The position numbers and the translations under genes were made by a program. A stretch of DNA of 63,113 nt, filler included, from Stramenopiles sp. TOSAG23-3 (lineage: Eukaryota), in NCBI GenBank assembly GCA_900128585.1. It is 42 parts of 42 records of this genome, joined end to end, with 100 filler letters (N's around TTAATTAATTAA, not from the genome) between each part and the next. Parts side by side here need not be neighbours in the genome. Positions count along the whole stretch, not along the records: positions 3,040 to 4,456 come from LT645882.1; positions 4,557 to 5,972 come from LT645883.1; positions 6,073 to 7,488 come from LT645884.1; positions 7,589 to 9,003 come from LT645885.1; positions 9,104 to 10,517 come from LT645886.1; positions 10,618 to 12,031 come from LT645887.1; positions 12,132 to 13,544 come from LT645888.1; positions 13,645 to 15,057 come from LT645889.1; 34 more parts are not named here. One strand, written 5' to 3'. This document shows positions 1 through 63,113 of the stretch, one piece after another. Position 1 is the first letter of the stretch. Each line of letters begins with the position of its first letter. The notes under the pieces are model-generated. The model did no database searches. It had not been told where the DNA came from and worked only from the letters and a program-made list of their open reading frames with translations.

Positions 1-528
1 GGAGCCCCGCCCCCCCTTTTCCTTTTTTTTTTTCTTTCTTCTTTCTTTCCTTCCTTTTTTTGAAGGTTTGGTAGATATAGGTATTTATTATAACACAGAA
101 GCTTTGCCTCTACGTCCGTGGGCTTAAAGGTCTTGCGAACCATGTTCGAAAGTTTGTCGAGATTCATGTTGTCACGCTTTGTGTGGTTTTTAGGCTGGTT
201 CGTCGTCGTTCGTTGGCCTACCTATACGTGCTACTGTGTCCGTCGATCTTTTTCAATCTAAACTATATTTCTTAAAGTTGTCACTAGTATTGATAAGAAC
301 AAAATGGAAGGTAGATTAAAAAAAAAAACTGTAAAGGGAGGGATTAAACTTTCAGGTCAGGTCAGGTCGTCTTTGTAATCTAAACAATCCAGTCTCTTTT
401 TATATTATTAAGAAGAAGGAAAAGTTAAAAAAAAGAACAACAAAACTACTAAAATTAATAAAAAAACCAAAAAAGCCAATGAACAATTAATTAAAAATTA
501 ATTAGTCTTACTGTGCTGAACTAATTAA

Positions 529-615
529 AATTTAAATTATTAAAATTATTAAAATTAAAATTAAAATTAAAATCGATCCAATCCAATCCAATCCAATCCG
601 ATCCGATCCGATCGA
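529..615. repeat. Compound microsatellite: (TTAAAA)n then (ATCCA)n/(ATCCG)n
   Basis: Directly visible tandem units in an AT-rich non-coding contig. Confidence 0.8.
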
Positions 616-1340
616 CCAGCCATTAATTAATTGATACCAAGGAAATAAACAGTGCCATCATAGAAGAGAAGAATGAGTCTGAAGTATCCCTTATATTACA
701 TTGTATCCCTTGAGCTATCGAATAGAATACATAACACATATTCAGTATTATTAATACTATAGACACAACAGCAAAAACGAAAAAAAGTGAAAGAGTTCGA
801 AGGAATTTAATTTTTTTTAAAGATATTTTTTTATATAATAAGGAATATATAATTTTATTATTTTACCTCTTATTTTTCTATATTCGCTGTAAACAATTAT
901 ATTAAAAAAGTGATTAAAACGATAGAATTATGATAAATTACATATATTTACTTAAATAGATAAACGGATGGATAAACTGAAGGACGGACGGAGAGAGACT
1001 ATAAAGTATTCGTAGTTATGTAGAAGTCTATCAAACTATTTAAATTCGATCCGTACTCCCTCCCTCGTCGCTTCGCTTCGTATCTGCTTATACATAGCAG
1101 AGCATGGTTTTAATTCCTTCTTCAAATTTATTTTAAAAAGAGGGAGAACCAATAAGGGATACTACCTATTTTAAACTGTTTAAATTATACTTGTATTTAA
1201 TATTAGAATACAATTACTTTTAATAATAATTAGAGCAAAAGCAATGCAAATGGAATGAATGAATGGGCTTGGTTATATTATTTACAATAGCTTTAAGTAG
1301 TATGATGAAAGTGATGACGTGCGCTTGCATGGATGGCCTC

Positions 1341-1420
1341 TTTCCTTCCTTCCTTCCTTCCTTCCTTCCTTCCTTCCTTCCTTCCTTCCTTCCTTCCTTC
1401 CTTCCTTCCTTCCTTCCTTC
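1341..1420 (+). repeat. (TTCC)n microsatellite ending the contig
   Basis: About 20 tandem TTCC units. Confidence 0.95.
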
Positions 1421-1520
1421 NNNNNNNNNNNNNNNNNNNNNNNNNNNNNNNNNNNNNNNNNNNNTTAATTAATTAANNNNNNNNNNNNNNNNNNNNNNNN
1501 NNNNNNNNNNNNNNNNNNNN
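1421..1520. other. Artificial contig-join linker N44-TTAATTAATTAA-N44 (first of 41 copies, one about every 1.5 kb)
   Basis: Identical 100-nt spacer with stops in all six frames; flanking contigs shrink monotonically from 1420 to 1392 nt. Confidence 0.98.
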
Positions 1521-2334
1521 ATATAAAAAAAGACCACGAACCGGTACCAGGTACCAGTACAGTCGAAAAACTGTGACCGGAGGAGAGGAGGCGGATGATT
1601 GGGCTTTTGGGAAAATGCAACCAGCACTACCGCCCTGCCATCATACAGGGAATAGCATCAGTTTCGGGAGGTCCCTTAAAAAATTAGAATAGGCTGTCTT
1701 GATAGGGAACGGAGTAACTCCGCTGTGCAAAAAACCTGCAAAAAGCAGTCTACTTGCGGCACAGGAACTACATAAAACTCTCATAGTCCTTCTCAACAAG
1801 AAAAAACGATGGGCATTTACTAGTACCTCCAACAAAAAACACAGCATCATACATTCTCTGGTTTACTGTAAGCGACAAGAAAAACGATAAGCCCGTCGAC
1901 CCCCAACGCCAAGACTACACAGCATATGGGGGTTAGTCAAGGACCGGACCAGACGGACCAGACGGACGGACATACATCATACATCACAATAGCATCTAGA
2001 GGAGAGAAGAGAGAAAAAATTTAAGAAAGGAGAACTAAAAAAACGAATCATGATGAATTGAAGTACAAGTCGTACTATATTGCTTCGCAGTCTTTCCGTG
2101 CAAGCAGTTGAAGAAAAAGAGCGACCCATGATAGAAAGGAGACGGAGATACGTACGTGTGGATGAAGAAAAGTATTTCTTTTGATCTCTTAGTGTTGAAA
2201 CGAAGGTAATAGAAAAAAGAGCATAGAAGAAAGGCTGTACGTGCTTCTGGTACGGCGGACTTGAGGGCGCACGACTCCGACCGCTCTGCTGCCCGCTGGG
2301 CTTCACTTTTCCGACGAGCGATTTTGTAAGTAGA

Positions 2335-2939
2335 ATGAAGGGTGCGAAACTTGCAAATCTAGGAGAAAGAAAGGCGCACGATGCCTGCGCAAGTGCGCTG
2401 GCGAAAAGGCCGCTGCCGCTTGGACGAGTGCGCGGCGGGGACGGCTTGGTGTTTGGGCGGCAAGGCAAGGCTGCTGCGAGAGCGCTCTTCTACACGAAGC
2501 GGGTGGCGTTCCAGTGGCTTTTCGCTCTGATGTTTGCGCTGGCGGATGGGATACCCTCTGCATTCGCGGAGGAGTGGAACTGTGCCGATAGGAGTGGGAC
2601 GTTTGAACGAAGCACGGACTGTACGATGGGAGAGGAAGTTGCTGTATCAGGAGACCTGACGGTAACGGGGAACGAGAACACGTATACGACGTTGACTGCA
2701 GCGAGGTGGAGTTATCATTTTTGTATTGACAGTGGACATACGGTGCGATTGAAATGGTTAAACATGACCGGCGTGCGGTCATGGTATAAGAGTTCTATTT
2801 ATGTTAACAACGTAAACGCCCGTTTGAACATATCCTATTGTGTCTTCTACAATAATGGTAATGGTGGTGCTATTTATCTTACGAACGGCGCTACATTCGA
2901 AGGTGAATGGAACACGTTTGTTGGAAATAAAGCGACGGA
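2335..2939 (+). CDS. Secreted or surface protein with beta-helix (pectin-lyase/PMP-like) repeats, 3' partial
   Basis: Hydrophobic segment ending ..SAFA-EE, then LNISYCVFYNN-GNGGAIY (FxxN/GGAI-type motifs); start codon uncertain. Confidence 0.55.
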
Positions 2940-3039
2940 NNNNNNNNNNNNNNNNNNNNNNNNNNNNNNNNNNNNNNNNNNNNTTAATTAATTAANNNNN
3001 NNNNNNNNNNNNNNNNNNNNNNNNNNNNNNNNNNNNNNN

Positions 3040-3118
3040 AGGAGATATTGTTCTTGAACTGACACCTTCTTTTTTCTTTAATTTTAATTACTATAAAATA
3101 ACAGCCAATTTTTCTTGT
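3040..3118 (+). repeat. Dispersed inverted-repeat family copy (module A plus arm)
   Basis: TTGTTCTTGAACTGACACCTTCT..AATTTTAATTACTATAAAATAACAGCCAATTTTTCTTG; near-identical to 13645-13715 and to the reverse complement of 55745-55813. Confidence 0.85.
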
Positions 3119-3228
3119 CAATCAATTAATAATAATGTTAAAAACAATGGAGATTCTTAATTTTTTTTTAAAACAATGGAGAAACCCATAAATCGTTTAA
3201 TCGTCCCCCCTCTTTCGTGCTTCAAATA

Positions 3229-4276
3229 TTATTGGCCGTTGCAAATCCAGTCCTCCGTCACCCGTTTGTACTTGATGGTCTGTCTCAAATAAGTATACAT
3301 GACATGGATACTCCCATCCTTTGTCTGCAGCACTGTGGGGTAACTAAACTCGTTGTTATGCTTCTTCTTCTGAAGCTCTTCTGCCGACACGCCATGCTGA
3401 AGGTTCCGTTTGCAAGACCACGACTTGCCTTGGTCTTTGGAAATTCCAATGGCCAGCGGGTCGCGCCCCGACGTCTGGGGGTTGAACACCAATACAATGT
3501 GGCCATTCGTCAGCAAATTGGCCTCGATGCCGGCGTTGTTGTTCGGAAGTTGGGTTGGTTTCGGTTTGTCCCAATGGGACGCTTCGGCATCCTTTCCCTG
3601 GGAGGCATAGATGTGCTTCGCTCGCCTGTCGCGGAAGAAGGTCAACCACGAATTGTTCAAGTGAACCGTCGACGGTTGAACTAAATCGTCGCTCCCCGCC
3701 AAGGGCGTGAACTTCCACCCATCAGCAGAGCCCATGTTTCTNNNNNNNNNNNNNNNNNNNNNNNNNNNNNNNAACGCCGCCGTCGCGGGTGGGAACGATC
3801 CGGTTGCGCGGGAACGCGCCAGGAGCGGTAAGCCACGCTTTCGGCTCTGACCAAGTGTTCCCGAGATCGTCGCTTTCAAGGTGCCATATGGCGGCCCCGC
3901 TCTCTCCACTCTCTGCCTTGGCCTGAGAATGGAACAAGTGCAGCTTTTTGTGGACGGTGTCGTAAAACAAAACAGGGTTTTGGTTCGAGTACCCGTCCCG
4001 CTTCGACAGCGTGGCGGCTTTGGACCACGAGGTCCCGTTCAGCCTTGAAAACACTATGGCGCAACCGGACGCCTCCTCTTTCTCTCCCGAAAACCAAGCA
4101 GCTGCAAGCCGCCCGTCTGGCAAAAGTTCAATGGTCGATGCATGGCTGTCCTTGTAAGGGGGAATCATGTAAGCGCTGAAAGACCCGTCAGATTCTGGTC
4201 GGACCATTCCGTCAAACGCCGGGTGGGCCCTGGCAAAAGGCAACACGCAGGCCAAACAAAGAAGATACCGCAACAT
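3229..4276 (-). CDS. Secreted BNR/Asp-box sialidase-like beta-propeller protein, interrupted by a 31-N scaffold gap at 3742-3772
   Basis: Signal peptide; HASTIELL..AAWFSG; Asp boxes SDDLGNTW and SKDQGKSW; FSYP and HVMYTYLRQTIKY. The two halves appear in different frames either side of the gap. Confidence 0.85.
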
Positions 4277-4858
4277 GCTGGTACTCTATACTGGGTGGGA
4301 ATGGGTGCAAGACTTCTTTGGTTCTACAACTTTAAACGTGCGGGTAATGAAAAGTCAATATTTGAATACATTCTTCTCAGTACCTTTTACAAACCATTCT
4401 TTTCTTTGTCTCAATATAGATATATAGATATAAATATAGATATAGATATATGGAGCNNNNNNNNNNNNNNNNNNNNNNNNNNNNNNNNNNNNNNNNNNNN
4501 TTAATTAATTAANNNNNNNNNNNNNNNNNNNNNNNNNNNNNNNNNNNNNNNNNNNNTTATCACTTGGTAGTAATTCTTCTCATTGGAATATAAATAATTC
4601 CTCAGTGATTGACAATCAACGAAACAAAATAAAAAAATCAAATTAAAACATCAAGATATCATATCTTACGACTAGGAGGGTTGGAACTGAAATCGTAATT
4701 GATATAAAATATAAAAAATGAGAGAGTTTTAAAGCATACTATATTTGTAAAAAACAAAAAAATGGTTTTCTTCTAATGACAGGGGTATATCGATTAGTAA
4801 AACCAAAAGGGAAAAGATAAGTTCGCAGTACATGAAGGAATTGTAAACCTTGAATCTT

Positions 4859-5040
4859 TGTCTAAATCTAGAGTTCAGTTCGCAGGTACATTAATTTTAA
4901 TTTTACTTATTAAATAACAGCCAATTTTCTTGTTTTTCTTCTATATTTTATAATATCTGAGAATCAAGTTTGGATTAGGGTATGAGGAAGCTAAATTTAA
5001 TTACTTACATATAAATAACAGCCAATTTTCTTGTTTTTTT
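4859..5040 (+). repeat. Two copies of the repeat arm, the first preceded by module C (TCTAAATCTAGAGTTCAGTTCGCAG-TACAT)
   Basis: AATAACAGCCAATTTTCTTG at 4913 and 5014; module C also at 22707-22745 and, reverse-complemented, at 58591-58633. Confidence 0.85.
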
Positions 5041-5248
5041 ATCTGAGAAGAATTACATTTATTGTTGGTAACACCCAGAGCTGTTTATTTAGACGAGATT
5101 TAATCTCCTTTTTGAGCAAAAACTTTTGAGGTATTTTTTTAAATAAAAAAATCCAGGAAAACACGGGCACGCTCTCTCCCTGCACCAGACTTATATACAT
5201 GAAGGAGTGGATCAAAACGCATAGGCCCTTTCCCAGCACATCACCATT

Positions 5249-5972
5249 TCAACCTTCGTTTCGGTCGGTTTCTGTGTCGTCCGCGCTAACTCGGGGAATC
5301 TTCTTGGCCCTCGAATCGCACCGCAAGGTCAGCTGCTGAACGAACAGGACCTTTTTGGACTGCAACTTTCCCACGAGCACCCGGTCCTTGTTCGGCAAAA
5401 ACGATTCGTACCGGTCCCGAGGGTGCAAGGAGTGAAAGACAACGTCCGTTGCTTGGGACAGCAGGGAAGCGGGCGAGTGACGCCAGTACAAATCGACGAT
5501 GTCCTTTCCATTGTTGTACACTGTGATGGACACCCCGCGCCAAAGGTCAGACGACACGACGGCAAACACGGAACTTTCGAACAAAAACACGGCATTCTCC
5601 GCGTTCAGCAATTCATGGTGAAACAGCGGTGTCATGGCTTCCGCTTCCTTGACATTCATGGTCTCCTGCTCGACGGTGTCCACGTGCACGGCACGGGAAA
5701 AGTCCGAGCTCTCAGGGTCAACGCTGTAGTCCCCCCCCGCCAGCGTGACCAGGACCGTTTTTTCCCTCCGGTTCAATACGCACGCAAGGCCATGGCGGTC
5801 GCTGCCCGGGCGCCACCACCGTACAATGTCACTGCTGAATTTGGAAAAACAATCTTTGTCCTTTACGACTAGGTTTTTTTGCTTCATGAGGTCTTGTGGG
5901 ATGATCACGGGCAGGTCGATAGCAGTGTAGGCTTTTAAGAACCCTTGCCGAGCGAGGGTCCCCATGTATCCA
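5249..5972 (-). CDS. Hypothetical protein, probably 5' partial
   Basis: 238-aa frame with GC-rich codons reaching close to the contig edge; no family recognised. Confidence 0.6.
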
Positions 5973-6074
5973 NNNNNNNNNNNNNNNNNNNNNNNNNNNN
6001 NNNNNNNNNNNNNNNNTTAATTAATTAANNNNNNNNNNNNNNNNNNNNNNNNNNNNNNNNNNNNNNNNNNNNTG

Positions 6075-7457
6075 ATAGGTTTTCGAGCGTTAGCTTCGGC
6101 CTGCGAAGATTACCTTGCGAGTTTCTCGGACGAAAAATACGACGTGCTGGAGAGCACTTTGATTTACAAGCTGTTCACTGGGAAGGAAGCCGAGGCGGTG
6201 TACTTGGGAAAATGCCTCCACATTAGTCACTTTCGACGTGGGCAAGTGATCGACTTTCGGTTCCAAAAGTGCTTTTCTTTGGTAGTAGAAGGAAAGGGGG
6301 GGGTGAGGGTGGGGAACCTGATAGGGGCAGAGCCGAACAGAGACCCACTAATTGCAGTTTTTGAGGAGGAGGATCACTTTCACAACGATCCAAAAGGAAA
6401 TTCGTACAACGTTGCCATGGAGGAGAACACAACGCTCCTGTGGCTAACCCAGGACAGTTTCAAACGGTTCGCACGGAACAACAGGAAAAAACATTTGGAA
6501 AACAGGCTTCCAGACGCGATGCATGCAATGGGTATGCTCAACATAGAAAACTGTCTTCATCGCGTGCCATTCTTCAAGTCCACCATGTTTGAAATCAACA
6601 TTCCGGTCATTGCAACCATGTGCAAAATAGAGCTGTACCAGAAGGACGATCCGATAGTAAAGCAGGGACTCGACATTGACAGCTTCATGTTCAACGTTTG
6701 CGGATTTTCCAAACTGGGCATCGAAGACGACGGAAAAGAAAACACGTTCAAGGACCGGACCCCATACGATGTGCTGAGCAACTGCGTCGAGATGCCCATG
6801 GATACGATGGAACTCAAGGACAGCCAGATGCCTGAGGAAGAGTACGACGACGAATGGCTCTATCGTTACCAAAACGATACCCTGTTCGGTGCCATGACAC
6901 GCGCAGAGCTTGACACCAAGAAACAGAAGCCGCTGCCCGACCTGTACTCGTACAACACCAGGTCTACTCGGATTCCCTCTCGAATTATTTCAAACTATTT
7001 GGATGTAAACATGAGCGCTAACGTGGGCAGGTCGGGCCCGTCCCGCTTCCATGCGCGGAAGCGGGATGTTTTTCCCGCACACTTGCAGGAGCTGCTTCCC
7101 AGGGAAGATGACCTCGTCACGGAAAACTTTAAAAAAGGGAATTACGAAGGGAGCTGGATGACCCAAGGACGGAAGGGCCGGGTAGCTACAAAGCCATCTG
7201 AACTGAAGAACGCCATGATAGGCCCGGGAAGCCACTTCTACTCACTGGAAATGATAGGGAACTCAGTAAAGAAGAGTCGCTTTTCGCTGCTATCGGTCGA
7301 CTGGTCGCTTTACATACGCTTGCCAAAAAAGCACGTGCAGAATTTTTTAAAGTTGCCAGGGCAACGGGACATCAACTACCGTTATTTTAAAAATTTGCGA
7401 AGGAACGACAACCAGTTTGAGGAGAAATGGAAAAAGATGGAGAGAAAAAAATTGTAG
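6075..7457 (+). CDS. Divergent cyclic-nucleotide-binding domain protein, 5' partial
   Basis: Frame open from the contig start; cNMP-like segments FRRGQVI..FSLVVEGKG and VPFF..YQKDDPIVKQG..IGPGSHF..R. Confidence 0.6.
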   Translation: MGFRALASACEDYLASFSDEKYDVLESTLIYKLFTGKEAEAVYLGKCLHISHFRRGQVIDFRFQKCFSLVVEGKGGVRVGNLIGAEPNRDPLIAVFEEEDHFHNDPKGNSYNVAMEENTTLLWLTQDSFKRFARNNRKKHLENRLPDAMHAMGMLNIENCLHRVPFFKSTMFEINIPVIATMCKIELYQKDDPIVKQGLDIDSFMFNVCGFSKLGIEDDGKENTFKDRTPYDVLSNCVEMPMDTMELKDSQMPEEEYDDEWLYRYQNDTLFGAMTRAELDTKKQKPLPDLYSYNTRSTRIPSRIISNYLDVNMSANVGRSGPSRFHARKRDVFPAHLQELLPREDDLVTENFKKGNYEGSWMTQGRKGRVATKPSELKNAMIGPGSHFYSLEMIGNSVKKSRFSLLSVDWSLYIRLPKKHVQNFLKLPGQRDINYRYFKNLRRNDNQFEEKWKKMERKKL

Positions 7458-7589
7458 TATTAATATACTAAAGCATAAAAAATATAATNNNNNNNNNNNN
7501 NNNNNNNNNNNNNNNNNNNNNNNNNNNNNNNNTTAATTAATTAANNNNNNNNNNNNNNNNNNNNNNNNNNNNNNNNNNNNNNNNNNNNC

Positions 7590-9003
7590 AACGAGGGCAG
7601 CGATGACGACACCGACAGCGATTGCAGCGACGACGGGAACGCCCCCCCGAAGAACAATTGCGACATTCACGGTTGGCGATGGTACAAGGTTGACGACGAG
7701 ATTGTGACCCCGATAGAACCAAATGAGGCCATGGAAGACGCGTGCGGGGGGTCGTGGGGAGACAATTTGGGAAAACCATTCGTCGGATTCAACGAAGGCG
7801 ACGACCCAATATTCGAAGATGAAGATGAAAAAAACGACCTCAAGGCCGTTTGGGGAAACGATTACAACATTAACAGCCGCCCAAGGCTGAGTAACGCGTA
7901 TATGCTTGTGTACATCAATGCAGACGAATGTGAAAGCATTATGAAAGACATTACTGAAAACGATATACCGGAGCATTTGTCGGAGCGATTCCGACAAGAA
8001 GACGCTAAAGCGAAGCGTGGCATGGCATACAAAAACGAAGAAAGCGAGCATTTCCGGATTCGGGTAGTGGACGAAGAAACTGTGCGCAATGTTGACGGTT
8101 CAATGATCACGTACGAACACGACTTTGTGCCTACCGGGACCGGCTTTACGAACTTCGACCCGACTGCACAATCCTACGTACTAGATAAAAATCCTAATCT
8201 GTACGCAACAGCAAAGTGCCCGAAGGGCGACCGGGTGGAGAAGATGTTGAGGACTGGGACGCTGGGAAAACTTTTCAGCGTGCGAACGCGAACCACCATC
8301 TCTGATTTTCACCGCATGCTTTCTTTGCATACAGGTATACCCGTATCAAGGCAACGCCTGTGGATTGTTCAAAGTTACGACCCCCAACATGAACACAGAG
8401 TGTGCCATTCTGTGCAAGATCTAGCTTTGGAGCTTTTAATGCACTCACACATAGCCCGCCTGAAGCGCGCGTGGTCCCGTAAGTTCGACAAACACCGTTC
8501 CCAAGGGGTCAGCGTTAACAACAGCAATATTGACACTGCAATGGAGGCAGGGTACGACCGACACTTGCACTTGCCAGAGGATGCATTCACTAAAGCATGC
8601 ACTCTCGGTCTACCGCAGGGTTACCTAGATGGGGACATTGAATTTTCGAAAATTTATGAAGAAATAAGCAAAGCATGGCACACGGACGTTACACTATGGC
8701 AAGTGCACGAGTACGTTTTCGAAAAGCTAAAACTGGCTTTGCCAAATCACAGGCTTCATGAAAAGATAGCGATACCATCAAATTCCCATAAAATCAAATC
8801 AACCACTGGATACATCCCTGCCAGCGTCAACTCGCCATTCCGGATACCTCCCGTCCTTTCGAAGGAAACTAGCAGAGGGCAAGTGTGTGATAGATCGATG
8901 GAACCGATGTACCATCTAGAATTGTACCTGGAAGAAATTTCTCCCCCTTCCAAGGGTGCCCCGCTGGAACGTGCTGAAAAAAACAGTCTAGTGCACCCGG
9001 CCG
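7590..9003 (+). CDS. USP7/UBP15-like deubiquitinase, end of the catalytic domain plus C-terminal region (internal fragment)
   Basis: WYKVDDEIV..ACGG..SNAYMLVYI..DIPEHLSERF..QRLW, matching USP7-family motifs. Confidence 0.75.
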
Positions 9004-9103
9004 NNNNNNNNNNNNNNNNNNNNNNNNNNNNNNNNNNNNNNNNNNNNTTAATTAATTAANNNNNNNNNNNNNNNNNNNNNNNNNNNNNNNNNNNNNNNNN
9101 NNN

Positions 9104-9532
9104 CACCACGGCCTGGACCCTACTGCCGTTTCGAAGCAAGCTGGACCACCCGTCTACGCTGTCTAAGAAATGCTCCACCCTGTCTAATACTTTGCGCTCC
9201 TTCTGTCCCTGAAAAGACTGCAAATTGAAGTATTTCCACACCCCGTCGCGCTCGGCGGTGTTTTCCGGCGCATCTTCCGTTTGCAGTGCAACGCGCTGGA
9301 ACGCGGCAACTTCCTCGTCCGAAAAAAAATTCTCCATCACAACTATACCGTCGTCACGAAACCGTCTTCGATCCTCCTCGGAGACCTGCCGCGGTCTAGT
9401 GTTACAATCCCCGAACTCACTTGGCGCAGGATGAAAATCTAAGATGTGTCCGCGGGAGTCAGGTGCACACCCATGATCCAACGCCCCCGCACATCCCATT
9501 GCCATGAGCAGGCAAACCCACGCCAGCATCAT
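9104..9532 (-). CDS. Phytanoyl-CoA dioxygenase (PhyH) family protein with signal peptide, 3' partial
   Basis: FRDDGIVVMENFFSDEEV and KYF..LDRVEHF motifs. Confidence 0.7.
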
Positions 9533-10171
9533 CCTGAATTGCGTGAAGAACTCACACTGTATGAAATGAACCTACGCTCTCAACAAATGAACCCAATGAT
9601 AAATGAAACATGAAGTCTGTATCTATTCAAAATCTCTCTGGTGGATTGGTATGATAGATTGCATGTATTAGTTTTTCTTTGATATGTATAGACATTTTAT
9701 ATAGAAGAAGAGTCAATCACTCAAAAAAAACAAAACAAAACAAAAAAAAAAAAACATTTTTTTTTTACTCTAATAATACTCTTCTTCTTATATTACCTGG
9801 TAGGTGGTACCGTACCTGTACCGTACCTGTATACCTGTACCTCATTGGTATGATGTTATTATTCACTCACTCTCACCATCCAACTACGAATATTGTACAT
9901 ATTATTATACGTCGTGTCTTGTATCTTTCCACCCAAAAGAAGAAGAAGAAGAAATGAGAAAACAACACAGAAGACGGACGGACGGACGACAGAAAGAAAT
10001 TCTTGGTAAGAAGTACATTAATTGTCCAGATAATGTGATTCATTAAATGGATGATTTTGTATACAATTTTTAAATGAGGAGAGGGTACAATTGTTTCGGG
10101 AAGGAACAGAAGGAACACTTCCTGTGCCTGTGTGTTTTTGTTTGTGTTTTTGCTGGGACGGAGAGTACAAG

Positions 10172-10517
10172 ATGCGCCGAGCAGTACTGTTTGGGCTGTT
10201 CCTGGTGTTTCAATTGGGGAGGAGCGTTGAGACCATAGTTATAAATCTTGGTGCAGAGAATATAAATTTAGCAGAATCGATCCCCCACGATGAGCTGTGC
10301 GACAGAAAAGGTGCGGACGTGTGTGCAATGGAAAACGGCTCGTTGAGCTTCAACATTTCAACGCTGACGTGCCACATCGCGCCGAGCATTATTCGGCCTT
10401 TGTACTGCAGAAATGCCATGATGAACTTGCTGTCGCACATTACGGCGCTGTTTGAATTCTACCACATTCCGTACTGGATCACGCAGGGAACGTTGCTGGG
10501 TGCGATGCGGGAGCAAG
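10172..10517 (+). CDS. LicD/fukutin-like nucleotidyltransferase-fold protein, 3' partial
   Basis: Signal peptide, then IPYWITQGTLLGAMR; divergent from the PhyH gene on the same contig. Confidence 0.75.
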
Positions 10518-10617
10518 NNNNNNNNNNNNNNNNNNNNNNNNNNNNNNNNNNNNNNNNNNNNTTAATTAATTAANNNNNNNNNNNNNNNNNNNNNNNNNNN
10601 NNNNNNNNNNNNNNNNN

Positions 10618-12031
10618 CGTCGAATTCTGTACAGCTGTATGGGCGCGTTCCGCGGTGTGAGCCTTGTGGTTTCCCGGGGGAACGGGGGAGGGAGCTCCCA
10701 GGACGGCATTAAAATATGCTCTACGTTAAACAGCGTGTAGTGGTCCCTGTTGTGGTGGTCGAACCAATCCCCGTACAACGATGCTGGCGCCATCGTGTGA
10801 AGCGTTGGCCCAAGAATGTCGAAGCGCCCGGATTGCAAAAACGATGGGAAGGCTGCCGAATTCCACCCATAACCTGGCAAACCAACGAACATTCTACCAT
10901 GGTCCCCCGCGTCCACGTTGGCCAAGACGATATCCCTCACCTTCTCTACGTTCCGGGTTTGCCCCGCTAACTTCTCGTGCCGCATGCGAACGGTTGCGTA
11001 CATTGCCCCGACGCCCGCAGCTCGACGGTGCATCAGGAAATACCCAAACGCGACCGGGAAAAGGGACGCCACTGTTCGGACAACGGACACGCACGCGCGC
11101 TTCTTCCCGCCCAAAACCCTGCCCAGCACTGTGCCGAGGAACGCCTTTGAGTCCTGGACGACACGGGTGCACAATTCAAATAATACCGCTACGAGCAAAA
11201 GGCAAAAAAACTGAAGGCCGCCGATAAACCTGTGCATATGCAGCTGCGATCCAAACGGCAACATCGTCAAGGCCCCAGCAAAGACGAGGCCGTGGAGAAA
11301 GAAACCACTCGTCACGTACGCAACGACGGGAACGAGTTTTCGAACGGCCGGGGAGAGAAAAATGTTGCCAACGGAAGAGTACATCACCAGCACCACGGTG
11401 CTGGAGACGAGGCCACCCGCGGTTAACCAAGTAAGCAGGGAAACCCCGTGCACTCCAGTCCCGTAGTCGAGCAGGTCCCCCGACACGAGCGAGGAGACCA
11501 CCCAAGTCAGCCCGACGCTGTCAAATTTCCAAGACCGATGCTCGACGTCGGAGACGGCGTCGCGGTGCAGCAAAAATGGAACCACAAAGTAGCACGACGT
11601 GCACACGGCGATCGCCCCGACAATAAGCAATCGACGCATCGTTTGGCGCCACTGACGGTGCAGCAGTGTCCACAGGCACGCGGCCAACACGATGGACACG
11701 GCAACCATGTAGCCGTAGAAAACGTTCGACAGGACTGTCAGTGCCACGAGGCTTCCGGCCGCAACGTATTCCGTGAGGCTTGGCTTTACCCCCCTGGTAT
11801 GTGGCCGGGTCAAGATGGAGTACGCCAACCCCACTGCAGGCAAGAAAAGGAGGCACGCCAAGCCCTGGGTCCAAAGCCCGTGCCCGTAATGAAGTTGACT
11901 GTTCCAGCCAATGCCGTAACTATACCCAACCCCTTGATTCTTGTTCTGGCTCGGGGGTTTGTCGTTGATCAGCACGTACAAAAAAGCGGTCCCCGCCGCG
12001 GCTTCCGCGCTAAACCCCATGCAGCACAACC
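10618..12031 (-). CDS. Polytopic membrane protein, YfhO/PTPS-related (GT-C-like), internal fragment
   Basis: Many TM helices; GLWTQ, SNVFYGY, LPFGSQLHMHRF; soluble C-terminal part with GRMF and YTLFNVEHIL. Confidence 0.55.
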
Positions 12032-12540
12032 NNNNNNNNNNNNNNNNNNNNNNNNNNNNNNNNNNNNNNNNNNNNTTAATTAATTAANNNNNNNNNNNNN
12101 NNNNNNNNNNNNNNNNNNNNNNNNNNNNNNNTTTTTTAAATTTTTTTGTCGCATTTGTCGCAATTGTCGCAAAATCATGCTGTGTCAATGTTAACTTTGC
12201 GGATCGATTTCGGAAATGCAAGTGTATTTTTTATCACTACATTCAACTAATGGTGTGTTGATGTTACATGTTCTGGTGGGGCTCTTTTCTTTCTTTCGGT
12301 CATCATTTTTTCCCAAGGTCGTTGTTTTCTAATAATAATATAATAGGCGATAGGCGCACACGTCTTGACCCAACAAAGGACGACGATCTGTCATACGTAT
12401 GTATTTGGACTGGTGACATAAACATTCATAAAGTTTTTATCAAAGAAAACTATTACGAAAGAAGTATTCGTTGATACAAAATTTATTGAAAAAGTAAAAC
12501 ATTACGAAACGAAAAACAATAGAAAAGAACTTACGAAAAC

Positions 12541-13544
12541 ATGTCGACACTCAACGCCGAAGGACCCAGCGCAATTGTACCAGGGGAGAAGCACTTGGTA
12601 ACCAGGCACGACTTGGTGTTTGATCCAAGGATGGATAAATTATCCTTTAAAGACGGTAAATACAAGGTGGTATATGAAGGCATTGAAGATGTCGTGAAAA
12701 ATGAGAGGCGCACCATCCATAAGAGTACTCGCTACGGTCGCGACCCCGAAGAGTTCTCAGAGGTACTGGAGGTGCCCTTCCCTGTTGTCATGGAGGACTT
12801 TAACAGGAAGGGCGCAACCTATAGCTTCGTGGCAAAAAGCACGAACCGACATTTATTTCGGAGCAATCTCATCGTTTCCTACTTTCTTATTACGGTAGTA
12901 AATGAAAGAAAGTGGTTGGTTACCATTCGAATCAATATGCCTGGAGAGTTTACCCAAGACTCACTGCGCCCCGCATTGACTGACAGCAGCCACTCGCTTA
13001 ACCTATTCATGCGTGAGAACATTTACACCGAAACATTCGACGAAAACAACGAGGTCCATTTTCGGCACGACGAGCATGAATATTGCCAACGTTTCCTAGA
13101 GTTTTGGCGGGTGCTCAATGGGGAAGAGACCATCGAAGCAGTAGTAACCAGTGAACAGGTGGTTACCGGGACAGCGAAGAGGGGACCCGCCGCCAGAGGT
13201 AGGGCGACCACCCCTGTTGTTCGAACAGAGGTGCTTCATTTCCACACGAACCAGTTCACGAATAATGTCTCACGTCGCTGTTTCCAGGAACTTCAAACTG
13301 GTGGTGAGGAGCAGGTTTACCAGTTTCACGCCACTGGAAAATCAGACGAAGGGCTCTATGCCCCTAATACGATCGTGAACTACCTGTTCAAGGTCAAAAA
13401 TGTAAGATTTTCCCCGGGCAGTCCACCCGAGTGCGACGTGACCGTGCACAAGAGCCTTGCTTGTTGGGGTGACCGATCAAAAGGTGTCAAGCGCCAACGG
13501 AGAGAAATTTACCGTGCTGTCGTCTTGGCGGACGATGACGAAGA
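12541..13544 (+). CDS. Hypothetical protein with an apparent internal duplication, 3' partial
   Basis: ATG after an A-rich leader, over 330 codons open. Confidence 0.7.
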
Positions 13545-13644
13545 NNNNNNNNNNNNNNNNNNNNNNNNNNNNNNNNNNNNNNNNNNNNTTAATTAATTAA
13601 NNNNNNNNNNNNNNNNNNNNNNNNNNNNNNNNNNNNNNNNNNNN

Positions 13645-13720
13645 TTGTTCTTGAACTGACACCTTCTTTTTTCTTTAATTTTAATTACTATAAAATAACA
13701 GCCAATTTTTCTTGTTTTTA
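13645..13720 (+). repeat. Dispersed inverted-repeat family copy (module A plus arm)
   Basis: Near-identical to 3048-3118. Confidence 0.85.
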
Positions 13721-13805
13721 AACAAACAAACTAAAATTCAGATTAGAAAGTAAAAAACAAAATACATGTTTTAAATGTAAATTTAAATTAATGTTTAAAA
13801 TAAGT

Positions 13806-14675
13806 TTATTTCTTCTCGACCAACTTTCGCAAGTTAAGGCCTTGGAGAGACGCGTATTTTGGAACCACCGACAAGAAAGCTCTCCCTTTTATGACGGAAA
13901 GATTGATTGCCACCGAAGGTGCCTTTAACTGCGTTTTGTGCTTTTCGTCTACTAATTGCGCCAGCTTACATATTGAATTCCGCAGGGAGATGTCGTGGTT
14001 TCTACGCTTGTAAACGACCGCAAACGATGTTGGGGCCGCGCTGGAATCGAGCACTCCACTCAGGAGAGGCTTCAAGTGATTCATAAGATCACCATCGGTT
14101 ACATTACAGCACACTTGATAAGGCATGAGACGCACTAAAAATCGGGATTTTTGAACCTTTTTGGTCTGCATGTCTTGGCAAATTTTTACACAAAGTTCTA
14201 CTGGGTTCAGCTCTTCGTCAGCGCACATGATAAGAATGAGCCCTGTCGCACCGCTATCAGTTTTGTAGAATCGTCGATATTTTCTCGATTTTAAAACAGC
14301 AATTTCCTCTGATAATAGTTCGGCAATACTCTTCTCCTCCCCTTTATCATTTGTTGGGGATACCTCCGGAACGGGCTGCGGAAAATATTCATCGGCGTAT
14401 TCGTTCAAAACATTATACGCCTCTCTAACCGCCTCCCGTTGTCTATGGGGGTCACACGTGAACAAAAAGCCTTTACTTCCCAATAGTTTCAACGGCTGAA
14501 ATTTATTCTCACTCGCTTTCTCCACGCCTTGTGTTTTAACCTCATGACCGTTTCGCTTACGCCTCCAAATGTTTTTCTTCGCCCACCCCTTTCCAGACTT
14601 TTTCTTACTTTTTGCAATTGACGCCGACGCCGCCCCGCTGGAGTCCAGCTTTCGCTTTTTCGAATTACTTTTCAT
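13806..14675 (-). CDS. THUMPD1: THUMP-domain protein 1 (Tan1-like tRNA acetylation adaptor)
   Basis: GFLFTC..REAVREAYNVLNEY, SRFLVRLMP, FAVVYKRRN, HKTQLKAP; start placed at the first in-frame ATG. Confidence 0.9.
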   Translation of the reverse strand: MKSNSKKRKLDSSGAASASIAKSKKKSGKGWAKKNIWRRKRNGHEVKTQGVEKASENKFQPLKLLGSKGFLFTCDPHRQREAVREAYNVLNEYADEYFPQPVPEVSPTNDKGEEKSIAELLSEEIAVLKSRKYRRFYKTDSGATGLILIMCADEELNPVELCVKICQDMQTKKVQKSRFLVRLMPYQVCCNVTDGDLMNHLKPLLSGVLDSSAAPTSFAVVYKRRNHDISLRNSICKLAQLVDEKHKTQLKAPSVAINLSVIKGRAFLSVVPKYASLQGLNLRKLVEKK

Positions 14676-14990
14676 AGGACTTGCCCTCAAAAACAACGAC
14701 AATGAAGATATTAGGTTGTCCTACATTCGTTAAATGAGGGTTTTCTAAATTTGTACGACTGAATTTTCTTTATTTTAATGAATGAACAAAGAATCAATCA
14801 ATGTTACATTTTAATCAAATCTCTTTCTCTCTCTTTTCACTCGATCGTCGTTGGACTGGGTGGTGGACGACGACGGGGGGAGGATGATGATTTATTATAT
14901 TGGGTAGTAAGTAGTAAGTATGAGAGGGAAGGGAAATAATTATTAAATAAATTATCCATCCTATTATCCTACTATTACCGGTACAACACC

Positions 14991-15057
14991 TCTTCTTCTT
15001 TCTTCTTTCTTCTTTCTTCTTTCTTCTTTCTTCTTTCTTCTTTCTTCTTTCTTCTTT
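14991..15057 (+). repeat. (TTCTTTC)n simple repeat
   Basis: Visible tandem 7-mer at the contig end. Confidence 0.9.
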
Positions 15058-15157
15058 NNNNNNNNNNNNNNNNNNNNNNNNNNNNNNNNNNNNNNNNNNN
15101 NTTAATTAATTAANNNNNNNNNNNNNNNNNNNNNNNNNNNNNNNNNNNNNNNNNNNN

Positions 15158-15293
15158 AAAGAAGAAAGAAGAAAGAAGAAGAAAGAAGAAGAAAGAAGAA
15201 GAAAGAAGAAAGAAGAAAGAAGAAGAAAGAAGAAGAAAGAAGAAGAAAGAAGAAAGAAGAAGAAGAAGAAAGAAGAAAGAAGAAGAAAGAAGA
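15158..15293 (+). repeat. (AAG/AAGA)n purine microsatellite
   Basis: Visible. Confidence 0.9.
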
Positions 15294-15715
15294 TAATTCA
15301 TCATATATTTTATTATAAAATATCACATCATCAAGAAGAGAAGAAAAAGATATAATAATAATACTACACTACAGCAGAGAGAGGAGGAAGAAATAAAAGA
15401 AGATAGAAGAAGAAGACGAAGAAAATATAAAATATTATTATTATTATTATTACTGTAGTCTCTAGTCGTCGTCTCTATTATTATTATTATTTTGATTGTT
15501 GAAAAAAGGAATTATTTTATATGTTATATACAATATAAAAAGAAACAGACACACATATAGAAAGAGAGAAAGAAACACACACACACATACACACACACAC
15601 ACACACACACAGAGAGAGAGCATCTCTACGTATGTTAGAGGTTTGTGGGTTGCACCGGTGTAGGTAAAGTTGTACAGTTAGTTAGTACTTTATATACACT
15701 TCCCCCTGAAGGTGC

Positions 15716-16570
15716 ATGAGCTCGTCGTCGGACGCTCAGTCGACAGTGCCGCGGTCCAGTGCCGGGGCGCCGCGGGAGCCAGGCGCAGCGTACGTTAAGG
15801 ACCAGGTCGTCATAGAAAATAACAATACATTAAACGGGGACTCCCCAGGGAGTGATGTAGAAAATAAATTTTATTCTCGGCAGGGGAACAATATGAACCC
15901 GGCAGGAGGCCGTCGGCCGGTGGGGACCTTGGCGCCCGAGGGGGTCGGGGGACAGGGTGGGTCATACCTGCACGGCAGCGTTCAGAGTCCCGCAGACTCC
16001 GAAACCAGCGTAGCGCACTTGATTTCCAGCGACAGCGACAGCGAAGACGAGGACAACGGAGACAACAACGACAGCGGGGACGAGGAGGGGACCCTGTCCA
16101 ACGAGGACTACGCCAGGAGTGGGCGGCGACGGAACTCGCGGCGGGATAGAAAAAACGGCAAAGTGGACGACGAGGACGACGCCCCTGCGGGGGTGTCGTC
16201 CGGGCGGAACCGCAGGCGGCACCCGCACGGCACGAGCGGCGGCACCACGAGCGGCGGCGGCACCAGCAGCAGTAGAAACCATGGCATGGCACAGGGCGGG
16301 CCAGCACCCGGGAGCGGGGGGGGGCAAGCCTCCGTCCACCACACCACCAAAGATAAAACGGCACGGCCAAAACAATATAATGGGTCTGACCTTGGGGGGC
16401 CCGACGAACTTAATGGTCTCCCCGGAGGTGTTGGGGCGCCTCAGACGGGTGCAGGAGAAGGAGGACGAGGGCCGCTATTCCCAGAGCAGTGCGAGCGAGT
16501 ACATGTCCGGTTGGGGTGGGGAAACCGACGAAACCGCGACCACCGACGATTCGAGTGCCGGGGAAGAGGA
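15716..16570 (+). CDS. Low-complexity, probably disordered protein N-terminus; likely frame change near the G9 run at 16316-16324
   Basis: ATG follows AT-rich DNA; acidic and Gly/Ser tracts; the frame with GC-rich third positions switches near the G run. Confidence 0.6.
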
Positions 16571-16670
16571 NNNNNNNNNNNNNNNNNNNNNNNNNNNNNN
16601 NNNNNNNNNNNNNNTTAATTAATTAANNNNNNNNNNNNNNNNNNNNNNNNNNNNNNNNNNNNNNNNNNNN

Positions 16671-18083
16671 TTCGGTTTTGCGCGACTTCATGATGATCTC
16701 TTTGAGCTCCATCTCCTTGTGTAAGTCGTCCAAAAACACGCCCGCATCTTTAATCAACTCCTCCTTCTTATGGGTCACCCAAGAGCTGTTCAGCATGCTG
16801 AGATCGTCGGGTTGCCCTCGACTGGAGGATGACAGGGTGCGGGGGCGATTGCTAGTGTGGCTGTGGCCGTCCGGGTCTTTCTCCTCGCCCTTGGACTTGG
16901 GCACGGCCGCATTCAAAAGGGCAAGCCTATTTTGCTTCAGCGCTACTTTTGTTTGGTGTTTGATGTGCTGCCGTGTCACAACTTTTTCTTCGTTCCCGTC
17001 CGTTGGTTTCACAGGTGGAAAGACCCCTTCAATGACTATCGAGGAAGTTCTTTTTCTTTTGTTCTTACGGTGGCCGTGGGGCGGCCGATCTGGAAGGTTC
17101 CCCGAGTCGGTCAACTCCGCCAATTGATCCATCTCGTCCTCTTCCTCCTCGTGCAAAACGAGATTGTCCGTTACGTGCTTGACCCACTCTGGCTGGTCGT
17201 CGAATCGTGCCCCTGCGTCGGAGTCGCTCTCGGACATTTCATGTGCTCCATCGTCGTGGCTGTCACTCTCGGGGCCCACTTTCGCAGTAACCCGAAGGTC
17301 TTGGTTGTGGAGATGGTTGTTGTCCAAGCAGAGCAAAGAGTACAATGAGGCCCCCGCGGGGACGTTGTCTTTGCTGTTTAACTTGGAGGCTATATGAGAG
17401 TTCATTGTGCCCATCATCCGGGTAGACAGCCGCCTGGTCTTCACTTCTTTGTCAGTTTTCTTATCCTCCTCCCCAACGTTCGCTTTGCCTGCAGACGCGC
17501 TAAGGCTTTGAAACGTTGCGAGTTCTTTCGCGAACTTTCTGTGGGCTTGAAAAATGTCGACCTCGTTCTTCTCCTTTTCTGGGATGTTCTGCTCCAGGAC
17601 CTCGTTTTTAATCTGCTTGACGGAAGCCAAGACCAATTCTATTTTCTGAACCATCCTATCGAACAGTATTTCTTCCTCTGGCTTCTGCGCCGGCTTCTTG
17701 CTCTTTATTTGTTTCTCGTTGCCCCACAAAACTGCAGAGAACACCCCCTTTCCCATGCCACGAAAAGTGCTTTGCTTCCTCAAGTATGCCATCCTCGACT
17801 TCGATGGCGCCTTTCTGCTTTTAGGCTGAGGCGAGCCTGGAGGCCCGTTTGCTTCTCGGCTGCCCCCACCTATCCCCTTTTTGTCACCCCAAGATACTGC
17901 AGAAAGCACCCCTTTGCCCATTCCCCTGAAAGTGCTCCCTTTCCTTGAAAACTGTTGGGACACGCTTCTTTTTCTAAGCGGCGCTTGCTGCTTTGCATCG
18001 TCGCTATCGTCGCTGCTAGAGTCGTCATCGTCCGTGTTCTTGCCTTCTGCATTTCCAGTGTTGCCCTGCTGTTTGTCTAGTTT
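16671..18083 (-). CDS. Hypothetical charged or coiled-coil protein, internal fragment
   Basis: Whole contig open in one minus-strand frame; contains a duplicated 20-aa motif. Confidence 0.75.
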
Positions 18084-18321
18084 NNNNNNNNNNNNNNNNN
18101 NNNNNNNNNNNNNNNNNNNNNNNNNNNTTAATTAATTAANNNNNNNNNNNNNNNNNNNNNNNNNNNNNNNNNNNNNNNNNNNNATGTAAAAGAAACGCCT
18201 TAAACAATTAAGGATTATACATACTTATATACTATTTTCGAATTCGAAATGGAATGAATAAAAAATACGTACGTGGTCGCAATCCCTAGCGTGATACAAT
18301 GAACAATTCTACCGCACATAT

Positions 18322-19134
18322 CTATACGGCGTAGAACAATATATATGGGTGTACGCTTGATTTGGGCAACCCATTCAATTCCGTGATAAAGTTATCGTTC
18401 GCCATGATCCAAGTTCCATTCTTTCTTCGGCAGGCGGCGGTGTAGTGTCCCCCACCGGTGCCTCCAGTGTGGTTGACCATCGCGCACAGCTTGTACTCCT
18501 TGTTGTTTACGTTCAGCGTAGCGTTCAGCTTCACTGGCGTGGAATTTTTCCTCAAGCCAGTGAAACGCTTTAAATGGACGACGATAATGTCGGCGGATTC
18601 CACTATGCGGAGTTCCTTGGTGGACGGCTGCTTTTTCCCGCACGATTCGCACTCTATCGGGTCATCTATTGTTTCTTCTGAGCAGAACGATTCTAGCATA
18701 TCACGAACCGTCGGCTGCTGCTTTGGTATTTCTAGGGACAGCGAGATGAAGGGCGCCTTCGTGACAGACTGGTGGTTGCATATCGTGCACTCTATGGTAG
18801 ACTGTAGGGTCCCCTGAAACGGATTCTTGTATTGCTTATGGTCCGTGTAGAATGAATCTATGAGGTATTGGTACAGTTCGTGGCTGTCGCACTGTCGAAG
18901 AAGTCTAAATTCTGAGTTGGTAACTGCTAGGGTCTGTACAAATGCGTTTAGCATGTGCTTGGATGCGCCGGAGTAGAGCAGCTCAATGAAATACTTCATC
19001 AGCGGCGTATCCTTTATGGTGTTGTGTTCTCTCAATTGAAACACGAATGCTTTGGAATATCGAAGGCATTGCAACACGGACGCTATGTAGCAAGTATTGC
19101 CTAGGTTAGGAATACCTTTTCCTAGAGTTTCCAT
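18322..19134 (-). CDS. Minimal ubiquitin-specific protease (peptidase C19), complete, 270 aa
   Basis: Cys box GIPNLGNTCYIASVLQCL, QCDSHE, two CxxC pairs, HLKRF, His box NHTG..GGHYTA, ND, YILFY. Confidence 0.93.
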   Translation of the reverse strand: METLGKGIPNLGNTCYIASVLQCLRYSKAFVFQLREHNTIKDTPLMKYFIELLYSGASKHMLNAFVQTLAVTNSEFRLLRQCDSHELYQYLIDSFYTDHKQYKNPFQGTLQSTIECTICNHQSVTKAPFISLSLEIPKQQPTVRDMLESFCSEETIDDPIECESCGKKQPSTKELRIVESADIIVVHLKRFTGLRKNSTPVKLNATLNVNNKEYKLCAMVNHTGGTGGGHYTAACRRKNGTWIMANDNFITELNGLPKSSVHPYILFYAV

Positions 19135-19161
19135 TTAGTACGTAAGTTTTTCGTATATATA

Positions 19162-19590
19162 CTACAAGACGACCCGTGCAGTTTCCATTTCACAGCTGCG
19201 TTTCAATGATGCTGGAGTCTCTATATTGATTTCGACGCTCTCGCGTATCGCCTTAAGAATATTGTTTTTCGTTTGGGTAAAGGACGGCTTTGAGATACCG
19301 TACATGTCCAATGTGTTGGCTTCTGGCAAAGCGCTCTCTAGGTAGCGGGATTTTTCCATGATGACGACTCCGTTCATGGCAAGCCGAGACTTCATGATGT
19401 ACAGGCACGACGGAACGAACGTTTTGAAGGAGAACAACGAGGGCATCTCCATTCCTAGCTGAGTCTTCAGTAGGACCATCTTCCAGTAGCCAATCAGTAG
19501 TCTAGTGTTCTTAAGCGTCTTTCGTAAATTCCTCCGTTTCACTTTTATATACGTTCTGTGAAAACTATTGATATTGTACGTGTCCGGAAA
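19162..19590 (-). CDS. Hypothetical protein, probably 5' partial, ending 27 nt before the USP start
   Basis: Frame open to the contig edge (FPDTYNINSFHRTYIKVKRR..). Confidence 0.65.
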   Translation of the reverse strand, partial: FPDTYNINSFHRTYIKVKRRNLRKTLKNTRLLIGYWKMVLLKTQLGMEMPSLFSFKTFVPSCLYIMKSRLAMNGVVIMEKSRYLESALPEANTLDMYGISKPSFTQTKNNILKAIRESVEINIETPASLKRSCEMETARVVL

Positions 19591-19691
19591 ANNNNNNNNN
19601 NNNNNNNNNNNNNNNNNNNNNNNNNNNNNNNNNNNTTAATTAATTAANNNNNNNNNNNNNNNNNNNNNNNNNNNNNNNNNNNNNNNNNNNN

Positions 19692-21083
19692 CGATCCACG
19701 TACACCTCACGGACGCTTGCGCGGCTGTGCAGCAAATCCTACACATTGGCCCACCTCTGTCGAAGCGAGTCACGCGCGCACAAACTCCATCTCGTCGGCG
19801 AGCAACTCGGTGGGAAAACAGACATGGCGACAATTCTCCCGGACGCGCTCAAGATCTTTACCAACACGATGGATATTTGGAGATCCGATAAATGCGACGA
19901 CACGGCATATTTTTCGCACTACGAAGACCTTTTAGAGGATATGAGTTCATTCATAAACAAGCATCAGGAACATACAATGTTCTACAGCAACGCCAATCTG
20001 GCCAAGTTGACTTTTCGCCAGACAGCACGACTGTACGTTGATATTCAGTCGCTACTTGCGATAATGTCCAAGCGCCAAGCAAAACTGAACGAACTCGCTG
20101 GAAATTGCGATCCGTCAACCACGAATAAAGACAACGCGCTGCGTGTCAATGAGATCATTGGTGCCTCGGGGAATATCGGTGGCGGTTTCGTGCCTCTGGT
20201 GGGTAAGGTATCTCTGTACAGCTATGAAATTTTCAAGGTCTTTGTCAAGGATCTGAAAATTTACGAAAAACTTCGCAATCGGTACTTTCCCCTGGACAAC
20301 TCAAAAGAAGCTCGTGCCCGTCGCTTGATTTCTGTTGTATCAATGATCATGGACAACCTGAGGCTAATGGAGGCGAGAATGAAGCTGCTCGTTAACCTGT
20401 ACCGCAACAACAAGTACTCCACTTTGGTCATGAGTGAAGAAACTTGCGTCTTGCCAAGTGACAAGATCGGGGAATCTTGCATAACGCAAGAGCAGGAGGC
20501 AACCGCCGCCCGTGTCCACATTGTAGCGCTCGTGTTACAAGGTAGCGAGGGGTGGAAGGTTCCAATCGAGAATGCGCTCCCGATAAAAAAGAAAGAGGAA
20601 GCTAAGCTTTCACGACAGTCTTGGTTTGACTGGACGGATGAGGAGAAACAACTGTTTTATCTGGGCGTAGCATACGGGATTACCAGCCAACTGCTCTTGA
20701 CAAACATTGGGGAAGAGGCCGTTTGTGACGATTCTGAGATTACGGCTGTTCAATTGGCTCAGTGCGTTGAAAAGGTGTTTTGGACCAGGGTCGAGACCGC
20801 TGGAGGGGAAAAACCAGAGGATATTACGCTCGAGGGCACTTGTGAAGACCTTACCACTGTTCAGGAGAAGAATTGCCTCAAGGATTTTGAGTGGCGGAAA
20901 CCCAAGGGAGAAGTCGACTGGTGGGATTTGCATATGAAATGGAAGGAAAAAGACGCCCCTAAACTCATGTACTGGCCTGATTTCGTGGTACTCCCCAACA
21001 CTGTTCTCAACACATTAATTTACCACAAAGGCGCAACGCAGGCCCAGTTTCACGAGTTACTAGCCAAAGCGGACAACTTATGA
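19692..21083 (+). CDS. Hypothetical alpha-helical protein, 5' partial
   Basis: About 460 codons open from the contig start. Confidence 0.75.
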   Translation, partial: RSTYTSRTLARLCSKSYTLAHLCRSESRAHKLHLVGEQLGGKTDMATILPDALKIFTNTMDIWRSDKCDDTAYFSHYEDLLEDMSSFINKHQEHTMFYSNANLAKLTFRQTARLYVDIQSLLAIMSKRQAKLNELAGNCDPSTTNKDNALRVNEIIGASGNIGGGFVPLVGKVSLYSYEIFKVFVKDLKIYEKLRNRYFPLDNSKEARARRLISVVSMIMDNLRLMEARMKLLVNLYRNNKYSTLVMSEETCVLPSDKIGESCITQEQEATAARVHIVALVLQGSEGWKVPIENALPIKKKEEAKLSRQSWFDWTDEEKQLFYLGVAYGITSQLLLTNIGEEAVCDDSEITAVQLAQCVEKVFWTRVETAGGEKPEDITLEGTCEDLTTVQEKNCLKDFEWRKPKGEVDWWDLHMKWKEKDAPKLMYWPDFVVLPNTVLNTLIYHKGATQAQFHELLAKADNL

Positions 21084-21199
21084 TGGATAAATGGGCAGTN
21101 NNNNNNNNNNNNNNNNNNNNNNNNNNNNNNNNNNNNNNNNNNNTTAATTAATTAANNNNNNNNNNNNNNNNNNNNNNNNNNNNNNNNNNNNNNNNNNNN

Positions 21200-21528
21200 A
21201 CAAAAACACGGTCCCTGGCGACAAGAGTGCACTGGTTCCGAGCGGTATCAGAATGGGCGTGCCGGCCTTAACGTCACGGGGGTTTGTGGAGGATGACTTT
21301 GCTCAAGTGGCTGAGCTGTTCGACCGCGGGGTTGCGTTGGCAAATGAAATCAAGGGGTCCTTGTCGAGCAAGAAGTTGAAGGATTTCAAGGCTGCGCTGC
21401 CGGATGACCACGACCATGCGGGGGTCAAAGCGTTGCGACACGACGTGGCGGCGTTCGCGTCACAATTTCCTGCGGTCGGCCTGGCGAATGAGAATTTGCC
21501 GGAAGGGGTCAAGCCGTTCCAGGTCTAA
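21200..21528 (+). CDS. SHMT: Serine hydroxymethyltransferase, C-terminal fragment
   Basis: KNTVPGDKSALVPSGIRMGVPALTSRGF..FASQFPAVG. Confidence 0.95.
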
Positions 21529-21970
21529 GGGGAGGGAAAGGAACGAGTGAGAGTGGGATCAGAAGTCCAAATAAACGCAGCAGCAGAGATACCAGATCAA
21601 AGATGTCACAGGTCGGTCGCGGGTCGCGGTCGGTCAATTGGTGTCTGTGTGTTGATGTCATGTTGATCGCATTATATAGGTGAACATAATGTATTCTATG
21701 TATTATATAAGTACATGATATGGTTCTTTCGGAAGCATTGAAAAAAAATTAATAATATTTTTTTTTATTTTTTTTTATTTTTTGCTTCCCCCCAACAATG
21801 TAATATTAAAAAAGTATATGATATAGCTTCAACACAAATATTTTTATTATATGCTTGAGTAAGAAAAACCAAAATGCATAGTAGTACCATTATGTGCTTT
21901 AAAACTGTAAAAGCGAGGAACGTTGTACACCCGGAAGCCCAAACTTATAGTCGTTTCGGGCACCCATATC

Positions 21971-22606
21971 TCAGATCTCGGGCGGGCCACCCATGTTTGG
22001 TGGCACACGGAGGAGAAACAGGTCCGTGCTCGACGAGAGCGACGGTTCGTCGTACAGCCCCGCCTTGGTCCGTTTGGAGGTCTTGACTTGTGTCTTCACG
22101 GCGAGCAAGTGCTGCTCCAATGCATCTAATTTATCAAGTTTCGCATTTGTCAGGGCCTCTTGTTGCTGCACAAAGTGCGAGGGCGTGCGAACTCTAGGGA
22201 CACCGCGGGCCATAGAAAGCTTGTCTTTGTACCGCCGATTCCGCATCCTCAAGTTCTCCCCGCGAAGCACGGTTTCTTTCAGTTTCTGTACATTGCGCAG
22301 GTGGCACTGGGTGTCCTGCTCCAGGCGCCGGGTACTATTTTTTGACTCTTTTATGTAGCCCTGGATATAGTCGTCATCCACCTCTAACGGTTTGGCCATC
22401 TCTGACTCTACTACTTCTTGCATCCACTGCGACTTTTCCTCCAGAACCTGCCGGGTGTCCAGCATGCTCGCTTCGTCTAGTGTCTTGAAACGCTTGGAGT
22501 CGGCTAAGATCTGACGCATTTTTGCACCAGTCTGCACCTTCCTCCAGCGGAGGAACATAAGCTGTTGCTGAAGTTGCAACATTTTCTTCTCGCTCTCTTG
22601 CTTAAT
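21971..22606 (-). CDS. Coiled-coil hypothetical protein, 5' partial
   Basis: Frame open from the contig edge; E/K/Q/R-rich. Confidence 0.6.
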   Translation of the reverse strand: MKQESEKKMLQLQQQLMFLRWRKVQTGAKMRQILADSKRFKTLDEASMLDTRQVLEEKSQWMQEVVESEMAKPLEVDDDYIQGYIKESKNSTRRLEQDTQCHLRNVQKLKETVLRGENLRMRNRRYKDKLSMARGVPRVRTPSHFVQQQEALTNAKLDKLDALEQHLLAVKTQVKTSKRTKAGLYDEPSLSSSTDLFLLRVPPNMGGPPEI

Positions 22607-22706
22607 NNNNNNNNNNNNNNNNNNNNNNNNNNNNNNNNNNNNNNNNNNNNTTAATTAATTAANNNNNNNNNNNNNNNNNNNNNNNNNNNNNNNNNNNNNN
22701 NNNNNN

Positions 22707-22787
22707 TAGAATGTCTAAATCTAGATTTCAGTTCGCAGTACATTAATTTTAATTACTTAAATAACAGCCAATTTTCTTGTTTTTTTT
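22707..22787 (+). repeat. Dispersed repeat copy (module C plus arm)
   Basis: GAATGTCTAAATCTAGATTTCAGTTCGCAGTACATTAATTTTAATTACTTAAATAACAGCCAATTTTCTTG. Confidence 0.85.
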
Positions 22788-23237
22788 AATATATAATATG
22801 ACCTGATATATTTACGTCATCCTTCATCTATTAATGTGTCCCTTATTTAAATTAAGAGATAAGTTTTAATAATTTGTGCCCCCGACACCTCAACTCACAA
22901 GGGACAAATTCCTTGACTGATTTACAAGACAGAAAACGAGCGCTTTCAAAACATTTGTGCCGCTGCTTCAAAAATCACACAAAGGTCTGATGTATCTATG
23001 AGCGAGACATTGGGAGAAGAACTTGTTGACTAAGGGTCATTTGACATCGTCGCAAACCCAAATACCCATTCGGATCATGCATGGAGTACATCAGAGGATG
23101 ATAGTCTAGACTAAGTGACAAGATTAAATTGCTTAGTAAAAACACAGGAGCAGAGATACGTTCGCAATTTCTGAACGAAAGTATACATTTAATGGGTAGA
23201 AGGAGCAGATTCACATTTGCTGTACACGAAGAAGATA

Positions 23238-23325
23238 AATTTTAATTACTTAAATAACAGCCATTATTTTGTTTTTTAATTTTAGAAGAGCAAGAAAATT
23301 GGCTGTTATCTAAGTAATTAAAATT
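23238..23325. repeat. Palindromic (arm-spacer-inverted arm) copy of the repeat, MITE-like
   Basis: 23238-23263 and 23300-23325 are 26-nt inverted repeats with one mismatch. Confidence 0.85.
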
Positions 23326-24213
23326 AATGTTTTTTAATTTGTGTCTACTTTCTGTGCACAGATAGGTTTAATCTATAAGAATGAATTTCGATCTAAATCA
23401 TAGGCAACTTTATGGATCGTTTCAATGGCTGTGCCAGGATTTTCGTTTTCCCCCAACAATACGGTGGTTTAGTTTTCGCTTTATTGGAAATAGTTACTTC
23501 ATCAGTCAAAGAAGAAGTAAAATTGTGATGGGGAGAGATTGTTAATCATAATTGAGAGTTAAATACTTACGTAGTTAAATAAAGTTTTGGTAGATAGAGT
23601 TAATATCGTATCTAAAGTAGGCTTAAGGGGAGTTCGGCTTCCTTAAGATTATTGTGCAGAATGTGCTGAGTTTAATGTTGAAATTATGAGAATGTTATTT
23701 GGTTATAATAAAAGTTATTATTATGTAGTATTTAATTTATCTTCTTCTTCTTCAACAGTTTCTTTCGTTTTGCGAACATCCTTCTTCGCACACACGTTCG
23801 GTCTGGACTATGAGTACCATATCCGACGGGCGGTACGTGCGTTGGTACGTACGGTACATGTTCGCTTCTTACGAATGTATCGCCTACTATTCTCATATGT
23901 TGGAGAGATTAAGCTCCTGCGAATGGCTGTGTTCACTCACAGCTTTGGTAGAACTAATAGATCCGGTAGTTTTCCCTTTGTTTAAGGGGCCGGTTTTCGC
24001 GCAATGGTTGGCTCTCGTTCTTCGGCGGTGCAGTATATCTTCAAAGAAATGTTAATTAATTTTCGGTGTAAAAGCGTAGGAAGTAAATTTCAACATAAAC
24101 TTACAACAAAAAANNNNNNNNNNNNNNNNNNNNNNNNNNNNNNNNNNNNNNNNNNNNTTAATTAATTAANNNNNNNNNNNNNNNNNNNNNNNNNNNNNNN
24201 NNNNNNNNNNNNN

Positions 24214-25551
24214 GCGAGACATCAAGTTCAACAGTGAGCACACGATTCTATTGACCGGGCTGATCAAGCCCCACACGCCCCGTATCGAGAAGATAACGTG
24301 CTCGAAGATGCTCATGCACATGCCGCTGAAGCGATTGTCCCTGTCCAGTACATCACACACGGAGACTAAGACCACCTCGACCAGGGCACGGTCGCCGGAA
24401 AACCCCGACAGGTTTGGAAGAATAAAAGCCTCTGGCATCGCCGACATGAACTGCAGGATTCCCTTGAGAGAAATGTTAACAATTTGCTCGTCGTCCGTGT
24501 AGCAACCTACCAGGAACGGTCGCAGTCTATCAAATACAAACGTCGGCGTGTTCAGGTACTGCACGGCGTTCCACAGGCTCCGCACCGCAGTCGCCCGCAG
24601 CCGGTCCGCCGGCCCGATGACGTCCACGGAGTACGCCACCCCGCGCCGCGAAACCACGGGCGCGGCGATCTCGTTGTCCGTGGACCGGGCAGAGTCGGTC
24701 CTCAGCCGCGACGACGACCGCCGCGGGGTCGGGCTTGCCGCCCCGCTGCGCTGGGTGCACGCGTGCAGCAAATGGGACACGTCGACCCGGATGGCGATTT
24801 GCAAGGCTGCGCCTTTGGTGTGCCCCAGAAACTCAACCTCGTGTCCGCACGGTGTGGTGGACAACCTCATCGAGTCCGCGCTGGGTTTCTCTTTCTTGCT
24901 CACGGCTACCAATTCTGCGGAAACTATGGGCGGGCTATCGAAGCCTCGCTTTACATACACGTGTGCCCTCCGCTGGGTCGCACCCCGCCCGACCAGCAAG
25001 GCCGGCGCTGCCGGGGCGTGGACGTGCCCGGAGGACAAAAACGGGACCAGTTCAAACCCATGGGGAACTATGTCGTCGTCCATTTCTAAAACTACCACCA
25101 TCCCGGTCAACGGCGCCTTGCTGCCTTCCCGCTCTACGCACAGGCACATGTTTGGAGCGCTGCTCTGAAACTTACCGAACTCCGCCGGCACCCGCCCGCC
25201 CACGGAGCTGGTTATTTTCTCAAAGCCGGGCGGCGCCGGGTCCGACTTTGGGACAAAAATGGCGTCAGTTATTTTTCCTTTCGGGGTCCACTGCACGGTC
25301 ACCGGGCTCTTGCTGCCGCCAGATTTTTGGCCCCGTTCTTCTCCTGTGGCGTCGTCGTTCTTGTTCGCCTTGGCGACGGGGGCGGACGCGTACCGAGTCA
25401 GGCCGCCTGGGGAGAGGAGCATCGAGTCGTTGCCGGCCTCTTTCGCACTTCGTCGACACTTGTAAAGCTGAGACCACCTCGCTCGGTCCGTCGCATCCTC
25501 AAGAGATGAGAGCATGCCAGAAATCGTCTTTTGATTGTTTTCTGCGGCCAT
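24214..25551 (-). CDS. MABP beta-prism domain followed by a DCB-like (Sec7/BIG/Mon2 N-terminal) helical region, 3' partial
   Basis: ITDAIFV..APPGFEKI..G, PLTGMVVV..VPHGFELV, PPIVSAELV; then LRPFLVGCYTDDEQIVNISLKGILQFM..LVEVVLVSVCD. Confidence 0.6.
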
Positions 25552-25719
25552 GGTTGCCGTCTATCCGTTCGCCACCAAACACCACACACACAAATACTCG
25601 CACGGTAGGCCGACACAACNNNNNNNNNNNNNNNNNNNNNNNNNNNNNNNNNNNNNNNNNNNNTTAATTAATTAANNNNNNNNNNNNNNNNNNNNNNNNN
25701 NNNNNNNNNNNNNNNNNNN

Positions 25720-26423
25720 TTCTTCAGCAACTTGTACAACATCCCGTTCGCGCAGTACTCCAGCACCAAGTACGCGTGGGATTCGTCTACAAAAAAACCA
25801 AACAGGCGGCAGATGTTCTGGTGCGTCATCCGCGACTGAATCTCAACTTCGCGCCGCAGCTGAAAGATGGCAAGTTTGCCCCCTTTCACAATCGAAGACT
25901 TGAACAAGACCTTCAGCGCCACGTTCGTCGCGGTCGCCTGCTGAGTGGCCAAGTAAACGTTACCAAACTTGCCTTTTCCAAGCGCCCGACCCACACTAAA
26001 CTGGTTCCTGCACCACGACGTCGGCTCAACCACGACGTCATCAGTGTCATCCGTTTCAATTTCCATCGGTGTGGAAGAGACCGGCGTGTTCGTAGAGGCC
26101 GAGCCAGAGGACAAAATCGAGGATACCGACAGCTTGCTGCTCACGCTGACGTTGATTCGTAACGGGGGGCACAGCCTCGACGGTCCGCCGCCCTTTCCAC
26201 TCTTGGAGGACTTTTGAAACAAACTTTTGAACAGATTCATGCTCGCCTGCTTGGACGTTGTACAACTTTTAGACTTTGACGTGTTGACAGGGTCGGCGTT
26301 CTCTTCACCGCTGGCCGTGGCGTTCTCTGTGACTGCAACCCTCAGCGCTGACCCGGAAGACACCCGTCGCGGCGTCCCAGAGATCCGACGCTTGTTCCGA
26401 GTTAGCTTTGGGGAGAACATCAT
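25720..26423 (-). CDS. AURK: Aurora kinase, 3' partial
   Basis: FSVGRALGKGKFGNVYLA, VALKVLFK, QLRREVEIQS, LVLEYCANGMLY. Confidence 0.93.
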
Positions 26424-27225
26424 CGTGCTGCAGAAATCGGGAAGGGGAAATGAAAATACCCGTTGGGATCCTCACGATTTGGCTGAGGGGAGGAAAAAAG
26501 TAAGGTATGTTGGAGATGAGTGGCGTTTAAACAGTTTCGTTCATTTTGATGTTGATGGTTGTCGATCGTTAATGATTGTTGTTAAGAAAGTTATACTAAA
26601 AAACGGTAGTAAGAAGTGACCCCATGGTTTGACTAACTAACAATGCTGTCCCTGAATCTTTTCAATTATTATAAATAAAAGGGGCATAGCATTCATTTTC
26701 AAAGGTGAACGTTTGAGAAGAGGAATTTAATTAACATGAATATACAAAACAATAGGAATACAGCATCTAATTGAGTAATATATCATAGGTTTATAAATCT
26801 ATTACACTACCAGTAAGACTAATTAAGTAAGAAAGAAAACGCAAATATTGTGAACATAACATACATACAGGATGTATAATACATCATACAGCATCTATCA
26901 AACATAATACAGCATATAACATACATCACATAAATCCCTCCTATATTTACATATTCATATCATTACAAAGGCCATCATCCATCGATCGGCCAAAGATCTT
27001 TTTTTTCTTCTTTCTTCTTCTTCTTTCTTCTTCTTCTTATTATTATTTCTTCTCTTTCTCCTTTCTGTATTTTGTTAACTTTCAAAAGGGACTACGAAAA
27101 TTGGTGAACGGACAGAATGTACAAANNNNNNNNNNNNNNNNNNNNNNNNNNNNNNNNNNNNNNNNNNNNTTAATTAATTAANNNNNNNNNNNNNNNNNNN
27201 NNNNNNNNNNNNNNNNNNNNNNNNN

Positions 27226-28039
27226 CTAAAATCTGCGTCTGCCGACGAACCAAGGCCCTGTCTCCCAGCTCCCAGTCTTGTCCTACCTCTATCGGCTCCC
27301 CAAACTCGACCAGCACGTCGCTGCCGACCGCTTTGTCACACTCGAACGCGAGGTGGGTCGGCACGATCAGGATACGCCGATCCAACGGGAGCCTTTCCCG
27401 GGCAAGGATTCCCACCCTTACCGCCCCCGTATGAACTTTCCCAATGTACGGGTGAAGCTCTTTGCCCCCTCCCGCGGCCAGCCAAACAGGGGTGCACGTG
27501 CAGAGGCAATCTACAATCGTCGCAAACTGTTCGGCATCGCTGGGGAAACGGCCCTGGACGCCCCCCTTTGCCTGGCGCTTCTTTCTGTAGTTTCCAGAAG
27601 TTACGTGCAGGCTTTGCTCGATCCTTCGCTTCGTAACGGACCCTACGGCGACGACACACTTGCACGCTGGAACAAGGTACTGCATCGTCCGGCGGTCGGA
27701 GAGCCCCGCGGGGTGGTTCGAGGCAAAGATAAAAACGGTCTTTTTCCGCTTTAAAACGTTCCAAGGGTCTCTGACATTCAACGTTCGAAAGTAAAACCAG
27801 TACAAAAGGGACACGACAAACTTGTGGTACAATGTCCAAACAAAAATGTACGCGCCGCCCGGCAGGCCCACTACGGTACAGAACTTTTCAAACGCGTATC
27901 CTAGAAATTCAAACGGCAAAAGAAAAACACACGATATGATTAAAGAGCGGAGGTCCAGCCTTGCGTTCCGCAGCATCTTAATTTTTTTCAAAATATCATA
28001 CTTTGCGTCGGGCTTTCTCTGGGACGCCCACTTTCCCAT
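27226..28039 (-). CDS. Glycerolipid acyltransferase (GPAT/PlsC superfamily), divergent, 3' partial
   Basis: N-terminal TMs; SNHPAGLSD; TGAVRV; IVPTHL; VLVEFGEPIEV. Confidence 0.75.
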
Positions 28040-28270
28040 TTCGACGTTTCACCGACCGACCGTCGCTCGCAGAAGTTTCCTTGTGCGTTTGTATATATGT
28101 GTGGGTACATGCGTGCCTGTGCGTGTTCCTTCCACCTACAGTTTTACGATCCCAAAATTATACGCTAGATTGGTGAACGTCAAATCGTCCATGCATGCAC
28201 TTCTGGTCGGCGGTTCCAATACTTGTTCATCTCCGTTTTCAAGTTCGAATCCGAAACGACTTGAACAGTG

Positions 28271-28631
28271 TCATTGAAACACTTTGAAAGTGGGACAAAT
28301 GCATAAAATTAACGAATAATGTAATGCTCTGTATCCATCATATTGTAAGATCAAAATATCATAAACTACAAAAGATTTACTCAGTACAATACATTTGAAT
28401 GAAAGGAAACCAAAATCAAAGAAATGGTTGAAGGTCGTACCCGTTCTTTTCCAAGGCACGACGCACGGTCTTGGCAACGTTGACGGCGTTGGGGGAATCC
28501 CCGTGGACGCATATGGTGTGAAGTTTTGGTTCGGCGGCCAGTAGAAGGGCTTGCTCGGCGGCTTCTTGTGGGTCATGGATGACTGCGCCTTCCTTCTCAC
28601 GGGACCGAAGCTGATCCCCGTCGTACCGTCG
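28271..28631 (-). CDS. 3' fragment of an unidentified gene
   Basis: GC-rich frame from the contig edge; true 3' end uncertain. Confidence 0.35.
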
Positions 28632-28888
28632 NNNNNNNNNNNNNNNNNNNNNNNNNNNNNNNNNNNNNNNNNNNNTTAATTAATTAANNNNNNNNNNNNN
28701 NNNNNNNNNNNNNNNNNNNNNNNNNNNNNNNTAATTCTCTCTAGCATAGTCCTCCGCCGTCTATGGGTCTCTAAAGTTCACGTACGCCCCGGCCGCAAGC
28801 TCACGCGCTGCACTCTCCAACTGCCCACACATGGCGTAACGGCGTAGCTTTACGCACTACATTCTAAAGACAGCCCGATCCTTTTCAA

Positions 28889-29644
28889 TCAACCCTCCTC
28901 GTCGACCCCTTCTTCTTCGGCGTGGTTGAAAGGGAACGTATCGCTCATATATTCTTGATTATCTCTTCGTAAACCTTCCACTCCTCCAAACACGTCTTCC
29001 AAGTCGTACACTATGGCTTTTGATAGTGCTTGGAGGGCCTCCTCTTTCGACAGTCCGAACAAAGGGAAGGTCAGCACCTGCACCCTCTCAATACCCCGGG
29101 CTTCCCGGAGCACAGGCCTTCCCCTTGATCCCTCCCCTTCACTATCGTCAGATTCTTCTTCTTCTTCCTCTTCTTCCTCTTCCTCTTCTTCCTCTTCTTC
29201 CTCCCTGGCTTCAACCTTGTAATCGACAAAGTCTCCGACCAAACGGCATTTAAGAATCACATTACACTCGTCCTGATCTACCTCTGTGCTAAGTATCACG
29301 CCTTTCCCTTTACACCACTCTTTCGTGAACTTGTTTCGTTCTTTGTACCGAAATTCAAACGGAGCTGGCGGCTCGATCCTGTTGCCAGTCTCGTCCGTGT
29401 CTTGGCCTGTCACTAGCAGCATAGAAGTAAAGTATCCGGCGGATTTAAAGTACATTCCAGTCGGCAGCATATTGGTAGTGTCTCCTTGTCTCGGAAAGGA
29501 GAACTTCCGGTTAATTTTGAAGTTTTTAAGAATATGTAGTCGTGGATGAGGCAATGAATATATTTGGATCATCAATTTTTTGCATATTATAATGAATATG
29601 AGTAATAATAACCCCAACCCTGATGATTGTAAAAAAAAGCTCAT
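28889..29644 (-). CDS. Hypothetical protein with a poly-Glu tract (start uncertain)
   Basis: 251-aa ORF; the 5' part is AT-rich and may be non-coding. Confidence 0.55.
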   Translation of the reverse strand: MSFFLQSSGLGLLLLIFIIICKKLMIQIYSLPHPRLHILKNFKINRKFSFPRQGDTTNMLPTGMYFKSAGYFTSMLLVTGQDTDETGNRIEPPAPFEFRYKERNKFTKEWCKGKGVILSTEVDQDECNVILKCRLVGDFVDYKVEAREEEEEEEEEEEEEEEEESDDSEGEGSRGRPVLREARGIERVQVLTFPLFGLSKEEALQALSKAIVYDLEDVFGGVEGLRRDNQEYMSDTFPFNHAEEEGVDEEG

Positions 29645-30026
29645 GATGAAAAATAATATAATACCAAGAAGTAATAATAATAATAATAAAAAAAAATGAT
29701 GAAGCTAACTACACTCCTCGTATAATAATAATACTATTCTACAATTAATAAGCTTATTACTAATATAAAAATATGCTTAGTATAGTCTAATAATTATCCA
29801 TCCTCGTAGTTGGCTACCGGTACTACCTTGGTACCAATAAAAAATAATAAAAACTTTAGTCGTCGTCTATTATATTATTATTACTAATACTATTTAAATG
29901 TTTTTTACTAACAACTTACAAACACTTGCAATAACACATATGTAGTATATTTAATCTTCGTGAATAATTTACTCTTATACGCCCAGAGTGATAATAATAA
30001 GATTCGCTGTCGGTTGATGAACGTTT

Positions 30027-30137
30027 TTACCTTCTTCCAACGATTTGGTCCCAATTGCTCACCATGATTTTACTGCAGCACGCAAGTGCTTGAGTTTGCA
30101 CCCCGTCGTCTTCGTGCTCCAGGAGAGCCATCACTAA
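30027..30137 (-). CDS. ATP6V1H: V-type ATPase subunit H, last 36 aa (absent from the ORF track)
   Basis: Manual translation LVMALLEHEDDGVQTQALACCSKIMVSNWDQIVGRR* resembles the conserved subunit H C-terminus. Confidence 0.75.
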   Translation of the reverse strand, partial: LVMALLEHEDDGVQTQALACCSKIMVSNWDQIVGRR

Positions 30138-30458
30138 NNNNNNNNNNNNNNNNNNNNNNNNNNNNNNNNNNNNNNNNNNNNTTAATTAATTAANNNNNNN
30201 NNNNNNNNNNNNNNNNNNNNNNNNNNNNNNNNNNNNNGTTTCGTGGTCGTATACACATACAGATGTAAGTGTACCTTCTGGGAATCCTAAACGGCTAGGC
30301 CGGTCAGCGATTTCCATGACATATTCGTATGTCACTCCCAAGTTCTGGTCAAGATTCCAACTGGCAAGTAAACAGCGGCATAAATGCTTTTGAAGGGCTC
30401 GTTGTCTGTTGTACTGCTCTATGAAATAATGATCGGCATTTAAAAGAAATAATTTTTT

Positions 30459-31643
30459 TTATGCAATCTCCTCCAGTGCTATTGCATGGACAGCTTGACT
30501 AGACTTTCGTCGGCGTAAATACAAGATGCACGTGACTGCTACAATCAGGCAAGTCCCCGTAGCGAGCACTATCAGCGACAAAACAAAGGTTACCTCGCCA
30601 CAATCACAACGCACGGAACTGTCATGCCCGACTATGCTGTCTTCATACCCGGTCATATTGCCATTATTTTTTGCGCAAATGGCAGTCGTTTCGCATTGGC
30701 CCCTTTGCACTTGGTATACCATGGCAGACAGGCAGACATTAGCTGAAAGCAAATAAACAGACGTCCTGAATATATTCAAATGGCTGACTAGACAAGGCTG
30801 GATCACGTGATTAGAAATTGCCAGTAGTGTACAAATAATAAATTGTGGAACGAGAACAGCTGCCCATTCATCCTGGTAAAAAATCGAAAATCCTATCATA
30901 AGCAGCTCGGCTTGATGTTCCATAATTAAAAACGACTGGTCGAATTTAATGTCCAACGCTTTATTGTTGAATTGGAAGTTTGGGGCAAGCAAAGTGGCCA
31001 GCGGGTAAAACCCGACCAGAGCCATCGCTGCCGCAACCATGTAAAATATATGCGTTGGATGCGACAGATTAAAACACTCCAAGGGCTCCGAGCTTTCATC
31101 ATCCGCAGAGAGAGTGTATTTAATGTAATCCCAGGATTCAGTATCGTCCACCTTACAAGAAAAAACACTCACAAGCATAAACATTATACCAAAGTATAAG
31201 TAGTCATTAACAGCATTGAGAACAAAGTTGTATATCCCGTCGCGCGAGCAGCATTTTTTTATTTCTTGGCCGTTTTCATCGAGACCAAACGTTCCCTTCT
31301 TAAGGGCTCGAAGAGCCTTAATAGAATAAAACGGATAGATAAACGCAATACAGACGGACACCCAAAAGGAAATATGAAAGGAGTTTTTTATTGGCAACCT
31401 TAACGTTGGCAACCTGAAGAGCGGTATCAAAATACTTGGGCCTATGTTCACGTTTTCCACGGGAAAATGGTTGGAAGCAATGCTTAAGTATTGGTACAGC
31501 GTTACCAGCAGACCTACATGAAATGTTCTAACGTTGTCCGTGACTTTCCAATCTACCTTCACCTCATTTGGTTCAGAATTTATCCGGGCATCGTTCTCAT
31601 GCCTCAAGACCTCAGCTTTCAAAACATTTAGTACCGAATTTGA
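30459..31643 (-). CDS. Multi-pass membrane protein, 5' partial
   Basis: About 7-8 hydrophobic helices with Cys-containing loops. Confidence 0.75.
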   Translation of the reverse strand, partial: SNSVLNVLKAEVLRHENDARINSEPNEVKVDWKVTDNVRTFHVGLLVTLYQYLSIASNHFPVENVNIGPSILIPLFRLPTLRLPIKNSFHISFWVSVCIAFIYPFYSIKALRALKKGTFGLDENGQEIKKCCSRDGIYNFVLNAVNDYLYFGIMFMLVSVFSCKVDDTESWDYIKYTLSADDESSEPLECFNLSHPTHIFYMVAAAMALVGFYPLATLLAPNFQFNNKALDIKFDQSFLIMEHQAELLMIGFSIFYQDEWAAVLVPQFIICTLLAISNHVIQPCLVSHLNIFRTSVYLLSANVCLSAMVYQVQRGQCETTAICAKNNGNMTGYEDSIVGHDSSVRCDCGEVTFVLSLIVLATGTCLIVAVTCILYLRRRKSSQAVHAIALEEIA

Positions 31644-31769
31644 NNNNNNNNNNNNNNNNNNNNNNNNNNNNNNNNNNNNNNNNNNNNTTAATTAATTAAN
31701 NNNNNNNNNNNNNNNNNNNNNNNNNNNNNNNNNNNNNNNNNNNAGAACAAACGAAGAAGAAGATAGAAA

Positions 31770-31802
<33 letters not shown>

Positions 31803-32340
31803 CAGAAAAGAAAGAAAAGGATAAAATTATGTCTTCAGACTATTCCTATATTGTACCAATACATTTTAATAAATACAGTTCTAACAGTTCACCCCATTGT
31901 ATTCTGTTTATTTTTTTGAAGAAAATAATAATATTATAATTCAACAATTGTTTTTATTGTATTTTTTTTTTATTATTATTTATTTTACTTGATGACTATA
32001 AAATAGTAGTATTATTATTATATTTTATTATTATTATTATTGATGATTGAAGTATAATATATATTATCACAATTAATGTGAAGTCGTCTTCAAAACAAAG
32101 TGGATGGCGATTGATAGTCTTCTTTGATAGAGAGAGAGAGAAAGTGGATGAATGAATAAGTTGAGAGAGGTAAGTGTTCCCTTTTGGTTAGACTGGATTG
32201 TTTTCTGTTGTTTTCCCTCCCTCCCTCCCTCCCTCCCTCCCTCCTTCCCTTCTTGAAGAAAGCAATAGAGCTCGTTCCCTTCTTGGTCGGTTCGACGTTG
32301 TTGTTGTCCAGCTTTTATTTTTATTGTTGAGACGACGCCG

Positions 32341-33148
32341 ATGGAGTCGAAATATGGGCAAAAAGACCGTGATGTTTTTCAGAAGCCGTCCGGGGACTTT
32401 CAAGAGATGCCCGACATAGAAGACGAGGACCCGAAAGAACTTGTAAATGAAACGATAGAGCTGTTCAAGGGGGAGCAACAATTCATAGACGCCCACGTTC
32501 AGAAAGCAGAGGCGAAGAGGAAGCAAAAGGAAGCCGAGCGGAAGACGATCCAGCTCGGCCTGATGCGGGAGAAAGAGAAGCGGCTGGACGCGCACCATGC
32601 TACACTATTCCTAGAGTCCTCGTTCGAAGACGACGGGCTGGACATAGAGACGGGGTATGTGTACGACCGCCTGCTCGCCCCGGGCGACTTGCTCCTGCAG
32701 TTCTTGGCCCCGAAGGAGAAGGACAATGCGCCTCGCCCGGACGTCCCGAGCCACGTGCTGGCGCGGCAGCAGCAGCGGAAGAACCTGAAGCGCCTCCGCA
32801 TGTGGATGCCGGACACCGTGGTCTACTGCGGAGTGGACGGGCCCTTCTGGCTGTTCTCCCACCGTAATGGGCTCCTGTACCGGACCCAGAAGTTTGAAAC
32901 CTCCTTGATGATCTCCAAGCTGGGGAGCCGAAAGTTTCCAGAGGACCCGATCTGCCTACACAAGGAGAGCATCCTGGTACCGGCCTCGGTGCCCCCGACC
33001 GACCCCCCCGAAGTTCGCATTCCACGGGAACAAGACCGCCGTCGTGAATACGCTGGAGCTCGAGCGCCTCGTCGAAACGTTCTCCAACGCGAAAGAGGAC
33101 AGCGTCAGCGTCATCCAGCGGTTCATCAAGTGCAAGGGCCCCCAAGCG
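32341..33148 (+). CDS. Hypothetical protein, 3' partial, with a frame change near 32977-33013
   Basis: High GC3; the protein-like continuation FAFHGNKTAVVNTLELERL..VIQRFIKCKGPQA lies in the +1 frame. Confidence 0.65.
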
Positions 33149-33248
33149 NNNNNNNNNNNNNNNNNNNNNNNNNNNNNNNNNNNNNNNNNNNNTTAATTAA
33201 TTAANNNNNNNNNNNNNNNNNNNNNNNNNNNNNNNNNNNNNNNNNNNN

Positions 33249-34347
33249 GAATACGGTCACCCCAAAAGAAACTGCGAAACCGCTTCAACCGCTCTCCGAA
33301 AAGCAAAAACACACACACAGCTAACCCAAATCCAAAATGCAAAAACGCTGTGCCGTACAAGTAAGAACTAACGTATTCGTCCTGCTCGTCCGCCTCCTCA
33401 CTCACAAGATTCCCATAATCATAGAGGAGCGAGTTGGCACTCCAGAAAATAAGGTACAAGGGGAACGTCAACGCCGCCATCCCCGAAATATGAAAGATGT
33501 AAATCTTACCGTTCGTAACCCAGTGGTCATAGTACTTCTGCATTTTTCTTTGGTAAATGCTGGTATGTGCCAGCTGTTTCTTCCGCAGTGCCGCTTTCTG
33601 TCTCTTTTTTTCTAACAGCTTATTGTTAATAGTTCGCTGAAGAATGTCGTGGTGCATCGCATCAAGAGACTTCATACTTGATCGCTCAGGGTATCTCCAA
33701 GCGTTAAATTTCTGCTTTAAATTTTGAAGTATACTTACACTCTGTGCCTCTTCCGTTGTTCCGAAATCAACGTTTGTGTGAAGCTCTAATCCGAGGTCCG
33801 ACCATCTGTTATCTTTTAATAGACCTGCGCGCACAAACATGGAGTGATGTTCTATCTGAAGCGCTAAAATTTTCCGATAACGCTTGTCTACATCCCTAAA
33901 TGCATTTAATAAAATGCACCTAGGGTCTTTTGGGTTTGTTATGTACGCATCCTCCAGAGCCCGTTTGTAAGACTTAAACGCAGGGAAAATTTCATTCTTT
34001 ATTCGAGAAAACATATCAAACAATTGTATTTCCGTTCTACTCTGAAATCTGTCCATGGCATCCGACAATACCCTTATCGCCTCTTCTCGCCCTGGGGTTA
34101 AACTGCTTTCAAGAAGAGTATCGGGGTTGCCGAACTTCTCCGTGACGTCTGTGAGTATCAGCTCGTCTTCACTATTTAAAATATACATTGGGCGACCATC
34201 TGAGGTCAAGCGCAAGTTTTCGTTGGTCTTATTCGCCTTAGGCAGTTCCGCTTCCAAGTCATAACTTTCTAGATTCACTAACCACGACGCCTCGTCCATC
34301 ACATCCTCTATCTCTGCGGTCTTTTCTTCCTCTTGAAGGTCCGACAT
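33249..34347 (-). CDS. Membrane protein with a long soluble N-terminus, 3' partial
   Basis: Over 360 codons; two TM helices near the contig end. Confidence 0.7.
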
Positions 34348-34428
34348 GTTCGAACCGGAAGACCTGAAGTTTTAAGATCTCCTTCTGTGGTACTCTAACG
34401 GCGCAAACGCCAATCGCAAATGCCTGGG

Positions 34429-34480
34429 GGAAATTAGTACAGAATTTACCGTTAGGAAATTAGTACAGAATTTACCGTTA
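34429..34480. repeat. Perfect 26-nt tandem duplication
   Basis: GGAAATTAGTACAGAATTTACCGTTA x2. Confidence 0.95.
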
Positions 34481-34753
34481 CTTTGTCTTCTGGGTGTTCA
34501 TATTCCGTTGGGATAGCTTCCCGGGTTCCACTTGCAACAGTAGCAATGACCAATTACCCCTGTTACGAAGACCTAAGTATTTCAAAACGTTTACTTAGTG
34601 TGGCAAGAAATGAAAAATATAACAATGTATTATTTATTAAAATTATTATTATTNNNNNNNNNNNNNNNNNNNNNNNNNNNNNNNNNNNNNNNNNNNNTTA
34701 ATTAATTAANNNNNNNNNNNNNNNNNNNNNNNNNNNNNNNNNNNNNNNNNNNN

Positions 34754-36158
34754 ACAAGGTCGATATTTACCAAATATTTGCAGCAGGACATGGAACCCGT
34801 CAAGTACGGGCAATGCTGGGTCTTCGCTGCTATTTTAACGTCAACTTTGAGGTATTTGGGGATCCCTTCGCGCCCAGTTTCAAACTTTCGCTCTGCTCAC
34901 GATACGCCTAGTGTCCATGGACATAAACGGAAAAGGGCGATCTATGACAGCGTCATCGTGGCCGAAAAAGAATCAGTGTGGAATTTCCATGTCTGGGTAG
35001 ACGCGTGGATAAAACGGGACGACATAACGCCTGAAACTGGGTACGGTTGGAACGCGTTGGACGCCACCCCGCAGGAGAAAAGTTTTGGGGAATACCAAAT
35101 GGGGCCAGCATTTGTGCCGTACGTGAAACAGCACAAAGAGATACGCAATGAAAAAAATTACGACGCAGATTTTGTACTTGGAGAAGTAAACAGTATTCAT
35201 CGGTATCCAAACCGGGACGATCGCTCGGACATTGGTCGCTGCATGATAACAAAACAGCTTTACCCGTCCAATACAGGAAAAGACATCATCAAGGAGTACA
35301 AAATGTGCCCTTCTGCTTTCTACGAAGTGGTTGATGGGAAATGTGGTTTCTACACTGGAGACGGTAAGTTTTCCTTGACATACGGAACGAAAGGGGAAAG
35401 GTCTGCTGTAGAAGCGTTGGACTACAACGGTCGCATGGGCGTTTTCAAAGTCGTGCCGCTGCTGGTGCACTCAAGGTCTAAGGTGAAAGTCAATCTCAAC
35501 GGTCGAGCGGAAATCGTGCGAATGAAAGATTTATCGGCAGGCGCGAAACGCGAGGCGTCCCAAGACAGCAGCAGCAGCGATTCTTTACTGGAACTGAACG
35601 ATGCCAAAGAGGAGGACGACGGCGACAGTGACAATCAAGAAACTAAAGAAACCGGGGCGAAAAAGAAGAAAACTGGCTTAATTGGCAACGTGCGCAATTT
35701 GGTTAGGAAGGGCATCCGCAAAATCAGGACAATGTTCACGGGGTCTGTGTCGCGCGCGAACAAAGGTTTCCATGGTTTAAAAATGCTCATCAGGACAACG
35801 AGAAAGCGAGCCCATCTGTGCAAGGATTGCTTTTCAATTTCCCAAAGGAAAGGCGGACCATTGTTCGTCAATGAGCCACTTGCTCTGCAAATCCATAGAA
35901 AGGGGCACCATGTGACGAAAGGGCAGGACTTTGTAGGCACTTTGTATTTCGAAATTGTGGCCAACAACGGGTTCAATGTGGAAGGGGGAACGTTCCACCG
36001 AGAAAAGAACATAAAGCTCTTAAAGGGCAAAGAGAACACAGAAATCACCATCGACACAGAGGAGTTTCAAGACCATTTAAGCAAGGCGCTATCTCTCAGG
36101 GTTTCGTTGCGGGTGCTGAGTTCTGACGGCAAACTGGTCGATTACGACGAAGAGCAGC
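34754..36158 (+). CDS. Animal-type protein-glutamine gamma-glutamyltransferase (transglutaminase), internal fragment
   Basis: PVKYGQCWVFA (catalytic Cys), LGIPSRPVSNFRSAHD, SVWNFHVW (His), GWNALDATPQE (Asp), YDADFVLGEVN. Confidence 0.93.
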
Positions 36159-36258
36159 NNNNNNNNNNNNNNNNNNNNNNNNNNNNNNNNNNNNNNNNNN
36201 NNTTAATTAATTAANNNNNNNNNNNNNNNNNNNNNNNNNNNNNNNNNNNNNNNNNNNN

Positions 36259-37663
36259 GGGCCAGTGCGTTTCATGCATATATTTTTCCAGGTCCAACTC
36301 GTTCGGAAAGGCATACCGTGTGTTCACCTTCTCCCGTAAAAATGTCTCGTAATTTAACTCAAAGCGTTTCAAGCTGAAAAACAAAACAGGCGGCAAATCA
36401 CCGAGCAGGCACCGTTTCTCAGTGCTGTCTCTTTTCCCGCAAGATTCGCACTTGTATCCTGATAGAGCCTCGCTGCTCGTGTAGGCATCCAGGGATTCCA
36501 TCATGTTGGCACGATTTTTTACCTCCATCTGCAAACAATTAACTTCTTGCTCCTTGTCGATAGTACGGCCACAATCATTGCATGTCATCCGCGTTTTAGC
36601 CGACCCTACAAACGTACGCTTAATAAAGTTTTGGACACTGGCCGTCTTAATGTCTTCTTCCACAATATCCATAAGCCTGGTAAAAAATTCTGTAGCGTCC
36701 TGCTGCTGGTTGACTTGCAAATCGTCCCCATCGTTAAACTTAAACACTTTGCAAAACTCGGCAGTTTCCACGTACGGCCTCTGCGTCAAATACATTTTCC
36801 AAAATATTGATTGGAATGTGCTCGAGACCGAATCGCCGTCGAAGCCCGTCGTCAGAAGACCGCGGCGAAACTCCTCAATTGCGTAAAGCTGTTGAAAAAC
36901 CGAATTTAAATAGCACGTGCTGCCCAAATTACGAAGACCAACGTGGGAGTTCACCCTTGTCTCATTTCCAATGGCCATTTCCAGTGTTTTCGACGGGGTT
37001 CCCTGAACAGACACATGAAGATCATCGAGTGCTGATACTAGTCCCAGCAAACCATCGCGTTCATCGCCATACCAATTGCGTAGGGCAGGCGAGTTTACCC
37101 CCTCCCCAAGCTCTTCCGCGCCAAACATTAACGAGTCGTCTTCTTCACACTCTCCCTCGCCAACGTTTGACTGTGTGTTTCCGGTGTTCAAACATAACAC
37201 CTTCAGCAGAGCCAGCGCCATGCGGTAGACCTGGCTCTTTGCCGGTGCTCGCTGGCAAAATACGTAATTCTGCAGCACATACCCGGCCAGGCCATTCCTG
37301 CACACCTGTCGCACACCGAAATCTCCTAGCTCGTTCTCCCTTGCCAGCATAGTCTTCAGTATGCGCATTGCCCCCGTCGCATGAACAACTTCGCGTGCTT
37401 CCTGGCCTACATCAGCTGACATTATTCTAGAAGAAAGCGTCTTGGCGAGAACGTCTAGACTCCAGCTAGGATTAAATACTTGATTTTTTATTCGAAACAC
37501 ATCTGTCAATAGTGCAGCAATCAAGTCGTAGAAGAAGTCGTACCGGTACTGAATTGCCCCAAAAGGTTTTAAAATCGAACCTTTGCACAGATGACCGAGG
37601 AGTTTCCGCAGCAAAATTATCGCTGCAGACTCCTCGCATGTTCCCTGTCTTCCCGCACAAGAC
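36259..37663 (-). CDS. Large USP (USP9/24/34-like) deubiquitinase, internal fragment
   Basis: VGLRNLGSTCYLNSVFQQLY, QQDATEF, LKRFELNYETFLREKVNTRYAFP. Confidence 0.9.
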
Positions 37664-37866
37664 NNNNNNNNNNNNNNNNNNNNNNNNNNNNNNNNNNNNN
37701 NNNNNNNTTAATTAATTAANNNNNNNNNNNNNNNNNNNNNNNNNNNNNNNNNNNNNNNNNNNNAGACAACAAGAAAGACACCAGTCGTTCCTTAATTTAA
37801 TTTAACAAAAGAAGCAAAACAGACCACGAGCACGCCGTCCGTTGATTTGCTACCACGTCCACACCT

Positions 37867-39132
37867 ATGTTTTCGCTGAGGGTAATCAGGCAGCCACCGG
37901 TGAATATACGAACTAGAACGCCCAAAGAAAAACGACATTTTAAGCTGGTCGTTCGCGTCTTTGCCCCCCCGAAACATACGGTCAAACTAGCGGTAAAAGC
38001 GACGTTACTTTACGCGGACAAGAACGGGAATCGCACCCCTGAAGTCACGAGTGGGAGCAAGAAGCAAGGGGTTCTCATCGGGGGTGCCCTGAGGCAAGAA
38101 CTTTCGTCCGTCAAAAAAATCGCGGCGAGCCAAGGAACGGACGGGGAGTTCCACGACGTTACGTTCGCCGACCTAAATCTGTACGAACCAAGCTCTCGCC
38201 ACAAAGACAGGGAATTTTGCTTCCGTTTCGATTTGGTCGACTCGCTGTCGGGCTCCGTGCTCGCGACAGAGGAGAGTAGCCCAACGTATGCGTACACGCA
38301 CCCAAAGGTTTTGCGGCGGCGGCGGGAAGTTTGCCTACGGGCTGTGAGCGGCTTTGCCGACATGCCGCTGTCTGCACTCTTGCGAAGGGGGCCGTCAAAG
38401 CAAAACCGAATGCATGTGGTGGGAGGGCCCTTTATCGCCAGCCCAAGGCTCGGCGCCGTGTTTTGCTTCGTCGGGCATGGGTCCAAGCGAGGCGGGAAAG
38501 TGGTGCGCTACGAGAAGCGCGCTGAAAACATAGAGTTATTCTCCGAGTCTGCGTTGTTCTTTGATCCCCCGAAGAGTACAGAGGCCTTCCTGAAGCAACA
38601 CAGAATCGTCGACGTCGAGATACGGGTAACGAATGACTCTAGGCACTTTAGCAACTCGATGACCGTGACGTACAAAGGGGGGGACACGGGCCAATCGACC
38701 GAACCAGCGAAAAGGGCTGCTCAAGAGGGCGCCGCGACCGAGGAGACACGAGAACCCACGGTCGCGCCGCCCCCTGCTGCAGCACGTGTTTTCCCTAACG
38801 ACTGGTACGCGCCGGTTGCGGCCGCACTAGGCAGTGTTGCTGTCGAAAATAATGACAATGTATACTCCCTTGACTTCATGTCCGAGACCGACAGTGCGGA
38901 TGGCCTCGCCGGTAAGCTTTCAGACGATTCTTCCTGCGACCTCGGTGCGGAGTACGACGGCAAAGGCCAAGTGCTCGGGGAGGATTTCTTGTTTGGGTGG
39001 AATGGGGTGGACCGTTTGACCGACCATTCCTGGGATTTTGACACCGCTTTCCTCGGCAACCGCGTTCGCTCTAGAAGCGATGCGAACCTTGTCCCAGATC
39101 AACCGACCAAACGGCTCAGGTCAAGAATGTAA
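37867..39132 (+). CDS. Putative transcription factor: velvet/Rel-like beta-sandwich, IPT/TIG domain and acidic tail; complete
   Basis: FSLRVIRQP, VTFADL..FCFRFDL, SSPTYAYTH; then MHVVGGPF, LFFDPP, VEIRVTNDSRHFSN; basic clusters LRRRRE and PTKRLRSR. Confidence 0.55.
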   Translation: MFSLRVIRQPPVNIRTRTPKEKRHFKLVVRVFAPPKHTVKLAVKATLLYADKNGNRTPEVTSGSKKQGVLIGGALRQELSSVKKIAASQGTDGEFHDVTFADLNLYEPSSRHKDREFCFRFDLVDSLSGSVLATEESSPTYAYTHPKVLRRRREVCLRAVSGFADMPLSALLRRGPSKQNRMHVVGGPFIASPRLGAVFCFVGHGSKRGGKVVRYEKRAENIELFSESALFFDPPKSTEAFLKQHRIVDVEIRVTNDSRHFSNSMTVTYKGGDTGQSTEPAKRAAQEGAATEETREPTVAPPPAAARVFPNDWYAPVAAALGSVAVENNDNVYSLDFMSETDSADGLAGKLSDDSSCDLGAEYDGKGQVLGEDFLFGWNGVDRLTDHSWDFDTAFLGNRVRSRSDANLVPDQPTKRLRSRM

Positions 39133-39267
39133 ATATATTTAAATAATGTAAACAAAGTGGTTAAATTNNNNNNNNNNNNNNNNNNNNNNNNNNNNNNNNN
39201 NNNNNNNNNNNTTAATTAATTAANNNNNNNNNNNNNNNNNNNNNNNNNNNNNNNNNNNNNNNNNNNN

Positions 39268-40339
39268 AAACCCATTCGACACCTTTTGCCGCAAGGGACC
39301 TGCTCGTCGCACCTGCGAGCGAGTGAAGTATAGTGCGGCCGCGAGAATCTTTAATGTAAGGACTTGTTCTGCCCTGTCTAAATATCGCCTTCAGTACCCC
39401 AATTCGCCCCAACCGCGCGCACTTAAATACTACTACTCGTCGCGTCTTCATCCCGCGCATTCCGGCCTGGATCTTACTGGCGCACAGGTATTGCCAGCAC
39501 CGGTTGCCGGTAAGGCCTTCTCTATTTTTCACATCTAGCAGTTTCGGGTGTACATGACATATCCAAGCAGCGCACTTGAAGCGCTCCTTTCCCTCCTCAG
39601 GGCGGGCTTGAGAGTGCACCGCAGCCTGGCAGCAAATGTGCAGGACGGACTGCCCCTCCCGGTCTCGTACTAAGTCGATTTTCACGTGTTTCGCAATAAC
39701 TTTTAAGCAGCCTATGTTTCCTCCAGCGGCACACCTGATCACCATTTTCTCCCTCTCCATGCTTCCCCTCCAGTGCCGTTCGATCACCGTCGCGCTAGCG
39801 TGCCATCGATGGATCCGTTTCTTGACAAGCATCCTCCGGACGTACTTTGCAATCGTTATCTCCGCTTTCGTCAATAGGTGCGTCTTCTTTTGGTCCCCAT
39901 CCGCAAGGGCAGCGTGCCCCCCCCTCCTTTTCGGAATCTTTAATGGTTTCCCTTTTCGCGCATTTCGGTGTTGGTGGCGAGTTTTCTTCTCTCGCTTGGC
40001 AGGCTGAAACTGTGTTTTGGACTCTAAGTGTTTTTTTCTTTCCTCTTCTCGCTCCTGGAGCGATAGGCGTCGCTGGAGTTTGACTGACAGGCGGCGGCCT
40101 TCCTTCTGCCCCTCGTGAACACGCTCCGACGGGGTATCTATGGTTCCAGAAACGTTTCCCTCCGCGGTTGCAGGCTTTAATTTGTCGGTACCATACACCG
40201 TGCGTGTCATAATCAGACCGGCATCTTTGTCTGTGTACGACAGAATATGTTTCGGACCGTCTATAGAATCTATCGTTGCTACATGGTCTTCCCCAACTTC
40301 ATCCGTGAACGTCACTTTCGAACCAGGGACAAACGCCAT
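39268..40339 (-). CDS. IQ-motif and ankyrin-repeat protein, 3' partial
   Basis: IERHWRGSMER, KIQAGMRGMKTR; DREGQSVLH, DSRGRTILH. Confidence 0.75.
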
Positions 40340-41370
40340 GTTGGTTCGCAACGTCGTGAACTTAGCAATATCGCAACGCTATCAAACAAACCAATTCAAC
40401 AACTATTAGGATATATATATGTATAAATATAAATTACCCGAATTACTCATACATAAATATAAACGCTTGAAATGATAAAATCTTGCGAATCATTCAGCAA
40501 ACTCTTCTTTCTTTTTTCTGTCTTTTTTTTTCAATCTTTCATTGTTGGTTGAATTTCCATAAAAAATGAGCGACACACACACACAATATATTATAATTTT
40601 CAGTAGTATTAATAAATAAATAGTGTACTTCTTCTTCTAAAATAATAATATATTTACCATGTTATTACCTNNNNNNNNNNNNNNNNNNNNNNNNNNNNNN
40701 NNNNNNNNNNNNNNTTAATTAATTAANNNNNNNNNNNNNNNNNNNNNNNNNNNNNNNNNNNNNNNNNNNNTTAAATACCGTACAGGTAGGTACGATATAA
40801 AAAAGCTTCTTCTTCTTTCTTTTTGGCTTTGTTGTTGTGCGTACGCAGCAAGAAGAAGCAGCACTTCTTTTTTTTTTTTAAAATTATTATTAATATTTTA
40901 CAAGCTGTACTACTGTACAGTATTTATTCGTAAAAAAAAATATTAATAAAAATAATAAAAAATATAATATTATTGTTGTTGAATATTTTGTTGTTGAGAA
41001 GAAGAAGGAAGAAGAATGAAATATTAAAGACGAATATTTTTTATTAATAAATATTTTTTTTTATTATTATTATTAATTAATAATTTTAAAAATGGTGATT
41101 GAAAAGAAGTGGTGAACTTGAGGTGGAATTGTATATACTTAAATATAAAGAAATAATAATAATACATTCGTTTAAAAAACTAAACAAAACATGGTCATTA
41201 CCCTTTCTATAGTGATTTTGTTGGTAGTTTATAACGGTTTCAAATCATCTGCAAAGTGTTTAGTTTATTAATCATAGCGGGCCGAGCCGACCCTGGGTAA
41301 GTCTTATCGTCCGTCTCTTTCTCTCTCTCTCTCTTTCTTACACTCCAGTGGAAAAACACGACGATTTACG

Positions 41371-42170
41371 ATGGGGGACGGGGACAGCGTTCAGGCATGT
41401 TGTTACATGCTTTTCTTCTGCATATCGCTCGTTTGTTACATCGTGCAAATGGTGTCGCAATCGCACGTCGTTCCCCCCCACGGCTCTGGGCTAGTCCCGA
41501 ACGGAACTACCCCAGCCACTTGCGCGTGGAAATTGCACCTTCACAACAAAACGTACAACATGGAGTGTGGGAAAGATTGTAAAAAGGAATGCGGTTTTTG
41601 TGACCCTCAGTACGACAATTGCTTTGGGAAAAAGTACTGCCCCGTCAAATGTGACAATGGTCTCCCGTGCATTTACATGCCAGGGGAACTAAAATCGGAC
41701 TGCAAGGGAATATGCTCCCGCGAGTCGGTCTGCGTGCCGTTGCCACCGCCCAAAGCAACAGTAGGGGAAGTACAGTACCATATCTTGATGACCTGCGTCT
41801 ACCTGTTCATTACGATCTCCTCCGTTTGCCTTGGTGGCTGTGCAGAAAAGCATGCGTGGAGAAACTCCGATCGACTGGGGCACATGCACTACGAATTTGC
41901 TTTCGTTGCGTTCATGCTGTTTGTCATCTCTGGCAGTTTCTTGCTGGCGACGACGGTGAGCGACGACGAACTCAGCATGTACAATTCCCGCTTTATCACC
42001 ATGATGGTGTTTTACATCGTCTTGGTCACTGTCTTGGCCGGGTGCATTGGGTATCGGAGCGTGGGCAATGCCAACAAGGGGGGGCACTCTGCCCTGTTTT
42101 TTTACATGTGGTTTATCATGGGGGTCATTGAGATCTTGCAGTGTGTGATAGGGAAGAGCCATGCGACCCT
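41371..42170 (+). CDS. Multi-pass membrane protein with a Cys-rich loop, 3' partial
   Basis: One TM, a Cys-rich segment, then four or more TMs. Confidence 0.7.
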
Positions 42171-42271
42171 NNNNNNNNNNNNNNNNNNNNNNNNNNNNNN
42201 NNNNNNNNNNNNNNTTAATTAATTAANNNNNNNNNNNNNNNNNNNNNNNNNNNNNNNNNNNNNNNNNNNNA

Positions 42272-42400
42272 GCAGACGAAGAGCCAGCAGTAATGCTCCC
42301 ATGTTGCGGAAGAATATTTCACAAAGAGTGTATAGCAAAATGGCTGAAGGAGTACTCAAAGACGTGCCCTAGTTGCCGGAGCGACCTGACAGGATTTTGA
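42272..42400 (+). CDS. C-terminal RING finger fragment (absent from the ORF track)
   Basis: Manual translation ..MLPCCGRIFHKECIAKWLKEYSKTCPSCRSDLTGF*. Confidence 0.8.
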   Translation, partial: ADEEPAVMLPCCGRIFHKECIAKWLKEYSKTCPSCRSDLTGF

Positions 42401-42575
42401 GGGCGCACATCAAGGACATGTTCGAAGCACGTGCAGGTAATCCATAGGAACTAAAAAATACATTTATTAAGATTATGCGCGCGCGCGTGCACACACACAC
42501 ACACATGTTCTATTTTAACGTAATTTCGCATTTTGTTTTTTTCTGCGAGTAAATTATTTTTAATTAACGCGCCCA

Positions 42576-43670
42576 CTAGTGACCAGGGTTGCTCAGCTTT
42601 ACAAAGATTCTGTCCAAGTACTTCTTCACCACCCCGTCGGAGGTTTCGTCCCTTATGCGGCCCATCTCAACCTCAAAACGCGACCGTTGGCCGCTATCCG
42701 CGGCAATGCTCATAGCGTTTCGACAAAGGTTGTACACGCAAAAGTTCCCCAAGGAGAACAGGGCGATCCGCCTCGGCTGCACGTTGTCCGCCCCCTCCAG
42801 CATGGCCACTGCAAAGAGCGCGTCGGGGGCACCTGCCTCCACCAGCGCCCGGCACAGATCGTCCGAGTTCCGAACCAGGTTTCCCAACGCGCCAGCGGCG
42901 TTTGCGCGCGTCTTGTGCTCTTCGTCGCTCTGCAACAGGTCTACCAGTAAGGGGATTGACCTCCTCAGTTCCATGTACAGCCGGGGGGAGTGAAAGGCCG
43001 CGTTCCCCACCGCAAAGCAAGAGAACTTGCGCGTGCTGGAGTCGGGATCCTGGCAGTGAACGATCAAGTGTTCCAGCAGCGTGTGGTTGGACCCACGGTG
43101 CAAGCGGTCGCACGAGCGCGCCAGCCAGGGATCGCTTGCGTCCCCGTCAAACTGGTAAGGCTCCAGGGGTTCGACCAAAATTTCGTAAAATTTGTCAGAG
43201 TGCTTGCAAAGGTTCCCGATCAAGTTGCACACCTTCGCGCGGACGACGCCCACGGGCTGCCACAGCAGGGCGCGCAGTTCCCGAGTAATCCCTGCCTCGA
43301 TGATCGAATTGTAATGGTCCGAGGAAGACCGCGCCAAGTGGCTCACGACAACGAGGGTGTCGATCACAACGTCCTGAGGGCACTTCTCCAGCATCGTCAG
43401 ATTCATTTTCTGGTGGTCCCCCGCGACCTCAGGGCGAGGGCTCGTGTGGCTGCGCTGACCGCGGGGGTCAAGCTGCTGCCACCGCTCCACGTGCTGCAAC
43501 AGTTTCGACAGCGACGGCGGAACGAGCAGGGCGCAGCCTTTTATTGCCCGAATACCCCCGGCGTTGACGAACTGTTTCGCGAAGTGCATCGACCCCAGCA
43601 CCAGCCGTGCGATCACGTTCAGGGGCAAGGCATAGGCACAGTACGGCAGGGTCTCCGCGCGCATCAGGTC
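42576..43670 (-). CDS. STK36: Fused/STK36/TIO kinase C-terminal ARM/HEAT region, 5' partial
   Basis: VRAKVCNLIGNLCKHS, TRKFSCFAVGNAAFH, KTRANAAGALGNLVRNS, IALFSLGN. Confidence 0.88.
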   Translation of the reverse strand, partial: DLMRAETLPYCAYALPLNVIARLVLGSMHFAKQFVNAGGIRAIKGCALLVPPSLSKLLQHVERWQQLDPRGQRSHTSPRPEVAGDHQKMNLTMLEKCPQDVVIDTLVVVSHLARSSSDHYNSIIEAGITRELRALLWQPVGVVRAKVCNLIGNLCKHSDKFYEILVEPLEPYQFDGDASDPWLARSCDRLHRGSNHTLLEHLIVHCQDPDSSTRKFSCFAVGNAAFHSPRLYMELRRSIPLLVDLLQSDEEHKTRANAAGALGNLVRNSDDLCRALVEAGAPDALFAVAMLEGADNVQPRRIALFSLGNFCVYNLCRNAMSIAADSGQRSRFEVEMGRIRDETSDGVVKKYLDRIFVKLSNPGH

Positions 43671-43770
43671 NNNNNNNNNNNNNNNNNNNNNNNNNNNNNN
43701 NNNNNNNNNNNNNNTTAATTAATTAANNNNNNNNNNNNNNNNNNNNNNNNNNNNNNNNNNNNNNNNNNNN

Positions 43771-43830
43771 CTTCTTCTTCTTCTTCTTCTTCTTCTTCTT
43801 CTTCTTCTTCTTCTTCTTCTTCTTCTTCTT
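43771..43830 (+). repeat. (CTT)n microsatellite
   Basis: About 20 units at the contig start. Confidence 0.95.
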
Positions 43831-44617
43831 TCTCTTTTCGAAAAAGAAACCAAAAAGGATGCATAAAATTAGAATACAAAGTACATTGAATAACAACAAA
43901 AACATGAAAAAAAAAGTTCATTGAAAAATCTTCCATTGAAAAATTTAATTAAATACATAATTTTCTACTTATTTGTTCTTCTTCCTATCTATTATTATTT
44001 CTATTTGGGATGAATGGACGGGAGAGGAGAAGGCAGACAGTTATGAGAATTATAATTTAAGTTAAAACATCAAAAACAATTTCTTTCTTCTTCTATTTCC
44101 ATGCTCTCTCTATCTCTTTCTTTACAAGCGATCGACAACAAATCGTTTGTTCGCAAATATTATTATTTACATTATTTACTTAAATATAATATAATTATTA
44201 TATATAAATAGAGGAATTAATAAGATGTTTATTATGGAAAAAAACTTCTAAAGAAAAAGAAAACAAAGGAAGAAAGGAAACCGCTACAGCCTTTGCAAAT
44301 ACTTGCTAAAGTTTTTGCTCTTTTCCTATATAAAATATATTTAATTACAAAAATATATACTTAAAGAAGAATAAATACTTCCTCTATAATTGAGTATGAG
44401 ATACGGTAATGGTTTAATTAAGAAGAAGGTTACAGCTATAATAGCAGGGGAGGGGGTTGGTGCTTCGCTTATCCAGTCGAAATAAATACAATTTTAATTT
44501 ATAAGTAGAGATAGGGAGGAGTTATAATTTTACTAAATAGACGACAGCTGCTATTTCACCTATTGAACACCCACCAGTCTTCGTACTACCAGTATTAAAT
44601 AAATCAAGAACTGTTAG

Positions 44618-44653
44618 TTTAGATTTAGATTTAGATTTAGATTTAGATTTAGA
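44618..44653 (+). repeat. (TTTAGA)6 hexamer repeat
   Basis: Six perfect units. Confidence 0.9.
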
Positions 44654-45396
44654 TTAAATTTAGTTTTAAGCTTATATAATAAGGAGTCCAAATAAATTAA
44701 ATTATAATTTAATAAATAGTTTAACTGTAGTTAGTCCTAATTCCTAATTGTCCGTCGTCCTTCCTATCTAATAAATAATAATTACAACAAATTAAAATTA
44801 TTTTTATTAATTATTACAGTACTGTACTGTATTAATATTACAAATTTTATTCGTATAAATTTTTTATTTTATTTGTGTGTACTACTTTGTATTACCTGTA
44901 TGTTGATTCCTTTTTTTTCTTCTTTTTTTTTTAATTATTAAATAAACATGATGATGATGTGGTGATAATATTATTTTAATTATAGTATAGTTATACGGTA
45001 GTGTAGTAGTAAGAAGTAAAAAAAAAAAATGATGGGGAGGAGGAGGAGTGGAGAGAGATTGTGATTGAGATCGATTCCCTTTTGTGTAGAAATGCAATTG
45101 TGACCACACAAATACTGTAGATAGAAAGAAGTGAAAAAGAATGGAAAGAAAGAAGATACACTCGTATCNNNNNNNNNNNNNNNNNNNNNNNNNNNNNNNN
45201 NNNNNNNNNNNNTTAATTAATTAANNNNNNNNNNNNNNNNNNNNNNNNNNNNNNNNNNNNNNNNNNNNAACAATAGAAATACTGCCATTCTCTTTGTCAC
45301 TTTTCATGGTGCACGCAATAGACACACACAGGTACAACTGAACAGAACCCCATTTTTTTCTACACCAGGGCGGTCGGTTGATTACGAAGGTTACGG

Positions 45397-46665
45397 ATGG
45401 ACACAGAGCTAGGGGAACGGCGGTCGAGGTCGAAACGGCACTCAAAACGTCGACGTAGACGAAAAGCCAAGGCAAGGGAGAGGAAGGGCGGGCGGGAAGT
45501 GGGTGCAAACACGTTTCGGGCCGTCTTTTTGGCCATTTTGTGCTGTCTGTCCCTCATAATTCTGCTAAGTTATAAATCTCCACGGAGGTATGTCGACTCC
45601 TTGGCAAAGGGTTCCGTGCAGCAGCGGCTGGGAAGGTTCAAGAAAAACGTCCAACAGCAGCATGGGAAGGCAGGCAATGTCGCGCAGACCAGCATTCGCC
45701 TCCCAACAGTCATAGAACCGGACGCGAACTTGACCTCGCTTTGCACGCGGCCGTTCCGCTTTGTCATAGAGCCCGACCAGGACTACGTGGGGCATGATAT
45801 TAACGGGGTAGACGGGGTGAAGAGCACCTCGTTCGAGCACTGCTGCGCGTTTTGTGGGAAGACCGTCGGCTGCAAAGCGTTTACGTACAGCGCGAAGAAC
45901 GGCGGATTTTGCTGGTTGAAGCACTCAAAGGGCGCGACCATCAAAGAGAGCGCGGGCGTCGTGAGTGGCTACTTGCCGGCCAACATCTTCTTAGACAAAC
46001 AGACCGCGCTGGAGAAATTGCTGGTCCCGGACGGGATGGTGTCCAATCAGCTTCATACCTTCATAGACGTGTACCGTGGGACCCCGATCACTGCGTACGC
46101 CCGCGTGAGCGGGTACCGCGTCGAGTACGGGGTGTACCAGCGGAGCCACCTGACCCTCGTTAGGGACCATTTGAATCGAGAGGCGAGACAATACAAGATG
46201 ATGGCCAAAGCGCTGAGCGCGTCCAAAGTCCACCCGCCGCTGATGGTGGACGTTGGATCCAACCAGGGGTTGTACGCGCTGGTTGCCATGCGGATAGGCG
46301 CCCAGGTGATTGCCGTGGAGCCGCAGGCAAGGCTGTGCAGGCTTATCAACTGGTCTACCTTGCGCAACAAGTTTACGATCGGGAAAGACTTGATCCTGTA
46401 CCAGAGCGCAATCCTCGACACGTACGACAAGGTGAACATGCGGAACCACAACATCAACGAGGGCGCCATCGGGACCATCGTGAAAGGGGTGAGCGGCCGC
46501 GGGCAAATTCAGACCCACCCCATCGCCGACATCGTTCCGCAAAACGCGACGGAAATAGCATACATGAAAGTGGACGTCGAGGGCGTCGAGCTCGCCGCGC
46601 TGATATCAGCCGTCCCTTTGTTCAAAAAGCGGATCGTGAAGACGGTCGTCGTCGAGTTTGGGCCG
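45397..46665 (+). CDS. Type II membrane protein: PAN/Apple domain plus FkbM-family SAM methyltransferase, 3' partial
   Basis: Basic tail and TM; DYVGHDI..CCAFC..GCKAFTY..CWLK..VVSG; VDVGSNQG, IAVEPQ, MKVDVEG. Confidence 0.85.
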
Positions 46666-47551
46666 NNNNNNNNNNNNNNNNNNNNNNNNNNNNNNNNNNN
46701 NNNNNNNNNTTAATTAATTAANNNNNNNNNNNNNNNNNNNNNNNNNNNNNNNNNNNNNNNNNNNNGTCTTGGTTTGAAGACATGGTTTACTGTGACGTTT
46801 ATGTGACAAATCGTCTGCTCCAAACAATTTAAACCTTACCTCCGAAAATACATCCAATGTTTCAATTTAACTACTTTTTATTTACCCTACGAAATTTATA
46901 TCTGGGGGTTAGATACGAAATTTAATTTTGCATCATCATCAAATAATAATCTCATCATACGTGATAGTGGGTCCTCCAATTATTAAAATATAATAGAACG
47001 ACTAATAAAAATATCTCATCATGCATCCATCATCTATAATGTAAACATCATCAACGGCTTTTTTTTTTCCCTCGTCTGCTCCTCTTATATTTTATATCTT
47101 GCACAATGAGGAACTTGCAAAAACGAACCAAAAGAAAAAAGTCATATTTAAACATATACAGCATTAACACTATTACGGGTATGAAGTCTCTATGAAACGG
47201 ACCGTCTATTTATAGAATTAATTTTTTTCTTCGTCTTATTCCTTTGTTTTCGATTCACTTTACGGATTTTTTAGTAATAAATACTACTACAACCGGTACT
47301 AAAAAATATAATAATAATATTGACGAAGGACAACATTAAAACAACTGTACTCCATGGATAAAACATTTGAATATTTTTATAATATTATTCATATTTCTCA
47401 ATCACATTAATTGTTGAACTTGAAGGAATTAGAAATTGTCAGAGGCCTTTTTTATTTTGGATTCCCGTTTCTACGATTTAAATTTTGGGTAAAGTGCATT
47501 GTTGACGGACTGCATTGGATCAGATAAGTACACGTTTAGTATTAATGTTCG

Positions 47552-48118
47552 ATGGTGAAAAAATCCTTCATAGCATTTTCGTCGAGGGCAAACCCGTCGC
47601 GAGCAGATGGCTCGTTGGGTTTCAAGATTGGTGAGATGGTCAAAGTGATGGCGTTGATTCGTGATTCCAAACAAATCCCGCTGGAACTAGACAAGCATGG
47701 CCATGTTTTTACCCAAGGGGGCGATAGATTTTATGGAAGCAATACCAAACAACAAAAAGGGTGGTTCTCTGTAAAGAGCGTGGATATATCATACAGCCAT
47801 GACGTAGAAGGCACTAATGTGGAGAGGACTATGTTGTCGCAGTCACAGATAGACAAATTGAAGAAACAATTTGATGCTCTCGATAAGGATGGCAGTGGGT
47901 ACTTGTCTGTCACGGAGCTTCAGGTGGGCTTGCGAAAATTGGGGCAAGATTTGACCCCTAAGCAGGCGCAAGAATTGGCCAACATGGTAAAAAATGACCA
48001 GTCCACTCCAGACGTCACGTTTCAAGAATTTACCGAGATGGTCCGCTTGCGCCTTGAGTCTGGTAAACGCAAAATCCATGTAAAGAAAAAGTGTTACGAA
48101 GAGACGAAGAGATATTAA
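47552..48118 (+). CDS. SH3-like plus EF-hand protein
   Basis: LGFKIGEMVKV..KGWFSVKSV; FDALDKDGSGYLSVTEL; degenerate second hand VTFQEF. Confidence 0.7.
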   Translation: MVKKSFIAFSSRANPSRADGSLGFKIGEMVKVMALIRDSKQIPLELDKHGHVFTQGGDRFYGSNTKQQKGWFSVKSVDISYSHDVEGTNVERTMLSQSQIDKLKKQFDALDKDGSGYLSVTELQVGLRKLGQDLTPKQAQELANMVKNDQSTPDVTFQEFTEMVRLRLESGKRKIHVKKKCYEETKRY

Positions 48119-48265
48119 AGAATCTAGTGCTGTACAATAAATAACTGATTTTTATAAATATCNNNNNNNNNNNNNNNNNNNNNNNNNNNNNNNNNNNNNN
48201 NNNNNNTTAATTAATTAANNNNNNNNNNNNNNNNNNNNNNNNNNNNNNNNNNNNNNNNNNNNAAT

Positions 48266-49489
48266 TCATACCTCCTCCTTTCCAAGGTCGAGTTTGAACT
48301 CCAACCATTCGTGCCCGGTTGCGTCGGTGTGTGTGCCGTTGGGTTCCATTCCAACCTTTTCAAGAAATGTTCGCATTGGGATGTTATCGGGAAGGGTCGC
48401 CGCGGTAATCGTCTTTATTTTTAATCTTGACGTTGCGTATTCGACGTTTGCTTCGAAACTTTCTTGGCAAATTCCTTTTCGCTGCCACGGCTTTGCGACG
48501 ACGATGCCCCATTCCGCAGTCGATGCCTTCGAATCGATGGTCCGGAACCCAGACGTTCCGATCAGCGCACCTGTGGACCGTTCGACTACGTCCATAAACA
48601 TACTTGTTTGCTTAGAAGCTTCCTCTCGGTGCCGTTTACGACGGGACGCCATGGCCTCCTCCGAGAGTGGGCAAAGGATAGCTAAATGTGGCAGCATCGT
48701 CTGCCGGTCGTTGTAGAGGGCTAGGACCGCCGAATCCCGGGACTTTTCCGGGCGACAAAAACGGAGGCGCGCCGACGAGCACACGATGTCGCCATGTGGC
48801 TCCATCGTGCCGAAGGTGCGAGACCCATAGAATGTCAACAATTTTGGGTTGCCCGGCAGGTGGCGAAACACATTTTTCTTCCAATAGGCGTTTCGAACGT
48901 ACGCTTGCAAAATTTCACAGTACACGTGATGGTGATCGTGGTCCCCGTCTTCGTCTTGCCCCTGGTCTTCTTCGGACCGAACGTGCGTGACCCTTGCTAG
49001 GATGTGCGCCGGGGCCTGCTTTAAAAATTCCAAACTTCTATGCGCGCACGCGGTCGTTTCTCGCCTTCTCTCCTTGGCAGACGTGCCTTGGCGTTTCGGC
49101 GCGGCTTTCGCCTCAAAAATATCTACCTCGTTCCATCCTGCCGAGCAAGTCTGAATGTTGAACTTGGCTTTCTTGTCCGTGTCTCTTCCGGACGTGCGGC
49201 CGATGCTGTTCGACAGAACGTCTTCCATGCCCTCGCATGCCACGCTCAACCCAAAAATGCGCGGGCGATCTCGCCCTAGAAGATACCCTGCGCTCGCCCT
49301 TTTCTTATTCATCGACATAAAAAATCGACCAAGATTGTCGATTGGGGTGACCCAGCTGATTACCATAAAGTTCGGCGTTGCCCCATCGTCCTTGACAGTC
49401 GAAAGGACGCACACAGGGTTCGGGTATAACAATCGGGACGACAAGTGCCGCTCCACTTTATGGACGCCAATCTCCGTAAACTGCGACAT
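48266..49489 (-). CDS. Flavin reductase-like (DIM6/NTAB) domain fused to a RimJ/RimL-type GNAT acetyltransferase
   Basis: RLLYPNPVCVLS..NFMVISW..IGRTSG; then IGTSGF, AEWGIVV..WQRKGI, N..MRTFLEKVGM. Confidence 0.8.
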   Translation of the reverse strand: MSQFTEIGVHKVERHLSSRLLYPNPVCVLSTVKDDGATPNFMVISWVTPIDNLGRFFMSMNKKRASAGYLLGRDRPRIFGLSVACEGMEDVLSNSIGRTSGRDTDKKAKFNIQTCSAGWNEVDIFEAKAAPKRQGTSAKERRRETTACAHRSLEFLKQAPAHILARVTHVRSEEDQGQDEDGDHDHHHVYCEILQAYVRNAYWKKNVFRHLPGNPKLLTFYGSRTFGTMEPHGDIVCSSARLRFCRPEKSRDSAVLALYNDRQTMLPHLAILCPLSEEAMASRRKRHREEASKQTSMFMDVVERSTGALIGTSGFRTIDSKASTAEWGIVVAKPWQRKGICQESFEANVEYATSRLKIKTITAATLPDNIPMRTFLEKVGMEPNGTHTDATGHEWLEFKLDLGKEEV

Positions 49490-50939
49490 CCTATTAATGC
49501 ATAAAAACAACCAAATTTATTGAACCCTTTAAATGCAAAATGTTCAAAGAAGAGAAGTTTCAAATCAAAGTATGCATTCTTTCCCGCCACCCCGTTGCGC
49601 CCGTTGCTCGTTGGATGATGGGGTCGGTGGTTGTTGATTGATTGTTGACCCACCACCGANNNNNNNNNNNNNNNNNNNNNNNNNNNNNNNNNNNNNNNNN
49701 NNNTTAATTAATTAANNNNNNNNNNNNNNNNNNNNNNNNNNNNNNNNNNNNNNNNNNNNGTAAATTTATTCGAAAGATATTTTTTGTTAATTGCAGAATA
49801 TTGCAGAGAGAAAAAAATGCCGAGTTAAATGTTTTGCGGCGGACAGTCAGCATGTACCACCCTCTACTGAATTACCGAACCCTTTGCACGTAAGAGCATT
49901 CTCATGTTCAAAGGAGGAAACAAGGGGCAATGCGCCAACATATCGTTGCATCCTCATCTGTGCAATTGCAAGAGGAAACCAAAGGCACGGAAAGGCCATC
50001 GAAAGCGACGAAATCTTCGACTGGTGGAATCTGAACGTTTGGATACTCCTATTTTAACCGAGCGATTGGAAGCAGAAAGACGGAAATACCGTGAGGCAAA
50101 GCGGAGCAGTACAACGGCTGGTTGAAAATTGCCTCTATTGCCAGGGCAGACATGTCCATCGTGGCGTTGCCCTTGTACAGTTTCATGCGAATGGTTTGGT
50201 GCTGAAATCTGCCCCGTGAAACATTTGGCGGAAGCCCGTTCGAGACAATTGCGCACCAACCTAGCAACAGCCATAGCTTTGCAATGGCCCCAACGAAGCC
50301 TGAGGATATAGTCATTGGAACGCACGCCTCGGTCATTATTCCCTCAACAAAATCGTTTTAAAAATAAATATTGGATGGAGCGAACAAATTAAAGGAAGCT
50401 AGCACGGTACGTGTCTTTTTCTATTTTCATGTAAGAATTGATACATTATCTGTTACCACCACCACCATTTAAATTGTATGTAATAGAAATAATAACAATT
50501 CGTTGCTTACTATATATAATATATAAAATAGGTTCATATTTTTTTTTAACAACGGAAAATCTGTCATTCTACGACTAAAGAATTCGTATTTAAATAGACG
50601 AATAATAGTCTCTAAATAATTTTTATAGCTAACATTTAGAGCTGGGAGAAGCCTGGCTAAGGGAATACAACATTACAAGGTCATAAGTATTTTCTATTTC
50701 ATAGGCATCTATCTGTTTATTAATATATAGATGTTAAGTAGTCTAAGTATAGAGAAATAATTCTTTCAATCCTTGAATAAATAAAAAACCTCTCTTGAAA
50801 AAGAGATTACTGTATTGTACTTATATTTGTATACTTCTATCCAATAATTTATTTAAAATGTTATATCGCTAGCGATGTATATAGCAATAAGAAGGGAAGG
50901 TAGATGACTCTTTTTAAATCGATGTGTGGGTTGGCGTTG

Positions 50940-51156
50940 CTTCCTTTCCTTCCTTTCCTCCTTTCCTTCCTTTCTTTCCTTTCCTTTCTTTCCTTCCTTC
51001 CTTCCCTTCCTTTCTTTCCTTCCTTTCCCCTTTCCTTCCTTTCCTTCCTTTCCTTCCTTGATTCTATTCTCCCTTATTCTTCTTCTCTCCTCTTTGGCTC
51101 CGGGGGAGAGGGGAAAGGAAGGAAAGAAAGGAAGGGAAGGAAGGAAGGAAAGAAAG
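50940..51156. repeat. Degenerate (TTCC)n tract followed by a (GGAA)n tract
   Basis: Pyrimidine tract then complementary purine tract. Confidence 0.85.
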
Positions 51157-51256
51157 NNNNNNNNNNNNNNNNNNNNNNNNNNNNNNNNNNNNNNNNNNNN
51201 TTAATTAATTAANNNNNNNNNNNNNNNNNNNNNNNNNNNNNNNNNNNNNNNNNNNN

Positions 51257-51558
51257 CAGATAACAAGGCTTCGGCCTTCGGGAACTGTCAGCTTCAGGGA
51301 CGCAAAGTTGTGCTTGGTGTCGTGATGCTCTTTTACCGTTGCATCAGCCAGGTTTTCTTCCTTCAAAAGAGAAAGCGTTCCTCCTTTGTCAAAGAATCGG
51401 ATTTGATACCGTCCCTTCTCCTCGTCGAAGCCCAGCACAAGCCCCGGCTTTCCATTGTGAGCCTTTGCCTTAACCAATTTACTCACTTTTATGTAATCGC
51501 CTTTTCTGAATTTCCTTTGGATGACCTCCTCTTCGTCGTTCTCTTCCCCCATTTTCAT
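51257..51558 (-). CDS. Protein with an N-terminal SH3-like barrel, 3' partial
   Basis: GDYIKVSKLVKAKAHNGKPG..GRYQIR..LKEENL. Confidence 0.6.
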
Positions 51559-53410
51559 GGTTATGAATTCACACTCAAATCTAGAGGAGCACAGTGTCGA
51601 TGCCCAGCGGATCGTAGTTACAACCAATGAGGTGACGTCGATAGAACACTATTAATGTGAAGCGGACTTTGGTGAAAGATCATTACTATCCGGAGAACAC
51701 TACGAAACCTGCTAGATTAAAATAATTAATGATTTCGTATGAAGAGATCGGCACGCACACGTGCGTTACATTATTTTCAATTACATATTACACAAAAAAA
51801 GAAATATTAGCTGCTCTACTAATAGAATATTAGATAGTCCTACCGTAATGTAATTAAAATAAGAAAATGGCGAACGTTATAACGTCTCTTCTAAATATTT
51901 TTTAAAAACTGGAGTAATTAATTTGTTATATTATTAAAATGTGGCTTATGTTTGGGAAAGCCAAAATATCTTTGTGAGTGAGTGAGCGAGCTGAGAGCTG
52001 AGAGCTGTGTGAGTGAGTAATTCGAGGAGTTGGAGTTATTCGTTACGAGTATCAATGAGAGAGATGATTTTCCACCAATGCTCTGTTGAGTTTATTTCCA
52101 TAGTCTATAATATTCATTGGTGTGTCGGTTTCACGGCCATATGCAATAGGGAATTAGAAACAATATAAGTAGTAAAAACAATACTAAATGATTTCCTATT
52201 GCTTAATGATGATCTACCCCCGCCGGGTAATAAAAAATCAACCACCAGGACAACCGGGAAATACATTACACAAGATTGGGTCATAAACGGATAGTAGTAG
52301 TAATAATAAAGCCAAGCAATTGAGCTTTTCACCTCTAACGCTGTATCTTGTACGAGAATTAAAATTTATTATTATTATTATTGGAGGAAGCACAAGCGCC
52401 GCCGAAGAAGAAGGAAGAATTTTTCTTCTTCTAACAACTTTTAAATAAATAATTATAGTCGTCTATAATAATATACACATCTCTTGTTTGTGTCTTCAGA
52501 GCGATTTTGAGAGAGAGAAAAGAAAATCGATTAATAGAAGAACAAAAGTTATTTGATCAGAAATTTGCGTAATATTTGACAATTTCAGCAAAACGTGGAA
52601 ATACATAAGGTGTTTTCGTAGTTGCTTGCGTAACAATTTCCCCTGCTGATTGNNNNNNNNNNNNNNNNNNNNNNNNNNNNNNNNNNNNNNNNNNNNTTAA
52701 TTAATTAANNNNNNNNNNNNNNNNNNNNNNNNNNNNNNNNNNNNNNNNNNNNCCAAGGCCCATGTATACTAATAGTATTATAATAGAGAGCTGACAACGA
52801 ACGTTTGCTGAACACGCATTCATAGGAAATAGTCCTACCAAACCACTTTATAAGTATAAAATTTGTATTGTGAACTTTTTTATTTCTAGGCTTTTTTTTA
52901 TGGTAAAATATCCTGTTTTGTTGGTATAGGCAAAACGTAATTAAGTTAAGTATAAGAAGACTATACTTGGTGAAATATAATAAATAACCCTATTATTATA
53001 CCCTGTTTTCTAACATTTGGTTTCTCTATATGAATTCAATTCGTTTGTTTTCTGTTCTTGTTCTTGAACGAAAGGCATGATTTAATAATATAATATTTTA
53101 ATTAATAGGAGGACATACCATAGTAGGAAGTCGTCTCGATTAATATTCTTCTTCTATTTTTAGTTAATTTCGTTTCTCTTTTTTTTTCACCGTTATTTTT
53201 CAAAAAGCTAGTGTTGTGTTGTGTTATTAAGCTTATGTTTTCTTATTTTTTTATTATTTGATACTATTACAACACATCTCGAATTTGCAATGACCACCAA
53301 TTTGCTATTGGAAATTTCTTCCAATGAGTCATGTCGGATAGGTTTGCTCTTTCGTTCGACTCTTCCCCTCGAATTGCACTTTCATTCCCTAAGACCCGGG
53401 GGGCAATGCA

Positions 53411-54148
53411 ATGGAGCGGGTCTCGCTATCATTCACGGCGCGCGAAGACACTGCGTGCGGAACGTACTGGAGAACACACCCTGTGCAGGTGAAGTTCGAT
53501 CGGTGCGTTCGCACGTTCCATCAACACCAGGAACAGCACGCCGAGGCGACGGTGAAGCTGAAGCGCGTACAAGGCTTCGCAGAGGACCACATCGAGATGT
53601 CCAAGAGGCGTTGGGAGGAGGAGGAAGCGGCGATTTTGACGAGGAAGAAAAAGGGGCAGGACAGGTACATGATGCTCGAGGAGGACCTCGCCTTGCTGAC
53701 GAAGCGGCGAGAGGACAGAAAAGAGGGGACAAAGCTCGTTCGGACCAGGACAAAGATGAAGAAGCAGGATATCCAGACGTTGGGAAAAGACTGTGGGGAA
53801 AAGGAGGCCCAAGTGGAGCAGTCACACGCGCTGCTTGGGACGTCGCAAAAGCAGTTCGAAGGGTTACTTGCACCACAGCTAAAGAAGCAAGAGAAGGCGA
53901 ACAACAAGCTGAACAAAGAAATCCGGACGCTGACGGCGAACGACCTGGCGTTTCGAAAAGAGATCACCGTGCTGACTACTCAGCGCGACGAGTTTCGAGA
54001 GAAGGTAGATGAGCAGGAAAAAACATTGGAATCGTTAAATTTAGAGCGCAAGTCAGCGAAGGAAAAAATTGGCCACTACAACAAGACGTTCACGGACATG
54101 ACTGCGCCTTTGCACTCTGCCGAGACCGACCGAGAGCTGCAGCGACAG
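53411..54148 (+). CDS. Long coiled-coil protein, 3' partial
   Basis: E/K/Q-rich helical frame with high GC3. Confidence 0.75.
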
Positions 54149-55067
54149 NNNNNNNNNNNNNNNNNNNNNNNNNNNNNNNNNNNNNNNNNNNNTTAATTAA
54201 TTAANNNNNNNNNNNNNNNNNNNNNNNNNNNNNNNNNNNNNNNNNNNNAAGTTTTTCATGTAGATTATGATCGATACCCTATCCGTCAAAAATATCATCA
54301 TTAAAGATGTTTAATGAACATTTTCAATAGGGCCCACAGGTGTGTGGGGCGAGACGCGATGATGCAGCGGTAATTCTTTACCCTGGACCGTCGGGTTTCA
54401 CGTCTATGGTGCTCTACCCCACTAGAATGGTAAAAACAGTCACGCGGACCCTTTCAACCTACCGGTGGCTTCAAACACTGGTTTTATCGATTCTTTTTGG
54501 CGCTTTTTTGCCTATGGCATGGTGTATGTAAATCATTGATCGTGTGCAAACGTTCCGGCGTTTTCAGCGGCGTAACTAAGGTTTAGAGAAGAATTTTCTG
54601 CCCTTCAGCTCACATTTTACAAGAGTGACTTCGTGGAACACATTTCAGGTCATTTTGTTCACCGAATGCAAATTCTGAACGTAATTGTGTCCCCCGCCCC
54701 CGCAAAATATCATGTTGTCACACCTAAACTTAGTTTATTGGTCGCCTTACTTTGAGACTCCTCCCTGCCAAAATTTGAATACAGGATTCGAACTCTATCG
54801 AAAAACTTCCAGGACTATCTCAACACGTCAAAATGGCGGCCTGAACAAACTTGGACAAACTTCAACACTCCAAGTTTGATAACAAAAGATAAACTGATAA
54901 CAATTTTTGCAAAACAATTCCATACTATTTATATGTTATTTAAACTGTAACGGTTTTAACGGCTATTTTTGGCTTTGAGTGGTGGCCTAGCAGGCCGACC
55001 GTACGTACCGACAGCCAGTAAAGTCATGCCCCGAAGGATTCTATTGAAGTTCCGTACGTTTGAAGTT

Positions 55068-55625
55068 TTAATTTCCAGAAAGCTTGTCGTTGACATCACT
55101 GGCCGTGTAGTTCTTATTGGGGTCATACGGTACTACTATTGCTTCCGGGTAGATGCCCCGAAGCACCGGCGTTAAAATTTGTGGTGCTGACTCTAATGGA
55201 AGCCCGTACAGTTCACAGAAGGCTTCAACTAATTCTTTTGGGTCGTCCCCTTCTCGCACATTTAACGTAAGCGGTCTCCGTTGGGGCAATGCAATGGGGA
55301 TTTGAACAAGCACTTTTTTTAATCTTTGAAATGCAACATTTGCTATTTGCATCACATCAATATTCAATTTCATAGCCAGACCTAAGTCTTGGAAGTGAGT
55401 AACCAGATCATGCTGCTCCCCTTGGCGAATGTCGATATTTATACTTCTCCCATCAGGCACAGTTACAGGAAAAGACAACAAAATGGAACGGTTGACTCTC
55501 TTCTCGTATTTGCTTCTGACGGAATGTATGGTAAGATTGGTTTGTTGCTTTGTAAGATCATGCAGGCCGAGATAATTTAGATTCGTTAGAATATCAAATT
55601 GAAGAGGTCCGCGAGTGGGAGCGCG
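55068..55625 (-). CDS. Terminal exon of a hypothetical protein with a repeated small domain
   Basis: The frame extends upstream to a polypyrimidine-TAG acceptor (CTCTTTTTTCTAG, AG at 55627-55626); repeats IDIRQGEQ and LNVREGDDP..FCELYGL. Confidence 0.65.
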   Translation of the reverse strand, partial: RAPTRGPLQFDILTNLNYLGLHDLTKQQTNLTIHSVRSKYEKRVNRSILLSFPVTVPDGRSINIDIRQGEQHDLVTHFQDLGLAMKLNIDVMQIANVAFQRLKKVLVQIPIALPQRRPLTLNVREGDDPKELVEAFCELYGLPLESAPQILTPVLRGIYPEAIVVPYDPNKNYTASDVNDKLSGN

Positions 55626-55744
55626 CTAGAAAAAAGAGGCTGGCNNNNNNNNNNNNNNNNNNNNNNNNNNNNNNNNNNNNNNNNNNNNTTAATTAATTAA
55701 NNNNNNNNNNNNNNNNNNNNNNNNNNNNNNNNNNNNNNNNNNNN

Positions 55745-56027
55745 GCTGTTATTTTTTATAGTAATTAAAATTAAAGAAAAAAAGAAGGTGTCAGTTCAAG
55801 AACAATGTCTCCTCCTATTGCTGCAGATCCTCCCCAAGTTCTGGTCAAGATTCCAATTGATTGGTCTTAAAAGTACACAGCGGCATAAATTTAAATTTAA
55901 TTTACTTATAAATAACAGCCAATTTTCTTGTTTTTGATTTTAAGAGGACGAGAAAATAATGTCCTGTCTAAGAATAAAAACAAATTATATTTTAATTACT
56001 TAAATAACAGCCAATTTTCTTGTTTTT
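55745..56027. mobile_element. Composite MITE-like cluster: inverted arm, module A, module B, arm, degenerate inverted arm, arm
   Basis: GCTGTTAT..TAATTAAAATT at 55745-55772; AATAACAGCCAATTTTCTTG at 55911 and 56003; internal modules recur on other contigs. Confidence 0.6.
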
Positions 56028-56049
56028 AATACTATTACCACACTGGCCC

Positions 56050-57138
56050 CTATCTTTCGTTTTGTGGTACTCCTGGCGAATCTGGGATTGCAACAACTAA
56101 GTCTTTCACCCCCCGTAAAACGCTATGCAAGTCTTCCTCTGGGTCTTCTGAAGTATCGACAGCTGCGCCCACACGGTGCTCTGTACCCATAACATTTAGG
56201 CTCTCAATTGCGGAGTACAGCTCGGCGTCTATGTCTCCATAATCGCGAGTCATGGCAGTGCCAGATAACCTGTCGGCGCCAAGGTCGAGTCCGTCATAAT
56301 AATCTCCCCCTGCCAAATGATCTGTCGGTGCGTTCGGTGGGTCCATAACCACATCATCATTTTCAACACCATATTCTACTGCCTTCTCGATTTGATCGGG
56401 GCCTATGTTCCTGGGCGGGGCACCCGATTCTTTAGAAAGTGATTTGTCGGTGTTTTCGGAGATTATTGATTCTTCAGATTCCAAATCCGATTCGGATACG
56501 ATACCATCCCCTTCGTCTATCTCTGAGTCGATATTGGCGGCAAAAGACTTCTCCAGACTTTCTTTCACGTTCTGTAAAATTTGGAGTTCTACTGCGTATC
56601 CGTCACGCTGTTGTTCTGCACTATCCAACAATTCTTTGAGTGCTATTTTCTCCGCTTGTAGATGTGCTATAATACTCTGCAATTTTGATTTTTCTGCCAT
56701 TCGCTCGTTTGCCATTTGCTGCAGGGCTGTGTGCAGGGTATATTGCTGGGCGTGTACAAGGCTGTTTTTTAAATCGAATATTTCTTGGACCATGTGCTTG
56801 CTCTCCCCAGCGGCATAGTCGATGGCCTCCTGCGATTGGGAGGAAACTCGGCGAATGGTGCCATGGAGGTTTTTTACAGACTCCCTTAGGCTCCTGTTCT
56901 CATCGGCTTGTTTTAAAGACCGCGCTTCCAACGTTGCTGAAACACCCTTCTCTTCCTCGTGCAATAATTTTAATGCTTCGTGTTCTCCTTTTTGCTTGGC
57001 AAGCGATTCTGATTGAGTTTTGATGGTTCTCTCTGATTCCATTTTTTCCATCTTGCATTTTGCCTTTAAAGCTTCGTACTTGTCAAAGTAGTCCGCGTTC
57101 AATTTCTTTAAGGTGGCTATTTCTTGTTCCTGCCGTTT
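56050..57138 (-). CDS. Coiled-coil protein with an acidic tail, 5' partial
   Basis: About 360 codons open from the contig edge. Confidence 0.75.
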   Translation of the reverse strand, partial: KRQEQEIATLKKLNADYFDKYEALKAKCKMEKMESERTIKTQSESLAKQKGEHEALKLLHEEEKGVSATLEARSLKQADENRSLRESVKNLHGTIRRVSSQSQEAIDYAAGESKHMVQEIFDLKNSLVHAQQYTLHTALQQMANERMAEKSKLQSIIAHLQAEKIALKELLDSAEQQRDGYAVELQILQNVKESLEKSFAANIDSEIDEGDGIVSESDLESEESIISENTDKSLSKESGAPPRNIGPDQIEKAVEYGVENDDVVMDPPNAPTDHLAGGDYYDGLDLGADRLSGTAMTRDYGDIDAELYSAIESLNVMGTEHRVGAAVDTSEDPEEDLHSVLRGVKDLVVAIPDSPGVPQNER

Positions 57139-57241
57139 ANNNNNNNNNNNNNNNNNNNNNNNNNNNNNNNNNNNNNNNNNNNNTTAATTAATTAANNNNN
57201 NNNNNNNNNNNNNNNNNNNNNNNNNNNNNNNNNNNNNNNCA

Positions 57242-58282
57242 GGCGCACTGACGGGACTTCGAAACGCGGACCTGCAACCTTTAGCAAGGCGAATCTCAGA
57301 ACAGGACTGGAACGGCACTCCGAAGCGCCACATAGCAGAGCTGCACCAACACCCGGCCCTACACGGTTTAGTGAGGATCATATACAAAATCGCAACGGCC
57401 CAGGTCCCCAGGGGAACGGACACGAACGTCAACGCAGTCATAAGGAGCGCAAAACTCATAATGATAAAAAAGAAGCCCAGCGGTCAACGACCCATTGCAA
57501 TCGGAGAAACCCTCCGACGCATCGCAGGACGATTCGTATCACAATGGCTGAAAGAGGAAGCCATAAAAGCACTCGGACCCTCGCAGACAGCGCTACAGTC
57601 GAACGGTACAACCAAGGTCGTCTTCGCGGTCAGAAACACATTGGAAAGACACCCTCACTTCGTTGGAATATTCCCGGACGCCAAGAATGCATTTAACACC
57701 CTGAGTAGGAAGTCGGCCATATCCCAAATGGGGGAATCAATACCAGGGTACATCAAATACCTCCACTTAACCTACGGAAACGACGCGGATATCATCATCG
57801 CGCAGGCCGGAGACGGAGTCCCAGTCCTTGACAGGGCCACCTCCAAAACGGCCAATATCAGATGGATCAAGTCACGACAAGGCACACAGCAAGGGGACCC
57901 AATCGGCATGACAATGTATTCATGCGGCCAGAAAAAGGCCCTACGCCTTACAATCGAATTCATGAACCACCTAGCGCGTAAGTGGCGGAGGGACCACGGA
58001 CCCCACACCAGGAAAGGCAAGGAAGCCACCGACTGGCTCCTAATCGCTTATGCCGACGACTTAGTGGTAGTCGCACCCCCAGTCATAGCAGTTCTAATAT
58101 ACTGCAGGTACGCCTACCTGAACTGGCTATACAACAGTTCGGTAGTGAAATCACAGTACAGGACGGCAGATCCGGACAATCTAAAAACAAATACAGTCGC
58201 TGCCCCCATACGGAATTCACCGATCGCCAAGACGCAGAGAAACTCGAGCCTCAGTCTAGCTCTCAGTCAAGCGAACCCATAG
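57242..58282 (+). mobile_element. Non-LTR retrotransposon reverse transcriptase, CRE-clade-like, truncated
   Basis: GALTGLR, KKPSGQRPIAIGETLRRI, DAKNAFN, GTQQGDPIG, YADDL; A/C-rich strand unlike host genes; stops about 70 codons after YADD. Confidence 0.88.
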
Positions 58283-58563
58283 ATTACGGAACACAGCCCG
58301 AGGTGGAGATACGTGATTATGAGGATTATGATTGGGTTCAGAATCGTATGATAACATATCATAGGAATGATAATGATGGTCTCGACCGATTTTGATTTTT
58401 ATGATTTTTATTAGTCATAGACACGAATTGGCCTTGCAATTGAGATAATCTTGAGAGTCTTAAAACATACTATATAATTAGTGTTTTTTTATATAATTTG
58501 TTCACATAGTACTAAGTAACATTCTTCGAACGATACGACTTACTTGAATATTAAAAACACATG

Positions 58564-58633
58564 TTAAATAACAGCCAATTTTCTTGCTTTAAATTAATGT
58601 ACTGCGAACTGAACTCTAAATTTAGACATTCAA
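58564..58633. repeat. Repeat arm plus inverted module C
   Basis: TTAAATAACAGCCAATTTTCTTG, then the reverse complement of GAATGTCTAAATTTAGAGTTCAGTTCGCAGTACATTAATTT. Confidence 0.85.
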
Positions 58634-58795
58634 NNNNNNNNNNNNNNNNNNNNNNNNNNNNNNNNNNNNNNNNNNNNTTAATTAATTAANNNNNNNNNNN
58701 NNNNNNNNNNNNNNNNNNNNNNNNNNNNNNNNNTACTTAAATTTTTAAGCCGTTAATAACCAAAGAGCCCGCATCCCTCCCTCGCGCTTTTATCC

Positions 58796-59848
58796 TCACC
58801 GATGGCCCTTGATCTTTGCGAAAGATTCGAGCAAGTCTTGGTACGTAAAATGTTGACTGCATGCCCCGTGCTGTTGCACACAAAGTGTGCCGGCAATGCA
58901 GCCAATCTTCAAACACCGCTCAATATCGACGGGACCATTGCCTTCCTGTAACAAAAATTCGTGCAAAAAGGCTGCGGTAAAACTGTCCCCCGCACCTGTA
59001 GGGTCAACGACCGTCTCCAGGGCGATCCCTTCAAAGCGCCAACGCTCTTCCCCCTTTCCAGCAACTGCTCCATCTTTCCCCAGCGTCACGACAACCAAAC
59101 AACGAGGGAAAGACTTGGTCAATAAGTTCAAGGCAACTATTGGGTCATTGCCGGCCTTTTCGCTGCACACGGCCTCGCAAATTCCGCACACTTCCGTTTC
59201 GTTCGGCAACACAATGTCGACGTATGGCAAAATATTCTGAATGCACTGGTTCCCGTCCCATCGTTTCGTCGCATCAAAGTTGGTATCCAGCGATATTTTT
59301 AGACCGTTTCCGTGCCTTTCTTTCAAGCCCCTCAGCATCGTTTCTAACCCTGGGGTTTGTAAATTTTTGCAGCAGTAGTACCCGCCAATGTGGAGGTGCT
59401 TCAACGCCCCACCTTGATGGGCTACCCCGTCTATGTTGCGCTGTATCAAGCTGGGGGTTAGGAATTTGTTCGACGAGTTGCACGATACAAATGCCCTATC
59501 CGCCCCCCCTGTAATGACGATGCAGACCGCTTGGTGCTCATTTTTGATAACGTTTACACAGCTCGTGTCGACAAAGCCCTCCTTCTCAAGGATACTCGCA
59601 AACATGTTCCCAAATGTATCGTCGGCTATGGCTATTGACAGGTACGGACGTTTGAGACCCATACTGCACTGCAACGCAGCAAATCTTCTGGCGGCGTTGC
59701 AGACACTCCCCCCAGCAAAAGTAGAAATGGAGGCGACGTCCCGGTCTTCCCCCCACGCCGGCAAACTTTGTACCTGGCTCGTTTGTACGTCTACGAAGGC
59801 ATCCCCCAGAAAGAAGACAACCCCTCGCTCTGCCGAAGAAAGTTGCAT
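58796..59848 (-). CDS. PfkB/ribokinase-family carbohydrate kinase
   Basis: GGSVCNAA, DDTFG, SLDTN, PNETE, VTLGKDGA, DPTGAGDSF; start placed at the first in-frame ATG. Confidence 0.92.
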   Translation of the reverse strand: MQLSSAERGVVFFLGDAFVDVQTSQVQSLPAWGEDRDVASISTFAGGSVCNAARRFAALQCSMGLKRPYLSIAIADDTFGNMFASILEKEGFVDTSCVNVIKNEHQAVCIVITGGADRAFVSCNSSNKFLTPSLIQRNIDGVAHQGGALKHLHIGGYYCCKNLQTPGLETMLRGLKERHGNGLKISLDTNFDATKRWDGNQCIQNILPYVDIVLPNETEVCGICEAVCSEKAGNDPIVALNLLTKSFPRCLVVVTLGKDGAVAGKGEERWRFEGIALETVVDPTGAGDSFTAAFLHEFLLQEGNGPVDIERCLKIGCIAGTLCVQQHGACSQHFTYQDLLESFAKIKGHR

Positions 59849-60421
59849 AACTAATTCTGACGAACTGTAACTGGGAATTTTATTCAAACGCGATCCTTTG
59901 TTAGCTCATATTTACAGATTCTCTTGCTTTTTTCTAATTAGTTTATTTAGATGTGTAATTGTGTATTTTGTTTTATTTTGTTTTAGGTTGGATTGATGAT
60001 ATCAATGTTTAGTTTTAGTTTTTTTTTTATTAAAATAAATATTAGTCTCGACGAGGAGTGATGAAGTCCGATTTTATTCAGGTGTGGGTCCTCCTATCAG
60101 GATTCTTTACCTTTGGCCAATCTAGGANNNNNNNNNNNNNNNNNNNNNNNNNNNNNNNNNNNNNNNNNNNNTTAATTAATTAANNNNNNNNNNNNNNNNN
60201 NNNNNNNNNNNNNNNNNNNNNNNNNNNTCTTCTTTTCTTCCTTCTTCTTCTTCTCATCTCACGCACCACCACTTCTTGGCATTTATTGAGATGATTAGGA
60301 CAGGTTATATACATACATATACATATATATACGCATAAAAAAGAAAGGATATGTTTGTCTATAAACATGAATTGGTTGCACATGAACGTATCATCATATT
60401 GATATATAAGGACATCCAACT

Positions 60422-61495
60422 ATGTTCCATAGAACATTGTTCAACCGGTTGCGTGCGACACCGAACTCGAAATGGTGTTCGCACGTTTCAACCTCCGAGT
60501 TGAGCACGATCGGCTCGCGCTCTCGGGGATCTGTTTCGAAGAAGAAGCCGCCAGACACAAAATTTGTACAGAAAAAAAGATCCGGGCGAACGCGATGCTT
60601 CAGCGTTCACAGCAATGGTTCGTTGTGTAAACTATCCATTGCGGGCATACAGCAGAAGAAGCTCGACGAGAAATACATATCGATGGTCACTGCCTACGAC
60701 TACACCTCGGCCCTCCTCGCGGACCGCGCCGGCTTTGACATTTTGCTGGTCGGAGACTCCCTTGGGATGGTCCAGCTCGGCTACGACGGGACGGAGAAGG
60801 TCACCATGGACGACATGCTGCACCACTGCAAGGCCGTGTCCCGGACCTCGAAGAACTCGTTCCTTATCGGCGACCTGCCGTTTGGAAGCTACTTGAACGT
60901 TGACGATGCGGTCCAGAACGCCTGCCGCCTCGTGAAGGAGGGTGGGATGGACGCCGTGAAGCTCGAAGGGGGCACCCGCGTCGAACGCAGCATTGCTGCT
61001 ATCGTCGATTCGGGCATCCCCGTCCAAGGGCACATTGGGCTGACCCCTCAGACGGCGACACAGCTCGGCGGGTTCAAGGTCCAGGGAAAGACTGCAGAAG
61101 CGGCTGTGGGGCTGTACGAGGATGCAATGGCGTTGCAAAAAGCCGGCTGCTTCTCCATCGTCCTGGAGTGCGTGCCAGAGCGCGTTGCGACGGAGATCAC
61201 CCAATCGCTGGACATTCCCACAATTGGGATTGGTGCTGGCCGTGGAACGAACGGCCAAGTCCAGGTATTCCACGACGTCATTGGCATGTACGACCGCCTT
61301 CAACCGAAGTTCGCAAAGCAGTACGTGAACACGTCCGACATAATCTGTGACGCGCTGTCCTCGTACCGAGAGGAAATTGAAACCGCCCGATTCCCAGACG
61401 AAAGCCACGTGTTCAAAATCAAGGACACCCAATTCGAAAGTTTCCGGTATGCCGCCGGGCTTACCGTGTTCGAGCATGATGGAAACATGTACTAG
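60422..61495 (+). CDS. panB: 3-methyl-2-oxobutanoate hydroxymethyltransferase with a probable mitochondrial presequence, complete
   Basis: MVTAYDY, LVGDSLGMV, GDLPFGSY, VKLEGG, GHIGLTPQ, IGIGAG, GQVQVFHD; Arg/Ser-rich N-terminus. Confidence 0.97.
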   Translation: MFHRTLFNRLRATPNSKWCSHVSTSELSTIGSRSRGSVSKKKPPDTKFVQKKRSGRTRCFSVHSNGSLCKLSIAGIQQKKLDEKYISMVTAYDYTSALLADRAGFDILLVGDSLGMVQLGYDGTEKVTMDDMLHHCKAVSRTSKNSFLIGDLPFGSYLNVDDAVQNACRLVKEGGMDAVKLEGGTRVERSIAAIVDSGIPVQGHIGLTPQTATQLGGFKVQGKTAEAAVGLYEDAMALQKAGCFSIVLECVPERVATEITQSLDIPTIGIGAGRGTNGQVQVFHDVIGMYDRLQPKFAKQYVNTSDIICDALSSYREEIETARFPDESHVFKIKDTQFESFRYAAGLTVFEHDGNMY

Positions 61496-61761
61496 TAATT
61501 AGAAAACGGTTTGGTACACATATTCTCATACACATCCACGCCTTGTTCCCTTTGGCATGAACAATTAGAAAGAGACGACGACTGCTACTAATAATAATAT
61601 TTAAAAAAAACAATTTATTATNNNNNNNNNNNNNNNNNNNNNNNNNNNNNNNNNNNNNNNNNNNNTTAATTAATTAANNNNNNNNNNNNNNNNNNNNNNN
61701 NNNNNNNNNNNNNNNNNNNNNTTCTTCTGTTTCCTTGTTCATCGTCATATTCATCATCATC

Positions 61762-63054
61762 ATGGGCGGGGAAATCATCGACCAAAGGAAATTCTACTCG
61801 TCGATCGGGCGGCAAGCGTCGTCGTTGAAGAAGTCGATGCCCTCGGTCGGGTTCCCCCAGGGGCCTGCAAGGGAAAACGACTCGATCAAGCCCGGGCGCG
61901 TGGGCCCCGGGTCGTACGCGATGCGGTCGTCCATGGGGCGCCAGGTCCTGTCCACGAACAAGCAGGTGATCGCGGCAAAGTTCATGAAAGGGAAACGGCC
62001 GGAACCAAAGGCGACGAACAACGACGTTGGGCCGTCGCAGTACGACCAGGAAAAAATGGACACCGCGATGAAGCTTAGAATATCGACCGTGCGGAGGGCC
62101 CCCACGATCAAGTTCGGCACGGAGAAGGCCCGCCCCGACTACGGCTTTGCGAGCGTGACGAAGAACGTGGGCAAGTTGAAGCTCGTCCCCTCGATAGGGA
62201 CGCAGGTCCTGAGCCACAGCAGGTCCGCCCCGCGGGTGATGATGGCCAGCCGGGTGAAACTCGTCGGCGACCGCGCCGAGCCGGGCCGCATCGGCCCGGG
62301 GCCGTGCTACAAGCTCCCCGGGTCCACCGGCCCGCAAGTAGAGTCCATGCGAGCGTCCCAGTCCGGCATCGCGTTCGGGAGCGCGCCGAGGGGGGAACTG
62401 TCCAAGGACGCGAAGGACGCCCCGGGGCCAGGGGCCTACACGAACCCGACGTCGATTGGCACGCAGGTGAGCTCGACCCGGCGGACCCAGCCCGCCCCGA
62501 CGATTGCCGGGCGGGAACTCTTCGGGTCGATGATACAGAACCCGTACGCGGCAAAGTACGAGCCCGGGCCCGGGCACTACGCGGTCCACAACGCCCAGTA
62601 CCGGATCAACGGGCACAAGAATGCGCCGAACATTACCATGGGGACGAGGTGGTGGCAAAGCAAGGCGCCGAACCGATCCGGCCCAGGCCCAGGGTCGTAC
62701 AAGCTGCCCCAGGCCGCGGGAAAGCAAATAGAGAGTAAAAAGCGCTCTTCGACTGGGGTGGCCTTTGGAAAGGCATCGCAGCGCCCGAACGTTCGAGAGA
62801 ACACCGACGGCATTGGCCCAGGGGAATACGTCTTGCCCTCCACGATCGGACGGCAAAAGCTGTCCACCGTACGGTCGGAGCCCGCGATTGGCTTTTGTAA
62901 AGACAAACAAAGGCCCGACTACAGCAAGGACGGGAACGCCTACGTGCCAGGACCCGGCCAATACAAATATTCCGTCCAGAAGTGTCCTGTTTACAAACGT
63001 GCCCCGATAGTTAGCTTGTCCAGTAGAACCAAATTCGGCAGCGTCTACGGGTAA
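61762..63054 (+). CDS. Sperm-tail PG-rich repeat protein (STPG/ODF3/SHIPPO-like), flagellar
   Basis: Repeated PGPGxY/GPGxY motifs separated by S..S.P...F segments. Confidence 0.88.
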   Translation: MGGEIIDQRKFYSSIGRQASSLKKSMPSVGFPQGPARENDSIKPGRVGPGSYAMRSSMGRQVLSTNKQVIAAKFMKGKRPEPKATNNDVGPSQYDQEKMDTAMKLRISTVRRAPTIKFGTEKARPDYGFASVTKNVGKLKLVPSIGTQVLSHSRSAPRVMMASRVKLVGDRAEPGRIGPGPCYKLPGSTGPQVESMRASQSGIAFGSAPRGELSKDAKDAPGPGAYTNPTSIGTQVSSTRRTQPAPTIAGRELFGSMIQNPYAAKYEPGPGHYAVHNAQYRINGHKNAPNITMGTRWWQSKAPNRSGPGPGSYKLPQAAGKQIESKKRSSTGVAFGKASQRPNVRENTDGIGPGEYVLPSTIGRQKLSTVRSEPAIGFCKDKQRPDYSKDGNAYVPGPGQYKYSVQKCPVYKRAPIVSLSSRTKFGSVYG

Positions 63055-63113
63055 TAATTCAAGAATCTTGTGTTTTAGGAGGAAAGAATAAAAACCTAAA
63101 TTATGGCTGTTAT

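Follow-up and report, generated by a model that had tools for sequence, protein, structure and literature searches.

Short, 5'-truncated copies of a non-LTR retrotransposon with a predicted R2-like endonuclease lie behind protein genes in Stramenopiles sp. TOSAG23-3

The AT-rich repeat dispersed through the assembly of Stramenopiles sp. TOSAG23-3 (GCA_900128585.1) is the shared 3' terminus, …CAGCCAATTTTCTTG followed by approximately 4-5 T, of a non-LTR retrotransposon (LINE). The family is very probably that of an element with a predicted R2-like endonuclease, represented by more than 1,100 copies, most of them tiny and 5'-truncated, which are confined almost entirely to the spacers 3' of protein genes, in either orientation, and reflect a likely insertion preference. 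The original reading of a high-copy, mobile family that resides in the 3' flanks of genes, and is not an adapter, was correct in these respects, but not as to the kind of element.

The window analysed (the whole stretch of 63,113 nt, composed of 42 contigs joined end to end) contains 12 cores on seven of its contigs (contigs 3, 4, 10, 16, 38, 39 and 42), each at the position first reported. The forward core AATAACAGCCA was matched exactly at 3097, 4913, 5014, 13694, 22760, 23253, 55911, 56003 and 58567, and the reverse core TGGCTGTTA at 23300 and 63104, with a clipped reverse core at the contig start at 55745. The high copy number that contig breaks had implied was borne out in the 28.4-Mb assembly, where the exact 21-mer of the core repeat occurred 1,143 times (553 + 590) and its reversed control 0 times, a count inflated, as spacer counts are to a lesser degree, by the nesting of copies inside older copies. 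That many contigs break in the repeat, and that the window represents the short-contig end of the assembly, would suit a library adapter or an assembly artefact; this origin is scarcely credible, however, as long contigs also contain copies in their interior, these falling into diverged subtypes and bearing target duplications, and the family was present in at least 129 public metagenome contig stretches and, in the data of two other studies, at high depth in one RNA run and two DNA runs. The host of the element is an uncultured marine protist.

A fixed 3' end that terminates in T, and a ragged 5' end, were directly observed among the copies. Median traceable length was approximately 45 nt (44.5), with 35 of 50 copies traceable over 60 nt or less, a lower bound that depends on the library; copies of more than 1.5 kb also occur (L114 and L127). 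After CTTG, a run of 4-5 T was found in 62/106 copies and an A run in 5/106, and several copies bear a T4 that the upstream duplicate is without. Long copies extend upstream into an open reading frame (ORF), and L127 holds the ORF region, a Ser/Asp-rich tail, the stop codon, the UTR and the core in one piece. This ORF region is homologous to residues 606-1030 of a relative, P0006, which encodes a reverse transcriptase (RT), a CCHC knuckle and a QPD motif within one ORF of 1,087 aa, and which shares 84% identity with the genome's RT (512 aa) and 35% with L114 (200 aa). In a sister lineage (G000:C791), the RT likewise precedes the endonuclease in one ORF. The core-bearing copies examined all begin downstream of the RT and none reaches it, and the upstream stretches of three long copies contained host genes, with no RT found there; the same order would be expected in the core-bearing lineage by homology to P0006 alone.

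Both L114 and P0006 carry a CCHC knuckle followed by endonuclease motifs. A structural model of the L114 ORF, built from a 68-row alignment (pLDDT 76; an earlier model from four rows, with a pLDDT of 29, was set aside), had as its best match among 48,161 chains residues 1215-1390 of R2Tg, with an rmsd of 3.6 over 167 aligned residues and a Z of 8.9, just over the comparison tool's usual background of 7-8. The top three rows of a Foldseek search with this model were also R2 proteins, at E-values of only 0.05-0.08, and the ORF is hence predicted to fold like the restriction-like endonuclease of R2. When the closest RT relatives were compared with the endonuclease region by blastp and hhalign, nothing significant emerged, the CCHC part reaching E 0.02-0.16; Pfam returned no match to the L114 ORF, an ESM Atlas search only unnamed clusters, and a PDB search with the P0006 sequence no match to R2.

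Within the window, the longest copy with a core (22879..23277, +; subtype X, approximately 400 nt) comprises the last codons of the element's ORF (tblastn match at 22907-23111), the 3' UTR, the core and the T tail, and had 55 genome matches. The contig breaks within the body of a subtype C 3' end with core and tail (3040..3118, +) and of a subtype A 3' end (22707..22793, +), whilst a further subtype A stub (4773..4937, +; core 4913) is 5'-truncated. A 3'-UTR fragment of a related, B/D-like subtype (4557..4760, +; end approximate) has no core, though it gave 34 blastn matches among the compared loci and includes a D2 motif at 4724. The RT of the window is a fragment (57240..58150, +; Pfam RVT_1, E=9.6e-8) of the sister lineage (subtype D end), which has a different 3' end. 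It is 98% identical to G000:C301 and 74% to P0006, and an internal deletion joins it to the 3' part of the same copy, the C-terminal codons, 3' UTR and T-rich end (…CATACTATATAATTAG plus a T run) occupying 58143..58502 (+; 46 genome matches). Locus L171 connects this sister-lineage 3' end with the endonuclease region.

Target duplications were likewise observed. Direct repeats of at least 11 nt flanked 19 of 114 copies in a first set (shuffled mean 4.2, maximum 9) and 30 of 106 in a second (shuffled 3.8, maximum 10), leaving 95/114 and 76/106 copies with no duplication of that length, and some of the repeats counted are the element's own sequence. The duplications were mostly 11-17 nt and differed from site to site. 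One pair of loci represents a filled and an empty site: L251 has a 21-nt stub within a 17-nt duplication, and L235 is without the stub in flanks that are 99% identical, its empty allele being a few letters off the expected empty site. Among the read joints listed for L033, none bypasses the copy near 2373, which is flanked by a target-site duplication. The 3' flanks of copies have in common only about T5-AA, and copies occur between protein genes and not in rDNA.

Several copies in the window are arranged as inverted pairs. A stub at 23291..23330 (-) lies tail-to-tail with the 22879..23277 copy and is the source of the 'inverted repeat' at 23253/23300; a subtype C copy whose 3' end is clipped by the contig edge (55745..55889, -; boundary approximate) is head-to-head with a short stub (55890..55936, +; core 55911, boundaries approximate); and a minimal stub (58564..58590, +; core 58567) abuts a fragment of a subtype A body that runs in the opposite direction (58591..58633, -; motif at 58596). 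The pairs at 23253/23300 and 55745/55911 are what a MITE-like family, one of the two readings first offered, or any DNA transposon bounded by 35-nt terminal inverted repeats would produce. Across 36 neighbouring pairs, however, 8 were head-to-head, 7 tail-to-tail and 21 tandem, as random orientation predicts, so that the description as an inverted-repeat family was misleading. There is no paired-end unit or constant interior, copies have one fixed and one ragged end, duplications (mostly 11-17 nt) belong to single copies, and in long copies the repeat runs on upstream into the putative endonuclease ORF, all of which makes a DNA transposon highly improbable. Priming at both ends of the retrotransposon, suggested by two inverted 3' ends within one 12-nt duplication at L027, was rejected, as this was a single case and head-to-head pairs were not enriched (8/36).

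The position of copies relative to genes was observed first in the window, where, as claimed, the nearest copy follows shortly after the stop codon of five genes, with measured stop-to-core (9-mer) gaps of 36-224 nt. The gap is 121 nt for the BNR/sialidase-like gene, 224 nt for ORF 5249..5965(-), followed by a 5'-truncated subtype B stub (4952..5041, +; core 5014), 101 nt for the THUMP gene, followed by a subtype C 3' end (13645..13722, +; contig breaks within the body), 36 nt for ORF 56050..57051(-), followed by a short stub (55988..56028, +; core 56003), and 49 nt for the STPG/SHIPPO gene, followed by a variant 3' end (63090..63113, -; contig breaks inside, boundary approximate). A C-related body that had escaped notice (30238..30432, -) begins approximately 27 nt beyond the stop codon of a gene on its own strand, ORF 30459..31184(-), and its contig ends before any core. 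Pfam identified BNR_2, THUMP and SHIPPO-rpt among the window genes and had no match for ORFs 5249 and 56050, and an Rfam search of the window had no match. An inverted gene duplication considered on C4 (two 402-codon frames) was dropped, blast having given no match.

Among spacers between genes called by our own hexamer model (a few tandem ones are probably miscalled), the core was present in 24/76 convergent, 11/70 tandem and 1/61 divergent spacers (Fisher p=2.5e-6), all three classes having an AT content of 0.66-0.67, and any family motif in 33/76 convergent spacers. Cores were nearer a stop than a start codon in 59 of 63 cases, vs 39% of spacer bases. A second set of loci gave 43 convergent, 9 tandem and 0 divergent among 52 two-sided places, with a stop codon as the nearest gene end at 74/75, and copies lay a median of approximately 130 nt past the stop codon. 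Placement 3' of genes, as claimed for the window, was strongly upheld in both sets.

All five window genes show TGGCTGTTA on the mRNA strand, which had raised the second of the earlier readings, a host 3'-end or termination signal, original or acquired, of a REP-like or hairpin-rule-like kind. Convergent-spacer copies also face the nearer gene at 58:34 (p=0.016), and one RNA-run contig passes from a gene into the tail (record 1, 2377-3085 of L033), although RNA contigs reveal neither strand nor ends. Copies in tandem spacers followed no strand rule (12:10, p=0.83); the agreement of five in five thus stands for the window's genes but not as a general rule, and is likely due to geometry and contig breaks. 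The 58:34 skew may arise because the body of a copy pushes its 3' end toward the gene that it faces. With 52/76 convergent spacers free of the core, duplications specific to each site and a site (L251/L235) at which one assembly has the stub and another does not, a host signal is very improbable. Priming of the retrotransposon on mRNA poly(A) tails was also rejected, since strict antisense orientation would result in tandem spacers, where 12:10 was observed.

It is rather unlikely, albeit a serious alternative, that the same retrotransposon inserts randomly in AT-rich DNA and that selection then clears coding and promoter DNA, aided by re-insertion into the element's own AT-rich tails. The genome is compact (approximately 70% predicted coding in C1-C30, 390/563 kb), insertions into gene-dense genomes are described as being strongly selected against (PMC6101501), clusters of nested copies are common, and standing copies are all that was seen. 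Against this, selection would need to purge stubs of 25-60 nt some 50- to 100-fold from divergent spacers that are 1 kb long and rich in microsatellites, in which a different, inverted-ended repeat of 200-350 nt survives. This control, known from only 15 places in all and perhaps with a preference of its own, occupied, among eight two-sided places, three divergent and five tandem spacers and no convergent one (0/8 vs 43/52 for the stubs, Fisher p=1e-5), and favours targeting over selection. The density of TTTTAA in core-free convergent spacers was only 1.5-fold above that in divergent spacers. We consider it reasonably probable that the site is chosen at insertion, and doubtful that selection is the sole cause.

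From standing copies, among which no new insertion was observed, we infer the enzymology of the retrotransposon, its priming by a U tail and its current activity. The endonuclease would nick AT-rich DNA, and the free 3' end of the nick, often in A's, would pair with the short U tail of the element's RNA; reverse transcription would stop early, leaving a median of approximately 45 nt, and a second nick 11-17 nt away would yield the target duplication. Target-primed reverse transcription of L1 is characterized by 5'-truncated copies, variable target duplications and pairing of tail to target, and the element resembles L1 in the first two and presumably in the third. In L1 the terminal poly(A) is primed by T's of the target, whereas the present element ends in T4-5, its mirror image, and has another class of endonuclease. 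It is an evenly balanced possibility that a LINE with a restriction-like endonuclease and no fixed target, steered to the termination zone of protein genes and primed by oligo-U, has rebuilt much of the host's gene 3' flanks from its own tail.

R2 inserts at one rDNA site, whereas copies of this element are scattered among more than 1,000 unrelated sites and have an oligo-T tail. The expected order of RT, CCHC knuckle and restriction-like endonuclease is that of R2 (R2Tg 9dou, R2Bm 8ibw/8gh6), which also provided the best structural match of the predicted endonuclease domain. The nearest RT relatives (25-33% identity, none of them a named CRE element) have motifs that we take to be CRE-like. 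Members of the CRE clade (CRE1/2, SLACS, CZAR, MoTeR, FoTeR and Cnl1) target spliced-leader arrays or telomere repeats, whereas the present element has no repeated target sequence. The CRE-type motif order given in PMC12857005, CCHC-H(N/D)…E…(R/K)(P/A)D, is loosely fitted by C-x8-C-x8-H-x3-C-x9-HN followed by QAD or QPD, with P in place of R in RHN and an uncertain position for the second acidic residue. A precise 3' and a variable 5' boundary, described for R2 and Utopia in PMC4640811, are shared by the element. The same source attributes a restriction-like endonuclease to NeSL/Utopia elements, and to some a Ulp1-like protease (PMC4640811); that protease is N-terminal, whereas a weak Peptidase_C48 match in the sister lineage (E 0.09-0.14, under the cut-off) falls after the endonuclease, and NeSL/Utopia target U2 or spliced-leader genes, unlike this element. 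TRE3 of Dictyostelium, which lies approximately 100 bp downstream of tRNA genes (PMC6101501), S. pombe Tf1 and Ty1/Ty3 are similarly positioned relative to genes with no fixed sequence. The genes used by TRE3 are Pol III genes, however, and Tf1 goes to Pol II promoters; their targeting and that of Ty1/Ty3 was shown by experiment, whereas the preference for the 3' side of protein genes was deduced here from standing copies. A literature search of partial coverage that did not include Repbase found no account of this family or of LINEs directed to the 3' ends of protein genes, and an earlier description is possible.

The sites to which position-specific retroelements are known to go are tRNA genes, promoters, heterochromatin or repeated sequences. 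A LINE directed to the 3' flanks of protein genes would, if true, represent another safe-harbour strategy and suggest that integration and transcription termination are linked. R2 proteins are reportedly under development for gene insertion (PMC13580325), and 'behind-the-gene' placement by an R2-type enzyme is for that reason of interest. Should selection alone explain the placement, this would be a new LINE family of an ordinary kind, its T tail being the unusual feature. The stubs are a visible share of the 3' flanks of this plankton (motifs in 33/76 convergent spacers), and are usable as presence/absence markers.

The window, 42 spacer-joined contigs of ~1.4 kb each from a 28.4-Mb eukaryotic assembly (G000), contains genes that are mostly long ORFs without breaks, and uninterrupted open frames of 3,286-4,167 codons in G000 (C29:2-12505, C11:6246-18392, C9:3-9980 and C23:1195-11055) are consistent with a genome nearly devoid of introns. 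Sequencing runs containing window DNA were marine metagenomes and one coded organism; assignment of the host as a marine protist rests on these run labels and on gene content. One ORF, at 34790-36214 (+), carries a GQCWVFAA motif and resembles an animal-type transglutaminase core.

The core, a 9-mer at the 3′ end of the repeat, was found at all twelve positions reported, spread over seven contigs, and the five genes said to be followed by a core had stop-to-core gaps of 121, 224, 101, 36 and 49 nt. The suspected high copy number was confirmed by 1,143 genome-wide occurrences of an exact 21-mer form (reversed control, 0). Identity with a library adapter was ruled out, because public metagenome contigs contained this 21-mer in 129 or more stretches, and the repeat was deeply covered in three sequencing runs (two of DNA, one of RNA) from two other studies. 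Loci L190 and L237, from two public assemblies, match over a gene plus 190 nt of LINE body and differ completely beyond that point; either an assembly was joined wrongly within the repeat or two copies have rearranged with each other.

The sequence preceding the core falls into several related body types (A, B, C and X), one per copy; past the core, a T run is the sole feature common to copies. The longest window copy (22879-23277) has 55 genome matches, and its 5′ part codes for the end of an ORF. Locus L127 contains, in a single piece, a region homologous to residues 606-978 of the database protein P0006, followed by a Ser/Asp-rich tail, stop codon, UTR and core; L135 and L137 have the same ORF order, and L114 spans the knuckle to the core. 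P0006 (1,087 aa) contains a reverse transcriptase (RT), CCHC knuckle and QPD motif in one frame, with 84% identity over 512 aa to the RT of this genome (L122) and 35% over 200 aa to L114. For the endonuclease region, sequence-only comparisons returned nothing significant. A structure model of the L114 ORF (68-row alignment, pLDDT 76) had as its best match, among 48,161 chains, residues 1215-1390 of R2Tg, at a moderate score (Z 8.9, rmsd 3.6, 167 aligned), and the top three Foldseek rows were R2 proteins, also at moderate scores (E 0.05-0.08). Fold, motifs and position after the RT agree in identifying the L114-type ORF as a predicted R2-like endonuclease, and the element falls within the restriction-like-endonuclease non-LTR group. 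A limit on the link to an RT is that every core-bearing copy analysed begins downstream of that domain. The RT fragment at 57240-58150 is part of a sister LINE lineage (window 57240-58502; L171, G000:C77:270-3590; L097:2093-3373), which terminates in a T-rich 3′ end of another kind and in which a weak Ulp1-like protease match follows the endonuclease (Pfam E 0.09-0.14, under the cut-off). An internal deletion in the window copy of this lineage places the RT directly against the 3′ part.

Traceable copy length, a lower bound measured in 30 whole contigs, had a median of 44.5 nt and was 60 nt or less in 35 of 50 copies. The suggested search for target-site duplications revealed direct repeats of at least 11 nt flanking 19/114 copies at G000 loci (200 shuffles: mean 4.2, maximum 9) and 30/106 at metagenome loci (shuffled mean 3.8, maximum 10), although the majority of copies lack one and a few of those counted are the element's own sequence repeated. 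The duplications were mostly 11-17 nt and differed in sequence from site to site. Tails were T4-5 in 62/106 copies; since T4 is missing from the upstream duplicate in several copies, the tail Ts derive from the element. A 21-nt stub lies within a 17-nt duplication in L251 and is missing from L235, where the flanks are 99% identical and the empty allele is a few letters off from the expected site. At L092 (G000:C6582), one site took up two insertions in succession, and the same 13-nt duplicated sequence is present there three times. L027:1280-1530 holds a 24-nt stub and a 230-nt copy in inverted arrangement, both 3′ ends falling within one 12-nt target duplication, as if synthesis had been primed from both sides of a break; this is a single case, with no overall enrichment of such pairs.

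A hexamer gene-calling model, applied to contigs C1-C30 of G000 in full (563 kb), yielded 245 gene pieces and 207 spacers, and the reported placement behind genes was borne out. Of 66 cores (reversed control, 1), 63 lay in spacers and three past the last gene of C11, with cores in 24/76 convergent, 11/70 tandem and 1/61 divergent spacers (p=2.5e-6), even though divergent spacers hold twice the bases at an equal AT fraction. A stop was closer than a start for 59/63 cores, against 39% of spacer bases. With nine family motifs, the corresponding spacer counts were 33 convergent, 15 tandem and 2 divergent (reversed control 3, 1 and 3). Among 79 metagenome loci, 43 were convergent, nine tandem and none divergent, 23 had one neighbour, three had none and one fell within an ORF call; in 74/75 the closest gene boundary was a stop. 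These loci are distinct from those of C1-C30 but do not represent an independent organism, some overlap mutually, and four match analysed G000 loci at 99.7% identity or more.

The rule in the original prediction, that the mRNA strand reads TGGCTGTTAT, would place the element antisense to the gene. This rule fails in tandem spacers, the clean test of orientation (9:4 and 3:6, summing to 12:10; p=0.83). Where spacers are convergent, copies point to the nearer gene 58:34 (p=0.016), a skew attributed to geometry because the body shifts the 3′ end toward the faced gene. A second bias is likely in short contigs, where a break within the body deprives a co-oriented copy of its core, as at 30238-30432, 27 nt past a stop, where the contig ends without a core. 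Nor did the inverted-repeat reading hold, as adjacent cores no more than 400 nt apart were head-to-head in 8, tail-to-tail in 7 and tandem in 21 cases, the arrangement of independent insertions on a random strand; the pairs 23253/23300 and 55745/55911 each consist of two copies. Beside the tail-to-tail pair, at 23357-23495, lies another dispersed repeat with seven BLAST matches among the analysed loci, often adjoining LINE copies.

Beyond the anatomy, duplications and position documented here, we infer the enzymatic steps from established non-LTR biology: the endonuclease would nick AT-rich DNA, the nicked 3′ end would pair with the U tail of the element RNA, the RT would copy a short length of that RNA, and another nick would generate the target duplication. 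Sequence supply does not explain the placement behind genes, as core-free convergent spacers exceed divergent ones 1.5-fold in TTTTAA density. Selection alone could confine copies to gene 3′ flanks, yet a control inverted-ended repeat with ends 200-350 nt apart (L152-L169, e.g. G000:C16:9134-9358 and C22:5405) persists mostly on the promoter side. Its 18 matches occupy 15 places, of which the eight two-sided comprise three divergent, five tandem and no convergent, and five of six one-sided places face a gene start. Promoter-side spacers can therefore retain insertions several times the length of the stubs, which favours site choice at insertion over selection alone. The control is small, and the copies analysed are all standing ones; we consider site choice at insertion somewhat more likely than not, and selection alone the less likely cause. 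Candidate steering cues are open chromatin or supercoiling at terminators, or a termination factor.

A literature search, with Repbase outside its scope, found no description of this LINE family. A tentative link to the CRE clade comes from its motif order, which is similar to the CRE-type pattern in PMC12857005. According to PMC4640811, target specificity prevails among CRE, R2, R4 and NeSL elements, whereas HERO has many non-specific members; the present element has no fixed target. Among position-specific elements, PMC6101501 describes ones that go to tRNA genes, to Pol II promoters or to heterochromatin; its available sections name none at protein-gene 3′ ends. The repeat is real, mobile and ordinary in its class; unusual in the element are its T tail, its extreme truncation and its near-total confinement to gene 3′ flanks.
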